Below are positions 1 to 64,000 of a DNA stretch of 64,000 nucleotides, piece after piece (within the stretch, counting starts at the first letter, position 1; the number at the start of each line of letters is the position of its first letter). A program made the position numbers and the translations under genes. Origin of the DNA: Scyliorhinus canicula (taxonomy: Eukaryota). The stretch lies in contig NC_052154.1 in assembly GCF_902713615.1 (NCBI RefSeq), positions 34,090,322 to 34,154,321 of the forward strand. Direction: 5' to 3'. The notes under the pieces are model-generated. The model searched no databases. It had not been told where the DNA came from and saw only the letters and a list, made by a program, of their open reading frames with translations.

Positions 1-73
1 TTGTCCTGGAAAATCTTCTCAAAACGTTCCTTCTGTTCCTCTGTGAAGTGTTCTTTCCAGTCTCCAACAGCAC
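1..73 (-). CDS. sult5a1: Sulfotransferase exon 6 (partial, continues past window start)
   Basis: After a 90-nt intron (74-163): GAVGDWKEHFTEEQKERFEKIFQD, completing the RKGxxGDWK PAPS-binding motif. Confidence 0.92.
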   Translation of the reverse strand, partial: MLLETGKNTSQRNRRNVLRRFSRT

Positions 74-163
74 CTAAGTAAAGAAAAGACAGAAGGATCA
101 TCATGCGGAGGGCAAAGGGAACCATCATATTCTAGCTGATTTAATCCAGTTATTTCAACTAAC

Positions 164-344
164 CTTTCCTCATGAATTTTCCTCTATCGTGATCCATAAT
201 TTCTTTGGGAACGAGTGTGTAGTTGATCATCTGATTGTCCTTCATGTTTGTGAAGCTGCAGTGCCGCACAATTGTGTCGATTGTCTCTGGTAAAAGAGAA
301 TGTTCTAAAAAATTGCAGAGATTTTCCACAGAATGTCTCAGGTC
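164..344 (-). CDS. sult5a1: Sulfotransferase exon 5
   Basis: DLRHSVENLCNFL...HCSFTNMKDNQMINY...KFMRK/G; 181 nt; CAG acceptor and GTTAG donor. Confidence 0.93.
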
Positions 345-573
345 CTGTGAAAAATAACAAATGATAATGAAGACTGGAAGAAAATGCCACATAACATTTT
401 AAAATGTTTTCTTTTTTTTTTCCCCCAAAGTCCTCGGGTCCTCTTGTCTAGCCCTTTAACCAAAATGTCAGCTGGACCACATCCTCTTGGATCTCGGGAT
501 GTATGTTTTATTGATGGTTGACGTGTGATTTGTGAAAAAGTTTGGGGGGGCGGGGTTTTTCCCACCTCCCTCA

Positions 574-1978
574 GGGCATGGTTTCTGGCAGCTAAGGCTG
601 CTCGCCATTGGGCACTGGCAGAATCTCCTGGTCCCGCCAATGTCATGGTGTTTGATAGAGTGTGGTAGTCACCACTGTTGTATTATATTGTATATATGGG
701 CTTTACGGTAAGGCCCCTGTACTACAGGTACGAGGGTAGATTCCTGCCTGCTGGCTCCGCCCAGTAGGCGGAGTATAAACATGTGTGCTCTCCGAACAGC
801 AGCCATTTTGTCAGCTGCTGCATGAGGCCACACATCTCTCATTGTAATTGATTGTGGAATAAATTGATGCACTGAGATTTTCCAGAGATGGACCTCCGCA
901 TCAATCCGGATCGCCTGCAGCTGCATCCTCAAGCAGACAACTCCAAAAAAGACTTTGAACATTTGCTAGCTTGCTTTGAAGCATACATCGGGTTTGCACC
1001 AGACCCAATCCCAGAAGCAGGACGATCACCTGCAACCCCAGGTCAAACGGGCAGGTGGAGAGGGAGAAATGGATGGTCCGGAGGGCCGTCCAGCTGCCTC
1101 TACGGTCCAGGAATCTCCCGGCCTCCCACTGGCAGGAGGTCCTCCCCGATGCACTTCACTACATTCAGTCGCTCCTGTGCACCGCAACTAACAAAACTCC
1201 CCCATGAACGTCTCTTTGCCTTCCCCAGAAAGTCCACCTCCGGGGTTTCGCTGCCAACATGGCTGGCAGCTCCAGGACCCGTTCTCCTCTGTAAACACGT
1301 GTGGCACTACAAGGCGGACCCGTTGGTTGAGAGGGTACAGCTACTCCATGCAAATACACCTACGTAGCGTACCCTGACGGCCGCCAAGACACAGTCTCCC
1401 TCAGGGACCTGGCACCAGCTGGGTCCCCACACACCCCCCCGACCCTGCCCGGCACCACCCTCCTTTCCCCTGGTGCACCCCACCGCAGCCCCCGCTCCAG
1501 GACAATCCGTCCTCCCCTTGACCCCACCTGGGGATGAAGAGGATTTTGACATGCTCCCGGAGTCATTGAAGACCAAGCCGACGCCCGAGTCGCCACCAGC
1601 ACTGCGACGCTCTCAACGACAGATCAAGGCGCCCAATCATCTAAATTTGTAACCGTCTCTGTAATTTTAAAACCAATTTGTATGTATATAGTTTTCCACC
1701 ACCCCCGCTGGACTCAGTTTTTAACAGGGGGTGAATGTGGTAGTCACCACTGTTGCATTATATTGTATATATGGGTTTTACGGTAAGGCCCCTGTACTAC
1801 AGGTACGGGGGTAGATCCCTGCCTGCTGGCTCTGCCCAGTAGGCGGAATATAAATGTGTGCTCTAGGAGGCCACACATCTCTCGTCATAATTGATAGTGA
1901 ATCACGTAGCTCACCCATCCTGCTGCTACGGAGCGCGTTGTGGAGGGTTGCCTTGGGCGGGACTGGAGAATCCCACCC
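574..1978. mobile_element. Harbinger-type MITE split by the Gypsy insertion at 661-1904
   Basis: Ends GGGCATGGTTTC / GAGAATCCCACCC resemble the termini of the Harbinger elements in this window; sub-terminal GGTCCCGCC/GGCGGGAC inverted pair. Confidence 0.55.
661..1904 (+). mobile_element. Internally deleted Gypsy LTR element in SULT intron 4 (same family as 28176-31768)
   Basis: LTRs start TGTGGTAGTCACCAC at 661 and 1736; PPT AACAGGGGGTGAA; gag start MDLRINPDRLQL is joined directly to the integrase C-terminus (TPHERLFAFPRKST...DPLVERVQLLHAN). Confidence 0.88.
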
Positions 1979-2059
1979 TTTGTGTAATTTCAAAAAGAAT
2001 TAGGCAGGGCGGTGCAAAAGTATTAAATCCACTAATCATGTAACTGCAAGTGAGATAAG

Positions 2060-2480
2060 CCTTCAGAGAGAGTGCAGAAAAGATTTACCCAAATGGTTCT
2101 AAGCATGAGGTCCATCAGTTAAGTGGATATGTTGGAGAAGTCTGATGACTTGCTCTTTTAAGAGGAGGTTTGGTTAAGGTGCCCCGAGTATCTAGAAGAG
2201 TTGAGGACCAGAAGATACCTGTTTAAGATGATTCGCAAAGAACCTTGAGCGACATGAGGAAGTTTTTTTTCCACAGCAAGTGTTTAAGACCTGGCATACA
2301 TTGCTTTTATGGTGTGTGGAAGATTTAATTGAGGTTTTCAAAAGAACACTGGATGAGTACCCAAGGAAAGAATTTTCAGGGCTATGGGGGAAGGGCCAAA
2401 GAATGGGACTAACACGGTTGTCCTTGCAGAGGGTTGCCATGGGCATGACTGGCCAAATGGCCTCCTTCAGTGTCGTATGA
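2060..2480 (+). mobile_element. Decayed CR1 LINE 3' fragment
   Basis: Degenerate version of the CR1 ORF2 end and 3' tail (GGCCAAATGGCCTCCTTC) seen at 63370-64000 and in SINE tails. Confidence 0.6.
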
Positions 2481-2631
2481 TTCTTTGAGTGAAGTAGAAT
2501 GTAGCAAAGGTTTGAGATACAGGAAACATTTTTCATTAATTTGCTTATAAGGTCTGCAAAAAAAACCTAATTCAAATGTAATCGAGCAATTGTTGTTCAC
2601 CAGCATAAACCATATAAAATCTAATTCCTAC

Positions 2632-2726
2632 CTTCTTCAGCTCCTCGTAGGTTATGAAAAAGAAGTTGAATTTTTCTCTGTGGCTTAGCCAGCCTTTTAT
2701 GTGTTCAAACCATGATCCAAAATGCA
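2632..2726 (-). CDS. sult5a1: Sulfotransferase exon 4
   Basis: (V)[31 protein letters not shown]; AG/GT bounded; 95 nt; too short for the ORF track. Confidence 0.92.
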
Positions 2727-3184
2727 CTATAATTTGATGTAAGAATAACAGATTTAGATTTTAATTTTTAAAATTCTTTTGAGTTTGTGAAACAGAATGT
2801 CACTCCCCATTTCCAAACATTGGAGGTTATTTTGAAATTTTGCCTGTGAAAATGTGTCCATAGCATTCTTATGACACTGTACCACTATCAGTGTTATGCA
2901 TAGATGCTTCAAACTGTAGGATTCTAAAATGCAAATTGTGCCACCATGGTATAGAATTGAATTTTTATCTTTCCTTGCCTTTTTTATTCACAAAGGTCTT
3001 TTAAGTTCTGATTACGCATTTTTTAATGTTCTCCCTTAATTCAGTGAAATATGTTGTCTGAAAGATGAATCCCTTTAGATAATAAATAGCATTTTTATAC
3101 TTGATGCCTTAAAATATTTCCAGAATCTTTTGAACACGTTATCCCAATCTGTTGTTGTTTTTGTTCTAAGGCAAACAGGACAGT

Positions 3185-3270
3185 CGATATGTGCACAGCA
3201 GGATCCCACAATCAGCAAAACTATTGTTAGATAGTAGAGGAATGATGGCTAGGTTAGTGCTTTCTGTCTA
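3185..3270 (+). mobile_element. Deu-domain SINE remnant
   Basis: GCACAGCAGGATCCCACAA core recalled from Deu-SINEs; second copy near 36895. Confidence 0.4.
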
Positions 3271-4367
3271 TTAATATGGGTGGAATTTTACCAATCCTGG
3301 AATGGGAAGCGGAGATGGGAGTCTGGTAAACAGTGGAGTATACCTGCCACTGTTCCCTGATGCAGTCCCACCACTTGGGAATTTTCAAGGAGGTGGGAAG
3401 CCAATTTGAAGGCCCAATTGGGTGCCATGACAGGACCACCAGTGTTTTGCTGACAACAGAATGGTCCCCTATCCCAAGTGTGGGAGAGACTGCCAGATGA
3501 AGCCTGGGGTGTGAGAGGGACCATCAAAGCCAGATATTCCATGGCTCTCTTTCCACGATTTTAACTCCCATCCATGGACCCCAGAGGATGGACTCTTGAG
3601 GACTCTGCCTGCTTCAACAGTGCCCATCTCCTGAGCTACTGACAGTATGGAGTGCACACCCAACATCCTTAATTGGACAGCAGGCCTGCAGGTAACCAGT
3701 TCAGAGTCCACCTGTAGTAAAATTGTCGAACAGATCTCAGTGTAACTTTGGACCCTGATGTCAGGTCCCAAAGCTTGTGGTAATATCTGGCCTAACTTGC
3801 TCACATTGGAGGGTGACTTTGAATGCATCACCTTCCAATTCAATATGCAAGGATGCTAATAAAGAAATCAAATTCAATTTTGGAAAAATCCAATAACTGG
3901 TTGTCGAACTTAATGTTCACAATCCCTCCTGTTCCTAATAAGTTTGTGATATGCCAGTGGTTTATTACAACATCAACCTTAAACCACAATTTCACAACTT
4001 TGAGGACAGTGTATTTGTTACAGTTCCTGTTGTTTGACGTCCAGATAATTTGACTTGCGTTTTTGGATCTCACTTCTTGCGATGTAAGAAGTGAATTCAT
4101 CAGACTAGGGCACAAAAGAAAGCACTTCCTCGCTGTGCTTTCTGGTTAGTAAAGATTAATTGAGTACAAATTATATTTCTTCATGTTCATGAGGAAATGT
4201 ATAAATCATCATCATGGCTGTAAGCTTCTCCGATTATTGCCTAACAGTTTCCTTTAAAGGACAGAATTCTTATTACAGTACATTGTTGAGAAGGTTAAAA
4301 TGTTGGCTATAGAAATCTCCATATACATCGACTTTTGGAAGTAAATTAAACAAGGTCAAATGTGTAC

Positions 4368-4494
4368 CTTCTCCAAGTAAAAATTTTTCCAGAAATTCCC
4401 CAAAAGTTCCAGGCTCTGGCAGGAAGTTTGCAATGTTGTGGAAATGATAAAATGAAACGACTATGTCCATTGGATTTCTTGCAACATAAATCAC
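4368..4494 (-). CDS. sult5a1: Sulfotransferase exon 3
   Basis: CAG|GTG; VIYVARNPMDIVVSFYHF (3'-PB motif)...FLEKFLLGE; donor GTACA; 127 nt, a typical SULT exon size. Confidence 0.93.
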
Positions 4495-4544
4495 CTGTGT
4501 GATGGGGAGAGAATGATAGAATTAGAAACCTCTGAAAGAGCCAA

Positions 4545-4746
4545 CCTAACCTGTATACTAAGGGGTCATTTAGCATGGCCAATCCACCTTGGAAAGGAGC
4601 ACCTGGAGGTGCTCCTTCATGCAAACCCATGCAAACATGGGGAGAATATACAAACTCCACACAGACCGTCACTCACGGCCAGAATTGAACCTGGATCCTT
4701 GGTGCTGTGAGGCAGCAGTCCTAACCACTATGCCACCATGCTGCCC
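4545..4746 (-). mobile_element. HE1-like V-SINE (tRNA-derived)
   Basis: GGGCAGCATGGTGGCATAGTGGTTAG head, B-box GGTTCAATTC, V-domain. Confidence 0.8.
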
Positions 4747-4749
4747 GTT

Positions 4750-5497
4750 TGCTGTGATGTCGCCCGCCCGCATGATGTGTTCAGCGAATTGAAAAATATT
4801 TTGATCCAGCAGAAATGATACCATGGTTTTGAAATTCCATTTGGTGACATGCTGATGCCGTTAAATCTTGCGAGGGGCCTCTCATGAGATTTTCAACGCT
4901 AGGAACGCCTTGAGACGTACAGATTTACATATTTAAATGAGCCATTAAGCGGATTTAAATATGTTGGCGGATTCTCTCTGCCGCGGAACATGCCTGGGAG
5001 ATCGTGCCCAGGAGACCTCGCCATGGTGCCGTTTAGCACTGGTGTACACAAATGTGAACCAGGCATAACTGCACCTGGGGGTGGTCTGTCTGGCCATCAG
5101 AGGTCCGTGGGTGGTGGGGCTCTGCGTAGAGTGGTAACCTGGCACTCCTGCCACCTGGGAACGTTGGTAAGGCATCGGGCCCAGGGATGCCATGTCCATA
5201 AGAGGTGGGATGAGCGGGGGCTTGAGGACCTCCTAAGAGATACGTTAGTGGCATCAGGAGGCCACAGTGGAGAGTCAGAGGGGGATTCGAGACACCGGGG
5301 TGACATTTAAAAATGGCATCCCGATCTCTTCCTGCTCATCCATGCAGGAAATTAGGGAAGTGCAAACTCGGCAGAGCATTCCTCACAGACCATAAAAATC
5401 AAACCGAGTCCCATTTGATATTGGGCTTGTTCTCGGCGCTACAAGTATGGGAGACACGCCGCCGTATGTGCCCAAAACGGGACAGTAAATTGCACCC
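4750..5497. mobile_element. Non-autonomous DNA element (Harbinger-like); related copy at ~32900-33600
   Basis: Shares CATATTTAAAT...GGAGACCT...GCCGTTTAG.ACTGGT..ACACAAA blocks with the 33 kb copy; ends GTAAATTGCACCC. Confidence 0.5.
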
Positions 5498-6705
5498 AGT
5501 GTTTTTCTTTAAAGTTTTATTCGCAGTGTGGACAGGGCAAGCCCTTAATCTATCCCCTTGCTTTCTCCAAAAAACAATTCAAATTCAAACAGAATCGAAT
5601 TCACGGTCCCCACAAATGAGACAAACTAGATCCAAGCAGACAAGAACAGCCTTCACACCTGACCTCTGGCTTGATCCTACCGAAAGGTCATAAGTTAAAT
5701 GAAGACTGCTTAGACGCAGTTGCCTTCAATTCTGATCTGTAAGGATTGGGTGACTCAGCAGCCCCATCAAATCCAACCCAACCAAACAGCAAACGAGCCC
5801 TTGGCTAGCTAAAAGCTTTGTCTGGAATGCACTTGGCAAATATTAATTAGTTCCAAGTGGCAAATCGTATAAAACCTGGCAAGTTTAATTGCAATGGCTG
5901 GTGCATAAGAACTGAAACTATTCATATAGTTTGGTATAAGATTAAGTAAAAGATGTTTACTCCCATATCCAATCTGGGTATGCTTGACTCTGAAGCTGGG
6001 TGGCGAAATTGAATAAATGTTTAATTTCTCCATATTAATATTCCTAATAAAACATCAATTAAAAACAAATTACATTCTATATAGCAATGTTGAGTTGGCT
6101 GAACTAAGTTCAGATTTGCTTTTGGAACACATTTAACTGCTCACTAGCTGCAAAGTTCTTTAAAAAAATATCAGATGATATTGGCTGTCAGAAATCCAGG
6201 AAGTACTCACTGCCCCATTGTAGGAGCAAATTCATCAGGTGATCTTTAAAGGACAATAGGACATTACATCCTTTTCTAAGCAGGCTCTTAAAAATGGTTT
6301 ATTTTCAATTAGCGCTCTGTAGCATTTTTGCATTAAAAGTATAAAAACAAAAAGAAAGTAGCTAAAACAAGTGCCTTGCAATTTATCAACAGTCCTTGCT
6401 AAAGTGGAATTCTAGCAGGTTAACTCATAAGCACAACTTGATTCTGGCTAAAGCTATGCTTTGATTGGTATGCTACTTTTTGTTTCAGTCGAACCTAGCC
6501 TCGAAATCGAAAAAAACATTAATGCTACTTGTTCACGCACGCTCTGGAGGAAGTACAAACTTGTAGGAAGTTAAAAACTGTAAAAGTGCAACGCCAAACT
6601 GGCTTTTACTACAGTGATATTTCTGGCAGATCTTTTATAACTAGCATCAAGTTACAGTTTTGAAACAGCCTGTATTTGCAATCTGGCTGCTATGAGTTTG
6701 CGTAC

Positions 6706-6914
6706 CTTTGCATTAGATTGTTTGAGGGATTTGGAGAGGATGTGTTGGGGAAGGTGCGTGGTAATAATTCGATGGTCTAATTTGTCCTGCAGAACATCCT
6801 CACAATAATAATGTTCCAGCCACGGAGCTCGAAGCCAGTTTGGAATGGTTTTAGCTGGTGTCTGGTTTCCATCACTGTAAATAAGTGTGAGAATCTCCTG
6901 CATCCATGTTGTAC
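6706..6914 (-). CDS. sult5a1: Sulfotransferase exon 2
   Basis: AG acceptor at 6916-6915; GTTWMQEILTLIY...RAPWLE...RIITTHLP (catalytic His)...NAK; donor GTACG; 209 nt; phase fits exon 1. Confidence 0.93.
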
Positions 6915-7721
6915 CTATGGAAGTTAAGCCAGTTGAATTATTGCATGACATCAATCAACCAGGATCACTTGTAAATGAAATGGTTGCAGCAGCTCAACCT
7001 ATTACTATACTGACAAAGCTGATTAAAGTTGTAGACTTTGGATTCCTAGTTTTGTTTAAACCTTGGCTCATGTTGTTAGAGTTTGGTTCCAGAACCTTTC
7101 CCCTGATGTTTCAGCAACCTAGTGCACTGGAGCAGGAGCTAACACTGGTGCAATGCCAGCTCTCTACAGTTAGTCTCCGTTTTACTTTGTTAATTCTTGG
7201 ATATCATTCTTCAATGCACACAGGTATAGTTTATTTCTCTTAATGCTTATTGATAATAGATCATGAAATGCAGACCATGACATTGGCAGGGTTCAATCCT
7301 GGTTCCACGACACCGTCTTATTTTTCAAAATCTGTATCTCTAATGATTGGATCAGAGCTGGGTTGAAAACTAGGATTGTTTATAAACTCCAAACATGAAC
7401 CATTTGGCAGCTCTCTGCAATGGTTAGATCCTCTACCTGTGAAGAGCTAAATCTAGGAAACAATTGAGCTGTACGCTGTTCAGACCATCCACTTACTGAC
7501 AACTAGTACAATAAAATAAATTTAAAACATAGAACAAATAGGATACCTCCCTCAGCATCCTAAGATATGTATGCACACACATACAAATCATGTTAAACAA
7601 ATACAAAACATGTGTGAAAACCCCATGGCACACAGGTTGTGACAGTCAACAACTACATCTGTGTAATATCTCATTGTCGAATATTCACAGTATTTGCCCA
7701 TATTTCAATAGAGTACTGGCA

Positions 7722-8050
7722 GGGGAGGTGGCAGAGTAGTGGTATTGTCTCTGGTCTAATAATCCAGACAGCCAGGGTAATGCTCTGGGGACCCACAGTA
7801 GATGGCAAAATTTGAATTAAATGAAAATCTGGAATTAAAAGTCTAAGGATGACCATGAAACCAGTGTTGATTGTTGTAAAAACCCATCTGGTCCACTCAT
7901 GTCCTTTTGGGAAGGAAATCTTCCAGCCTAACGGTGACTCCAGGTCCACAGCAATGTGGTTGACTCTTTTTTTAAATGCCACTCAGTTTGAGGGCAATTA
8001 GGGATGGGCAACAAATGCCTGCTTCGCCCATATCCCATGAATGAATTTTA
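7722..8050 (+). mobile_element. tRNA-derived SINE with L2-like tail in SULT intron 1
   Basis: Head GGGAGGTGGCAGAGTAGTGG; tail GGGCAATTAGGGATGGGCAACAAATGC...CCCATGAATGAAT. Confidence 0.6.
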
Positions 8051-8141
8051 AAAAGTTGTCAGATTTCAGCATTTGGGGTTAAAAAAAATACACAAAGTAG
8101 CAATTGACCACCAAGGTACTGGCATATACAGATGCTCTTAC

Positions 8142-8280
8142 CTGATTTGGGGTACGTGACGATCAGCGTGTCAGTATCATGAAACTTGAACTCCTCGGCG
8201 AATCGCATCGACTGTACTGAGTGCAGATGTCCTGGAAAGTTGATGCCGGAGTACCGCAATGTCACATCCAGATTGGCCAT
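8142..8280 (-). CDS. sult5a1: Cytosolic sulfotransferase (SULT5A1/SULT2-like), coding exon 1
   Basis: ATG at 8280; MANLDVTLRYSGINFPGHLHSVQS...TYPKS/G contains the 5'-PSB loop start; donor GTAAG at 8141; 139 nt. The FPGHLH N-terminus recalls SULT5A1, so the symbol is tentative. Confidence 0.9.
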
Positions 8281-8330
8281 AACTGCTTACCGTGTGTGAC
8301 CAGCTGCTCTGGGCTGCGCTCAAAGCTTTC

Positions 8331-8337
8331 TATTTAA
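8331..8337 (-). promoter_or_regulatory. Candidate TATA-like box of the sulfotransferase gene
   Basis: TTAAATA on the minus strand about 50 nt upstream of the ATG; supported by position only. Confidence 0.3.
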
Positions 8338-9354
8338 GTCTTGGTAACAGGAAGTCAAACCCACTCGAACAAGATTTTAAAAACGTGGTTAGTTTTGAGT
8401 CTTTCTCCTTTTTTTGAAGCATTTATGCAATATTTTCCCTCCTTAGCAACAATCATTCATGCTTCAGTGAGTTAATTCCACGCGTGGTTTTCACGGAGGG
8501 CATTAGAGCCGAATGTAGTCCCAACCTTACAGCCAGAAGTTGCCTTGTTAGTTCGTTAGTAACTGACTTAAAAATGCTTCCTGTTACTGCTAATTTGACA
8601 CTTCGGCATAAACTTGTGGAAGTCAACAGACCATATGCGATAAGCTGAAACACATGTATTTCAATAGAGGGATTGAAAATGTACTTAGTTCAAGAACACT
8701 TTCCTTACTCTTCAATTAAATCTCAGAATAACGGATAGCGAAAGGACATACTCGAATGATATAAAAAGAATCTGATCGATTTTGTGTCACCAATGAAAGA
8801 TATCTCAGAATGGTTCATTATTGAGCGATGCTGATGCTATTTTTGAAGAAGTTACTGAAGTTTCCTTGAATTTGGTATAAAACCAGCTTTCAATCCAAAT
8901 AATTAATACTCGAAAGATAGGGAGAATGAAACTGCTCCACAACAGAAAAGAAAGTTAGAGATGGCATAAAGTGGGCAGCTAATTTATTGTTGCCTGTTTT
9001 GCATTCCAGTCCCATATCAATTTCACGTCCAGTTTTACAAATCCTGCTGAAAAAGATACTCTGGGATGGACTTCCGAGGTTGGGAAGGGTGCTTGATGGG
9101 GCCCAAAAATAGCAGACTTTGCCAGTTTTCCAAACCCATTCTCACTGTCGGTCATTTTAGCCAAAGCGGGTTCAGGGTTCCCAGGAGTGACTGTCCCCAC
9201 CAGGTCAGGCAGCCAAAGAGCCTTATATTTTTTTTAAATGTTTTTATTGAGTTGTTTTGGTATGCAAAACAAGTATAAATATGGACAACATTAGGAGACA
9301 GAGGAAAAAAATAAAAATTAAAAATGTAACTATTTACACAGTTTCAACGATTTG

Positions 9355-9466
9355 AAATGAAAAATGAAATTCGCTTATTGTCACAAGTAGGCTTCAAATG
9401 AAGTTACTGTGAAAAGCCCCTAGTTGCCACATTCCGGCGCCTGTTCGGGGAGGCTGGTACGGGAAT
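9355..9466 (-). mobile_element. Short tRNA-SINE, 5'-truncated ('tail Z' family)
   Basis: Tail GCTTTTCACAGTAACTTCATTTGAAGCCTACTTGTGACAATAAGCG followed by TTTCA repeats, shared with other copies in the window. Confidence 0.8.
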
Positions 9467-10413
9467 GCATACATACATCATAGCTTTTTTTCATCTTACA
9501 TTTTTTAAAGTGCCAGATGTGGTTTCCTGCGTTTCATTTCCCATCGGTTTTCTTTGTTTCCCCCTTGGTTCAGGTTGTTGTATTTCCCCCTCCCCCCCCC
9601 CCCCCCCCCCCCCCCCATTTCTTATTCTTCTTTTGTTGGGCATATTGCGTTCCACGTTTCCCTGTTCCCCCTCCCACTCCCCTTTTCCCTGCCCCTTGCT
9701 GTGTCATGGCTACCCCCTCCTGTTCTTTGGCTCCCTAGTTGTTGGCTCCAAACAGGTCCTGGAACAACCGAGTGAATGTCTCCCATGATTTGTGGAAGCT
9801 CTCCTCCGACCCTCGGATGGCAAATTTAATTTTCTCCATTTGGAGAAATTCTAACAGGTCGGACTGCCAGTCTGCAGCTTTAGGTGGTGCTGCTGACCGC
9901 CAGCCGAGCAGGATTCCCCGGCGGGCGATTAGGGAGGAAAGAGCATCGGCCCTCCTCCCCATGAAAGATCTGGCTTTTCTGATACTCTGAAGACTGCCAC
10001 ACTCAGGCAAGGCTCTACCTTGGATGTTGCCTCGAAGAAGGTGTCCAAAACCCAGCATGTCTGGGGTAAGACCAGAACATCTGGGCATGGTTGGCCGGCT
10101 AGCTTGGCACCGTTCGCATTTACCTCCACCTCAGGAAATAACCAACTGATTTGGGTTCTGGTTAAGCGAGCTCTGTGTACCACTTTTAGCTGCATTAGGC
10201 TTAGTCTTGCGCATGTGGAGGTGGAGTTGACCCTGTGCAGTGCTTCGCTCCAGAATCCCCACCCTATTTCAAACCCCAATTCCACCTCCCACTTCTCCCT
10301 TGTCTCGTCCAGTTGGATATCGGCCTCCTTAGCAGTCGCCCGTACGTATCACCACAGTTCCCTTTCCCTAGAATGTCCGCGTCTAATAGGCCCTCTATCA
10401 GTGATTGTCATGG

Positions 10414-11664
10414 TGTGGTGATATGCCTCTGGGCTATATCATAAAAGGAGGGCGTGCGACCTCCAACCAGCAGGTGGCGGTGTAGACACACCATGCGGTC
10501 TCCAGGCCAAGGTCATGTGACAAGTGACCTTCAAGAAGTCGTCTCGATATTGGAAAAACTGGCCTCAGAGGTATGCGGTAACCCATTCCAAGTCTTTGAA
10601 ACGTCTCTGGTAATTTACTCCCAAGCCATCAACGGCACTGATGATGAATGGGAGGACATAGGCGATAATGCTGATGACAGCGACGTGGAGATTGCAATAG
10701 TGGTCAACTCTGAGGCCGATCCTGAGGAGGTGCTGGACAATTTCATGATGCAGCTTCACAGATCACTCACATATTTGATCTAGATGGTCCAGTGACTGGA
10801 TCAGCTCAGTCAGAGAGCATTGTTATCTCAAGTAATGAAGAGCAACTCAACCAAGAGGCACACCAAAATCCATCACCGTGTTCTCAAAGTTGAGAGGAAA
10901 AGGAGGAGAAGACTGGGAGAGCCAGCTCATCCCAGCAACGAAAACAGTCGCAAGTAGCAAACAGCATCATGCAAGGAAGCAAAAGAGAAAGTGACTACAG
11001 TAGTGACACAAGTATGGCAATCATTGACACTGGTCTTTCAATGGCACAGAGCGAAGATCAAGAGAAACAAGAGGCCAGCACGTAAACCAGTCTTCAAAGA
11101 GGCTGGCAACAGCTCGAATGAGCGCACAGGTGATCCCGTGAGGGTGGCTTAATGATCTATGCAAAGGAAACAGACACTCGTCAGGCACAGCATGCTTTGC
11201 ACACCTTAATAAAGCGCATTCTCTTTATCAGCCAAGTAGAATGAATGTATAAAGTTTGACATTCAATGTTGCCTGTACCATTATTTTAATGCTTTGTGAA
11301 AAAGGAGGATGTGGTGTTATGCCTGTGGGCGATATCATAAATGGAAGGTGTGCGACCTCCAACCAGCAGGTGGCAGTGCTGACACACCATGCCGTCTCCA
11401 GCCAGGCTCATGTGACCAGTCACTCACATATAAGGGTAGACACATCCAGCCATCTTCAGAACAAGATTGAGAGGGTAATAAGACGTACCAGTGAATGGCC
11501 GGTGGAACTTGCAGATTTCAGAGGAGTAATAAGCAAACTCCATGATACCGTGCTCTGTATCAGATTGCTATCTTACCACACGAGACTCAATAAAAGATTC
11601 TGATTTGGACATGTCGAAGTGTCAGGTGAGTTCCTTCGTATGGTATAGAAGACCAAACACAACA
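10414..11664 (+). mobile_element. Non-autonomous Gypsy-type LTR element inserted in L1; 5' LTR truncated by deletion
   Basis: 5' LTR remnant 10414-~10521 matches the start of the 3' LTR (11310-11664, TG...CA); PPT AAAAAGGAGGA; near-TSD ATGG/GTGG; internal remnant acidic then basic, with no pol motifs. Confidence 0.8.
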
Positions 11665-12994
11665 GTGGGTACGATCTTGTTTCCCTTCGTAGGAAGTTTT
11701 TGATTTGTAGGAACCTATGTGTGTTTCCCTCCATCAGTTGGAATCTTTCTGTCAGTTCTTTGAGCGTTGTTAGCCTGTTGTTGGTGTAAAAATCCATAAT
11801 TGTCAGTTTCCCCCGTCCTGTCTCCACCTTTTGAAGGTGGCGTCCATAGACGCTGGTGTGAACCTGTGGTTGTTGCAGATGGGGGTTTTGTCCCCGCCAG
11901 GGAGAGTGGGAGTGTGTTCCATCTCAGCAGGTCCTTTTTGACTTCCTCCATCAGGCTGGTCAGATTCCACTTGTGAACCCCCACCTAGTCGTGAGCAATT
12001 TGGATTCCCTGGTAGTGGAATTTGTGTCAAGCCTGTGTCAGGCCTGTTTAAAAGGCAACCACTTCAGCTCTTCCCCGTCCCCTTTGCTCTGGTTACGTTT
12101 GTAGCCCGCGAAGGCTCCAAACTCTTTCAAGAGCACTTTGATTTCTTCCATGCTGTTTCGGGGGTACCGAGATGTAGAGGAGCAGATCATCTGCATAGAG
12201 AGGGACTCTGTGCTCTCCGTCTCCTCTCCAGTCATTTCCAGTTCTTTCTTTCCGAAGCGTGATCGCTAGTGGTTTGATCGCAAGGTATAACAGCAGCGGG
12301 GGTAACGGGCATTGTGTCTTTGTGCAGCTGGAAGTACTTAGAGCTGGTGGTGTTTTTCCGTACGCTCGCTATGGGGGAGCTATACAGGACTTTCACCCAG
12401 GCAGTGAATCCTGTTCCAAGCCTGAACCGCTCCAGTACTTCTATGCAATACTTCCATTCAGCTCTGTTGTCGGCCTTTTCTGCGTCCAGGGAGACGATCA
12501 CCTCAGGTGTTTTCTCTCCCTGGGTGGAGTCATGATCACGTTCAGAAGGTGCCTGATGTTCAATGTTAGCTGTCTACCCTTGACAATGCATATCTGGTCT
12601 TCTGCTACCATCTCTGGTATGCAGTCCTCCAGTCTCTTGGCTAGGATCCTGGCCAGTATTTCCGCATCTGCGTTTAGCAACGAGATGGGTCTGTAGGAAC
12701 TGCATTCTGCTGGGTCTTTGTCTGTCTCAGGTATCAGCGAGATTGAGGCTTGTGCCAACGTAGAAGGCAGTGTGTCAATCGCCAGTGTGTCTGTGAACAT
12801 GTCCCTCAGATGCGGGAACAGCGCTATCGCGAATCTTTTCCAGAAGGAGACAGAGAGCACAGAGTCTCTCTCTATGCGGATGATCTGCCGTGAAATCGAC
12901 CGGTCCCGGAGCCTTCTCCGCCTGCTTGGACCTGATATTCTCCATGACTTCTCCCAGTTCTAGCGGCGTTTCCAGGCCCCGTCTCCTATCAATA

Positions 12995-13281
12995 ATCTTT
13001 ATTATCACAAGTAGGCTTACATTAACACTGCAATGAAGTTACTGTGAAAAGCCCCTCGTCGCCACATTCCACCGCCTGTTCGGAACGCAGGGAGAATTTA
13101 GAATATCCAATTCACATAACAGCACGTCTTTCGGGACTTGTGGGAGGAAACTGGAGGAAACCCACGCAGACATGGGGAGAATGTGCAGACTCTGCACAGA
13201 CAGTGACCCAAGCCGGGAATCGAACCTGGGACCCTGGAGCTGTGAAGCAACTGTGCTAACCACCGTGCTACTGAGTTGCCC
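12995..13281 (-). mobile_element. Chimeric SINE: HE1/V-SINE head and core plus 'tail Z'
   Basis: V-SINE head and core continue into CTTTTCACAGTAACTTCATTGCAGTGTTAATGTAAGCCTACTTGTGATAATAAA. Confidence 0.8.
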
Positions 13282-13819
13282 ATAAAACATATAAAGGCAC
13301 CGCTGAGATCCTCCCCACGACTGGCATGTCCAGTCCATCAAAGAACTTCTTCTTCCCTGAGTCCCCTGCTGGGGAATCTGAGTTGTGCAGCCCCCCCCCC
13401 GGTAGAAGTTCTCAAATGCCTTGCTGACCTTTTCCGGCTCCACTACTAATTTGCCTTTGCTATCCCTAATCTGGGCTATTTCATTCGTGGTTGCCTGCTT
13501 TCTCAGCTGGTGATGGCCTTGTCTCCGTGTTCGTACAGAGTGCCCGGTGCCTGGCAGAATTGATGCTCTGCTTTCTGCGTAGAGAGCAGGTCAAAATCAT
13601 GTGTAGCTTTTTCCTCTCTGCCAGGAGCTCTATGGTTGGGGCCTTGGCGTATCGCCGGTCCACTTCCAATATGGAGTCGACTAGCTGTTTCTTAGCCACC
13701 CTCTCTTCCCTATCTCTTTGTGCTTTGTAGGCGATAACTTCACCCCTGATCGCATCCTTCAGTGCCTCCTCCAACATTGAGGCTGAGACATCCCCATTCT
13801 GCTTATTAGTAATACACAT

Positions 13820-14020
13820 TAGTAGTCCAAAGATGTGCAGATTAGGTGGGTTGGCCATTATAAATTGCCCTTAGTGTCCAAAATTGCCCTTAGTGTTGGG
13901 TGGGGTTACTGGGTTATGGGGATAGGGTGGAGGTGTTAACCTTGGGTAGGGTGGTCTTTCCAGGAGCCGGTGCAGACTCGATGGGCCGAATGGCCTCCTT
14001 CTGCACTGTAAATTCTATGT
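13820..14020 (+). mobile_element. HE1 V-SINE 3' half
   Basis: GTCCAAAGATGTGCAG...GGGCCGAATGGCCTCCTTCTGCACTGTAAATTCTATG. Confidence 0.8.
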
Positions 14021-16159
14021 AAACTTGTCTATGGCTTGTGATATTTTCTCGAGGGGCCGTGTCCAACCTTCATGGAGGGCCTTGGGCATGCCCGTCTCCA
14101 AACACACATCCAGATAATTAGGTTACGATCACAGAATATTCTGCCCTTACCAGCTCTAGAAGCATCAGTTTTCCCACTACAAAGAAGTCAATCTGCAAAT
14201 AGTCATTATGTACTTGGGAGAACTCATTTTCCCCTGGGTGGATGAATCACTATGGGTCCAGCGCCCCCACATGTGCCTTGAATAGGTTGAGTTCCTTCGC
14301 CAGATTGGAGGTCTTCCCTGTTTTGGGGATTCTATGTCAGAGTTTTCTGTTATGGTCTTCTTTACAAACACCATGTCGTCCCAGTTGGGAGTGTACACGT
14401 GAATGAGGGCTACTGGTGCTACGTCAAGGACACCGCTGACGATGACGTACCACCCCCTGGGTCAAAACTGTTCTTGTCGCTGTGAACATCGTCCTCTTAT
14501 TTAACAGCAGGGCTACCCCCCTGGCCCTCGTCCCATAGCAGGAATGGTAGGTCTATCCCACCCAGCCCTTACTTACCCGCAATCGGTCCTTCTCCCTCAG
14601 GTGTGTCTCTTGGAGGGAGACTATGTCAGCTTTCATACTTTTCAAGTCAGCGAAGACTCTGGATCTTTTCACTGAGCTGTTAAGTCCCCTGACCTTCCAG
14701 GTGACTATCCTGATGTTGAGGGGTGGGGGGGGGGGAGTTTGTCCCCTCGCTCCTGCGGGATCAACTATACTTACCTACCTGGTGGATGCGTCCCTGCACT
14801 CCAGGGTTTCCCTTTGTCCATGGACCCACCCAAGTGGTTGCTTGCAGCGCCACTTTGCTCCAATTTGCCACGTGTGACCTGTTGTACCCAGCCTAATGCC
14901 CTCAATCTTTCTTTACCTACCTCTCCTATGTGGTTCTTCTCCCCCCCTCCATGCTCCACGGCCCCTCTCTCCTGCATAATTCCTGGTGCTAGCTACCTCG
15001 CTAGTGTGGTGGCCCCCCTCCTGGGGCTAGTTGTACATCCTCCTGTCGCCCGATCCCTGGGATCCCTGTCTGCCATTACCCTCACCTTCTCCTGAGCTTT
15101 GCAGTGCTTGTTCATACCTCCCTCTCTTACCGCTCTCATCCCCAGAACGAGGCAGTCCACTGCCGCGTAAAGTGATCGCTCTGGTGATGGTTCACAGTTG
15201 GCAGTACAGTGTGTGAAAAGAAAAAACTTGAAAGAGTCTCTTTCTGTGGACTCTTCATCGCTGCCCCTTCTGTCACTTTTCCAGTTTGTTCTCCGCAACG
15301 AACCTGTCCATGTCCACAGGGGCCGTGAAGAAGTGCTTCCTGCCTTGGAACGTGACCCAGAGCTTGGCTGAATACAACATTCCAAACCGTACCCCATTTC
15401 TATACAGTGTGGTCTTCGCCCTATTAAATTCAGCCCGGTGCTTGGCCACGGCAAACTAAATGTCCTGATAAATCCAGATCCAGTAGCCTTCCCAACTACA
15501 GTTTTTTATTGCCTGGCTGAGCGCTTGATTCTTTCCCAGTCCTGGTACCTGTGCATCTTGGCAATTACCCCCCTGCCGTTCCGCTGTTTTGGGCTTTGGT
15601 TGAAGTGACAGATGTGCTCTGTTGATTTCCGATGGGTTGGGGAAGCTATCCCTTCCCACCAGGTTGCCCAGCATTTGGGCCACATAGCCTGTGGAGTTCA
15701 TCCCTCCGGTAGGCCCATGATTCATAGGTTTTGCCGCCTCAACTGGTTCTCCTGATCCTCAACTTTCCCTTTCAGGTTCCCTTGTCGCAACCAGCCTTTT
15801 CCAGGGCGATGATCCGGTCACCCTGGTCTGTTGGAGCCATATCCAGCTCCTTGATTGTTTCTTCTTGGACCACCAGTCGCCTCTCCGCCTTATCTCGGGC
15901 CACCTGTGATGTCACCAGAGCTTCAGCGACCACACCCTTCACCACAGCTTGGATGTCCAAATTTGTTCCGTCCCGATGCTCTCTTAATTCTCTTGAAAGA
16001 AACATCCTCCATCCATCCCCTGGTGTGGTGGGGGCTTCTCGTGTGGTGGGCCAGCCTCTCCTGCTCTGGCAAGGCCCGGGTTTCCCCACCTCGTGCATCG
16101 GCCGGTTCAGTTGTTTGTTTGTCCAGGCTTTTTCCGCTCCTGGTCACCACTCGTCCTCT

Positions 16160-16346
16160 TAATGAAATGAAAATGAAAATGGCTTATTGTCACGAGTAGG
16201 CTTCAATGAAGTTACTGTGAAAAGCCCCTAGTCGCCACGTTCCGGCGCCTGTCCGGGGAGGCTGGTACGGGAATCGAACCATGCTGCTGGCCTGCTTGGT
16301 CTGCTTTAGAAGCCAGCGATTTAGCCGAGTGAGCTAAACCAGCCCC
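16160..16346 (-). mobile_element. tRNA-SINE ('tail Z' family), full length
   Basis: Head GGGGCTGGTTTAGCTCAC, B-box GGTTCGATTCC, tail Z. Confidence 0.85.
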
Positions 16347-17724
16347 TGCTGTTTGGCTGCTGTTTCCTTCTTCTGTGTTTTGGCAGTGGTGTGGGGATGT
16401 TTTGTGGTATTAGCGGGTGTTTTCCGGGCAAAAAGAGTCTATTTTACAAGTTTGTGGGAGGTGAGCCACCTTCTCAGCACATCCCCGTCACCAGAAGTCA
16501 TTGAGAGCCTTGTTAAAGGTCAGTTACAGAGGCTGTCTGTCTGTGTTTTTCTAGAAAGCCTCCAGTTTCCTAACATGATGGGCCGGGATAGGGGGGACAG
16601 TTCAACTGCCTAGAGGTGGACAGCAAGCAGCAAGCCAGGGCGCCTGTACCCGAGGCAGACCTGCAGGCCTCCTGGATGGTTATGTGAACAAAGGCTGCCC
16701 TGTAGAGGGACTCCTCTCCACACATCGGCAGATCTGTGCCATGGCTGCTTTCTCTTCTTTTAAAATGGCATTTATTGAGAAGTGGTTGAGCGTGCGCCTT
16801 CAAGTTGAAACATCTTCTCAGTTACTTCGCATTCATTGCAGCCGGTGGCTGCTCTGAAGCTGCAGGGCCCCTGATTTTCTCGCTTTTTGTGAGCTATAGC
16901 TTGTCTGCTGCTATCAATTGAACAAGGAACCTGACTCCATCTCAGTTTAGGGGTACCGCTGGTCAAAATGCCAATCGGTGACTTGAATCCCCTCAGGGAC
17001 AGGTTCCGAACCTGGAAATAGGAATGGCTCCAGTTCCCTGCCAGCAATGTGAAAACTCGGCCCTCTTGGTTTATTGTCTGTCCTGTATTCACAAAGGGCC
17101 AGAGTCTGATTTCATATTCTGTTAAGTGACTGATTGATATTGCTACCGGCTTGAATCAGACTGCTTCTGGGGCTGCAGAGCTGGTGCTGATAACGAGGTT
17201 TATGTGTGTGTGATTTGGGACAAGCATGGACTCCTCTGATTTCTCATGAAACCCAAGTATCCTTAACATGCACAAGCCTAGCCTGGGCAGTTGCCAGTAA
17301 AACATAGAGCAAGTGTTACACGTAGGGTTTGAGTGAAATTAAACTTGGGTGAAATGTTTCAAGGTTACACCTCATCTCCACCATTCTGTAGACTTTTGTG
17401 AGGGGGCAGCCTTTGTCCATTAATGATGCGAGTGGGTTCCATCAGATGGGTCCAAGCCTGGCTGCCTAAAGAGATAACAATTCCTGCGTTGACTAATTGC
17501 ATGAGGGTTGATTGGAGTGGCCGGGGCAAGAGAGCCTGGAAACCCCTCCCTCATGAGCAGATGGCTGTCAGAATTTCCACTAGTACGGGGCAGTGGAGCA
17601 CTAAAAAAGCACCTGAAGTAATACTTCTGCCCACTGACTCAGTTAATGAGGGATCTCCCACTTGCCCACAAACTCAACTGCCTTTTAGACACAGAAGTCA
17701 CGGGCAAGTACAATCCCAACTGTG

Positions 17725-17910
17725 AAAATGAAATAAAAATTAAATGAAAATCGCTTATTGTCACGAGTAGGCTTCAATGAAGTTACTATGAAAAGTCCCT
17801 AGTCGCCACATTCCGGCGCCTGTTCGGGGAGGCTGGTACGGCAATTGAATGGTGCTGCTGGCCTGCCTTGGTCTGCTTTAAAAGCCAGCGATTTAGCCCA
17901 GTGTGTTAAA
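17725..17910 (-). mobile_element. tRNA-SINE ('tail Z' family)
   Basis: Close match to 16160-16346. Confidence 0.85.
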
Positions 17911-18639
17911 ATATGAGAACGGTATTTCAATATGAGATCAATGTGGTTTCAACCCCCACCCCAGCCTCCGAAAAGAACATCAAATGTCAGTGAACAATAG
18001 CGTACAAAAGCATTTACTAATGGAAATAACCTAAACTGTCCGAACTAAGGACCCAAAATCTTTGATGGAACAGAGCGTGGATCTTTAACGCTCACCACAA
18101 TTGCCTCAATTTCTTTGTTATGAAATAATATTCTTCAATTTTACATGAACAAATCTTTCACAGATTCTAACCGCCGTAGCAATCTTTTCATTATAATTCT
18201 ATCCAGTGGATTAAAACCACTCAGCAGCAACATTGACAAGAATCCAATGCCTTCAGCCAAGTTTCAAACTTGGTCAGTCTTTCCAGCATTGCGTTTCCTT
18301 CACCTCATAATAAGCGCAGTAAAAGTGCATTAACCTCTCATCGACTGCTGTGGAGTATTGGAAATGTTCAATGAATTAAATGCTGCTATTTTTACAGAGA
18401 ACCTATGAAGCATGTCCTTTAATTTTGAGCTCATTACACAGAGCATGCGGATATCACATTTTTGGGATTTAAATTTCAATGCCCTTCCTTCCAGCTTGGA
18501 TTAATCTCCTCATTCTGCAGGAGGTTGGCTCACGATATGCGGCCAGTGAACTAGTTGTCACTTTCGCTGCTGCCCAGGCGGTGAGTCGGATGTCTGTCTG
18601 CAAAATACATCTCTCCAATTTTCGCCTGGTAAACTATAA

Positions 18640-18970
18640 TAATCATAGACATAGAATTTGCAGTGCAGAAGGAGGCCATTCGGCCCAACGAGTCTGAACT
18701 GACCCTTGTAAAGAGCACCCCACATCTCCACCCTACCCCCGTAACCCCAGCTAACCTTTTTGGACACTAAGAACAATTTAGCATAGCCAATCCACCTGAC
18801 CTGCACATCTTTGGACTGTGGCAGGAAACCGGAGCACCCGGCGGAAACCCACTCACTTATGGGGAGAATGTGCAGACTCCACACAGACGGTGACCCAAGC
18901 CGAGTATCGAACCTGGCACTCTGGAGCTGTGAAGCAACTGTGCTAACCACTGTGGTACCGTGCTGCCCCA
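18640..18970 (-). mobile_element. HE1 V-SINE, full length
   Basis: tRNA head, V-domain, CR1-type tail ending AAATTCTATG. Confidence 0.88.
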
Positions 18971-19364
18971 CTTGTAAAAGTTCTGGAATAGTGTCCAATT
19001 ATTTGAATATACTTTCGGCTAATATTTCCACACTTGCCTCAAATGGGACCAGACACTCTATTTGAATCCATTTAAACCAGCTAAAACTTTAGTTGAATCT
19101 GTTACTTTCCTGAGGAAATTCTGCAATCACATCTCGTTACTTTCCCTAACTTCTGGGAGCTTTCAGCTCCTTTTTGTTTTCCTCCTCTTGGTCACTCTTT
19201 GTTATGCTCACAAGGTTTATTTTGTTAATTCTAAATCTATTTATATCTCAATTTATATGTTTCAACCTGTTAATTCCCTCTTTCGGAAAGTACCTAAGAT
19301 GTCAATGTTGCTGAGCACTATTTGTTGAAGTCCCCTTGCATTATCAACAGCAACCCTATGAAAA

Positions 19365-19715
19365 TCAGCTCTGATGAATAGACCCAACTGAAACATGAGC
19401 TTTCAGTGCTTGAGACAGGTAATGAAACAAAATATGGTCTGGGGAAGCTGTAAATGGTAATACAGAATCAAAACCAACAGCTTCTGTCTGAATAATAGAC
19501 AGTGGTTCTGATCTGAAATTGTTGAACTCCAGATGGAGAACCTAATAGAACGTTGACGTGCTGTTCCTCCAACTTTCACTAAGCTGTTTGTTGGGCGGAT
19601 GGCTCTGAGATTTCAAAAACAACTGGAATGGCTAAGCGTGAAATTGGGTGGAAATACGCAGCAAGTCAGGCAGTGTCAATGGAGCGAGAAATAAATTGCA
19701 TATTTCTGGCTTATT
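19365..19715. mobile_element. Penelope-like remnant
   Basis: CTGATGAA...GAAAC pseudo-LTR motif and a TCTGAAATTGTTGAACTC...GTGCTGTTCCTCCA block recalled from shark Penelope repeats. Confidence 0.4.
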
Positions 19716-20600
19716 GGGTGGGATTCTTGATCGGCCAATGCCAAAATCGGGGAAGGCGGTTGGGCGGAGAATTGGTTTTGAGGCGGAAATCGTGACAGGT
19801 GCCGGATTCACGGCAAATCACAATTCTCCGTTGCCTCGACAGCGGCGTCAATGCGTTCCACTCCACACATTTGCATAGCAGGCCTGACCCGGCATTCTCT
19901 GGGGCCTCCACAATTCTCTGCCCCCACTGGGGGGAATTCCCGACATCGAGGTTCACTTGTGCTTTTAAAAATTGAGAAACCAGCGCCTTGGCTGATGAGG
20001 GAGAGAGAGGAGGTAGGACATGGAGAGGCGTGACCGTGGGTGCCGGTCCTGTCACTGGCTGGGGTGGGTGGGTGGGGTACGGTGATGAGTGGAAGGAGCA
20101 TGGGACTGGGGTGACCGCCCCATGTGATTGGGGTGGTGTCCAGGCATGGATCACCATTGCCGAGGCCTGCGCACCCCTATGACCACCCACCTTAGCCCCT
20201 GGTTCTGCAGTACCATCAGCTGTATGTGTGCTCCCACCCCAGCCCCCACTCTCCCATCCCACCAACACCCCGCACCCCTCCAACATCCATACCAACCCTC
20301 ATCAACAGGCCGCCATCCACTGCCGGGGCATCTCATGGCACACCCAAAGGGGGACACAGGGGGCACCGGTGGGGGCTGCGGAGCGTACTACTGGCATGGG
20401 CAGCGGTACACCTGACAGCAGGGACGGGCACCAGGGATACAGGTGCCGGGCACCAATGGAACTAGGGATGGGGGGGGGTGAGGGGAGGGGGGGTATGCGG
20501 GGCCAGGGTTTGCAGTGTCAAAGGGGCCACCATGTAGCTCGGCGGACCTGATGGGGTTACGCACCATGCTAACATGTCAGCCTTGCACCCTCTGCAGATA

Positions 20601-21850
20601 ACGGATATTGGAATACAGCCAGCAATGGTGCTCTTCTGGTCGCTGCAGCCCTGCTGGACACACTGCAGCAGTATGAGCTGGAGCTGTTCGAGGACGAGGA
20701 AGCTGCATTAGTGCAGCATTCATCAGTGGAACAGGAGATAGTCGCTGAGGATGGAGAGCCGGCCGCCCAACAGGCCGAGGAGGCGGCGGTGCCAAGGAGG
20801 CGCCCTGTAAGGCCTCGTGTGTACCAGCAGCGCCTGTCATTAGAGGACCTGCCGGACCGGACATGCCAACAAAGACTCCGGCTGAGCAGGCAAACAATGC
20901 GACATGTCTGCCGGATCATGGTGCACCTCTCACTGCGGGGAAATGGGGGAGACACCAGCTCCTGGTGGCCGCCAAGCTGGTGGTCATCCTGAAATCTAGG
21001 CCACAGGGTCCTTCCAGGAGCCAAGTGGGGACTTGTTTGAGATCTCTCAGAGCTCAGTGCACAGGTGCATCTGTGCCATCATGGAGGCCCTATATGCCCA
21101 GTCGGCGCAACATATCCATTTCAATGTGGACCGAGCCCACCAGGATACCTGTATAGCAGGGTTCGGTGCCATTACCGAGATTGGAGATATCCCTTAACCA
21201 GGGGGGAATCGAGGGGATGCATGTCACTCTACGAGGCACCTGCAGATGACAGGCCGCTCTACGCAAACCGAAAGGGCTTCCACGCGATAAAACGTGCAGC
21301 TGATATGTGACCACCAGCTGTGCATCATGCCCGTCTGCGCCCGATACACGGGCAGTGTGTCCGACACCTTCACCCTGGCGCACATGACAATGCCAGCCTC
21401 TTCGAGGTGCACCCCCTGCAGGAGGGTTGGCTCTTGGGTGACAGGGGTTATCCACTGTGGCTGTTACTGATGCCTATCCAAAGGCCACAGACAGATGTGG
21501 AGACTTGCTATAAAGACACCCATGCAGCGACCAGGGGCATGATCGAGCGGTGTTACAGCATCCTGAAGATGCAGTTCAGCTGCCTGGACCGCACTGGGCG
21601 GGTCCTCCAGTATGGCACTGAGAGGGTCGCCTGCAACGTGCTGACCTGTTGTGTCCTCCACAACATCGTGCAGCAGAGAGGAGACTTGCTGGAGGAGGAG
21701 GGTGAATGCCAGGCCTCTTCTAAAGAGGACAATGCAGGGGAGGGGAAAGATGGATAGGATATGGGTCCCAGGCATGCACGGTAGGCCATACAACGTGTGT
21801 GCCAGGGCCAATGCGCTTGACGCTCTGATCACCTCCAGGTTCACCGAATT
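20601..21850 (+). pseudogene. HARBI1-like DDE transposase (frameshifted)
   Basis: YANRKGFH, GWLLGDRGYPL, HAATRGMIERCYSILKMQFSCLD, CCVLHNI. Confidence 0.9.
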
Positions 21851-22415
21851 GGGGGGGGGGGGGGGGGGGGGGGGACTGGCCAGGAGCACATCCCACCCCA
21901 ACACTTCCCACTCCCCAACTGTAACCCCCTTCGTGGTATATACCTCCCGCGCTATGGGGTACAGGCCCTGGGTTGGCAGTACCAGCGGGTCTGGTCCATG
22001 GGATGAAGAATGATGACAACCCACTCTGAGATGAGCTCTGGTGCTCCGCATTGTTTTGACAATGTCTAACTCCTGCCAATGGTAGAACTTCCCACCATCC
22101 ACTTGGGTGCTTCCTGCATGCGAGCTGGCCATTCCATTACATGGGTGTCAACCGATCCTCTGGGGTGCCAGAGATGGGGACGGTGGGTGGCACACCGGAG
22201 CAGTGAGCCCTGGCTGAACTTTGGTCCCTAAGCCAAGCCCCCTGTGCCCCCATCGCGGCCAGCCCAGACCAGCCCAACCCTCACACCATCCTAATAGAGC
22301 ACCGAGGCAGGTTGTAGCATTGTGCATAGGTGTTTAATGTGAAAACATGTACAGACACCTGCCTGAGCCCCTGGAACTAAACTGTGCCCTGCACCTGTGC
22401 CAACTTAATTGGTGT

Positions 22416-24543
22416 CTAGTTTTCTGGACTCATGGACCCTAACGTTACGTCTAGGTGGACCCCCAGATAGTACATCAGGAAGGGAGGTGGCCTGCTGTGA
22501 TTTCCGCCCTGTGACCTAGGTCCCCTTTGATGGGCATGTTCTGGGGCGACTGGGCTTGAACAGTTGCAGCTCGAGTGTCCCAGGTGGCATAGTGCTGCTC
22601 TGTTCTGCCCGCTGCCCACCACGTGCACCAGGGACAGGAGGGGGGAAAGTCCGAGGTGCTGAGGTGTTCCGGCACCTTCCCTGCAGGAGTTACCGGCACA
22701 GGCCCATCACCTCCTCCTCCCTCCGGGTACCCAATGGTCCCCGAGCTACTCCATGGGCTGGGAGTGCGAGCGGACCAATCTCCTCAGGCTCCCCCGACAC
22801 CTGGCGCTTGCAGCCTTGGAGGCCAACTGGCATCTCGACCAGGATCTGCATCCTCACGGGCCATGGAGCACAGGGAGTAGACCACCCCTGTCTGGGACTG
22901 CGCCACATCACCCATTGACTGTGCCATCACCTTCTGGGTCTGTGACACGTCAGCCAGTGACTGTGCCACCACCTTCTGGGACTGGGCCACCTCTCTCTGC
23001 ATCTGTGCCATGTCGGGCAGCGCCTAGGCAACGCCACCGACGCTCAGGAGCGCCGCCGAAATGTCCAGGTGGTTCTGGCACATGGCTGCCTGCGAGAGGG
23101 CAGCCATATCCTAGGCCTCAACCAGTGCCTGCACAGAATGCCCCAGGCCTTGGACATCTTGATCCATAGCCAAAATCCTTGCACCCCCCCCCCCCCCCCC
23201 CCAAAGGCCTCCACCACGGACGCCTCCCATGCAGTGTTGGCCTGGGTGGCACACATGCCAGCACCACCTCCTGCTCCTGCACACGGTTGGACTCCTCCAC
23301 CTCCGCCTGCAGGCGCTGGATACTCGCCACCAATCCCTCATGTAGTCCCTGGCTCAGCGACTGCATCTCCTCAATCGACCGTCCGTTCCAGAAGCCCAAA
23401 ACCTGTCTGGATGGCAGCTAGTTCATGGGGTCAGCCTGCCCTCTGACTATCCGTCCCCTCGGGAGTTCCTACCTCCACCTGATGTACCGGAGCATCTTGT
23501 GTGGTGCACACCAGATAGGGTCCCAGGAGCCTCTTCACTAACGTACACTAACGAGGTGAATGTATCTGGGATGGTGGAGAGTGTTGGAGACAGCTGTGAT
23601 GGGAAGTCAGTGTCACCATCGGAATTAACCTCTGGGGTGTCCTGGGTCTCGAGTTGATGTCTCTCGTCCATGTCGGCATCCTCGCCACTGCTCGGCACTG
23701 GGGCTCTGATTCTGGATGTGACTGAGGGCAGGAGACACCAGAACAACCCACCCCCATCACCAGAAAGATACAACACAGGGCACATGATTAGACCACGGGC
23801 CAGACAGGAGTGGGAGTGGTGGAGGGGCGGTTGGGGTGGTGTGAGGGTGGTATGGGGGGGTGATGGTGGGGGGGGGAGTGACACACTTGTCACGGGGAAC
23901 CGCAACTCTACGGGGTCTCACTTCCTCGCCCAATGCCGATCTTCACACCGGCAACTACCCTTTTCCTTGGGCCCAGCAGCCATGTCCAGGGCCCGCTGCT
24001 CTGCTGCAGTGAGAGGCTGCAGGCCCAGCAGGCATGTCCAGGGCCCGCTGCTCTGCTGCAGTGAGAGGCTGCAGGCCCAGCAGGCATGTCCAGGGCCCGC
24101 TGCTCTGCTGCAGTGAGAGGCTGCAGGCCCAGCAGTCCCCTTACAGATTTCTCCTGCTCCCGGCGGTTATGGGTGGCACCCAGCCACAGCAGTTGGGACG
24201 GGTGCTGGCAAGTGGTGCAGGGTGGAGGTTCGGACGCCCTCCATGTGGGGGGTAGGGTTACGGGTATGGGAGATGAGGGTTGGTGCCAGGGGCACAATGC
24301 TGCCTATTCGCTCTGGCAGTACTAAGGAGTTCGTGCAGTTTCTTATGGCACTGCTGGCCAGTCCGGACGGTGATGCTGATGGCGCTTATAGCCTCTGCCA
24401 CCTGTGCCCAGCCACGCAAAGGCGGTGGCTGGCAGCCTCCTTCTTGGGCCTCGGTTCAGGGTCAACCATCTCTCCTCCACAGCATCTAGCAGCGTCTCAA
24501 GCTTGCCGTCTATGAACCTTGGTGCCACTCTCCTCGCTGCCAT
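22416..24543 (-). pseudogene. Harbinger Myb/SANT-like DNA-binding protein gene (intron-containing, degenerate)
   Basis: MAARRVAPRFIDGKLETLLDAVEER start; PLTAAEQRAL; C-terminal VAQSQ heptad repeats. Confidence 0.75.
23970..24135 (+). repeat. 52-bp tandem repeat, about 3 near-perfect copies
   Basis: CATGTCCAGGGCCCGCTGCTCTGCTGCAGTGAGAGGCTGCAGGCCCAGCAGG starting at 23981, 24033 and 24085. Confidence 0.95.
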
Positions 24544-25769
24544 CTTGTTGGCTGGGATGGTGTGTGTGGGGAGTGAAGTGTGTGTATGCGGCTTCAGTTT
24601 GTCAGCCTCCTGAGTGTCAGTCATGAATCCAGCACCGTTTCTGTTTGGAATTGATTGTGTTACCCACGGCACTGGTGCTAACCCCTCAACGGTCGCTGAA
24701 TCGGTCCAGGTACGGTGCCAGTTTTGCTGTCGTGGAAGTCTGCGAATTCTGCACGGCGTCAACACTTAGCCTCAGGAAAGGGGGATTCCACCAACGACCT
24801 TGCATCAGTTCTGATAAAAGGTGGGATCTTCTTTGAGTCATGAACGTGAATAGGGACCATTTCTGGGTCCAGCCCTGTCTATCTGGGGGGCCAGACTCTG
24901 TGATCGGCCCATCCAATTGAGGATAGTGGGTGGGTCCTAATCAGAGGGCATGCAACCTTGGAATGACGGCAGGCCCATTGCTAGAGTTTTATTCTTCTAT
25001 ATAGCTGTTCCTGTGTGCTGAGTCTCAGTAGATAAATCCACAATGCGTTTACACAATCCCTTCTAAGCGGCTTGTGCCTTTCTATCATTATAAAAACACA
25101 ATGTGATGTTTAGCAGTGCTCCCTCAGCCTGGCAGCAGTCAGTACAGGTATAACATGGTGACCAGTCATAGACCATTCAACATAGTATGAGACAGCCCTT
25201 CACGTTTTGGTCGGACCACAACAAAACCACAGCATCAGAGCGTGTTGGATTTGCACTGTGGTGGCTGCACAGAAAGGCTCTGAAGACATAATACCTAGGT
25301 AGTGCTCAAATAAAGAGCTGGTTCGGAGATTAAATCCTCATGGTGAGATTTAATGTATAGTTTCATGAGTGGGACAGTGTGTCGAGAGGACCTGCACCTG
25401 GGTAGCTCAGTTGGGAAAGGCAAGGATCAGGATATTGTTGCGCAAAGGACTTCAAAAATAGACCCCACTGGGATTGAACTTGGCACACTTACAGAGCGCA
25501 TGTCCATGCATCGGGACGTCCGCACAACCTGACGCACGTGTGCGGCGTTCAATCTTCATACACCAGTAGATTCATTGAAAGTTATGGACTATTGAATGCA
25601 AACCAGCCAAAGTAGCCGTAAAAATTTGTCTCGCAATTGGGTTCAAAGGTATTAACATGCTGAACACTTCATGGAGTAACAGCAGAAGAACTAAAGTGTC
25701 ACCAAAAGGTGGACTACATTCGATGACCAGTTCAGAATCAGGTACAACTTATGTATTCTTCAACAAGAG

Positions 25770-25990
25770 CAACATGGGTGGTTATCACTGTTGCTTCACA
25801 ATGCCAGGATCCCAGGTTCGATTCCTGCTTGGGTCACTGTCTGTGCGGAGTCTGCGCGTTCTCCCCGTGCCTGTGTGGGTTTCCTCCGGGTGCTCCGGTT
25901 TCCTCCCACAGTCCAAAGATGTGCAGGGCCGGTGCAGACTCAATGGGCTGAATGGCTTCCTTCTGCACTGTAAATTCTATGAAATCTATG
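25770..25990 (+). mobile_element. HE1 V-SINE with internal deletion
   Basis: Head and V-domain joined to the tail GGTGCAGACTCAATGGGCTGAATGG...TTCTATG. Confidence 0.8.
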
Positions 25991-28175
25991 AAAGTTCATT
26001 TCAACAACAACCTAGAACCACGCGTTCGCTGCTCCTGCTGCTGTCAATGGGAATTCTCATTGAATCCACCCCACGTTGCCAGGAAACCCACAGGCAGTCG
26101 TGTGCTGCTAGGGGGACCAGAGAATCCTGCCGCTAGCGAATGGCTGGAGAATTCCGGCCTTAGTATCAAAGAGCCACTGAAGAATGAACACTGCATCCTG
26201 TCCCGATCAATGACTGGCACCCGGCCTGTGATTTGGAGAACCTCTATCCTCACCATCCATCCCTGGCAACAGGGATACTGGTAGCTGTTGCAATTGATGT
26301 TAGCAATAGGCTCTGTGAGCCCTGTCCTGTTTCTCCCAGTGGGGTCTACTGAGGGTCTCCTCACTGGGTGGGCCTTGTCTTATCCTGCCAGCAGGGTGGC
26401 AACTGGTTTTGGAGATGGTGGAGATGGTCAAATTGTGTGGCCAGTTGTCTCCATGCTAAGATTCTGGTGTGCAGGCAGGTCCTACAGATGGGGTGAGCGA
26501 GGAATGTGTGAGTTTGCTGCAGTGTTACGTGGAGCCTGGGTTTTAACACACTGGTTGTCACAGGGTCATGTTTCCTGGCACCGGGGACAGGATGGATGTG
26601 ATCATGGGCACGGTGGACAGGCAGGGCTTGGGAGACATCTTGTGATACTCAGGGATTGGCTAGCTGGTAGTGTCACTGATGAGGCTTTTACATAGAGCGG
26701 GGCAGTGTGCCAGAGTGGGTTCCCATGACAATGGTACATGTGTCCTTTGGGGTGCGCTGTGCTAATCCCCTGCTTCCTCTGCTGTAGGGGCTGCGCTTCT
26801 AAGGAGTGCACTGAGCAGTGCCAAGGCCTGGTGTGGCGGCGATTGAGCATGGTCATGCCCATCGCCTTGATGATACTGCTGGGGTGTGGGGTTTCCAGAG
26901 GGGCAGGGTGGGTGAGCATTCACAATACCAGAAGCCCTCTGAGTATGTACAAGATACTGTCACCAGTTGACAGTCTCAACAGCAAGGAGTCTGTACGTTG
27001 CAGCTAGGGGGTGGGCTTCAATGAATTTATGCAGCAAAGGGGGACTCAGGCAGATTACATTGATTACAAGGGGCCACCCCGGGTCCACGCACTTGCCAGG
27101 TGAGAAATGTATCAGCCATGATTGAATGGCAGAGCAGACTCGATGGGTCGAGTGGCCTAATTCTGCCCCATCTATTGTGATTGAAAGGGGTAGATATTCT
27201 CTTGTTGCTACTTGTAGTCAAACTGGAAAGGTGTTTTTTCATAATTGTGTTTACAATGTTATCATCACAAGCAGAGGAAGTCATACCCCCTGACTGAGTC
27301 TTCCTGTGTGTACTCACACTAAACTCTTAGCACATCACATGATAGCATAAAGTCAGAAAATAAAAATATACCAAGAACCTGTATTTATGTAGCTGCTTTA
27401 GCACAGTGAACCATGTCTTCAGTAATGTGTTACAGAGCAACATTTGATACTGACCCACAGCAAGTCCATGCAGTGTGGAGCATGGTCCAAAATTACCAAA
27501 TACAAATACCACACCCTCCTCACCCAGGGGAGAAGAGACACAGGCACCAGAAAAATGTCAATCCGTGAGTAAATTTGATGAACCTGAGAAAAAAAAGAAA
27601 AATCCTTATCCTTGGGGTGCAAAATATGCCACTGATCTGTTCTCTTCCCCCCCCCCACAATCAGTTCCTAAAAGCCAACAACACCTTTACCATCCCTGGT
27701 GGAACCAGCTACCTGGGCTAGATTGATCCATGTTAGGAGTGGAGACCAACAAACCCCGTATCATCCCAATTTGGTGCATAGATATTGACCAGGTCCACCA
27801 AAGTGCCCGTCAAGACCCACTGACCATTACATATCTACCACGAGGATCTGCCACGATCTTGATGGCTGAAAATGGAACCCATTTATGAATCAAAATCACC
27901 ACCCCTCCCCAAAGCCCAACCGTCACAGCCCAATTTAAATGCCTGCCTCACCCACCCCTTCTGCAACCTGATCTGGTCCCTTACTCCCAAATGAGTCTCC
28001 AGCAGAAATACCACATTAGCATTCAAACTTTTCCGGTGAGTGGATACCCTCAATCTTTCACTGAGACTCCCACCCCCCCTGACAATCAGGTAAGCATCCA
28101 AATTGGGGGCCTGCCCCCACCGACCAAGTCAGCCATTTCCACCAAAAGAAGTTAGCCAGCAACTCCCTGGAGAGT

Positions 28176-31100
28176 TGTGGTCGTCACCACTGTTGTATTA
28201 TACTGTATATATACATTGGTATTACGGTAAGGCCCCTGCACTACAGGTACGGGGGTAGATCCCTGCCTGCTGGCTCCGCCCAGTAGGTGGAGTATGAATG
28301 TGTGTGCTCGCCAGACAGCAGCCATTTTGTCAGCCGCTGTAGGAGGCCACACATCTCTGTGTAACAAAGCCTCCATTACATTCTACTCTCGTCTCGTCGT
28401 AATTGATAGTGCATCAATTTATTACACAGAAAAGTTTCAGAGATGGACCTCCGCATCAAGCCGGATCGCCTGCAGCTGCATCCTCAAGCAGACAACGCCA
28501 AAAAGAACTTCGAACATTGGCTAGCTTGCTTTGAAGCATACATCGGGTCTGCGCCAGACCCAATCTCAGAAGCTCCAGATACTGTTCACGCGGCTGAGCT
28601 CCAACATTTTTCCCCCTCGTCTAGGACGCTACTGAAGGAGAATTACGCTCAGCGGACCAATAAGATCTATGCCAGGCACCTCCTGTCCACGCGGCACCAA
28701 CTTCCCGGTGAATCTGTGGAAGATTTCTGGCGTGCCCTGCTCGCCCTGGTGAGATACTGTGACTTCCAGGCCCTTTTTGGCCACTGAACATTTGAACCTG
28801 CTAATGAGAGACGTGTTTGTTATGGGCATAGGGTCTGACTACATCTGCCAGCGCCTCTCAGAAGGGGCCCCTGTGCATCGTGGACCCCGCCAGCGGCCAC
28901 CCCATCGTGGACATCATCAGCGACCGCCCTCAGCCAACCCCACGCCTCTGCCGCGCGGCAGCCAACCAACCCTGGGGGACCCAAATGCTGCTTCTGCAGA
29001 CAGACAAAACACCCCCAGCAGTGCTTCCCGGTACAGAGCGCGCTCTGCAAAACCTGTGGCAAGAAGGGACATTTAGCTGCAGTGTGCCAGGCCTGCTCAA
29101 TCGCCGCTATTGTCCCTGCACCCCCCACGTGCAGCCAGTGGGCGCCGCCATCTTCCTCTCCTCAGACCATGTGCGGCCCGTGGGCGCCGCTATCTTGCTC
29201 CACTCACAACACGTGTGGCCCGTGGGTGCCGCCATCTTGCTTGCCTCAGAACCAACGGATGCCGCCATCTTGCCTGCCCCAGGACACGTGTGGCCCGTGG
29301 GTGCTGCCATCCTACCCGCCTCAGGACCCCTGCCCGTCAGGCACTTCATCAGGCCGCTCATCACCTGCAACCACCGATGACCAGCCGCGTCTCGCCTCGG
29401 TCACAATCAACCAGTCCCGACCGCACAACCTCGTGACCGCTTCGACAAAGGTTATAGTCTACGGGCATGATATATACTGCCTTCTGGACTCCAGGAGCAC
29501 TGAGAGCTTCATGGGCAGCACAGTAGCATGGTGGTTAGCATAAATGCTTCACAGCTGTAGGGTCCCAGGTTCGATTCCCGGCTGGGACACTGTCTGTGTG
29601 GAGTCTGCACGTCCTCCCCGTGTGTGTGTGGGTTTCCTCCAGGTGCTCCGGTTTCCTCCCACAGTTCAAAGATGTGCGGGTTAGGTGGATTGGCCATGCT
29701 AAATTGCCTGTAGTGTCCTAAAAAGTAAGGTTAAGGGGGGGGGGGTTGTTGGGTTACGGGTATAGGGTGGATACGTGGGTTTGAGTAGGGTGATCATGGC
29801 TCGGCACAACATCGAGGGCCGAAGGGCCTGTTCTGTGCTGTACTGTTCTATGTTCTATGTTCTATGTTCATCCACCATAGTAAGGTGCTGCTCTCTCGCG
29901 GTACACCCCGCTAACCAAAGATCTAGGGGTACTGCATCGCCACCCTCACTGTCCAGGCGTAGAGTTCAGCGGCTTCCGGCTCTACGTCCTCCCCAACCTC
30001 TGCGCTGCCTTGCTACTCGACCTGGACTCCCAGTGCAACCTCCAGAGCCTAACCCTAAAATTTGGTGGGCCCCTACCACCCCTTACTGTTTGCAGTCTTG
30101 CGACCCTTAAAGTCGACCCGCCTTCCCTTTTTGCAAACCTCACCCCGGATTGCAAACCCGTCGCCACCTAGAGAAGATGGTACAGCGCCCAGGACAGGAC
30201 CTTCATCAGGTCTGAGGTCCAGCAGCTGCTGTGGGAAGGTATCATCGAGGCCAGCAACAGCCCCTGGAGAGCCCAAGTGTTAGTCGTGAAAGCCGGGGAG
30301 AAAAACAGGATGGTCGTTGACTACAGTCAGACCATCAATCGGTACACACAGCTCGACGTGTACCCCCTCCCACGCATATCTGATACGGTCATTCTGATTA
30401 CACAGTACCGGGTCTTCTCGACAGTGGACCTGAAATCTGCCGACCACCAGCTCCCCATCCGTAAGGCGGACCGCCCATACACATTGTTTGAAGCAGACGG
30501 CTGCCTTTACCATTTCCTTAGGGTTCCCTTCGGCGTCACTAACGGGGTCTCGGTCTTCTAACGGGAGATGGACCGAATGGTTGACCGGTACGGGCTGCGG
30601 GCCACTTTCCCGTACCTGGACAACGTCACCATCTGCGGCCATGACCAGCAGGACCACGACGCTAACCTTTCCAAATTTCTCCACACCGCCACACTCCTCA
30701 ACCTAACTTACAACAAGGAGAAGTGTGTGTTCAGCATGAACCGATTAGCCATCCTTGGCTATGTGGTTCAGAACGGAGTTCTAGGGCCCGACCCCGACAG
30801 CATGCCCCCCTCATGGAACTCCCCCTCCCCCACTGCCCGAAGGCCCTCAAACGATGCCTGGGGTTCTTTTCATATTGCGCCCAGTGGGTCCCAAACTGTG
30901 CGGACAAGGCCACCCACTCATTCAATCCACCGCTTTCCCACTGACGGCCGAGGCTCACCAGGCCTTCAACCGTATCCAGGCCGACATCGCCAAGGCCGCG
31001 ATGCACGCGGTCAATGAAACACTCCCCTTCCAAGTCGAGAGTGATGCATCAGCTGTCGCTCTGGCCGCCACCCTCAACCAGGCAGGCAGGCCCGTAAACA

Positions 31101-31768
31101 CGTGCGGCTCCACAAGGCGGACCCGTTGGTTGAGAGGGTACAGCTACTCCACGCAAACCCATAGTACGCCTACGTAACGTACCCCGACGGCCGCCAAGAC
31201 ACAGTCTCCCTCAAGGACCTGGCACCAGCTGGCTCCCCACATCCCCCCCCCCCTGCCCCGGCACCACCCTCCCTTCACCTGGCGCACCCCACCGCAGCCC
31301 CCACTCCAGGACAATCCGCCCTCCCCTTGCTCCCACCCGGGGATGAAGAGGATTTCGACACGCTTCCAGAGTCACCAAAGACCAAGCCGATGCCCGAGTC
31401 GCCACCAGCACTGCGACGCCCCAACGACAGATCAAGGTGCTGGATCGTCTAAATTTGTAACCGTCTCTGTAATTTTAAAACCAATCTGTATGTTTATAGT
31501 TTTCCACCATCCCCGCTGGACTCATTTTTAACAGGGGGTGAATGTGATAGTCACCAATGTTGTATTATATTGTATACTGTAAGGCCCCTGTACTACAGGT
31601 ACGGGGTTAGATCCCTGCCTGCTGGCACCGCCCTGTAGGCGGAGTGTAAATGTGTGTGCTCTCCGTACAGCAGCCATTTAATCAGCTGCTGTAGGAGGCC
31701 ACACATCTCTGCGTAATAAAGCCTCGATTACAGTCTACTCTCGTCTCGTCGTAATTGATAGTGCATCA
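28176..31768 (+). mobile_element. Gypsy LTR retrotransposon (gag-PR-RT-partial RNase H; most of integrase deleted)
   Basis: LTRs 28176-28416 and 31543-31768 (TG...CA); 5-bp TSD AGAGT; gag with Cys/His knuckle remnants; protease LLDSRSTESF; RT RMVVDYSQTIN, PFGVTNG, YLDN; RNase H VESDAS joined to the IN C-terminus near 31094. Confidence 0.95.
29513..29866 (+). mobile_element. HE1 V-SINE inserted in the Gypsy protease region
   Basis: TSD TTCAT (29508-29512 and 29867-29871); tail CAACATCGAGGGCCGAAGGGCC...(GTTCTAT)n matches the CR1 3' end at the window end. Confidence 0.92.
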
Positions 31769-34439
31769 AGAGTACAGGCACAAGGTCCACCTAATATGGC
31801 TACCAAACCCACCAGCAAGACAAAGAAAGAAAAATGTGTAATCACCAGCAGCAAACTAACCCTACCCCCCAACCTCCCCACTAAGCCCCCACCCTCAAAC
31901 AATACCACACCCAAAGGTACCAATAACAGCAAACCCCCTCTCTACTAACCCAAACCTAAACAAAACGAAAACACTTTATGATTCAAAAACACTCATTACT
32001 CCAAACCAAACCAATATAATGAGCTGCAGCTACCCCACCACTTTGTTCCCTTTAGCTAGCAAACTCTTCGGCTAACATGGCGGACCCAATCCAGGGTGAA
32101 AAAAAACACTACTGCCCAGACCAAAGACGCAAAGTAGAACAAAACCCTTTCAAATATAATATTCCAACTGGGAGATTTATATTCCCCGTAACAACTACAG
32201 TGCAAAGAACATCATCACCGCTCGTAACATTAAGCCCACACCAACATCCAGCAAATGAAACGGTCATCCCACTCCAGAACAAAGAAATACAAACATGTGC
32301 AATAACCCGAACAACTCTCCACACCCACTTGCCCACCCCCAACAACAACAAATCTCACAAAAACACAATCCACTCGAACCGAGCCCATATTTTTTCACAA
32401 AGGCATCCGAATTCTCTGACGCATCAGAATAATAGTCCTTCATGTCAAAAGTCACTTGGAGCTGCGCGGGGTACACCAACGCAAACCGAACTCCACTCTT
32501 GTACACGGTGGCTTTGGCCTTGTTAAACGCCGCTCGCTTCTTTGCCAGTTCCGCACCAACGTCCCAGTAAAGCTTGATGGCGTGGCCTTCCCACTTATAT
32601 CCCTGATACTACTTAGTCCAGGAACAGTTCCGTCTCCTGGAAGCTATGGAACTGTACAATAAAAGCCCGTGGTGGTTCGTGGGGCCGGGGCTTCTGTTGG
32701 AGTGTCCGATGGGTTCAAGCCAGCTCTAGAGAGGATGTGAATCCACCCTCTCCCACGATCTTCCCAAACATCCCAGAAATGTGTTCTGTGGGAGTTGGGC
32801 CTTCCATAGCTTCCAGCAACCTCACCATTCTGAATTCAGCCTCCTAGAGCAGTTCTCTAGATCATCCACCTTGGCTCTCAGTGCTTTACTTACACCGGTC
32901 ATCAGGGTGACCTCGCAAAAAGACTTGCGAGATTTAACGGAGTCTCGTGAGATGTTGTGATCTGGATCTTGCTGTCGCTGGGCGAGATCTATGTAGGCAT
33001 ATTTAAATTAGCAACTAGCCACATTTAAATATACATTTGCTGGATTCACCCGGGGTTCGAGATTCACTGGCCACGCCAAGGAGACCTGACCAGGGCGCCG
33101 TTTAGTACTGGTCCACACAAACATGCACCAATCATAACAGCACCTGGGGAGCGGGGGATTTCGTAGGCCATTGGAGGCTGCCGGGTATTCAGGAAAAGGG
33201 CAGGATGGTACCCTGGCATTCCCACAGGCACTTGGGCACCTTAGCACTGCCAGCCTGGAACCCTGGCACTGCCACCTGGGTGCCCAGATGGGAATGCTAG
33301 GCTGGCAGGGGCACTTCCACAGTCCCAGGCTGGCAGTGCAGTGGGTCGGGCCCAGGGGCCCTTGCCCATAAGATAAGGGGGGATAACCCCGGAGGAGCTA
33401 AGTTGGTTGAGGTGGGGTGGTGGGGGAAGACATGTCTGAAGGCTGTGGTAGGGTCGCAGAGTGGGGGCCGAAAGATCCATCCCGATCTCCGGAGTAGCCT
33501 TCCTGCAGTGGCGAGCTGAGTCGTCAGAAATTACGTAATGGCGGTCTCGAGGGGCGTTCGTCGCCAAGGCCAAAAAAAACTAATTTTGCAGAAATGTTGT
33601 GCATTCGACAGAGGGACTTATAAATTGATTTTATATTTGTAGCAAGTGAACCTGTACTTTATGAACTGTTTGAAAATTGGATTAAATGAGAGTTCCACCT
33701 TTTACTGACACTGGTCATCTCAGAAGTGTAAATTTTAAAGCTGTGCTTCCAACAATTTAATTTGCACCTTAAACATTACATGAGAGAGAAGTTCCCAAAC
33801 CCCTCCTTCTCATTGTTCTATGACTAGGAATGTTCCCCCACCCACCTCACCTTGACTTTACCTGTAAATTGCAGGTTGCTCAAGTTCCATTCTGTGATTT
33901 CTGGGAACCCCCTTGTGGTACAATGAAAGGTTTTGTGTGATGTAAGCCCTTTCATTCAAAATTTCCACCCACATTGCACATAGTGCTCATTTTTGACAAA
34001 TGAATACAATTTCTGTCAATATTGTCGTTTGAAAATCTAGACCACAAAAGTATCAGAACCAAATGTTTTTCCCTCTGCATCTATACGTGGATTCCAGTCA
34101 ATGTTTCATCAACAGCATAATTTACAGTTCCACAGTGATTTCAAAAGGTTTTTTATAAATCGAAATCCAGGAAATAGTGAATTTCTCTAAATTACTGAAG
34201 TGTTCTGTGGAACACTTTTCTTCATATTCTGTTTTCTTGATAACATGATGTTATTGTTTAGATTCCCTTAAAATGTTGATCTTTCAATAATGGCTCTGAT
34301 TAGCTACCTTTACCTTCTATAGATCTATTATAGACTTTGCTGGATCCCTGATGTCTGTCACAACTTTGCATAAGATGGACATGTTAGTAGAAGCTGTTGT
34401 GTGTGGCCAAGATAGATAGGCAAGCCAAGGTCATGTAGC

Positions 34440-34535
34440 TTTGACAAAGGGTCATCTGAACTCGAAACGTTAGCTCTTTTCTCTCCCTACAGATGCTGCC
34501 AGACCTGCTGAGATTTTCCAGCATTGTCTCTCTTT
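34440..34535 (+). mobile_element. Short Penelope-derived repeat
   Basis: TGACAAAGGGTCATCTGAACTCGAAACGTT...GATGCTGCCAGACCTGCTGAG. Confidence 0.5.
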
Positions 34536-34949
34536 GGGTCCAAGGTCATGTAGGTAGCATAACTGATACGCTTGCACCAAGCATTTCAGACTCCAGTAGC
34601 GTCCTTTAACAGGTGAGATCAGTCCAGAGTTAGTAATTATATTCATATTGCTCCTCATTTTACACTGAAAAATTACATCCTTGCAGAAACTTTCTTTTCC
34701 CTCCATGGCCATGAGTTTGTTTCATGCTCACTGTACATCGAGTAGCTCTTTAGCCAATTGAATGACAGAAAGTGATGAGCTAATGCTTTCAGATATTCAC
34801 TGCCATGGAACGTCCTCCAGTCTAACCATCCATCACCACTCTGGCTGGACCCACACAAAGAACTATCTACTGCTTTCATCAACTAAAACTGCTCATTATA
34901 CCAGGATCATCCCGGAGAGCATTGGTGATCCCAGCTTTTTGTGGTAACT

Positions 34950-36450
34950 AAAAAAAGGAGCCAGTCGAGTAACAAACAGAACTTACTTCTTAACACAGCA
35001 GTATGTACACAAGGAACCTGGTTGAAAGTCACTGGTCCTTTGTCTCTGTTGGCCGCTGACCATATATATAATGTATATCCGTCCCATAGTTAGCGGGGGA
35101 GTTCATAATCCTGGAGCCATACAGGGAATATTAGCAAGCTTTCCCAGTGTGTACTGTGGATTATTACACCCCTCCTCCTTCACCCGTCCCCTCCAACACC
35201 CAAGTCAGAAGACCCCCTCAGGGACGGATGAGGATAACGAAGAATACGGGAAGACGAAGAAATTTGAAGAACTGACGACAAAGGAGGAACAGAAGAATCT
35301 AGCGCTGCCCCAACAGGCGGAGGGTGAAGGAGGTGCTTCGGTCGGGGCACATTGACTCCCGCCAGAGAAATCGGAGTAGCCGACATATACCGAGCCCGAG
35401 AACAGCGTTTGCGCTCGGATCTCAGCAGTGGAGAACCACCAGGCGGTAGCTGGGCCACGCGTCGGAGTCAGAGATCTCAAAGGCCTGGGTCTCCATATTG
35501 GGATCTGACCACTACACAGCCGGACATCTCCGTATCCCTAGGAGAAGAAAATGGGACCGGGTGCGTACGCCGCAACAGCAGTGGAACCTGCCAAGCTGGG
35601 GTCGATCTGCCGAGGCAACACCTGAAGAGCCAGCCGGAGGATAGACAACGAACGATAAAGAGCGGACGGAAAAGCAGACGGCCAAAATGTAACGGCTGAC
35701 AGAGAAAGGACCCATGACTTTCAACCGTGACTTTCAAAGGTGATCGAGATGACACTTCATGAGTCGTTATTGCACACAGATTTCGTACGAAACGGGACCG
35801 ATCTGATGAACACCGATCCCTGGAAGCCAACGAGGACCCTCATCAAAGTTGCGGCCACTCATCTCTTGGTCAGGTGCGAAATAGCGTAGGGGTTGACGCC
35901 CATCAGAGCAATGCCCTTGTTTATTTTGCGAGCAGCGTACTTTTGCGCTGATATCGGGAAGCATCAAACCCAACCGAGTCCAAAGACGGCAACCCATAAA
36001 CAGTTTGGCTGGAGCAACCCCCCGTAATAGCATGAGGAGTGGTGCCTATGAGAAGAGAAAATGAGCCAGCCTGGTATCCACTGAACCAGCAGTCTGCTTT
36101 TTCAAATCCTGCTTCACCTGGTTTAGCTGGTGAACCTGGGGCTGGTTTAGCACAGAGCTAAAGAGCTGCCTTTTAAAGCAGACCAAGGCAGGCAGCAGCA
36201 TGGTTCAATTCCCGTACCAGCCTCCCCAAACAGGCGCCGGAATGTGGCGACGGGGGGCTTTTCACAGTAACTTCATTTGAAGCCTACTTGTGACAATAAG
36301 CGCTTTTCATTTCATTTCACCATCTGCACGGTGCGTTCCGCCAGGCCATTCGAAGCTGGATGATAGGGTGACATGATGAATGTCATTCATCTGGGCGAAA
36401 GCGGCCCCAATGTCTGTTACCAGGACCTCTGGCAACCCATGTGTGTGAGC
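34950..36450 (-). mobile_element. Gypsy remnant: integrase core and C-terminus, PPT and 3' LTR
   Basis: HGLPEVLVTD; GVAPAKLFMGCRLWTRL...GPRWLPG...GPVSY; PPT AAGGAGGAGGGG then TGTAATAA at 35168. Confidence 0.8.
36138..36318 (+). mobile_element. tRNA-SINE ('tail Z' family) inside the Gypsy integrase remnant
   Basis: GGGGCTGGTTTAGCACAG...GTGACAATAAGCGCTTTTCATTTCATTTCA. Confidence 0.88.
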
Positions 36451-39400
36451 CTTTGCCGTATCCAGTGTCTTCAGCCGTTTCTTGATATCCTGTGGAGTGA
36501 ATCGAATTGTCTGAAGACTGACGAGGAGGCCGAGATGGATCATCCATTCGGCACTTCTAGCTGAAGTTCTGGCTCCTCTCCCAGTGAGTTGTTTAATTGT
36601 TCACCACCATTCATAGCTGAATTAAATTCCAAACCTTAAGGCCTGGGCAAGGGAAGCGCATGGTCGCCAATCATAAAGCATCGAAAATTCCGGATGCGGG
36701 AACTGGAGAAGCGCAGAGATCTCAGAGAGCCTTAAACTCAGCACCAAGTCTAGCTCTCACCTACATATGTAAAGGACCTAATGCCGGGAAGCATTCAATG
36801 CCAGTTCCAGACTTGCAAAGAAGGCAAGAATTTCTGGACAACTGGGTAACCCTAATCGGCAGGGGCATTATTGCTGTTCCGCCTTGTCAGCCATGTTGTG
36901 CACAGCAAGATCCCACAAGGAGCAGTGACTTGAATGACAAGTTAACCACTTTTGATGGTCTTTCATTGAGGTGAGGGGGGGTGCGAGGATAGCTGGTTGA
37001 TGACCAGGAGAATTTCCCTTACATTAGTGGAGCAGGAGCAGTGAGAAACAGAATGGGTGGCCATTCAATTGAAATCTCAGCTACATGTGCACCTGCTTCC
37101 AATGAACGGAAGCTGAAATAACACAATGATGCTCCACATTCCATTTTCTATCATTGCCACATGATTCACGCTGGATGTAATTCATCTTCATGTAAAATGG
37201 TCACGCATTGTTGCCACACAAAATATACCTTCAAAGGGTCTCATTTCTGAATTAATTTAAATATGTTTTGCTCACAGCCGGCCAGTGCTTGGCCTTTCTG
37301 GTGTTGTTCCTCCCCTCCATTTGTTCAAGACCACAATGAGTTTGCATCACTTAGTGGAAGAAAGGAATATACACTGGAGAAAGGCTAAGAAGATGATGAT
37401 ACTGAGGCAGCAGTACTCTCCATGAAAGATACAGTGACTAACATACTCCTAGCTCCACCTGGCCACAAAACCGCTGTGCCATTAAGTCAAGTGAGTGTTT
37501 TAACCCCATGTACAGTTCGATCACAAAACACCCTTTTTAATCTGCTGCCAAGAAGTAGAATATTTCAGAAATCGTGAATAGGGTTTTGTTCCTGTGTACA
37601 GGAAGTGAAATCTTGTGAGTTTAGATTGACGACATCACCGCAACCTACAACGAGAGCCCTGCCAGTTTCCAAAATAACTTGATCCACTTAGTTACCAGAG
37701 TAAATGTTTCCAAAACATCTTTTTTATCCTGAAATCAAAGCAGAAAATTTCAGAACTCTCATAACATCTGGAGCTGCATCACTTCAAAGTCAAGAGTCAA
37801 AGTCAGCTTTTTCCCTCTGCAAACTGCTTACTTTAAAGTAATTTCCTAAAAGTCACAGCAATGATGGAATAGTTTTTAAAAATACACAATTCTGAGGTTT
37901 ATGTTTTTTGCTCGTAACTATGGCATTGATGTCTGGAGCTTTCTGCCACAACTGTCATGACTTTTCCTCAGATGTCCTCGCCTTCACCAGGTAACAGACC
38001 AGTTCCCATTCTCACTGCCTCCTCTGGTGCCTCTGTCATCTCAAATCCCATGGCTTTAGTTCTGAATGTTCTCCAGGAACACTAGGCCTTGCCATCCATT
38101 GCTGAGTCGGGTTTGACAGTTTCACGGTGTACAGGTCACTCCCATGCTACCAGATAGCAGAAACAATTCCAAATCTCTCTTCTCGAGGACAATTAGGAAG
38201 TCGTATTAAATGGCTGATAGTTTGTTTCAAATCTCCCATTTTACACTATCTAATGTATGGCACACTAGGTTTTCCTTTTCACTGAACTCAATGGAATGAA
38301 ATTCGAGAGGGGCATATAGTAGAGCAATATTTTCAATTATTAGCTGGGAGTATGTTGCTATTTTCAGAGTCCCTGAGAATGTGTACATTTTTGGAAGGGG
38401 TCCCGGTGCATCAGTATTAGCTATTTTCCAAGAGTATGTCAATATTAGCACAGAGATTGATTGATTTATTTATTGTCACATGTGCCAAAGTAGAGTGAAA
38501 AGTTTTTTTTTGTAGCCAATGGAACGTAGAGTACATACACAGTAAACAGAAAGAATAATCAACAAAGTACATCAACAAATAGTACATCGACAAATACTGA
38601 TTGGTTACAGTACAGAAAAAGGGGTCAAACAAAGCAAATACATGAGCAAGAGCAGCATAGGGCGTCGTGAATAGTGTTCTTACAGTGAACAGATCAGTCC
38701 AAGGGAGAGTCGTTGAGGAGTCTTGCAGCTGTGGGGAAGAAGCTGTTCCTATGTCTGGGATGTGCGGGTCTTCAGTCTTCTGTATCTTCGGCCTGATGGA
38801 AGGGTCTGGAAAAGGGCAAAGAGGGGTATCTGACAATGCTGTCTGCCTTCCTGAGGCAGCGGGAGGTGTAGACAGAATCAATGGGAGGATGGCAAGCTTG
38901 TGTGATGCGTTGGGCTGAGTTCACCACACTCTGCAGTTCCTTGAGATCTTGGGCCGAGCAGTAATGCAGCCAATAGGATGCTCTCTATGGCACAACTGTA
39001 GACCTTTGTGAGAGTTGATGCAGACATGCCGAATTTCTTTAGGGGTATCTGACAATGCTGTCTGCCTTCCTGAGGCAGCGGGAGGTGTAGACAGAATCAA
39101 TGGGAGGATGGCAAGCTTGTGTGATGCGTTGGGCTGAGTTCACCACACTCTGCAGTTCCTTGAGATCTTGGGCCGAGCAGTTGTCATACCAAGCTGTAAT
39201 GCAGCCAATAGGATGCTCTCTATGGCACAACTGTAGACCTTTGTGAGAGTTGATGCAGACATGCCGAATTTCTTTAGCTTCCGGAGGAAGTAGACATGCT
39301 GTTGGGTTTTCTTGACTGTAGCATCAACGTGAGTGGACCAGGATAAACTGTTGCTGATGGTGACCCCCAGGAACTTAAAGCTATTGACTATTTCCACTTA

Positions 39401-39639
39401 GGAGCCATTGATATAGATGGGAGTATGTGTCGTGCTACACTTCCTGAAGTCGATGATCAGTTTCTTGGTTCTGCTGACATTTAGAGAGAGGTTGTTTTCG
39501 GTACAGCATGCAGCAGTGATCTATCTCCCTTCTGTAGTCTGATACGTCGTTGTTTGAGATACAACCCACCACAGTTGTATCATCCGCAAACCTATAGATC
39601 TAATTGGAGTTAAATCTTGTCACACAGCTGTGTGTGTAA

Positions 39640-41360
39640 GACCATAAGACGTAGAAGCAGAATTAGACCACTCGGCCCCTCGAGTCTGCTCCACCATTCA
39701 ATCATGGCTGATATTTTTCTCATCCCTATTCTCCTGCCTTCTCCCCATAATCCTGATCCCCTTATTAATCAAGAATCTATCTATCTCTGCCTTAAAGACA
39801 CTCAGTGATTTGGCCTCCACAGCCTTCTGCTCCAAAACGTTCCACAGATTCACCATCTTTTGGCTGAAGAAATTCCTCCTCATCTCTGTTTTAAAGGATC
39901 GTCCCTTTTGTCTGAGATTGTGTCCTCTGCTTCTAGTTTTTCCTAAAGTGGAAACATTCTTTTCACATCCACTCTATCCAGGTCTCGCTGTATCCTGTCA
40001 GCTTCAATAAGATCCCCTCCATCCTTCTAAACTCCAATGAGGACAGAGACAGATTCCTCAACCGTTCCTCATACGACAAGCTCTTCATTCCAGGGATCAT
40101 TCTTGTGAACCTCTTCTGGACCCTTTCCAAGGCCAGCACATTCTTCTATAGATACTGAACCCACAAAATGCTCACAGTACTCGAAATTGGGCTGACCAGA
40201 GCCTTATATAGCCTGAGACGTATATCCCTGGTCTTATATTCTAGCCCTCTCGACATGAATGCTAACATTGTATTTGCCCTCCTAACTGCCGACTGAACCT
40301 GCATGTTAACCTTAGCAGAATCATGAACAAGGACTCCCAAGTCCCTTTGTGCTTCTGATTTCCTAAGCATTTCTCCATTTAGAAAATAGTGTATGCCTCC
40401 ATTTCGCCTTCCAAAGTGCATAACCTCACACTTTTCTACATTGTATTCCATGTGTCACTTCTTTGTCCACTCTCCGAGCCTGTCCAAGTCCTTCTGCACC
40501 CCGCCTGCCTCCTCAATACTATCTGTCCACCTACAGGTCTCTGTATCATCTGCAGAGTTAGCAAGTGTGTTCAGTTCCTTCTTCCAGATCATTAATGTAT
40601 GTTGTGAAAAGGTGTGGCCCCAGCACAGACCCCTGAGGCACACCACTAGTCACTGGCTGCCATCTTGAAAAAGACCCCTTTATCCCCACTCTGCCTTCTG
40701 CCAGTCAGCCAATCCTCTATCCATGCCAGGATTTTATTGTTAACACCATGGGCTTTTAACTTATTTAATAGTCTCCATGCGACACCTTGTCAAAGGCCTT
40801 CTGGAAATCTAAATAAATCACGTCCACTGGTTCTCCTTTCTCTAACTTCCTTGTTACTTCCTCAAAGAACTCTAACAGATTTGTCAGACATGACCTCCCC
40901 TTGACGAAGCCGTGCTGACTCCGTCCTATTTTATCATGCACTTCCAAGTACTCTGCGATTTCATCTTTAATAATGGACTCTAAAATCTTACCAATGACCA
41001 AAGACAGGCCAGCTGGCCTATAATTTCCCACCTTCTGCCTCCCTCCCTTCTTAAACAGCGGTGTTACATTAGCCACTTTCCAGTCCTCTGGGACCCTTCC
41101 TGCCTCCAGTGATTCCTGAAAGATCATCACCAATGTCTCCACAATCTCCTCGGCTATCTCTTTTAGAACCCTGGGGTGTAGTCCATAGGTCCAGGTGACT
41201 TATCCACCTTCAGACCTTTCAGTTTCCTGAAAACCTTCTCCTTAGTGATGGTCACTGCACTCACCTCTGCCCCCGATTCTACTGGAGCTCTGGCATTCCA
41301 TTGGTATCTTCCACCGTGAAGATTGTTGTAAAGTAACTATTCAGCTCCTCTGCCCTTTCT
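39640..41360 (-). mobile_element. CR1 LINE ORF2 3' part nested in Rex1
   Basis: PEDWKVANVTPLFKKG, QHGFVKGRSCLTNL, DVIYLDFQKAFDKV, ADDT, YNVEKCEVMHFG; tail TCTTATGGTCTTA. Confidence 0.93.
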
Positions 41361-41434
41361 TTGTCGTATAGTAGAGGACTGAGCACACACCCTTGCGGGC
41401 CCCTGGTGTTGAGGACTATTGTAGAGGAGGTGAA

Positions 41435-41596
41435 AGAAAAAATGAAAATCGCTTTATTGTCACAAGTAGGCTTCAAATGAAGTTACTGTGAAAAGCCCCT
41501 AGTCGCCACACTCCAGCGCCTGTTACGGGAACCGTGCTGCTGGCCTGCCTTGGTCTTCTTTCAAAGCCAGCAACTTAGCACTGTGCTAAACAGCCT
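41435..41596 (-). mobile_element. tRNA-SINE ('tail Z' family)
   Basis: Same head and tail as the other copies. Confidence 0.82.
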
Positions 41597-41730
41597 CAGC
41601 TGCTGTTACCTATCCTGGCAGATTGTGGTCTGTTGGTGAGGAAGTCACCAGCTGCACAGGGAGGGGTCAAGTCCAAGATTGCAGAGTATGGTTATTAGTC
41701 TTGTCGAGATAATAGTGTTGAAGATGGAGC

Positions 41731-42723
41731 TGTAGCCCTCTAAAATGGACACCAGTCTACAAAATGGAGAACTGCTAAGACTGCAGGGAAAAACAGCCAT
41801 AGTAAGGACAAACAGCTTGCAGAAGCTTTCAACAGTGAGACACTCGTAAAAACCGGTTTCAAGGCAGGTGCAGAGACTCAGCCAAAGGTGCAAATAGGAA
41901 AACGATCTGCATACTAATGAGATGATACCGGCCAGTCCCAGATACAATAGAAACATTTTAAGTATCGATTGATACTTTCTATAGCTACCCAGCCAGAATG
42001 GCGCCAGAGAACCCAGGTCAATGACCCCTAGGAACCGCCCCCGCCATCGAGGAACGACTCCAGGATAGGGGAATTCAAATGATATCGATTGGGAAAGACC
42101 CAATCGATACCTAGTAGGTGAAAGATCCCGCCCCAAGGGGCACGGACCTCTAGGACCTATAAAAAGAAGGTCAAGCACATGATTCGGTCTGTTGCTTCCA
42201 GACTCCAGCCCAGATCTGTTGCTTCCAGACTCCGGCCTAGGCTGTTGCATCCTGACTCCGACCCCAGCCTCCAGATCCTGTCTTTCATCACCGGCCGTTG
42301 AGCATCAGCCATCTTTCAGTAAGTGCCAAAACAACGATCGCTACGTGACCCAGGCATTGCTTATACTCTTGCCGACTATTAGTGAACAGAAGGTGCAGAC
42401 CAGAAAGGAACAAAGGCCTTGTCCCCTGACCTTGCTGGTTCCTACTTAGATAAGTATTTAGTCGTTTAATAGTAGAAATAAGTATTAGTCTTTTAGCGTG
42501 TGCATGAGTATTTATTATATCTGTTATAATAAACACTAATTGTTTAGACTTACTATAAGTTAAGACTTATTGCTTTGAACTTGACCTTGATAACTTGTGA
42601 CGGTGTCTGTTACGGCACCTGGCAACTCCTGAGCATAGATACAGATACAGAGCCAAACCAGTGTTAAGCACGTGTCCTTTAAATGGAGGCGTGTTAATCA
42701 CACTAACAGTAGAACGAGCAACA
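41731..42723 (+). mobile_element. Solo LTR (993 bp) inserted in Rex1 RT
   Basis: TG...CA ends; TSD GAGC; TATAAAA near 42158; AATAAA near 42528; short internal tandem TCTGTTGCTTCCAGACTCC. Confidence 0.85.
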
Positions 42724-44240
42724 GAGCTTAGTCTATGTACAGCAGTCTGATGTAAGTGTCCTTGTTGTCGAGGTGTTTGAGTTTTAATTGTGGGGCCAGG
42801 GAGATAGCATCTGCTGTGGAGCTATTGCGACAATAGGCGAACTGCAGTGGATTGAGACCGTCTGGGTGCCTGACCTGGGACGACCCTGGGAATGCGACAA
42901 GAGTTGCAGGGTCGCTCCACACAAGAAGGTGTAAATAGGGATTAACATATTCAGATTATGGAGATTGCATACATGGCAAAAAAACCTTATGAATAGTCAT
43001 GCAACATTTTCAGCATGCCACTAATAATAATATCATTAGCCCAAGGTTCATTGAAGTGAAATAGAAACTATAATGTCGCTATTATAAGCAGCTGCACCAA
43101 GCATTTGTGTGGGGACCACAAAAGAGGCAGTAAATTAGAGAGAAAGAAAATCATACAAGTTGTTCCTTACTGTATTTATGCTGTAAAGGCTGAGATTTTC
43201 CAATCCCAGGAATCATCACGAGTAGGATGAAGGGGGAGAGAGGGATTTGGGGCGTAAAGTTAGTTAAGTTTGTAAAAGCGGACTTCTGGCGGCAGATGTG
43301 AGCGGAGGATTCACATCTGGGGACACCCCGACCTGACCCGATTCGCAAAGCGTCTATAAATCGCGCTAGCAGTAAAAATAACAAAATTAAAGGGACACCG
43401 GGGAAATATACAGTTTCAAACCAAACATGCTAAAAATTAAGAACAAGAGAGTGGGGAGCCAGATGTGCTCTTCAGACTCGGAGGCTTCATTGGAGTCGGG
43501 AGGAGACAAAATGGCGGCGGTGTGCTCCTCCCCCCCCCCAGGCAGCCGCGTGGCCATCAATTAAAGACATGAGCCGCATGTGCTTAAACGATTTGATCAG
43601 CATTGCTCCCCTAGAAAAAACGAAACATTCAACGCTATAAATTCCATGCACGCACCCAGAACGTGAGAGAGGCATTCGATAACTTCCTCACTGACTTACG
43701 ATTGAAAGCGCAGTCGTGCAACTTCAGCACACTCCAGTTGTCAATGATACGAGACCAGATAGTTTTTGGAATCTCCAATAATAAAGTGAGTGAGCAGCTA
43801 CTGCGGGAAACAGACCTACAACTTGAAAGTGCCATTCAAATATGACACGCTAGTGAGCTGGCTGAAAAGTAACTACGGTTGAATGCCCATAGTTTTGCCG
43901 CAAAGGCAGAAGAGGCGGCAGACACCATTAGTGTGGTGACGCAGCTGAATAAGAATTGTGCTCCCAGTGCGGGTGGCCATTATGATATGCCAGCGATGTG
44001 GCATTCAACATTTACCATGTCCAGCTTTTGGACTGATCTGTTCCTAATGCGGCAGAGCAAACCACTTTGCGAGGCAATGTTTTTCACATCCAACAGTAGA
44101 TCAAACAGCATCAATTAACATGATTGACTAGATGTGCATCGAAGACCTGTTATAATTTTGACTGAGGGCACAGAATGAGAGTTTCTCAGAGGAGCGAAAG
44201 GTGTAAGTTACTTGAGCGTCTGTACATTTCAGACAGCGCT

Positions 44241-45235
44241 GCGACTAAGGATGAATGCAAATGGCAACAAGATGAAGTGGAGGAGTTATCAGATGAAATG
44301 GAAAAAAAAGGTCAAGGTGGAGGAAGAGAAAAAAGATGGAGAAAAGGAGGAGCCAATAGGAATTCCAGAATTCTGGTTGACAATCTTCAAAAATGTGGAT
44401 TTGCTCAGTGACATGACACGAGCATAATGAGCCTACCTTAAAGCATTTACAAGATTTAAAGGTGAAATTTTCAGGTCCTGGACAGTCAATGAGTTTTACT
44501 CTGAAGTTTAAGTTTGAGCCAAATGAGTAGTTAAAAAATGAAGCAGTGACAAAAACATACCAGATGGAGTCGCAGCCTGAGTCAGACTTTTACTTCTTTG
44601 ATGAACCGCCAGATCGACTGGAAGAAAGGAAAAAACATCACATTGAAAACCATGGAAACAAAGCAGACGAATAAGGCGAGCACTGGTAGAACAGTTACAA
44701 AAACTGTACCATATGTCTCTTTAATTTTTCTAGTCCCCCTGAAGCTCCAGAGCATGGAGAGTTGGATGAAGGTTCTGCAGCTGGCTTTGAAATTGGTCAC
44801 TTCTTCCATGAACACATAATTCCACAAGCAGTGTTATACTTCAGAGGAGACGCTTTTATAATAATAATAATAATTGCTTATTGTCACAATGAATGATCTG
44901 TTGAGCTGCTTGCAGAAAAATACTTTTCGCTGTACCTCGGTACACGTGACAATAAACAAATCCAATCCAATCCACAAGGAGGCTTCAATGAAGTTACTGT
45001 GAAAAGCCCCTAGTCGTCCCATTCCGGCACCTGTTCAGGGAGGCCGGTACGGGAATCAAACCCGCGCTGCTGGCATTGTTCTGCATTACAAGCCAGCTGT
45101 TTAGCCCACTGTGCTAAACCAGCCCCATTTTGCAGGCGATAATGATGATTATGATGATGATGATTACGACGATAACGATTATGAGGAGGAATGTGAAGAA
45201 TCAGATGATGAGCCAGAAGAGGAAGACTATGAAAG
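44241..45235 (+). pseudogene. nap1l1: Intronless nucleosome assembly protein 1-like 1 fragment (degenerate)
   Basis: ECKW...EEKKDGEKEEPIGIPEFWLTIFKNVDLLSDM...LKHLQDLKVKFS...FEPNE...QIDWKKGKNITLKT...RTVTKTV...GFEIGHF..HIIPQAVLYFRGDA plus an acidic tail; contains stops and frameshifts; SINE inserted at 44857-45126. Confidence 0.93.
44857..45126 (-). mobile_element. tRNA-SINE (variant head, tail Z) with a nested plus-strand Rex1 3' fragment (44890-44973)
   Basis: SINE tail split at GTCACAA by ...CTGTACCTCGGTACACGTGACAATAAACAAATCCAATCC; ACAA duplicated. Confidence 0.85.
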
Positions 45236-47574
45236 TCTATTTAGTTTATTTGGCATTAGGGATGAGGTGATAACAAGCAGCATCCAATCTGTGCAGGACA
45301 ACGATAAGTGAAAGTTCCAAGATGGAGTGTGCAGAGGCAGAAAGTGAGATTGCAAAAAGCAGACAAATTAGCAGAGAGAAAATCAACTGCAAAAAGCCAC
45401 TGGTAACCGAAGAAATAATCCCCATTCTGGAGAAATTGGCTCCAGAGAAGTACGATGAATTATCCTGTGCCCACAAAATGGTTCCTGCAGTGGATTCCCC
45501 AGTACTCGAGGTCAGTCCATCAAAAAACTTGCAGGAAGAACAGATCTTCGTGCAGTTCTCCAACAAAAGACGGAGCATGTATTGTTTTATCAGATAAGGA
45601 TGAGCCACTAATTCAGACCAAAGCACAAAGTGAAGAAGTAATGCCTAATGTTGAGGACATTGATCCAGCTAAGACACCGGAATTCAAGGGTTTGCAGATC
45701 ATTGATGAAGTCGCAAACTTGCCTGCAACTGCAAGAGCACCCAAAAGTATGCCACAACTAGATGCCTCACCAGTTGATGGGCATGCAGTACAGCACTCGA
45801 GCACAAGCACCATGGATCAACCAAAACTCCTCAATCCTGCAAAAGATCCAGCAACAGCTAATCCCTTGGGCGAGACTAGTAGCAAGAATTATGCTCTGGG
45901 TTCACAGGCAGATGCGAGTGTGAACAGTACCAATTCCAGGGATTATGGCACTAAAGCCAAGTAGAAAAGGAGAAAGAAAAAGCATCATTTCAAAAGTTTC
46001 AAAAGGCTGATAGAGTTGGTGACTCAAAGACCAGAAAGAAAACTGGTCCTTCAAAAAAAGAAACAAGATTACGTATTCGGCCAATGCTCAGGAGACGAAC
46101 CAGAATATGGTGTTAACCTGAAAGATTGAACATGTAGTGAACTGTGCACAGGGTCACATGTATATAGTTATTCATATCATGTTGAAATGTGAAAAATAAT
46201 TTAACGCTTGTAAATTATTTTCTTTTACAAAGGAATGGGGATGCGATGATATGCATGATGTAAATTTGTAAATATTATGCATGAACTCCGACCACTGGGT
46301 GGCATTGTAAACACCATGTGATCTGGGAGTTGGGAGTTGGTCATGCTGGGAGATAGATGTATTTGCAGTAGTTCCACGGGAGTTGTTTAGTGTTAATTGT
46401 TAGTTTATTTATCCTAGTTATCTCACCACACAGTTTGTTCTATAATAAATTATTTTAAACTACATGTTCTGTCGTTCATCATTCACTTCGGCCAGAAGAC
46501 AATATTAATGGCATAGCTTTGAAAGAAAGATCCTTGAGAAAAGAGAGTAATTGAGGTAGTATTAACACTATTATCATGGATGTGAGCACATAGAGTGGCA
46601 CAATTGCCTTCCTCATGAACAGCATTGACATTATCATCATTTAAACATCATTTTAATTTAACTATCAATGGGATCCTATGTTTTGGAGCCACTTATGTCC
46701 TTTAATGCTCTCTTGGGCCAAAAGAGAAGGCGCGAGGTACTCCAATAATAATGTTGCCTTATCATGTAGTAATCAGCAAGAATGCCTGGGAATAAGTTCT
46801 CTCTGACTTTCCTTTCCTTCACTGAGAAGATGCCTTCTATTTTCTCAGTGTCTTCACACAGCAGCTTGGCCAAGATTTTGAAAATTATATGTAGAGAATC
46901 ATAGTTGTGCCAAGGACTCTGTGGTATAACACACCGGTGCTTCAAATGTACTGCATCATTACAATCAAACCAAACTTTGGATTCAGTAACATCAACCTTG
47001 AACCAACATTAAATTGCCCTAAATACCTAGGCCTGTGTCTAAATTGCTCACATACACATCAACACATTAATCTGTCACGCTATCGCCTAACTGTGTAATA
47101 TAGCCAGGTTCACTCAGTTGGCTAGACAGCTGGTTCGTGATGCAGAGGCCAGCACCGCAGGTTCATTTCCCGTACCTGAGGGTCAAAAAAGGAATCTTTA
47201 TTTCCCCTTGTTCCACAATTTCATCCAAACTGCTATAAGTGTGTCAAATAGATATCAGTACTACAACTGTGGGTGGCAAATCTAATGTCACAAAGTGGGT
47301 GGTGAGTTCTGCTGATAAAGAACTGCTGACTTCAACAATGATCAGTAAAGATCAGTAAAACATTATCTATACAACCTACTCTTTATAAGATAACTGCGAC
47401 TTTGAACAACTTTTCACACAATCACGTGTGTGCTGGTGAGTGACTTTATTTAACCTATTCCAACATTTTCCTGTACCTTCAACCCAACCAGGTCATATTG
47501 CTTCCTGATTTCGAACTTCATTTCAGTTGTCCAACTGTTTTTATTGTAATGCTCAACAAACATACAACATGGGC

Positions 47575-47915
47575 TTTTATGGAATCATAGAATTTATAAT
47601 GCAGAAAGAGGCCATTCAGCCCATCGAGTCTGCACCGGCCCTTGGAAAAAGAACCCTACCGAAGCCCACACCTCCACTCTATCACCGTAACCCAGTAACC
47701 CCACCCAACCTTTTTGGACACTAAGGGCAATTTATCATGGCCTATCCACCTAACCTGCACATCTTTGAACTGTGGGAGGAAACCGGAGCACCCGGAGGAA
47801 ACCCACGCACACACGGGGAGAACGTGCAGACTCTGCACAGACAGTGAACCAAACCGGGAATCAAAACTGGGATCCTGGAGCTGCGAAGCAACTGTGCTAA
47901 TCACTATGCTACTGT
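47575..47915 (-). mobile_element. HE1 V-SINE
   Basis: Full head, V-domain and CR1-type tail. Confidence 0.87.
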
Positions 47916-48004
47916 GTTTGCCTTTAAAAGGCACCATCATCAGGAATTAAATTCATTTGGGTCAATAGAACCAGAGGATCTCTGTCTTATCGACAGTCAC
48001 CATG

Positions 48005-49825
48005 ACATTTAAAAAAAAATATTTTTAACTTTCTATTTTTGACTTTCTAACATTTTAAACATAAAACAAAACAATGTAAAACAACAAGAACAGCAGAAGC
48101 CTCCCCCCTCCCCCCCACTTTACCAACCAACACCCCAATAACTCAAAGAATAGCACCCCCTCATCACCACCCCATCCCCTCTCTCCCTAGCAGATCAAGC
48201 GTAGCGATTCTTGGCCTTTTGGCTAAGATGAGCGTCGGATCAGGTATAATGCCTGGATCTGGTATCTCTCGCTTGTGGAGACCATGAATTGGATTCAATT
48301 TGAATTGGTTTTTGGAGCAGGCGAGGAGCTGCATTAGGGGTTTGCCCCTGTCCACACTCTGAGCTCTGGCTTTGTAACTCTGATAAAGTAATAAAGTGAA
48401 GAATAAACAGACCCCATTTCTCAGGGAACCTCCCAATCGCCCCCCCCCCCCCTCCCCCCCCCCCCCCCCCCCCCCCCCCCACTTCAAGGTAAACATAACC
48501 TTCTCCAGATACTGGAACTCCATTAGGTCCCCAAGCCATGCTGAGGCACAGGGTGGAGAGACTGACCCCCAACCCACCTGGACCCCTCTGTGAGCAATCA
48601 GCAAGGCCACCTTTAACTGTATTAACCCCAGTCTCATACACACAAAGTTGAGACATTCACCCTCTGTAACAGCTCATAGCACAACCCTCCTCCAATGCCA
48701 CCCTCAGCTTCTCCCCCCACTTGGCCTTAACCCCCTCCAGTGTGATGTGTTGGGTAAGCTGGGTCTGCGAGGACTGCGTTTACTGCAGCAGTGAGAGAGA
48801 CAGGCTTCCAACACTTGAAGAAATGCAACTCGATTTTATTGAACTCTTAACTATCATACATACTTTAACTGTGGGTTGACACTATGCTGACTTGACTGGA
48901 GACCTGAGGCTAACCTGACCGGACTATCTTACTACCACATGGTGTATGTTCTAGTTGTTGCTCACGGGCTCTGACTGTCTCAGAGGCTGAATCCCAAGAG
49001 AGCGGGAAAACTACCGCCCTCTGGCTTTATAGTGGTCGTGTCCTGTCTGGTGATTGGCTACTGTGTTCTGTGTGTTCATTGGTCATCCTGTGTGTCAATC
49101 ACTGCTTGTCTGTGCACCATCATATACTTGTGTGTATATTATGACACAGTGATGCCATGTCCTTCTCCAGAATTTTCCCATAAATCGCCAAGATGCCCCC
49201 CTCTCCAACCCCATCACCGACAACACCCACTCCCACAAAGAGGAGGGAGATGTCACCGGAAACGCCAGGAAAACCTTCCTTTTCTTTTTAAAGATAATTT
49301 ATTGCAGATATATTCAAATATATACAGAAACAGAAAGACTCAAAGAGCCATGACAAACAACAATGTAGTAAGATATCTACACTAATTATAAACATTCCCT
49401 CCTGACTCCTCCTTTTTATCCAGTATAACCCTCGATCACATCCCCCCTTCTCCCTTAACAAAGATACGTTCAGACTAATTAACCCATTTTGCCCAAGCAG
49501 AATAGATTTTATGTGTTTGCTTTACAGGTAACTGCAATCATGTTCATATGTTTTGGTCCTGTCCAAAGGATTAGTGGAAGGAGGTTTTTAGGGTAATCTC
49601 TAAAGCGGTGCACATGAAACTGGACCCGGGCCCTCGGGAGGCCATATTCAGGGTATTGGACCAACCGGGGTTGGAAACGGGCGCGGAAGCAGATGTGGTA
49701 GCCTTCGCCTCGTTGATTGCCCAAAGCCGGCTCCTGATGGGATGGAGAGCAACCTCTCCCTCTATGGCCTGGCGTGGCGGGGGGACCTGCAGGAATTCTT
49801 GACGCTTGAAAAGGTCAAATTTGAT
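48005..49825. mobile_element. L1 3'-end remnants (two fragments in opposite orientations)
   Basis: RLGLIQLKV and SAWLGDLMEFQYLEKV on minus; EAIFRV..FASLIAQSRLLMGWR..GDLQEFLTLEKVKF on plus. Confidence 0.65.
48743..49146 (-). mobile_element. Solo LTR (404 bp)
   Basis: TG...CA ends; TSD CAGTG on both sides; minus-strand TATAAA and AATAAA. Confidence 0.82.
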
Positions 49826-52800
49826 ACTCAGGAGGCTGGCAAGCTGAAGCCGCAGATACACACTTCACTCCCCACACACACCATCCCAGCCAAGAAGATG
49901 GCAGCGAGGAGAGCGGCATCCCATTTTATGGACGCCATGGATTAGAGACGGGCGACTCTACCCTGACCTGAGAAGGAGGCTGCCACCCGCCATTGTTTCC
50001 CATGTATGGGCACAGGTGGCAGAGGCCGCAAGCTCCATGAGCAAAACCGTCCGTACCAGCCAGTATTGCCGTAAAAAACTATCCAAACTCCTTAGGGCAG
50101 CTGGATGAGTAGGAAGCACTCTGCCCCCAGCACCAACCCCCGTCCCACACACTCGTTACCCCACCGCCTCCCCCACCTGGATAGTGGCTGAACCCCCACC
50201 TTACACTACATGCCGGCACCCATATCGGTCGCCATGGTCGGGTGCCCTGGCTACTGAAATCACCAGCTACCTACCCCCTGGGCTGCATGTGTCAGGGTGT
50301 CTAACACTGTCTTTTTCTAATCCCCCCCCCCCCCCCCCCCCGACCCCCAGCCACAGTTATAGCCCCAGCTGCCGAACTGCAATGGGGACACCAACATGGA
50401 CGCGAGCCATAGACCTGGGACCCAGGACACCCTGGAGCCCGAGTCCGATGCTGACACTGGTTTCCCGTCTCAGCTGTCTTCAACTTCCCGACCATCCCAC
50501 TCACCTCGGTTGGGCACTTTAATGAAGAGGCTCCTGGGTCACTATCTGGTGTGCACCACACAGCAGCTCCAGTACAACAGGTGGAGGTAGGAACTCCCGA
50601 GGGGACGGATAGTCAGAGGGCAGGCTGACCCCCAGGGGCTAGCTGCCATCCAGGCAGGTCTTGGGCTTCTGGAACGGACAGTCCCATCGATTGTGGAGAT
50701 GCAGTCGCTGAGCCAGGGACTACATGAGGGACTACTCAGCGAGCATCTAGTACCTGAAGGTGTAAATGGAGGAGTCCAACAATGTGCAGGAGCAGGACGT
50801 GGTGCCAACCATGCCTGCCACTCAGGCCAACACCGCATAGGTGGCTTCCCCGGTGGATGCCTTGGGGGTGAGGGTTTGGTTAGGGATCAGCATGTCCAAG
50901 GCTTTGGGCAATCTGTGGGCTCTTGGCCGTGGCCCAGTCAAAGTAGGCTATGGCTGACAGCGTCGGTGGCATTGCCCAGGCGCTGGCTGACATGGCACAG
51001 GCACAGAGTGAGGTGGCCCAGTCCCAGAGGGAGATGGAGCAGTCACTGGCTGATGTGGCACAGACCCAAGTTCTATTGAATCCCTGGGGTTGCGGAGGTG
51101 GGTATGGTGGGGATGGGGGACGTTGTTATGGAATGGTGGCACAGTCGCAGCGTGATGTGGCGCAGTCCCAGGCGGAGATGGCCCACTTCCTGTGCTCCAT
51201 GGCCACGGGCATGCAGACCCTGGTCGAGACCAGAGTGCGCCTCCAGGACTGGCAGCGCTAGGTGGCGGGGGAGTCTCAGGGGTTAGCTCCGTTCGCACCC
51301 TCGTCCCATGGTGTAGCCCAGGGGCCATCAGGCACCCCAATGGAAGAGGAGGTGAAGGAGCCCGTGCAGGTGACTCCCGCAGGGAGTTGCTGGAATACCG
51401 CAGCACCTCGGACTCCCCCACCCTTCTGTCCCTGGTCTATCTGGTGGCCAGCGGGCAGAACAGGGCAGCACCACACCACCTGGGACATCCGAGCAGCAGC
51501 CTGGCCACAAAAGACACTCGCCAAAGGGGACCCAGGTCACAGGGCGGGGATTACAGCAGGCCGCCTCAACTCCTGATGTACTGTCTGGGGACCCACCAAG
51601 ATGTAGCATTAGGGCCCGTAAGGTCAGAAAATTACACAGCAGCTAAGTTGGCATGGGTGCAGGGCAGAGTTTCATGATAGGGACTAGGGCTCAGACTGTG
51701 TATATATGTTTTCCCTTTAAACACCTGTGCACAATGTTGCAATCTGCCACGTTGCTCTGTTAGATGGGTGTGAGGGATGGACTGGTCTGGGTAGGCTACA
51801 GAGGGGATGCGGGGGGGGGAGGAATGAGCAGACGTTGGGGGTGGGCAATTCAGCCAGCACTCATGCGGCAGTGTCCCACCCCTCAGCCCCAACGCCAATG
51901 TCCCCCATCCCCACCTTTCTCAACCCCAGTGATTCGATGGAACCGTGTGATGGAATGGTCAGCACACATGCAGGGATTACCCAGGTGGACAGTGGAAAGT
52001 GCTACCGTGTGTTTTGTTATTCTCTTGGCGTAGCGTAAGCTGCTTCCTTGATGTGCACTCTGACAAAGGAAGGTTCAGACTTGGAGATAGCTTCAACACA
52101 TTTATTAAACTGTTAACAATTCTCCTACTTGGATTCGACTCTCCTGTTAATCCTGCTATAGCTACTCAGACTAACGAACCAGTCTGCTACAATCCATGTG
52201 GTGGGTGTGATGTGTTGAATCAACCCTGTGTACACATTGAGTGTGTCCACTGGAAAGAGGAAGATCATGTGTGCTGTGTCCTTTTATATGGGTTGGTGTA
52301 ATGCCCCCCCCCCCCCGTGGTAGTGTCACCTCTGTGTGTATCTTGAATGCCTAGTGGTCGTGTCCTATCTTACTGACCTATTGGTTGAATGTCTGTGTGT
52401 CATGTCTCTGGTGCTCCCTCTAGTGTCTATTTAGTCTACATGTATTTACATTAACCCCTTGTGTATTTACAGTGATGCATATCACCACACCGTGGACAGG
52501 AGTCATATGTTGTCAGACGATGTGGAGCACCAGAGCTCATCGCAGAGCAGGTTGTCATCATCCTCCATCGCATGGACCAGACCCAGTTTACTGCCAACCC
52601 AGGGCCCACACTCCGTAGTGTGGCAGGTATGTATTATTGAGGGGGTTACAGGCGGGGGGTCGGCTGGAGAGGGGGGATGTGGTGGTTGGAAGTGGTGTCA
52701 ATGCCTCTGGCCAGTCCCACCCTAGTTAGTGAACCTGGAGGTGATCAGAGCGTTCTGTGCATGTTGGCCCTTGCACACCCATTGTGCTACCTCCGGTGCC

Positions 52801-54826
52801 TGCCTGGGCCCCATGCCTAACCATCCTCGCCCTGCCCCGCATCCTCCTCATCGGCAAGGTCTGGCGTTCATTCTCCTCCTCCAGGTTCAGGATGCTGAAG
52901 CACCACACGATAATGCCCTGGTCTCTGTATGGACAACATTGTAGTGGGTCTCTGCGTCAGTCTGTGGCGTCCAGATAGGTGTCATCAGCGACGGCTACAG
53001 CAGATAACCTGTCACCCAGGAGCCAATCCACCAACCATGGGGTGTGCCTCAAAGAAGACGGATATCGTTGCATGTGCCAGGATAAAGGTGGCGTGCACAC
53101 TGCCGCGGTATCGGGCGCAAATGTGCATGATGCGCATCAAATGGTCACACACCAGCTGCAGGTTCATCGAGTGGAACCCCCTCCAGTTTGTGCAGCCTGT
53201 CATCTGCAGGTGCAGGTCGATCACGCCCTGAACCCGGAGGATCATGGAGATGGCAGCAAACCCTGCTGCCCGGGCATCCTGGTAGGCTTGGTCCACATTG
53301 AAATAGCTGCATTGTTCTGACTGAGCATATGGGGCCTCAGTGGCGGTGTGGATTCACATGTGCACCAAGCTCTGTGGTATCCTGGACAGGTCCCCACTCG
53401 GCGCCTGAAGTGCTCCGTGGCGTAGAAGTTCAGGGCGACCGTCACCTTGACGGCTACGGGGAGCGGATGTCCTCCCCATACCCCATCATCTCGCAGATGT
53501 GTCGCACTGGCTCCCTGCTCAGCCAGAGTCTTCGACACATGCCCGGTCCGGCGAGTCATCGAATGACAGGCGCTGGTGGGACATACAAGGCCTCATACGG
53601 CGCCTCCTTTGCACCTCCTCCTCCTCCTCAGCCTGTTGGGCGTCCAGCCCTCCATCTTCAGCGGCTGCCTCCTGTTCCTCTGGGGCACGTTCCACTGCTG
53701 CATCATGCTCCTCTTCAAGCAGCTCCAGCTCGTATAGCCGCAATGCATCCCCCACGGCTGCGGCGACTAGCATGAAAGCCACCATTGCTGGTTGAATTCT
53801 ATATCCATTGTCTGCAGGGGGTTATAGGGGCTGACAAGTTTGCGTGATGCATTCCTCCATACCCAACAAGGTCCGTCGGGCTACAGAGTGGCCCCGGTTG
53901 ACACTATGGACCCTGCCCCCGCATGTTCCAACCCCCCCCCCCCCCTCCCCCACCACCATCCCCGCATCCCTGGCCACATCGGTGCCCAGCACCTTTGGGG
54001 CCTCTGGCCATGGTGCCCATCCCTGCTGCCATGGGTACCATCGGCTGGTGCTGTCCATGCCAACGGTACGCTCCGTGGTCCCTATCCAACATTCCTCTAT
54101 TGGGGCTACTGTGGGCATTACCCTTGGATGGGCCATGTGATGCCCCCCTTGCGACTGATTGGAGGGCTGGGTGGTATGGCGGAGGGTGTGGTGGAAGGTG
54201 GAGCCTGGGGTGCGGGGATGGTTGTGTGGAGGGTGGGGGCTGTGGTGTGGGGTAGGGGGCACCCATACAGCCAGTGGCACTCTGCAGAACCAGGGGTCAA
54301 GGTGGGTGGTCAGTGGACTGTGCAGCAAGATGGCTGCCTTGCAGGCTGTGGCAATGGCTGCCTATGACTGGACGTTGTTCCAATCAAATGGGGTTCAACC
54401 TGGCCTGTCCCCCCCATCACCCACCCTCCCCGCCCTGGCAGGGCACCCCCAACGCCAGCCAGCCCGGCCAGTGTCAGGACGGCAACCCACGATCACGTCT
54501 CTCCGTGTCCAACCTCCTCTCCCTCCCTCACCAGCCATTGCGCCTGTTTCTCAATTTTTAAAAACCCAAGTGAACCTTGTCATCAGCAATTCCACTGAAT
54601 GGAGGTGGAGAATCGCAGAGGCCCCGGAGAATACAGGGTCAGGCCCGCTAATGACATGTCAACGACATTTACTGTTATGTGCGGAGTGGAAAACATTGAC
54701 GCCGCTGTTAAGATGACAGAGAATTGAGATTTGGCATGAAACCAGCGCCTGCCACGATTTCAGCATCGGTACCGATTCTCTGCCCAATTGCATTTCCCTA
54801 TTCCGGAGTTGGCTGACAGAGAATAT
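49826..54826 (-). mobile_element. PIF/Harbinger transposon copy 2 (inverted relative to copy 1; one end truncated)
   Basis: Myb gene on plus from ATG 49898 (MAARRAASHF); transposase on minus ~52726-53808 (GFHSMNLQLVCDH, ARYRGSVH); colinear with copy 1. Confidence 0.88.
52010..52489 (-). mobile_element. Solo LTR (480 bp) between the convergent Harbinger genes
   Basis: TG...CA ends; TSD CCGTG; the empty site is visible in Harbinger copy 1 near 22080. Confidence 0.88.
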
Positions 54827-55356
54827 GTTCAAGGTTTCAGTTTTAAAAATGAAGTTATTTTATTGGACTGCAAGATTTCTCCAAGGTTTATGATTGGGAT
54901 AAGATTAAGTAAGTGAGGGTAGACAATAAAGACAGGAAATCAAAACAGCAATTGGGAATTGAAATATTGGGTGCAATTCAATTGCATATTTCAATCTGGC
55001 ATTGATATGAAGGGGAAAGTCTAGAGGAAGCTAGTAAATTGATAAACTTTTTCTTTGTAATATTTGTGTCCTTGTCTATGTTTATATTTAAGAGAACAAA
55101 GTTTGATACTCTGGCCATAGCCCAAGAAATCTGGAACATACATGGAGAGATAAGCAACAACTTTGAGAACTTTTGATAAGATGGCAAAAAGTTCAAGAGT
55201 GACTGACGTGACATTTGGGGCACTGCATATGTCTGCAGATGATTTATATGTGAAGTTACTAATGGGCAGGAAAGCAGTTCAAAATAGACCCTTTAAATGG
55301 TTTAAAATTCTGTGCTATTATTCACTGAAGAGCAGGTCCCATGTATGCACACTACT

Positions 55357-55640
55357 TGGATTGGATTGGATTGGTTTATTGTTACGTGTATCGAGGTACA
55401 GTGAAAAATATTTTTCTGCGAGCAGCTCAAACAGAACATTTAGTAAATAAAAAGAAAATACATAATAAGGCAACACAGGATCCACAATGTAAATACATAG
55501 AGACTGGCATCGGGTGAAGCATACAGGGGTGTAGTATTAATCAGGTCAGTCCATAAGAGGGTCGTTTAGGAGTCTGGCAACAGCGGGGAAGAAGCAGTTT
55601 TTGACTCTGTTTGTGCGTATTCTCAGACTTCTGTATCTCC
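55357..55640 (-). mobile_element. Rex1/Babar 3' fragment
   Basis: (TTGGA)n tail and 3' UTR matching 56366-56670. Confidence 0.8.
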
Positions 55641-55899
55641 TGAGAACAAACTTGACAAACAGCTTGGCATGAAATGGTTAATGGGGCCAATAGAGTGAAG
55701 CAACACCATTAAAGTGATCAAGACACTGATACATACTCCGTAGAAAAACTGATTTTTAAAAACAATTGGGACAGAATCAAACACACCAATGCCTGTCAAA
55801 AAGAGCAAAATTAAAGTGAAAGGGTAAATCATTTGGATTGGAACAACTAAAGAGCTGGTAGAAAATAAACCTGGTGAGGATGTCCACAAGATGAATACA

Positions 55900-56290
55900 G
55901 ATGAATGGAAATCTCAACAGTGTGTGACCTGTGTCCAGTACAACCGCGGAAAAGCAGTAAAAATAAGGCTACACCATCAGTCTCACCCCCGAGAACCTTG
56001 GGAACTGATACAGATCGATCTTTCAGGTCCACTGCCCCTTCAAAGGGCAAGAGGTATTGTTTCGTAATTTTGGACCAATTTACTAGGTGGATAGAAGCGT
56101 TCCCCTTTCAGGGCTGCTCTGCCTTGACCGTAGCAAAAGTGGAATCGGGAGAACCATACCCAGATGGGGAGGAGGGGGTGTTCAAATGGACGCTGATCAA
56201 GGGACACATTTTACTAGTAAAGTCATCAATGAAGTTTGTAAGCAAATGGAGAGCTGGAGAATGGTCTAAGTCCATGCACCAATATTATTT
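55900..56290 (+). pseudogene. Endogenous retrovirus integrase remnant
   Basis: CDLC; GKRYCFVILDQFTRWIEAFP; QMDADQGTHFTSKVINEVC. Confidence 0.75.
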
Positions 56291-56714
56291 TGAATGATAT
56301 TGAGTTAGGTGATCTGCAAGTGGGGAGTGTCAGAGTGAAACGAGTATCAATCTAATCATTCAGAGATTGGATTGGATTGGATTTGGATTTGTTTATTGTC
56401 ACATCTACCGAGGTACAGTGAAAAGTATTTTTCTGCGAGCTGCTCAACAGATCATTAAGTACATGGGAAGAAAAGGGAATAAAAGAAAATACATAATAGG
56501 GCAACACAAGGTATACAATGTAGCTACATAAGCATTGGCATCGGATGAAGCATAAAGGGTGTCGCGTTAATGAGGTCAGTCCATAAGAGAGTCATTTAGG
56601 AATCTGGTGACAGCGGGGAAGAAGCTGTTTTTGAGTCTGTTCGTGCGTGCTCTCAGACTTCTGTATCTCCTGCCCGATGGAAGAAGTTGGAAAAGTGAGT
56701 AAGCCAGGTGGGAG

Positions 56715-59700
56715 TCGTGTCTTAATAAAGCTCGTAGTCTCAAAGGTGGAGAAGATGCTTTATGGTGAATTTGTTCTCTCTTCAGAGCTTAACTTACGGC
56801 CACCTCAAATGCTGCCTGCCTGTGTGTCTGTGTCCTGCTACGAGTTCTGCCTTCCGTGAAGTGTCTCGTCACTTCCTGTCCCTGTGCATATATAGCTCTC
56901 CCGTGCTCCCTCTAGTGCTTGCTCAGTTGTATTGCGTCTAGTCAGATCTACAATCACCACATCCCCCCTTTTTTCTTTACATATTTTCTGTACATTGTTA
57001 AAGAAAATTGTACAAAACAGTTAGATTACTTACGGTATGTGTATCTATACAAGAGATGGTGCTATTGCATATTTTACAAAGCCAATTTATATTTGAGTCC
57101 AATCTTAATAAAAACATTTATGAGTCCAAACTTGATGAATTTGTTCACTGAGTTTTTTCTTTTGTTGTTGTTGACGCGGTGAATGTTGTCGGTGTTCTTG
57201 TTATTTTAAGTAACCAATGCGTCATCCCGAGGTGTTTGCATGGTCGAACCACTGATGTTGACTGACATGGACTTTTTTCTGTGTTTGTGGTATCGATTTA
57301 TTATGTCATCTGCCTTGAAAGCTGGTGTGCTTGCTTGTTCTGGAGCAGATGTGAGTTTGTGCGATTCGCTGTCATCCCATGGCATGTTTGTAGTCTTGTC
57401 ATTGCTTTGCAGTGTGCTGTGGCATTGTCCTTCATGTGCAGCGTTGTACCATTTTGTACAAGCCGTTGTTTCATTGCTGTTGTTTCTGTCGTTCCTGTCT
57501 TTGTTGTTTTCGTTGCCGTTCTTGTTGCTGTTTTTGTCGTTTCTGTCTTTGTTGTTGTCGCTATCTTTGTTATGCTTCTTGTTGGTTTTATTGTTCTTCT
57601 TGTAGTTTTTGTCGTTGTGCTTGTAGTTTTTGTTGGTGGTCTTGTTGTTCTTGTTTCTGCAGTGCTTCTTGCGATTTTTGTTGTTCTTGTCCCGCTTCAT
57701 GTTGCTTTTGTTCTTGCTGTTGTTGTTCTCGTTTCTGCTGTGCTTCTTTTGCCTTTTGTTTTTCTTATTATGCTCAATGAGTGTCCAGTGTGGATAATTT
57801 GAGTCATTGAACGTTTCGTCTCGAGAATGGTGAGAATGATCTGATGTTGCATTGATGCTGGTGACATCAGTCATTTGTGGTGGATTTGATTCGTCGTCTT
57901 TGCTTTCTTGGTGCTCCTCTTCTGGAGTCAAATTCTTCACGATTTCATTTGACGCGGTCTCTCTGGACTCTTGGTGCTCCTCGTCCCGAGTCAAAATCTT
58001 CATGATTTCTGTTGATGTGGTCTCACTGGACTCTTGGTGCTCCTCTTCTGGAGTCAAAATCTTCATGGTTTCTGTTGATGTGGTCTCACTGGACTCTTGG
58101 TGCTCCTCTTCTGGAGTCAAAATCTGCATGGTCTCTATTGGCATGGTCTCTCTGGACTCTTGGGTGGCCCTACTCTGTGCTTCTGTACAGACAAGCTGAG
58201 AACTGTCAGTCTCACTGTGATCCTGTACCTCCTGTATGTCGAGTGTGATCACCTTGTCACTGTTTCTGCATGCAGTGGATATATGTACATTGTCTTCTTC
58301 TTGTTTATGTGAGCTTGGTAGACTTTCATAGTCTGCGTGCGGTTGCTCAGATACGGCGGGTTGACCTTCATGGTCTTGTTCATGCATGGTGTTCGCCAGG
58401 GAGTGTTTGCTTGCTTCCCTTTTGGAGTCTTTCATCACTCTCACTGTGGAGCCTGTCATCGCTCTCTCTGTGGAGTCTTTCTGTGCTCTCTGTGTGGCGT
58501 TGTCTTCGTCTTGGGTATTGCTGTCATCCAATTTATCGACGATCTGCCATGGCACCATGGTGTTGGATTCATCTACCACGAGTAGATTCGTGTTGAGCTT
58601 TGCGACCGTGTCGCTGATGCTGTGATCAACATATCCGAATAACTCAGCCATGTCTGAGTAGTATTCTTCGAAAACCAAATCATCTTGGTTGGATTCATCT
58701 ACCACGAGTAGATTCGTGTTGAGCTTTGCGACCGTGTCACTGATGCTGTGATCAGCATATCCGAATAACTCAGCCATGTCTGAGTAGTATTCTTCGAAAA
58801 ACAAATCATCCTTTTTTGTTTCGGATTTTTTTTTGTTCTCTTCACTTTGGGTGGTGCAGACTGCTTTTTCCAGGGTGTTGTGCAAGTTGTTTTTAACTGC
58901 TGGTTTAAGTTCAGGTGTTTTTTTGTCTTCTGAGGCAAGAAAGTTTGGTTTTACCGCTTTAAGTATCTTGTTTTCAATTATCGGGCATTTCCCTTTTAAG
59001 TAGGCGTGGTTCGGATGTTCAGACGTCATGACGCTCGTGACGTCATGCGTAGGAATCAATTGCGCATGCGGAAATCGGCCTTCCTTCACTGTGCGGTTTT
59101 GTGTCCACTGCGAATGCGCGGCATTGCGCATGCGCATGACGATCAGCAACACAAACATTTTTAAACTGCGCATGCGCGGCTGGCGCATGTACAGAACGAT
59201 AAACGGGTGATTGTAACTGCGCATGCGCGGCTTCCGTTTCCTGCGCATGCGCAGATGAGGTTTTTTGTTCCTTGTGTGCCCGAGACTATAAAATGTGGTC
59301 CAACGCCATTTTATCGCGGATTTCAGCGTTTTTTCTTTCTGAAAGTTGTAAGTTACCTTTTCCTTTTGATCTGGACTGGATTTCAGCGTTTGGCTTTGTG
59401 AAAAATTCTAGGTATTTCTTCTTTTTGATCTGTACTTTTCACTCGCGATTTCTTGACTGAAGCCTTTCTGTTTGTAGAGTTTTGCATCACTCAGTCTCTG
59501 TGCAGTTTGGCCTCTGAGCATACCGTGCTGTTCAAATTCCTTACAGTACTCTTCAAATTTGTTTAGTATTGTTTGTAAGTTGTTGCTGTCTTCAGCTTTT
59601 GAGTATTTAAATCCATTATATACTTTCCTAGCTTCAATGTCCTGTGATGAGCATTGCTATTTTAATTTCGTCTGAGGCTGCTGCTACATCATTAGCTATG

Positions 59701-60170
59701 ATATATAAATCAAACATTTGTTTAAACATTTTCCAGACATTTCTTACATTGCCAGTCATGTCCAGCTGAGGTGGGATTCCAAGCCATATCCTCGAATAAG
59801 CGATGTCTTCCCAAGTCGAATGTCCAGTAGGAGATTTTCATGCCATTTTGTTCTTTCTGTAGTTTGTTCTGAGTTGTCCTGTAGTAAGCGCCTGAAGCCC
59901 ATCCTGGTACCATGTGTTGTTCCTCGTGTCTTAATAAAGCTCGTAGTCTCAAAGGTGGAGAAGATGCTTTACTGTGAATTTGTTCTCTCTTCAGAGCTTA
60001 ACTTACGGCTACCTCAAATACTGCCTGCCTGTGTGTCTGTGTCCTGCTACGAGTTCTGCCTTCCGTGAAGTGTCTCGTCACTTCCTGTCCCTGTGCATAT
60101 ATAGCTCTCCCGTGCTCCCTCTAGTGCTTGCTCAGTTGTATTGCATCTAGTCAGATCTACAATCACCACA
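56715..60170 (-). mobile_element. Non-autonomous Gypsy-derived LTR element (3.46 kb): gag N-terminus plus novel ORF, no pol
   Basis: LTRs 59913-60170 and 56715-56961 (about 5 substitutions; left copy lacks 11 terminal nt); TSD GGAG; PBS TGGTACCAGGA (tRNA-Leu-like); PPT AAAAAAGGGGGGA; gag PPQLDMTGNVRNVWKMFKQMFDLYIIA...ILNKFEEYC. Confidence 0.92.
57206..59248 (-). CDS. 680-codon low-complexity ORF of unknown function inside the LTR element
   Basis: Uninterrupted ORF with a 42-aa duplication, a 21-aa repeat x~4 and an Asn/Lys-rich block; no RT, RNase H or IN motifs. Confidence 0.55.
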   Translation of the reverse strand: MRRKRKPRMRSYNHPFIVLYMRQPRMRSLKMFVLLIVMRMRNAAHSQWTQNRTVKEGRFPHAQLIPTHDVTSVMTSEHPNHAYLKGKCPIIENKILKAVKPNFLASEDKKTPELKPAVKNNLHNTLEKAVCTTQSEENKKKSETKKDDLFFEEYYSDMAELFGYADHSISDTVAKLNTNLLVVDESNQDDLVFEEYYSDMAELFGYVDHSISDTVAKLNTNLLVVDESNTMVPWQIVDKLDDSNTQDEDNATQRAQKDSTERAMTGSTVRVMKDSKREASKHSLANTMHEQDHEGQPAVSEQPHADYESLPSSHKQEEDNVHISTACRNSDKVITLDIQEVQDHSETDSSQLVCTEAQSRATQESRETMPIETMQILTPEEEHQESSETTSTETMKILTPEEEHQESSETTSTEIMKILTRDEEHQESRETASNEIVKNLTPEEEHQESKDDESNPPQMTDVTSINATSDHSHHSRDETFNDSNYPHWTLIEHNKKNKRQKKHSRNENNNSKNKSNMKRDKNNKNRKKHCRNKNNKTTNKNYKHNDKNYKKNNKTNKKHNKDSDNNKDRNDKNSNKNGNENNKDRNDRNNSNETTACTKWYNAAHEGQCHSTLQSNDKTTNMPWDDSESHKLTSAPEQASTPAFKADDIINRYHKHRKKSMSVNISGSTMQTPRDDALVT

Positions 60171-60914
60171 GGAGGGGTCTTTGATTATGCTGCCCGCTTT
60201 CCCCAGACAGCGGGAGGTGTAGGTGGAGTCCATGGATGGGAGGCAGGTTCAGGTGATGGACTGGGCGGTGTTCACGACTCTCTGAAGTTTCTTGCGGTCC
60301 TGGGCCGAGCAATTGCCATACCAGGCTGTGATGCAGCCCGATAGGATGTTTTCTATGGTGCATCTGTAAAAGTTGGTAAGGGTTAATGCGGACATGCTGA
60401 ATTTCCTTAGTTTCCTGAGGAGGTATAGATGCTGTTGTGCTTTCTTGGTGGTAGCGTCGACATGGGTGGACCAGGACAGATTTTTGGTGATGTACACCGC
60501 TAGGAATTTCAAACTGCTAAACATCTCCACCTCTGCCCTGTTGATGCTGACAGGGGTGTGTACAGTACTTTGCTTCGTGAAGTCAATGACCAGTTCTTTA
60601 GTTTTGCTGGCATTGAGGGAGAGATTGTTGTCGTTACACCACTCCACCAGGTTCTCTGTCTCCCTCCTTGTACATTCAAATTACAATAGATTATGGAATA
60701 AAATGGAATTTAATACAAGTTATGTAAAGAGAAAACCGGAATCTAAAAAAAACAACCGAGAACTGAATTTTCAGCCTGCACAGATCACCACACTCAAGGG
60801 CTAGATAAAACAAAAGTGATAAAGAATAAGAATGAGATAAGGGACGAAGGAGTAAGATCTCACCCTGTGAAAACTGCAAGCTTATTATATGTGACTCACA
60901 AGTTGAAATGACAT

Positions 60915-61072
60915 TTAATAATCGCTTATTGTCACAAGTAGGCTTCAATGAAGTGACTGTGAAAAGCCCCTAGTCGCCACATTCCGCCGCCTGTTCGGGG
61001 AGGCTGGTACGGGAATTGAACCCGCGCTGCTGACATTGTTCTGCATTACAAGCCAGCTGTTTAGCCCACTGT
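60915..61072 (-). mobile_element. tRNA-SINE (variant head, tail Z)
   Basis: Matches 44980-45126. Confidence 0.82.
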
Positions 61073-61299
61073 GGAAGCAATACATAGGGAGCAAAGTATC
61101 AAATTAGTAACATAGCAAGTGGTCAGATTTTGTTTTGTTTGTGAGTTGCGGTGACACGGGTTAAGCCAGTCTAGTGCCCACACTCACAGCAGGAAACACA
61201 ATAACATGCACAGCAGTGGAGGTATTATGTGGGGCATTAAATGCCCAGGCAATCTCAGCCTCAAGGTAGAGAAACCAATGTTAATTTATTTATTTTCGT

Positions 61300-63210
61300 T
61301 TAGTGAACACATAATCTAAGTATGGCAACCCATGATGGTTTTATAGTGACTTCGGGGTCCAAAGCTCATCGCATTACTCGGTCTTAGCATCATACTCAAA
61401 ACTGACAAGGGAGGACGAATATATGGCCTGAAGGCAGTGATGTGAGATGTCAAGGTTGAACAATCACTGATACAAACTGTCTACCTCCCTCAAAATTAAG
61501 TCAAAATACTGAATGTATAGTTATATTGAGTAGACCAAACCTATAAACAATGATGTGACTTTATGTAATTTAAAAACAAAGTAACTCACTCCAAGTGACC
61601 AGGGAGGAGTAACAGGAATCTTCAGATAATCTGTCCAACGCATCAAGTCATTAATAAGGGTGTGATTTAATACCAATTACATCAGATTTTGAGATGATGT
61701 GCTCAAGATATCAACAATGGAGATACCAAAATATTAATTCATCACTGAAACAAGAAACAGAAACAAACTTTAATCAGAGGGATGGTCCCACAAGTAACTG
61801 ATGATTACATGTACTGGATTGCTCCAGAATCCCGAATAAGACATAAAAAAACCATCCTGGGAGATATTTGGATGTGCAAACGCGGTTGTCAACTCAGTAG
61901 AATTATTCAAACTGAACACTTACTCCTCTTGGGTGTCTATAGAAGTGGGAAAGGGGTTATGGTACGGAGCTTATGGGACTGAGCATGCACTGACCATGTA
62001 GATTTACAGGGTGAAGGGCTCTTAGAATCACTTACCCGAACAAATCCCGGGGTAATTAAAGCCACTCGGACACAGGCCAAAGCAAGGACGTCTGATAGTT
62101 TAGCTTGAGATCTGCTAGTGGATGTTCGTTCAGACATTGGGGATTTAATTTCGGCACTATTCTTCAACACTTATTTGTCTCCCTGTACAAAATAAATGTT
62201 CTTACTGTCCACTGAGCCAGACATGAATTGGTAGTCACTGAACCAAGTGGGGCACAGAGAAAGGAGCTATAAAATTTATCATGTCTGTTCCAGAGGAAAG
62301 CGTAGCTAACAGGATTTCTGAGGACAGTTATAGATTTAAATCAATGGGGACAGAGAAAGGGGGCTGGGTTTACCGAGCCGGGTCTACATAGCCCATAAGT
62401 AGGGCCTGATGTACGTAAGCACTACAGAATGCTGCTCAGAATCGGAACATTATATGTCAGTCCTTTGAGTCTCTACACAACAACAGCAAAATAATTGTTG
62501 ACATCTTACTAATAGAGGAGGTATTTAAAGCGTTCCAATTGGACCCCACCTAGTGATGCATAATTCGCCCAGAGACAGATATAACCTCTGGGGGCTTACT
62601 TTGTTAAAGCAATTAATTTTTGATTACAAGTTACAGATTCGCTGACCTGTATTAAAAAATTCAGGTTACTCGTTTGGTGCCTGGTGGAATGACTCACTAT
62701 ATATCGACAACACTCCAGGGTAGGAGATCTGACAAGCCATGCAGAGAGCTGCAGAAATGGTTCAGGATTATGCCAGAAGCTCCAAAGAACAGACCCATAG
62801 GGAATGATTACAGGTGAGCCTAGCTGCCCAACTTCCACCAGACTGAAACAATCAGGGACACACCATTGGTGGGATTTATTTATTCCGGGAACTGCAGGAA
62901 ATCATTTAACTAGCTGGTGGGAAATAACCAGGATAGGGATGACAATTGGCAAGGTAATATTACTCTTATGGATAACCATTCTGTGCTTCCTGCAGTGTAA
63001 AAAGCATAAGGTCACAGTCACACCCCATCATGCACCTATGGCACCTTTGCAAGTGGAAAAGGGGGAAGGATTACTTTAAAAAAATTTTAGCAGCTGACAT
63101 TTATAGCAGGTAGTTTAGGATGCCTCACGGTACCCAAAGGACTGGCCAGTATTCTCAATACCGAATTAGCCCGTTTGGGTAAAACCAAGGGACAGACAGG
63201 AGGGACTGAA
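61300..63210 (+). pseudogene. Degraded env-like gene of the ERV, with PPT
   Basis: RIRHKK|TILGDI basic site, then GCANAVVNSVELFKLN after a frameshift; WWDLF...WWEI; TM IGKVILLLWITILCFL; short tail; purine run ACAGGAGGGAC before TG near 63207. Confidence 0.5.
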
Positions 63211-63369
63211 GAAGACAATTTGTGCATCATTTTATACTAGATAGTACACTGCAAACATTTAAAAACCTACAGTTTCACCATTTTCCTGGGAAGTAGAATT
63301 CTTCAATTCAGATGAAGAAATCACTTTGTGTAACAGATATTACAAGGACAGTTTGTCTCTGAGAAGCCA

Positions 63370-64000
63370 ACTTCAGACAGATTGGAAAGCTGCCACCCAG
63401 GTTGATAGAGTTGTTAAGAAGGCGTACGGTGTGTTAGCTTTTATTGGTAGAGGGATTGAGTTTCGGAGCCATGAGGTCATGTTGCAGCTGTACAAAACTC
63501 TGGTGCGGCCGCATTTGGAGTATTGCGTGCAGTTCTGGTCGCCGCATTATAGGAAGGATGTGGAAGCATTGGAAAGGGTGCAGAGGAGATTTACCAGAAT
63601 GTTGCCTGGTATGGAGGGAAGATCTTATGAGGAAAGGCTGAAGGACTTGAGACTGTTTTTGTGAGAGAGAAGAAGGTTAAGAGGTGACTTAATTGAGGCA
63701 TACAAGATAATCAGAGGATTAGATAGGGTGGACAGTGAGAGCCTTTTTCCTCGAATGGTGATGGCTAGCACGAGGGGGCATAGCTTTAAATTGAGGGGAG
63801 ATAGATATAGGACAGATGTCAGAGGTGGGTTCTTTACTCGGAGAGTAGTAGGGGCGTGGAATGCCCTGCCTGCAACAGTAGTGGACTCCCCAACATTAAG
63901 GGCATTTAAATGGTCATTGGATAGGCATATGGATGATAAGGGAATAGTGTGGATGGGCTTGAGAATGGTTTCACAGGTCGGTGCAACATCGAGGGCTGAA
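63370..64000 (+). mobile_element. CR1 LINE 3' end
   Basis: VDRVVKKAYGVLAFI...LYKTLVRPHLEYCVQFWSP...LERVQRRFTRM; 3' UTR CAACATCGAGGGCTGAA. Confidence 0.95.

Follow-up and report, generated by a model that had tools for sequence, protein, structure and literature searches.

Pol-less Gypsy elements of a catshark with a cargo derived from the host genes NAP1L1, ATF7IP and CHD6

Three decayed LTR elements and their pol-bearing sister

The window, a stretch of 64,000 nucleotides from Scyliorhinus canicula, contains the remains of three LTR elements, E1 (10414-11664), E2 (43615-46508) and E3 (56715-60170) (Table 1). As described in the initial annotation, the LTRs start after purine tracts, with TGTGGTG at 11310 (E1) and 60170 (E3) and with TGCGATG at 46242 (E2), and each element holds an acidic and a basic motif. 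The same annotation proposed that Gag is fused to an acidic tail, which is supported for the family. In the window copy of E1, gag, protease and NAP1 are all missing, and that of E2 has neither a 5′ LTR nor the gag start. Of 20 loci related to E1, 13 carried NAP1 and 8 carried protease. Relatives of E3 are ~3.3-3.7 kb long (copies with both ends scored), and the LTR end with 5-bp target duplications was found in 12 of 14 scored copies. The primer-site core TGGTACCA is common to all families. Paired LTRs, primer site, polypurine tract and 5-bp target duplication, by which non-autonomous Ty3/Gypsy elements are recognized, are all present.

Table 1. Features of E1, E2 and E3 in window coordinates
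Element	Feature	Position	Strand	Basis or remark
E1	5′ LTR fragment, 115 bp	10414..10528	+	87% to 3′ LTR; deletion joins fragment to tail
E1	Eroded ATF7IP-derived motif QEVVSILEKLASE, then lineage-specific acidic insert (DDEWED...)	10526..10690	+	profile and alignments
E1	Basic patch KVERKRRRR	10886..10912	+	position of second basic cluster, behind CHD6-derived one
E1	Integrase C-terminal relic PSRMNV*, cargo in another frame	11232..11252	+	pol-bearing sister ends KPDRLNL*
E1	Polypurine tract and 3′ LTR (LTR 11310-11664)	11299..11664	+	LTR start TGTGGTG
E2	gag C-terminal half and zinc knuckle	43615..44050	+	62-64% nt to pol-bearing sister
E2	Final protease codons	44206..44247	+	junction view; capture breakpoint at protease/RT boundary
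E2	Intronless NAP1L1 core	44248..44857	+	87% nt to host exons (G000:C20)
E2	SINE-like repeats, inserted later within NAP1 piece	44860..45130	.	repeat matches
E2	NAP1L1 acidic C-terminal tail	45136..45224	+	match to host NAP1L1
E2	ATF7IP segment, ~residues 214-365 of first coding exon	45225..45640	+	80% nt to host (G000:C23)
E2	CHD6 exon end (second chromodomain tail) up to splice donor	45650..45721	+	86% nt
E2	CHD6 upstream exon from splice acceptor, ending in basic KKKR patch	45722..45979	+	host exon match
E2	Integrase 3′ relic, PERLNM* at 46117-46137, cargo in another frame	46060..46137	+	sister comparison
E2	Polypurine tract and 3′ LTR (LTR 46242-46508)	46229..46508	+	LTR start TGCGATG
E3	5′ LTR	59913..60170	-	98% to 3′ LTR
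E3	Primer-binding site TGGTACCAGGA	59902..59912	-	complementary to tRNA-Leu(UAA)
E3	gag, N-terminal domain only	59520..59846	-	different gag sublineage
E3	Degenerate zinc-knuckle relic	58985..59017	-	also in intermediate family F4
E3	126-bp duplicated unit containing EEYYSDMAELFG	58562..58813	-	probably post-knuckle linker
E3	ATF7IP-derived acidic segment, 63-bp ILTPEEEHQES repeats	57906..58300	-	F4 profile match
E3	Basic Asn/Lys-rich low-complexity stretch	57480..57770	-	composition
E3	Polypurine tract and 3′ LTR, final 11 nt absent	56715..56975	-	LTR match

When reverse transcriptase (RT), RNase H and integrase queries from a pol-bearing sister family were used, both positive controls were found and only 4 of 49 cargo elements gave matches, all short and in multiple frames. 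The match in the window is a SINE-like repeat; the other three were set aside on their match pattern alone. Between the LTRs of the cargo elements there is no RT, RNase H or integrase. The claim that pol motifs are lacking thus holds for these domains but not for protease, a remnant of pol that is kept in E1 and E2 relatives. The terminal PxRxNx* motif is indeed present as PSRMNV* (11232) and PERLNM* (46117) but is a relic of the integrase C-terminus in a frame other than that of the cargo. Nor are the window copies simple deletions of full-length elements: none of 20 E3 relatives had an RT or integrase match within the element span, and a search among the relatives for full-length copies with pol plus cargo found none. 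A Pfam search of the E1 and E3 ORFs gave no match.

The sister family encodes gag, protease, RT and integrase, and no cargo was found in it. Its LTRs are related to those of the cargo elements (67-78%), and it has the primer site and 3′ end in common with them, so that E1 and E2 have a pol-bearing relative with matching cis signals and Gypsy domain order. No pol-bearing helper matching E3 was found. Like the Mag clade, the sister has the order gag-knuckle-protease-RT-integrase, TG..CA LTRs, 5-bp target duplications and a tRNA primer site; we presume the Mag label from gag, the C2HC knuckle and terminal motifs. In complete copies of the cargo elements, homology to the sister ends at the protease/RT boundary. 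We also considered the tail as the integrase C-terminus of a helper and rejected this, since a tail profile had no match in 20 pol-bearing loci.

Host RNAs in place of reverse transcriptase and integrase

The first cargo piece corresponds to NAP1L1 residues ~131-384, from which eight introns are gone; copies read straight across as many as 8 of 8 exon joints. This region gave 107 intronless matches (104 scored of 2695 candidates), whereas the N-terminal part of NAP1L1 as query matched only the two host genes. The Pfam NAP domain scored above cut-off, at up to 145 bits over profile positions 62-266. Because the capture begins at ~131 and the Pfam match at position 62 of 266, the N-terminal helix, which we take to be the NAP1 dimerisation helix, is missing, and the piece is NAP1-derived rather than a full NAP1. 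Processed pseudogenes were rejected as its source: there are no N-terminal copies, and 20 extra NAP loci have the gag/protease-cargo layout. A protein search for long protease-NAP fusions returned just two ordinary NAP1L1 records, which is weak evidence.

The second piece is ~430 nt of ATF7IP, for which 35 loci, the window among them, gave matches with 64-85% nucleotide identity. It contains EEDYESLFSLFG, whose host counterpart is EKEDHESSL. The capture (~214-365) excludes the SETDB1-binding part, as the ATF7IP_BD domain of the shark and ray proteins does not begin until about 402-408; neither the SETDB1-binding coiled coil nor the FNIII domain lies within the captured segment.

The third piece is ~330 nt of CHD6, in which the end of one exon is joined exactly to a splice acceptor 69.5 kb upstream, the signature of a back-splice. 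This joint, at 45721|45722 in E2, is exact in 23 of the 28 copies that hold both CHD6 halves. The host sites at its two ends (donor G000:C7:209392395, acceptor C7:209322898) are GT and AG, the donor is backed by transcript contigs, and the host locus in the present-day assembly has one match per exon over 140 kb, with no tandem exon duplication. The CHD6 piece is likely to stem from a circular RNA. Four runs contained no back-spliced host read, which counts neither for nor against the circle, as contigs and a poly(A) run are unable to show one. The functional interfaces of CHD6 lie outside the captured segment. The CHD6 piece is separated from the integrase relic by ~65 residues.

Frame agreement across the four joints was 26/37, 17/23, 14/20 and 20/24 in decayed copies, with ~1/3 expected by chance. 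Host origin, intron loss, the exact back-splice joint and a mostly in-frame fusion to Gag-protease are established. The cargo is spliced host RNA that replaces internal ORFs and has no poly(A), as in LTR-mediated retrocopies. Short purine-rich overlaps, possible microsimilarity, were seen by eye at the switch points in copies that are ~15-20% decayed. Contigs of the family type span the ATF7IP-CHD6 joints in three runs of presumed RNA, which is not taken as expression, and none of the sequence sets carrying the family is recorded as RNA.

A single origin of the cargo

The elements had been described as three different Gypsy derivatives. Independent replacements of pol converging on an acidic-then-basic cargo would explain why the LTRs differ strongly, with LTR3 matching none of the others, and why E3 gag belongs to another sublineage. 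E1- and E2-type copies, however, lie on one ladder of identity to host NAP1L1 (87 to 63% nt), have derived NAP1 changes in common and have LTRs on one continuum. This fits a single NAP1 capture followed by divergence, with later refreshing of its 5′ part by re-capture as a possible addition. The E1 tail motif scored 17.7 bits with an E2-tail profile, against a best score of 7.1 in 500 shuffles; its basic patch was assigned by matching by eye via two intermediates (L100 and L101).

For E3, EEDNVHISTACRNSDKVIT at 58300-58244 scored 21.7 bits with the E2-tail profile; none of 500 local shuffles exceeded 10.6. The weak echo noted earlier between the EEDYESLFSLFG tail and E3 is therefore real in that a counterpart exists, but the best one is EEDNVHISTACRNSDKVIT, as EEYYSDMAELFG reached only E = 0.13. 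A profile of the intermediate family F4 matched E3 (3e-10) and host ATF7IP (9e-9) and had no match in the pol-bearing sister. By these profile matches, the E3 acidic repeats descend from the ATF7IP piece via F4. With homologous tails and NAP1 changes common to E1 and E2, threefold convergence is largely refuted and very improbable, and the cargo had a single origin. Homology to the host segments would explain the acidic-then-basic charge order.

The protease tree placed cargo-bearing copies opposite the pol-bearing sister save one long-branch copy, with an F4 row falling outside; at an SH-aLRT of 85, the tree backs a single origin moderately. In the gag trees, E3 gag lies across a 99-supported split from the E1/E2 side, and E1-type rows fall outside E2-type rows plus sister with weak support. 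Both E1 and E2 have decayed from a single pol-less Mag-type lineage with the layout LTR-gag-protease-cargo-LTR, sister to the pol-bearing family. E3 represents a young family that lacks protease and NAP1 and whose gag is of another kind, and gag exchange in F4 and E3 is likely. The proposal of non-autonomous shark Gypsy elements with Gag fused to an acidic-then-basic cargo, including a histone-chaperone piece, is supported; the ATF7IP and back-spliced CHD6 captures had gone unnoticed in the initial annotation.

Selection on the cargo and its possible role

In the element lineage, the NAP1 piece accumulated 41 synonymous and 57 nonsynonymous substitutions and no stop (omega 0.43, p = 5e-5). Simulated lineages acquired a mean of 5 stops, with P(0) = 0.0065. 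Changes private to single copies are neutral, and post-insertion decay is even across positions; in the lineage, 74 of 105 conserved NAP positions were retained compared with 16 of 46 variable ones (p = 6e-5). Within the cargo, protein-level purifying selection is shown for the NAP1 piece. The E3 family had omega of 0.89-0.98 and frameshifts common to several copies. NAP1 is absent or a stub in 8 of 20 E2-family loci and was also lost in F4 and E3; several lineages went on spreading after its loss.

We favor the reading, at a probability of about 0.6, that E1, E2 and E3 belong to one pol-less Mag-type Gypsy radiation whose host-derived cargo would bind histones and promote nuclear import, with enzymes from the pol-bearing sister. 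RT, RNase H and integrase were replaced, probably by template switching within the particle, with spliced NAP1L1, ATF7IP and back-spliced CHD6 RNA, the sister likely supplying enzymes in trans. Released at the former protease/RT cleavage site, the cargo would be translated and serve as an acidic tail that binds histones and carries a patch for nuclear import. It may benefit the element by binding histones on incoming cDNA or by escorting the cDNA. Later sublineages dropped NAP1, inactivated or lost protease and probably swapped gag (F4 and E3) but retained an acidic ATF7IP-derived stretch and a basic patch, so that charge rather than the chaperone fold endures. The cargo was likely kept as a working protein during spread.

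A less probable explanation, which we regard as rather unlikely, is that the cargo serves as filler. On this view, germline RNAs that were abundant happened to be packaged along with the element, and selection acted only for an open, folded and soluble Gag fusion that spares particle assembly and RNA stability from harm. Retention of conserved NAP residues was highest for hydrophobic ones (28/36, compared with 10/16 acidic and 11/19 basic), which fits constraint on the fold only. NAP1 was deleted repeatedly, E3 lacks clear constraint, the functional interfaces of ATF7IP and CHD6 lie outside the captures, and multi-gene in-frame LTR captures are also described among young Drosophila retrocopies (PMC5131818). 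Filler accounts poorly for three donors that are all chromatin regulators, for a NAP fold maintained while synonymous sites accrued ~0.6-0.75 net changes each, when the piece could easily have been deleted instead, and for an acidic-then-basic order that persists in every sublineage examined.

It is improbable that the element acts at the RNA level, its piRNAs targeting host ATF7IP, NAP1L1 and CHD6 mRNAs and weakening H3K9me3 by analogy with TART and nxf2. ATF7IP is required for SETDB1-dependent retrotransposon silencing (PMC12167477), Drosophila telomeric elements repeatedly captured piRNA genes (PMC13534243), and the thousands of candidate copies, spread across several large families, are possible piRNA sources. 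Yet synonymous sites drift fastest and host identity falls to 63%, which is contrary to what preserved complementarity of nucleotides would require; it is the amino acids that are constrained. A piRNA effect could have acted early on, beside a protein role.

Other Gag-only non-autonomous LTR elements, among them TR-GAG of plants and MaLR of mammals, likewise have two LTRs, a primer site, a polypurine tract and gag without RT or integrase; the catshark elements differ in their host-derived in-frame cargo and in the protease of older subfamilies. Both gene capture by LTR elements and pseudogenes derived from circRNA are already known. In LTR-mediated retrocopies (Tan et al. 2016, PMC5131818, which also cites maize Bs1), the internal ORFs between the LTRs give way to parts of host mRNAs, several parents can be combined and the product can move again as a non-autonomous element. 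In the catshark, by contrast, one chimera gave rise to several large families, and purifying selection on a domain that it captured can be measured. Mouse circRFWD2 pseudogenes (33 copies with LTR-enriched flanks; Dong et al. 2016, PMC4897178) similarly have exons joined in reverse order, repeated over many copies in the genome; in the catshark, the junction is in frame with Gag and sits among other captured RNAs inside elements that have both LTRs and are complete. TART, with fragments of nxf2, piwi and aub (PMC13534243), also carries host silencing-related genes but is a non-LTR, piRNA-acting element, unlike an LTR element with in-frame coding cargo and amino-acid constraint. Literature searches turned up no earlier report of this family.

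The chimeric family was found in two Scyliorhinus species. It offers an animal case in which selection at the amino-acid level maintained a host domain that a transposon had captured and used for its own spread. It also offers a route by which back-spliced RNA can reach many copies in a genome, namely by being captured as a template within an LTR element; for circRFWD2 the mechanism was left open. The cargo accounts for gene models in catshark annotations that are spuriously 'NAP1L1-like' or of low complexity. One donor, ATF7IP, is a core retrotransposon-silencing factor, and all three act on chromatin. We tentatively suggest, as a possibility less likely than not, that a vertebrate LTR retrotransposon combined a circular RNA with two mRNAs into a chromatin-mimic polyprotein (NAP1 core, ATF7IP acidic region, CHD6 nuclear-import patch) that was selected for histone handling on the element's cDNA or for blunted silencing; the pol-less parasite may thereby have come to outnumber its helper and seeded several further catshark families.

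Host-gene pieces in the three element families

Genome searches with each window element found all three to be multi-copy, with at least 73 (E1), 83 (E2) and 43 (E3) matches after scoring 40 each of 3073, 2289 and 5095 first-look candidates, totals that are not copy numbers. Twenty high-scoring loci per family were fetched, together with 20/107 NAP matches, 20/49 pol-bearing matches and 20/173 intermediate matches, all of them selected, non-random sets. Complete E1/E2-type copies (~3.1–4.7 kb where free of large insertions) had the layout LTR, primer site, gag, knuckle, protease, cargo, PPT and LTR. The primer site is common to the families and fits tRNA-Leu(UAA). We take these Gypsy families to be of the Mag type; TR-GAG and MaLR are comparison elements. 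E3 copies were ~3.3–3.7 kb long. Their LTR pairs were 94–98% alike, and 12 of the 14 copies scored for flanks had 5-bp target duplications. Because the LTR pairs of E1/E2-type copies were only 69–90% alike, these copies are older than E3.

The NAP piece of the cargo covered Pfam NAP positions 62–266, and its closest proteins were NAP1L1. In host NAP1L1 on contig C20 the captured part is split across nine exons, and element copies bridged up to 8/8 of the joints. A genome search with the uncaptured N-terminus, which presumably holds the dimerisation helix, found two loci only, NAP1L1 and a paralogue taken to be NAP1L4. NAP1 was present in 13/20 E1-family loci and in 15/20 E2-family loci, the latter count including stubs. 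Ranked by identity to the host gene, the 44 sequences that had 300 or more aligned bases fell on a ladder running from 87% down to 63%, with derived residues in common. The 12 hits of a profile of the middle tail included ATF7IP from sharks, rays and chimaeras (best E = 5e-34) as well as Scyliorhinus chimeras. The host ATF7IP locus is single, on C23, and nucleotide matches occurred at 35 loci (80% in the window copy); the 20 E1-family and 20 E3 loci gave none, and there the piece is visible to protein profiles alone. The captured piece stops short of the SETDB1-binding region described in PMC12167477.

The part after ATF7IP aligned to a CHD protein, with the order reversed. The best structure match of the captured exon was the CHD6 chromodomain (2epb, E = 2.7e-18); CHD6 is taken as the probable donor among the paralogues CHD6–9. 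On C7, the last base of one exon (GT next) is joined in the element to an exon lying 69.5 kb upstream, at that exon's first base (AG before), and linear splicing at the donor was seen in 3/4 runs. The joint was exact in 23 of the 28 sequences holding both halves; in the other five the extrapolated position deviated by −13 to +4, and four of these have the identical joint letters. Exact matches to a 23-mer across the joint numbered 23, against none for the reversed control. The implied circle comprises ~8 exons (1.3 kb), with both ends in codon phase, and the piece decays along the same ladder as NAP1. A circular RNA is the simplest source. Trans-splicing is a possible origin of the same joint, as is an exon duplication since lost; a 140-kb stretch of the host locus contained no duplicate exon. 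In two papers on human material, the name 'circCHD6' occurs once each. Related cases in print are circRNA-derived pseudogenes (Dong 2016, PMC4897178) and the capture of host genes by Drosophila telomeric elements (PMC13534243).

Loss of RT–integrase and the probable route to E3

RT–integrase queries from the sister family, a pol-bearing Gypsy relative of E1 and E2, detected both positive controls and matched 4/49 cargo elements, by short multi-frame matches alone. The match in the window element is a SINE-like repeat, and the remaining three were judged by likeness to be similar. The initial annotation states that none of the three window elements has pol motifs; RT–integrase is absent, and protease is kept in complete E1/E2-type copies. 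Most E2-type copies have DTG, or a motif close to it, in the protease; the motif is altered in E1-type copies, and its Asp is missing from most copies of the intermediate family F4. Compared with a cargo copy, the sister family was up to 85% identical in gag and ~45–63% in protease; its LTRs were 67–78% alike to those of cargo elements and its 3′ end was the same. Homology of the sister family to complete cargo copies breaks off where the protease ends and is not picked up again until close to the integrase stop or PPT.

F4 retains the ATF7IP piece and a protease, and of NAP1 it has short stubs; its knuckle region and 3′ end resemble those of E3. E3 has the gag N-terminus only and lacks protease and NAP1. 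The F4 profile matched the E3-like element in locus L030 (7e-20), an E2 copy (1e-15), the window E3 (3e-10) and host ATF7IP (9e-9), and 0/4 pol-bearing loci. In trees limited to copies with long unbroken matches (4–6 E3 rows), 7/8 F4 proteases nested among NAP-family proteases, and a 99-supported gag split parted F4 and E3 from E1/E2 and the sister family; a single gag clade of E3, L030 and F4 was not rejected (p-AU 0.69). The F4/E3 gag was likely acquired by a swap, long-branch attraction being a possible alternative cause of its position. Long in-frame tandem repeats were seen in the cargo of two loci, L032 and L045 (54-bp and related units), and in E3 (63-bp units).

Features in the window and at relative loci
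Feature	Location	Strand	Description
E1	10414-11664		LTR element
E2	43615-46508		LTR element
E3	56715-60170	minus	LTR element
Second Gypsy lineage	658-1860		1.2-kb two-LTR deletion derivative, end PNHLNL*
Second Gypsy lineage, longer relative	28177-31656		pieces of gag, RT and RNase H
Exon-like pieces	2232-2480, 4273-4521, 6652-6954		presumed cytosolic sulfotransferase likeness
Harbinger-like transposons	20500-24800, 49800-54300		two, decayed; pieces of a transposase and of a Myb-like partner, identified by eye
L030	G000:C1:157746500-157755500		E3-like, full gag, 93% LTR identity; links F4 and E3; directly upstream of NAP1 part of an E2-type copy
L094	G000:C12:133099000-133107000		another gag-plus-acidic element, YYDSDLEFFFG motif; neighbours: one pol-bearing copy, one E1-side NAP copy

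The window elements may lie within or near introns of a sulfotransferase-like gene. Next to an E1-type copy at locus L054, a hAT-type transposase occupies two long open frames, of 549 and 359 aa. ATF7IP isoforms of shark and skate (P0140, P0143) end in DUF3504/tyrosine-recombinase-like domains, not FNIII, presumably a known Crypton-type domestication.

Reading frame, constraint and interpretation

Joints were in frame in 26/37, 17/23, 14/20 and 20/24 copies. Host-like and E1-type NAP1 copies differed by 98 substitutions at 519 testable sites (41 synonymous, 57 missense, 0 stop), giving an omega of 0.43 (p = 5e-5) against the copies' own mutation spectrum; 0/2000 neutral simulations had as few amino-acid changes. 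Net dN/dS was 0.24–0.36 between groups versus 0.48–0.58 within them. Among NAP positions, 74/105 conserved ones (120 homologues) were kept versus 16/46 others, and post-insertion decay was even across both classes. A strong reading of selection is weakened by the poorer retention of conserved charged than of hydrophobic residues, by repeated NAP1 deletions, and by E3, where omega was ~0.9–1 and the deficit of shared stops was weak (3 versus 9.4 expected). That the cargo is filler, constrained in its fold only, is a less likely reading.

The data show pol loss, in-frame joints and constraint on the NAP fold, and the three host-gene captures are close to certain. The captures would have arisen by template switching on co-packaged RNAs, as modelled by Tan 2016 (PMC5131818), with the sister family as putative helper. 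The cargo would be translated, its acidic surfaces binding histones and its basic stretch acting as an import signal. We give this whole account, captures included, a probability of roughly 60%.

The same NAP1–ATF7IP chimera is present in S. torazame records, and none was seen in other genera among the protein matches. Models of mL48 (S. torazame, P0146) and a cryptochrome-1-like protein (S. canicula, P0147) start with cargo-derived sequence, possibly by exonisation or mis-annotation. No report of this family was found in the literature searched, mostly papers outside subscription journals, and a catshark repeat library may already include these elements with the cargo unnamed. The family represents a genuine variant of LTR gene capture that had gone unremarked. 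Three features make it unusual in combination: cargo from chromatin genes, the fossil of a back-splice within the element, and selection at the protein level.

What the first reader, a model, noticed from the sequence alone, without database searches (positions are those of the whole stretch)
43635..46508. Host histone chaperone (NAP1L1) cDNA sitting where pol should be in a Gypsy-type LTR element
Seen: on one strand, Gypsy gag with two zinc knuckles is followed within ~150 bp by an intronless NAP1L1 segment (from about the ECEW motif to the acidic tail). Then come a disordered region, a basic patch (KRRKKKHHFK), the Gypsy polyprotein end motif (LRRRTRI..PERLNM*), a PPT and an LTR. PR, RT, RNase H and the IN core are absent. 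The NAP1 piece has no 3' UTR or poly(A), and once the later SINE is removed its acidic tail reads in frame into element sequence (EEDYESLFSLFG). Inference: this is transduction of a host mRNA segment into a retroelement ORF, giving a Gag-NAP1 fusion, rather than an ordinary processed pseudogene. Such a fusion could affect chromatinisation of element DNA. This copy is dead (stops, frameshifts) and its 5' LTR is not visible.
Basis: partly seen in the sequence, partly recalled or inferred. Interest (0 to 1): 0.9.

Follow-up and report, generated by a model that had tools for sequence, protein, structure and literature searches.

The report
Shark jumping gene carrying host gene pieces
This is an old, broken copy of a many-copy shark retrotransposon whose copying enzymes were replaced by pieces of two host chromatin genes (NAP1L1 and CHD6): a clear animal example of a known process, with no sign here that the cargo works.

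Summary
On the + strand, a Gypsy-like gag fragment with two CCHC knuckles (43580-44095) is followed about 150 bp later by an intronless NAP1L1 segment. This segment matches human residues about 127-346 plus the acidic tail (44241-45230) and is split by a SINE. Then come 0.9 kb of non-pol sequence and a repeated terminal block ending near 46508. No protease, RT, RNase H or integrase is present.

Reads from two species decide the main question. The flanks are single-copy. The gag, NAP1, downstream and terminal parts are each covered by dozens of diverged contigs. Contigs from several copies cross the upstream-to-NAP1 junction, the tail-to-downstream junction and both edges of a second host piece. 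So this is not a one-off processed pseudogene. It is a member of a non-autonomous LTR family that carries captured host sequence.

New here: 45758-45925 derives from the N-terminus of host CHD6. The short knuckle-to-NAP1 linker is private to this copy. The 3' end and flank are shared with a second species.

The copy has at least 6 frameshifts and 5 stops. Nothing supports a working Gag-NAP1 protein. The scan had already noted the same family on at least 9 other pieces of this genome, one of them followed up.

The parts
43580..43866 (+). Gag core, 5'-truncated. The N-terminal part of gag, the PBS and the 5' LTR are missing.
   Evidence: tblastx to L002 gag gives 59% identity over 86 aa. P0025 hit at E 1.6e-13. 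Other copies start aligning at 43580-43584, and the locus's own unique contig ends at 43619.
43988..44095 (+). Two CCHC zinc knuckles. The first is shortened and the second is interrupted by a stop at 44045-44047.
   Evidence: Translation. Pfam zf-CCHC and zf-CCHC_5 are weak. tblastx to the L002 knuckle region covers 44018-44089. Most other copies have another letter at 44045.
44096..44240 (+). Linker between the knuckles and the NAP1 cargo. The stretch from about 44152 to 44199 is private to this copy, probably an internal deletion of the protease-like region seen in other copies.
   Evidence: Depth is 0 at 44160-44199 in three of four runs, and only the locus's own contig covers it in X2. 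Other copies resume at 44212 with a shared loose end.
44241..44856 (+). Spliced NAP1L1 cDNA fragment, matching human residues about 127-346. At least 4 frameshifts and 1 stop.
   Evidence: Pfam NAP profile positions 63-266 in four frame pieces. PDB phmmer best hits are NAP1L1. The high-depth RNA that I read as host NAP1L1 mRNA aligns from 44248.
44857..45127 (-). SINE inserted later into the NAP1 fragment.
   Evidence: Several other copies in the window at 81-92% identity. Depth about 10^6. ARAGORN finds no intact tRNA.
45128..45230 (+). NAP1L1 acidic C-terminal tail. The last ~15 residues of NAP1L1 are absent.
   Evidence: Translation. The frame is continuous with 44856 once 271 nt are removed. 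Contigs of other copies run from 45186 into the downstream part.
45231..45757 (+). Cargo stretch of unknown origin (X1). It is open for about 90 codons in one frame, with 1 stop and 2 frameshifts in this copy.
   Evidence: No Pfam match and no homologue. Multi-copy: 14-57 contigs per run at listed sites.
45758..45925 (+). Block derived from the N-terminal coding region of host CHD6, about residues 30-85.
   Evidence: Representative search hits ray CHD6 at residues 16-90. BLASTP E 2e-12. Smith-Waterman score 118 against 31 +/- 5 for shuffles. blastn gives 67% to a ray CHD6 mRNA contig. The species' own RNA aligns at 45759-45922.
45926..46138 (+). Lys/Arg-rich stretch and the end of the element's reading frame (RRRTRI..PERLNM, then a stop). 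Two stops and a frameshift.
   Evidence: Translation. Similarity to the CHD6 basic region is marginal: 49 against 33 +/- 5, with 5 of 300 shuffles reaching it. Bridged by other copies at 45866-46242 and 45853-46145.
46139..46508 (+). 3' terminal repeat block, the putative 3' LTR. Its start is uncertain (46135 or about 46330). An AATAAA lies at about 46446.
   Evidence: Depth is 170-1140 against 3 in the flank. Unique-flank contigs begin at 46477/46479. A contig from the second species joins this end to the same flank (X13 record 16).

Best explanation
**What it is.** This is an old, dead, 5'-truncated copy of a non-autonomous Ty3/Gypsy-like LTR retroelement family.

**How it arose (inferred).** In the founder, reverse transcriptase switched templates among co-packaged RNAs. 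Almost all of pol was replaced by host sequence:
- a spliced NAP1L1 mRNA fragment that lacks the N-terminal 126 residues (on human NAP1L1 numbering) and the C-terminal end;
- a stretch of unknown origin;
- a block from the 5' coding region of CHD6.

**How it spread (inferred).** The chimera kept gag and the 3' end of the element, including the terminal repeat. Enzymes of autonomous relatives could therefore copy it in trans. It spread to dozens of copies before the two sampled species split.

**State of this copy.** It later lost its 5' part and the stretch between the knuckles and NAP1, received a SINE, and accumulated frameshifts and stops.

**The cargo.** It is most likely a passenger with no function.

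**Shown versus inferred.**
- Shown: the anatomy, the host origin of the NAP1L1 and CHD6 pieces, multi-copy status, shared junctions, presence in two species, and decay.
- Inferred: template switching, trans-mobilisation and passenger status.
For: - **Anatomy:**
- **NAP1L1 identity and extent:**
- **Spliced origin:** about 600 nt of the NAP fragment match the Pfam profile in order without introns. DNA contigs of other copies are equally intronless, for example 44220-44503.
- **CHD6 origin:**
- **Multi-copy status:**
  - Flanks 42947-43387 and 46622-47062 have depth about 3 in X1, while 43535-46508 has 24-1140.
  - Dozens of distinct contigs overlap single sites, for example 27/63/56 contigs at 44383, 28/54/57 at 45260 and 22/35/43 at 45614 in X1/X2/X13.
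- **Shared junctions:**
  - Nine contigs each in X2 and X11 start aligning at 44212 with the same upstream loose end. This is about 30 nt before NAP1 homology begins.
  - Contigs span 45186-45426, 45195-45544 and 45199-45567 (acidic tail into X1).
  - Contigs span 45547-45809 and 45550-45842 (X1 into CHD6).
  - Contigs span 45866-46242 and 45853-46145 (CHD6 to the element end).
- **Gypsy-type relative:** L002 runs gag, then RVT_1, then RT_RNaseH_2.
- **Age:** other copies differ from this one by 13-20%. The second species' contig across the 3' end and flank differs by about 4%.
- **Known mechanism:** LTR-mediated retroposition, with multi-parent chimeras and secondary retroposition, is described in PMC5131818.
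- **Other windows:** independent, unchecked notes on at least 9 other pieces of this genome describe the same gag-protease-NAP1L1 architecture.
Against: - No 5' LTR, PBS or TSD is available, so transposition of this copy cannot be shown directly.
- No contig bridges gag or the knuckles to NAP1 in another copy. In my own data, gag's membership of the NAP1-carrying family rests only on similar depth; the rest comes from other readers' unchecked notes.
- Summed contig depth is not a copy number.
- The origin of X1 is unknown.
- The start of the LTR and the PPT are weak.
- Passenger status is judged from this one decayed copy. Some of its defects are absent from most other copies, so an earlier functional phase is not excluded.
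Confidence: 0.78

Rival explanations
1. The chimeric frame (Gag, then a protease-like part, then the NAP1 core and acidic tail, then downstream cargo with CHD6 N-terminal sequence) encoded a working protein while the family was spreading. For example, it might have brought histone-binding activity to the element's particles or its new DNA. The family's success would then have depended on the cargo.
For: - The NAP1 fragment keeps the globular histone-binding part and the acidic tail.
- Once the SINE is removed, the tail reads in frame into the downstream stretch.
- Several defects of this copy, including the stop in the second knuckle and a frame break at 45543, are absent from most other copies.
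- In the only 30-nt stretch where the family's majority can be compared with what I read as host NAP1L1 mRNA, both differences are synonymous (loose ends at 44416).
- Both identified cargo pieces come from chromatin genes.
Against: - This copy has at least 6 frameshifts and 5 stops.
- The captured NAP1 lacks the N-terminal 126 residues. From general knowledge of NAP1 structures, not tested here, that part contains the long dimerisation helix.
- No predicted protein from any family copy appears in a library of 1.8 billion representatives or in the word-index searches.
- An earlier follow-up on another copy judged the cargo to be decaying freely (unchecked).
- Two synonymous changes are far too few to count.
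Confidence: 0.12
2. A chance mosaic (a dead Gypsy fragment, a NAP1L1 retrocopy and other debris) was multiplied at the DNA level by segmental or tandem duplication, not by retrotransposition as an element.
For: - No LTR pair or TSD is seen at this locus.
- Depth alone cannot tell dispersed copies from duplicated blocks.
Against: - The repeated unit ends sharply at a terminal block that is itself several-fold more abundant than the interior, as expected for LTRs and solo LTRs.
- The flanks on both sides are single-copy.
- Copies are 13-20% diverged and occur in two species.
- Notes from other windows describe LTR-bounded copies on other pieces of the genome (unchecked).
Confidence: 0.07
3. A single LINE-mediated processed pseudogene of NAP1L1 happened to land inside a dead Gypsy element.
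For: NAP1L1 is highly expressed: RNA depth over the fragment is 800-2800. Such genes often leave retrocopies.
Against: - There is no poly(A), no 3' UTR and no TSD at the fragment's ends.
- The fragment is truncated at both ends within the coding region.
- Both junctions are shared by many diverged copies in two species.
Confidence: 0.03

Closest known systems
LTR-mediated retroposition chimeras in animals (Tan et al. 2016, Genome Res, PMC5131818)
   Same: A partial, intronless host mRNA copy sits inside discontinuous LTR-retrotransposon sequence. It has no poly(A) or LINE hallmarks and is truncated within the coding region. [quoted passage not shown]
   Different: The cases there are young and single- or low-copy. 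This family is old, has dozens of diverged copies in two elasmobranch species, and retains gag. Microsimilarity at the switch points could not be checked here.
Maize Bs1 (an LTR element carrying exon pieces of three host genes), as summarised in PMC5131818
   Same: A pol-less LTR element whose interior combines partial exonic sequence of several host genes. [quoted passage not shown]
   Different: Bs1 is a plant element with 1-5 copies. This one is a vertebrate element with far more copies, and its cargo comes from NAP1L1 and CHD6.
Acutely transforming retroviruses (Gag-onc fusions) (from general knowledge)
   Same: Replication genes are replaced by spliced host cDNA joined to gag. Spread depends on a helper.
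   Different: There is no evidence of selection for the cargo or of any phenotype. This is a germ-line Ty3/Gypsy-like element, not an infectious retrovirus.
Host NAP1L1
   Same: The source of 44241-45230. The best matches among solved structures are human NAP1L1, at E 1e-12 to 1e-15 for pieces of 41-47 aa.
   Different: The fragment lacks residues 1-126 and the C-terminal end, has no introns, is frame-broken and is multi-copy.

Membership tests
Ty3/Gypsy (Metaviridae-like) LTR retrotransposon | Gag with CCHC zinc knuckle(s) related to gag of elements that carry Gypsy-type pol | tested here: met
   59% aa identity to the gag of contig L002, which continues into RVT_1 and then RT_RNaseH_2/RT_RNaseH. 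Two knuckles lie at 43988-44080.
Ty3/Gypsy (Metaviridae-like) LTR retrotransposon | Pol with PR-RT-RNase H-IN in that order | tested here: not met
   No pol domain in any frame piece of 43300-46200. Nothing matches L002 beyond 44089. The element is therefore at most a non-autonomous derivative.
Ty3/Gypsy (Metaviridae-like) LTR retrotransposon | Two LTRs with TG..CA ends, PBS, PPT and a target-site duplication | tested here: inconclusive
   No second LTR copy in the window. There is a repeated 3' terminal block ending about 46501-46508. The PPT is weak, and the 5' end is missing, so PBS and TSD cannot be seen.
LTR-mediated retrocopy / gene-carrying non-autonomous LTR element | Intronless partial host mRNA copy embedded between LTR-element sequences, without poly(A) or LINE-type TSD | tested here: met
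   NAP profile positions 63-266 are contiguous. Gag lies upstream and the terminal repeat downstream. No poly(A).
LTR-mediated retrocopy / gene-carrying non-autonomous LTR element | The same switch points in all copies (secondary retroposition of one founder) | tested here: met
   Shared alignment start at 44212 with a common loose end in 9 contigs each of X2 and X11. Several contigs per species cross 45230, 45759 and 45922.
LTR-mediated retrocopy / gene-carrying non-autonomous LTR element | Microsimilarity between element and host mRNA at the fusion points | not testable with these tools
   This needs the autonomous parent's sequence and the full host mRNAs. Only 30-nt loose ends of the host RNA were available.
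NAP/SET histone chaperone (functional member) | Complete NAP domain, including its N-terminal part, in an open frame | tested here: not met
   The first 62 profile positions and residues 1-126 are absent. There are at least 4 frameshifts, a stop and a SINE inside the domain. That the missing part holds the dimerisation helix is from general knowledge.
LINE-mediated processed pseudogene | 3' UTR plus poly(A), flanking TSD, independent single insertion | tested here: not met
   No poly(A) or UTR. No direct repeat was found around the fragment. The junctions are multi-copy.

The most novel reading that the evidence does not exclude
While it was spreading, the family encoded a working fusion of Gag with the histone-binding core and acidic tail of NAP1L1, plus CHD6 N-terminal sequence. 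The retroelement would thus have carried its own chromatin-handling module, and its spread to dozens of copies would have depended on it.
Probability: 0.1. Interest if true: 0.8.

Novelty: new member of a known kind. Interest (0 to 1): 0.45.

Why it matters
- **A well-documented vertebrate case.** Here an LTR retroelement swapped its enzymes for spliced host sequence and then multiplied as a non-autonomous family. Most animal examples are young and single- or low-copy.
- **Composite cargo.** Pieces from at least two host genes show repeated template switching, that is, exon shuffling by an LTR element.
- **Annotation of shark genomes.** These copies can be mistaken for NAP1L1 or CHD6 paralogues or pseudogenes.

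Tried and rejected
- **LTR pair or other family copies in the window:** none found. Only the SINE repeats.
- **Origin of X1 (45231-45757):** no Pfam match and no homologue. The window stretch just before the CHD6 block does not match CHD6.
- **Family copies as predicted proteins:**
  - The exhaustive search with 45545-45961 returned only CHD6 and unrelated repetitive proteins.
  - The search with a NAP piece returned no candidates. No second copy's DNA could therefore be fetched.
- **Continuation of CHD6 homology beyond the block:**
  - Upstream it is not significant at protein level. By my own hand count, 16 of 30 nt match the host RNA's loose end.
  - Downstream, into the basic patch, it is marginal and BLASTP finds nothing.
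- **tRNA in the SINE:** ARAGORN finds none.
- **Literature on NAP1L1 capture or sharks:** nothing found.
- **Bacterial-type promoter scan of the terminal block:** uninformative.
- **'Gypsy pol end motif':** could not be tested, because the only relative fetched (L002) ends within RNase H.
Full report
**1. What is in the sequence**

All features below lie on the + strand.

- **Gag.** Gag-like coding sequence starts at about 43580.
  - The piece 43615-43842 found a Logan protein, P0025, at E 1.6e-13.
  - Its contig L002 carries a gag that is 59% identical over 86 aa to window 43609-43866, plus a knuckle region matching 44018-44089.
  - L002 then continues into RVT_1 and RT_RNaseH_2/RT_RNaseH. 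That is the gag-(PR)-RT-RNase H order of Ty3/Gypsy-type elements.
  - The window has nothing matching L002 beyond 44089.
- **Zinc knuckles.** Two CCHC knuckles lie at 43988-44080.
  - The first is shortened.
  - The second is cut by a stop at 44045-44047, and Pfam support is weak.
- **NAP1 segment.** Four reading-frame pieces between 44179 and 44893 match Pfam NAP (PF00956) profile positions 63-101, 103-138, 169-213 and 212-266, in order and without introns.
  - Among solved structures the best matches are human NAP1L1.
  - On the numbering of the 391-residue chain, 44241 corresponds to about residue 127, 44302-44418 to residues 147-185, and 44717-44854 to residues 297-346.
  - The N-terminal 126 residues and the last ~15 residues are therefore absent.
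- **SINE.** 44857-45127 lies on the minus strand.
  - It has several other copies in the window and a read depth near 10^6.
  - It splits the NAP fragment from its acidic tail (45128-45230).
  - Its length of 271 nt restores the frame.
  - No poly(A) or 3' UTR follows the tail.
- **Downstream of the tail.**
  - A 0.5-kb stretch with no detectable relatives (X1, 45231-45757).
  - A CHD6-derived block (section 3).
  - A Lys/Arg-rich stretch.
  - The frame end RRRTRI..PERLNM* at 46138.
  - A terminal repeated block.
- **Pol and decay.** No PR, RT, RNase H or IN domain is present. From 43580 to 46138 this copy has at least 6 frameshifts and 5 stops.

**2. One-off or family?**

I laid Logan contigs of two DNA runs of the source species (X1, X2), DNA of a second species (X13, later X11) and one RNA run (X16) on 42800-47200 and on 43860-44440, at 80% or more likeness.

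- **Flanks are single-copy.** In X1, 42947-43387 and 46622-47062 have depth about 3.
- **The element is multi-copy.** Everything from about 43535 to about 46508 is far above the flank level. In X1:
  - gag: 175-227;
  - NAP1 part: 121-219;
  - X1 and CHD6 block: 113-217;
  - terminal block: up to 1142.
- **Distinct contigs, not just depth.** Summed depth is not a copy number, but the number of distinct contigs at single sites is also large. In X1/X2/X13 it is 27/63/56 at 44383, 28/54/57 at 45260 and 22/35/43 at 45614.
- **The copies are diverged.** The other copies differ from this one by 13-20%, for example 39 differences in 240 nt and 46 in 263 nt.
- **Junctions recur.**
  - Nine contigs each in X2 and X11 begin to align at 44212, about 30 nt before NAP1 homology starts. 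They share one upstream loose end.
  - Contigs cross from the acidic tail into X1 at 45186-45426, 45195-45544 and 45199-45567.
  - Contigs cross from X1 into the CHD6 block at 45547-45809 and 45550-45842.
  - Contigs cross from that block to the element's end at 45866-46242 and 45853-46145.
- **Where host mRNA homology starts.**
  - I read the high-depth RNA contigs over the NAP1 part as host NAP1L1 mRNA. They were not identified independently.
  - They align only from 44248.
  - Their upstream loose end translates to the expected NAP1L1 residues and is unlike the window.
- **Conclusion.** The 'single LINE-made retrocopy' scenario is contradicted.

**3. The second host piece**

- An exhaustive profile-free search with 45545-45961 returned CHD6 of rays (residues 16-90) and a cluster of Logan CHD6 N-terminal fragments.
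- Pairwise BLASTP gives E 2e-12.
- A Smith-Waterman score of 118 compares with 31 +/- 5 for shuffles, for 45758-45925.
- blastn to a ray CHD6 mRNA contig gives 67% identity over 45763-45925.
- RNA of the source species aligns at 80% or more over the same 45759-45922. Its loose ends on both sides translate to CHD6-like sequence that the window does not share.
- The block is thus a discrete piece of about 164 nt of CHD6 coding sequence. Its extension is uncertain:
  - upstream it is not significant;
  - into the basic patch it is marginal.
- The CHD6 region is present in rays, so I infer the direction as host to element.

**4. Features private to this copy**

- No other copy covers 44160-44199. 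Depth there is 0 in X1, X13 and X11, and only the locus's own contig covers it in X2.
- Copies of the knuckle block stop at about 44151. NAP1-carrying copies have other sequence upstream of 44212.
- One 931-nt RNA contig has about 450 nt upstream of that point that match nothing in the window.
- Other readers' notes describe gag-protease-NAP1 on other pieces of this genome. Together with these, the data suggest that this copy lost the protease-like stretch by an internal deletion.
- The stop in the second knuckle and a frame break at 45543 are also absent from most other copies.
- The 5' part of gag, the PBS and the 5' LTR are missing. Unique sequence begins just left of about 43580.

**5. Ends and age**

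- Unique-flank contigs start at 46477 (second species) and 46479 (source species). That is about one assembly word inside the repeat, so the element ends at about 46501-46508.
- The second species' contig (46477-47146, 26 differences in 655 nt) joins this end to the same flank. It runs into the same downstream high-copy repeat, which I take to be a SINE.
- I infer that the insertion predates the split of the two species, which are about 4% diverged here. The family's spread is older still, given 13-20% divergence between copies.
- The start of the LTR is uncertain. It could be 46135, just after the stop, or about 46330, where depth jumps nearly sevenfold.

**6. Mechanism**

- The anatomy fits LTR-mediated retroposition. 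In that process reverse transcriptase switches between the element's RNA and co-packaged host mRNAs.
  - The products are chimeras flanked by discontinuous element sequence.
  - They sometimes combine several parental genes, and they can undergo secondary retroposition (PMC5131818).
- This chimera kept gag and its 3' terminal sequences, so autonomous relatives could mobilise it in trans. That step is inferred.
- RNA contigs over the family have summed depths of 12-240, against 0-3 in the flanks. Spread over dozens of copies, this is little above background, so it is no evidence of specific expression.

**7. Function**

- Nothing here supports a working Gag-NAP1 protein. The captured piece lacks the N-terminal 126 residues, which from general knowledge contain the dimerisation helix. 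This copy is also thoroughly broken.
- No predicted protein of any family copy exists in the libraries searched.
- The one hint the other way is very small. In the 30 nt where the family's majority can be compared with what I read as host NAP1L1 mRNA, both differences are synonymous.
- I put a functional phase at about 0.1.

**8. Standing**

- The scan has met this family before, on at least 9 other pieces of this genome. One was followed up, with the same overall verdict.
  - read-based evidence for multi-copy status and shared junctions;
  - the CHD6 piece;
  - the shared 3' end and flank in a second species;
  - the private deletion that creates the apparent gag-NAP1 adjacency here.
- It is a new member of a known kind.

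Noticed in passing
window 44310 -> 45199 (joint): One family copy lacks almost the whole NAP core, with 21 other letters at the joint. It appears as a 931-nt contig of depth 23 in the RNA run and as a single contig of depth 4.7 in DNA run X2. That one copy seems to be in RNA well above the flank background of 0-3.
   Followed up: partly
window about 44781: The high-depth RNA that I read as host NAP1L1 mRNA encodes four residues (EAIL) between LDE.. and ..FEIGHF that this copy lacks, a 12-nt gap. Human NAP1L1 also has them. I did not establish whether the gap is private or family-wide.
   Followed up: partly
L002:1-3052: A Logan contig from another run carries a decayed autonomous-type relative (gag, a 158-aa ORF with no Pfam match, RVT_1, RT_RNaseH_2). 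Its gag is 59% identical to the one here. The species is unknown.
   Followed up: partly
window 43388-43579: A low-copy repeated stretch with a C-run lies directly upstream of the truncated gag. It is neither gag-like nor single-copy (depth 12-55 in X1). Its nature is unknown.
   Followed up: no
window 57209-59248 (-): An open 680-aa ORF with no Pfam match, inside what another first-reader note calls a young pol-less LTR element. It has no similarity to the element studied here.
   Followed up: partly
window 40768-41142 (-): A reverse-transcriptase fragment (RVT_1, E 9e-10), probably from a LINE (type not tested), next to SINE copies.
   Followed up: partly
window 38822-39277: Two near-perfect direct repeats (141 nt at 100% and 89 nt at 98%) spaced 219-235 nt apart, indicating a recent local tandem duplication.
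   Followed up: no
window 48432-48492: A long C-rich/poly-C tract. On the minus strand it reads as a Gly run within chance ORFs.
   Followed up: no
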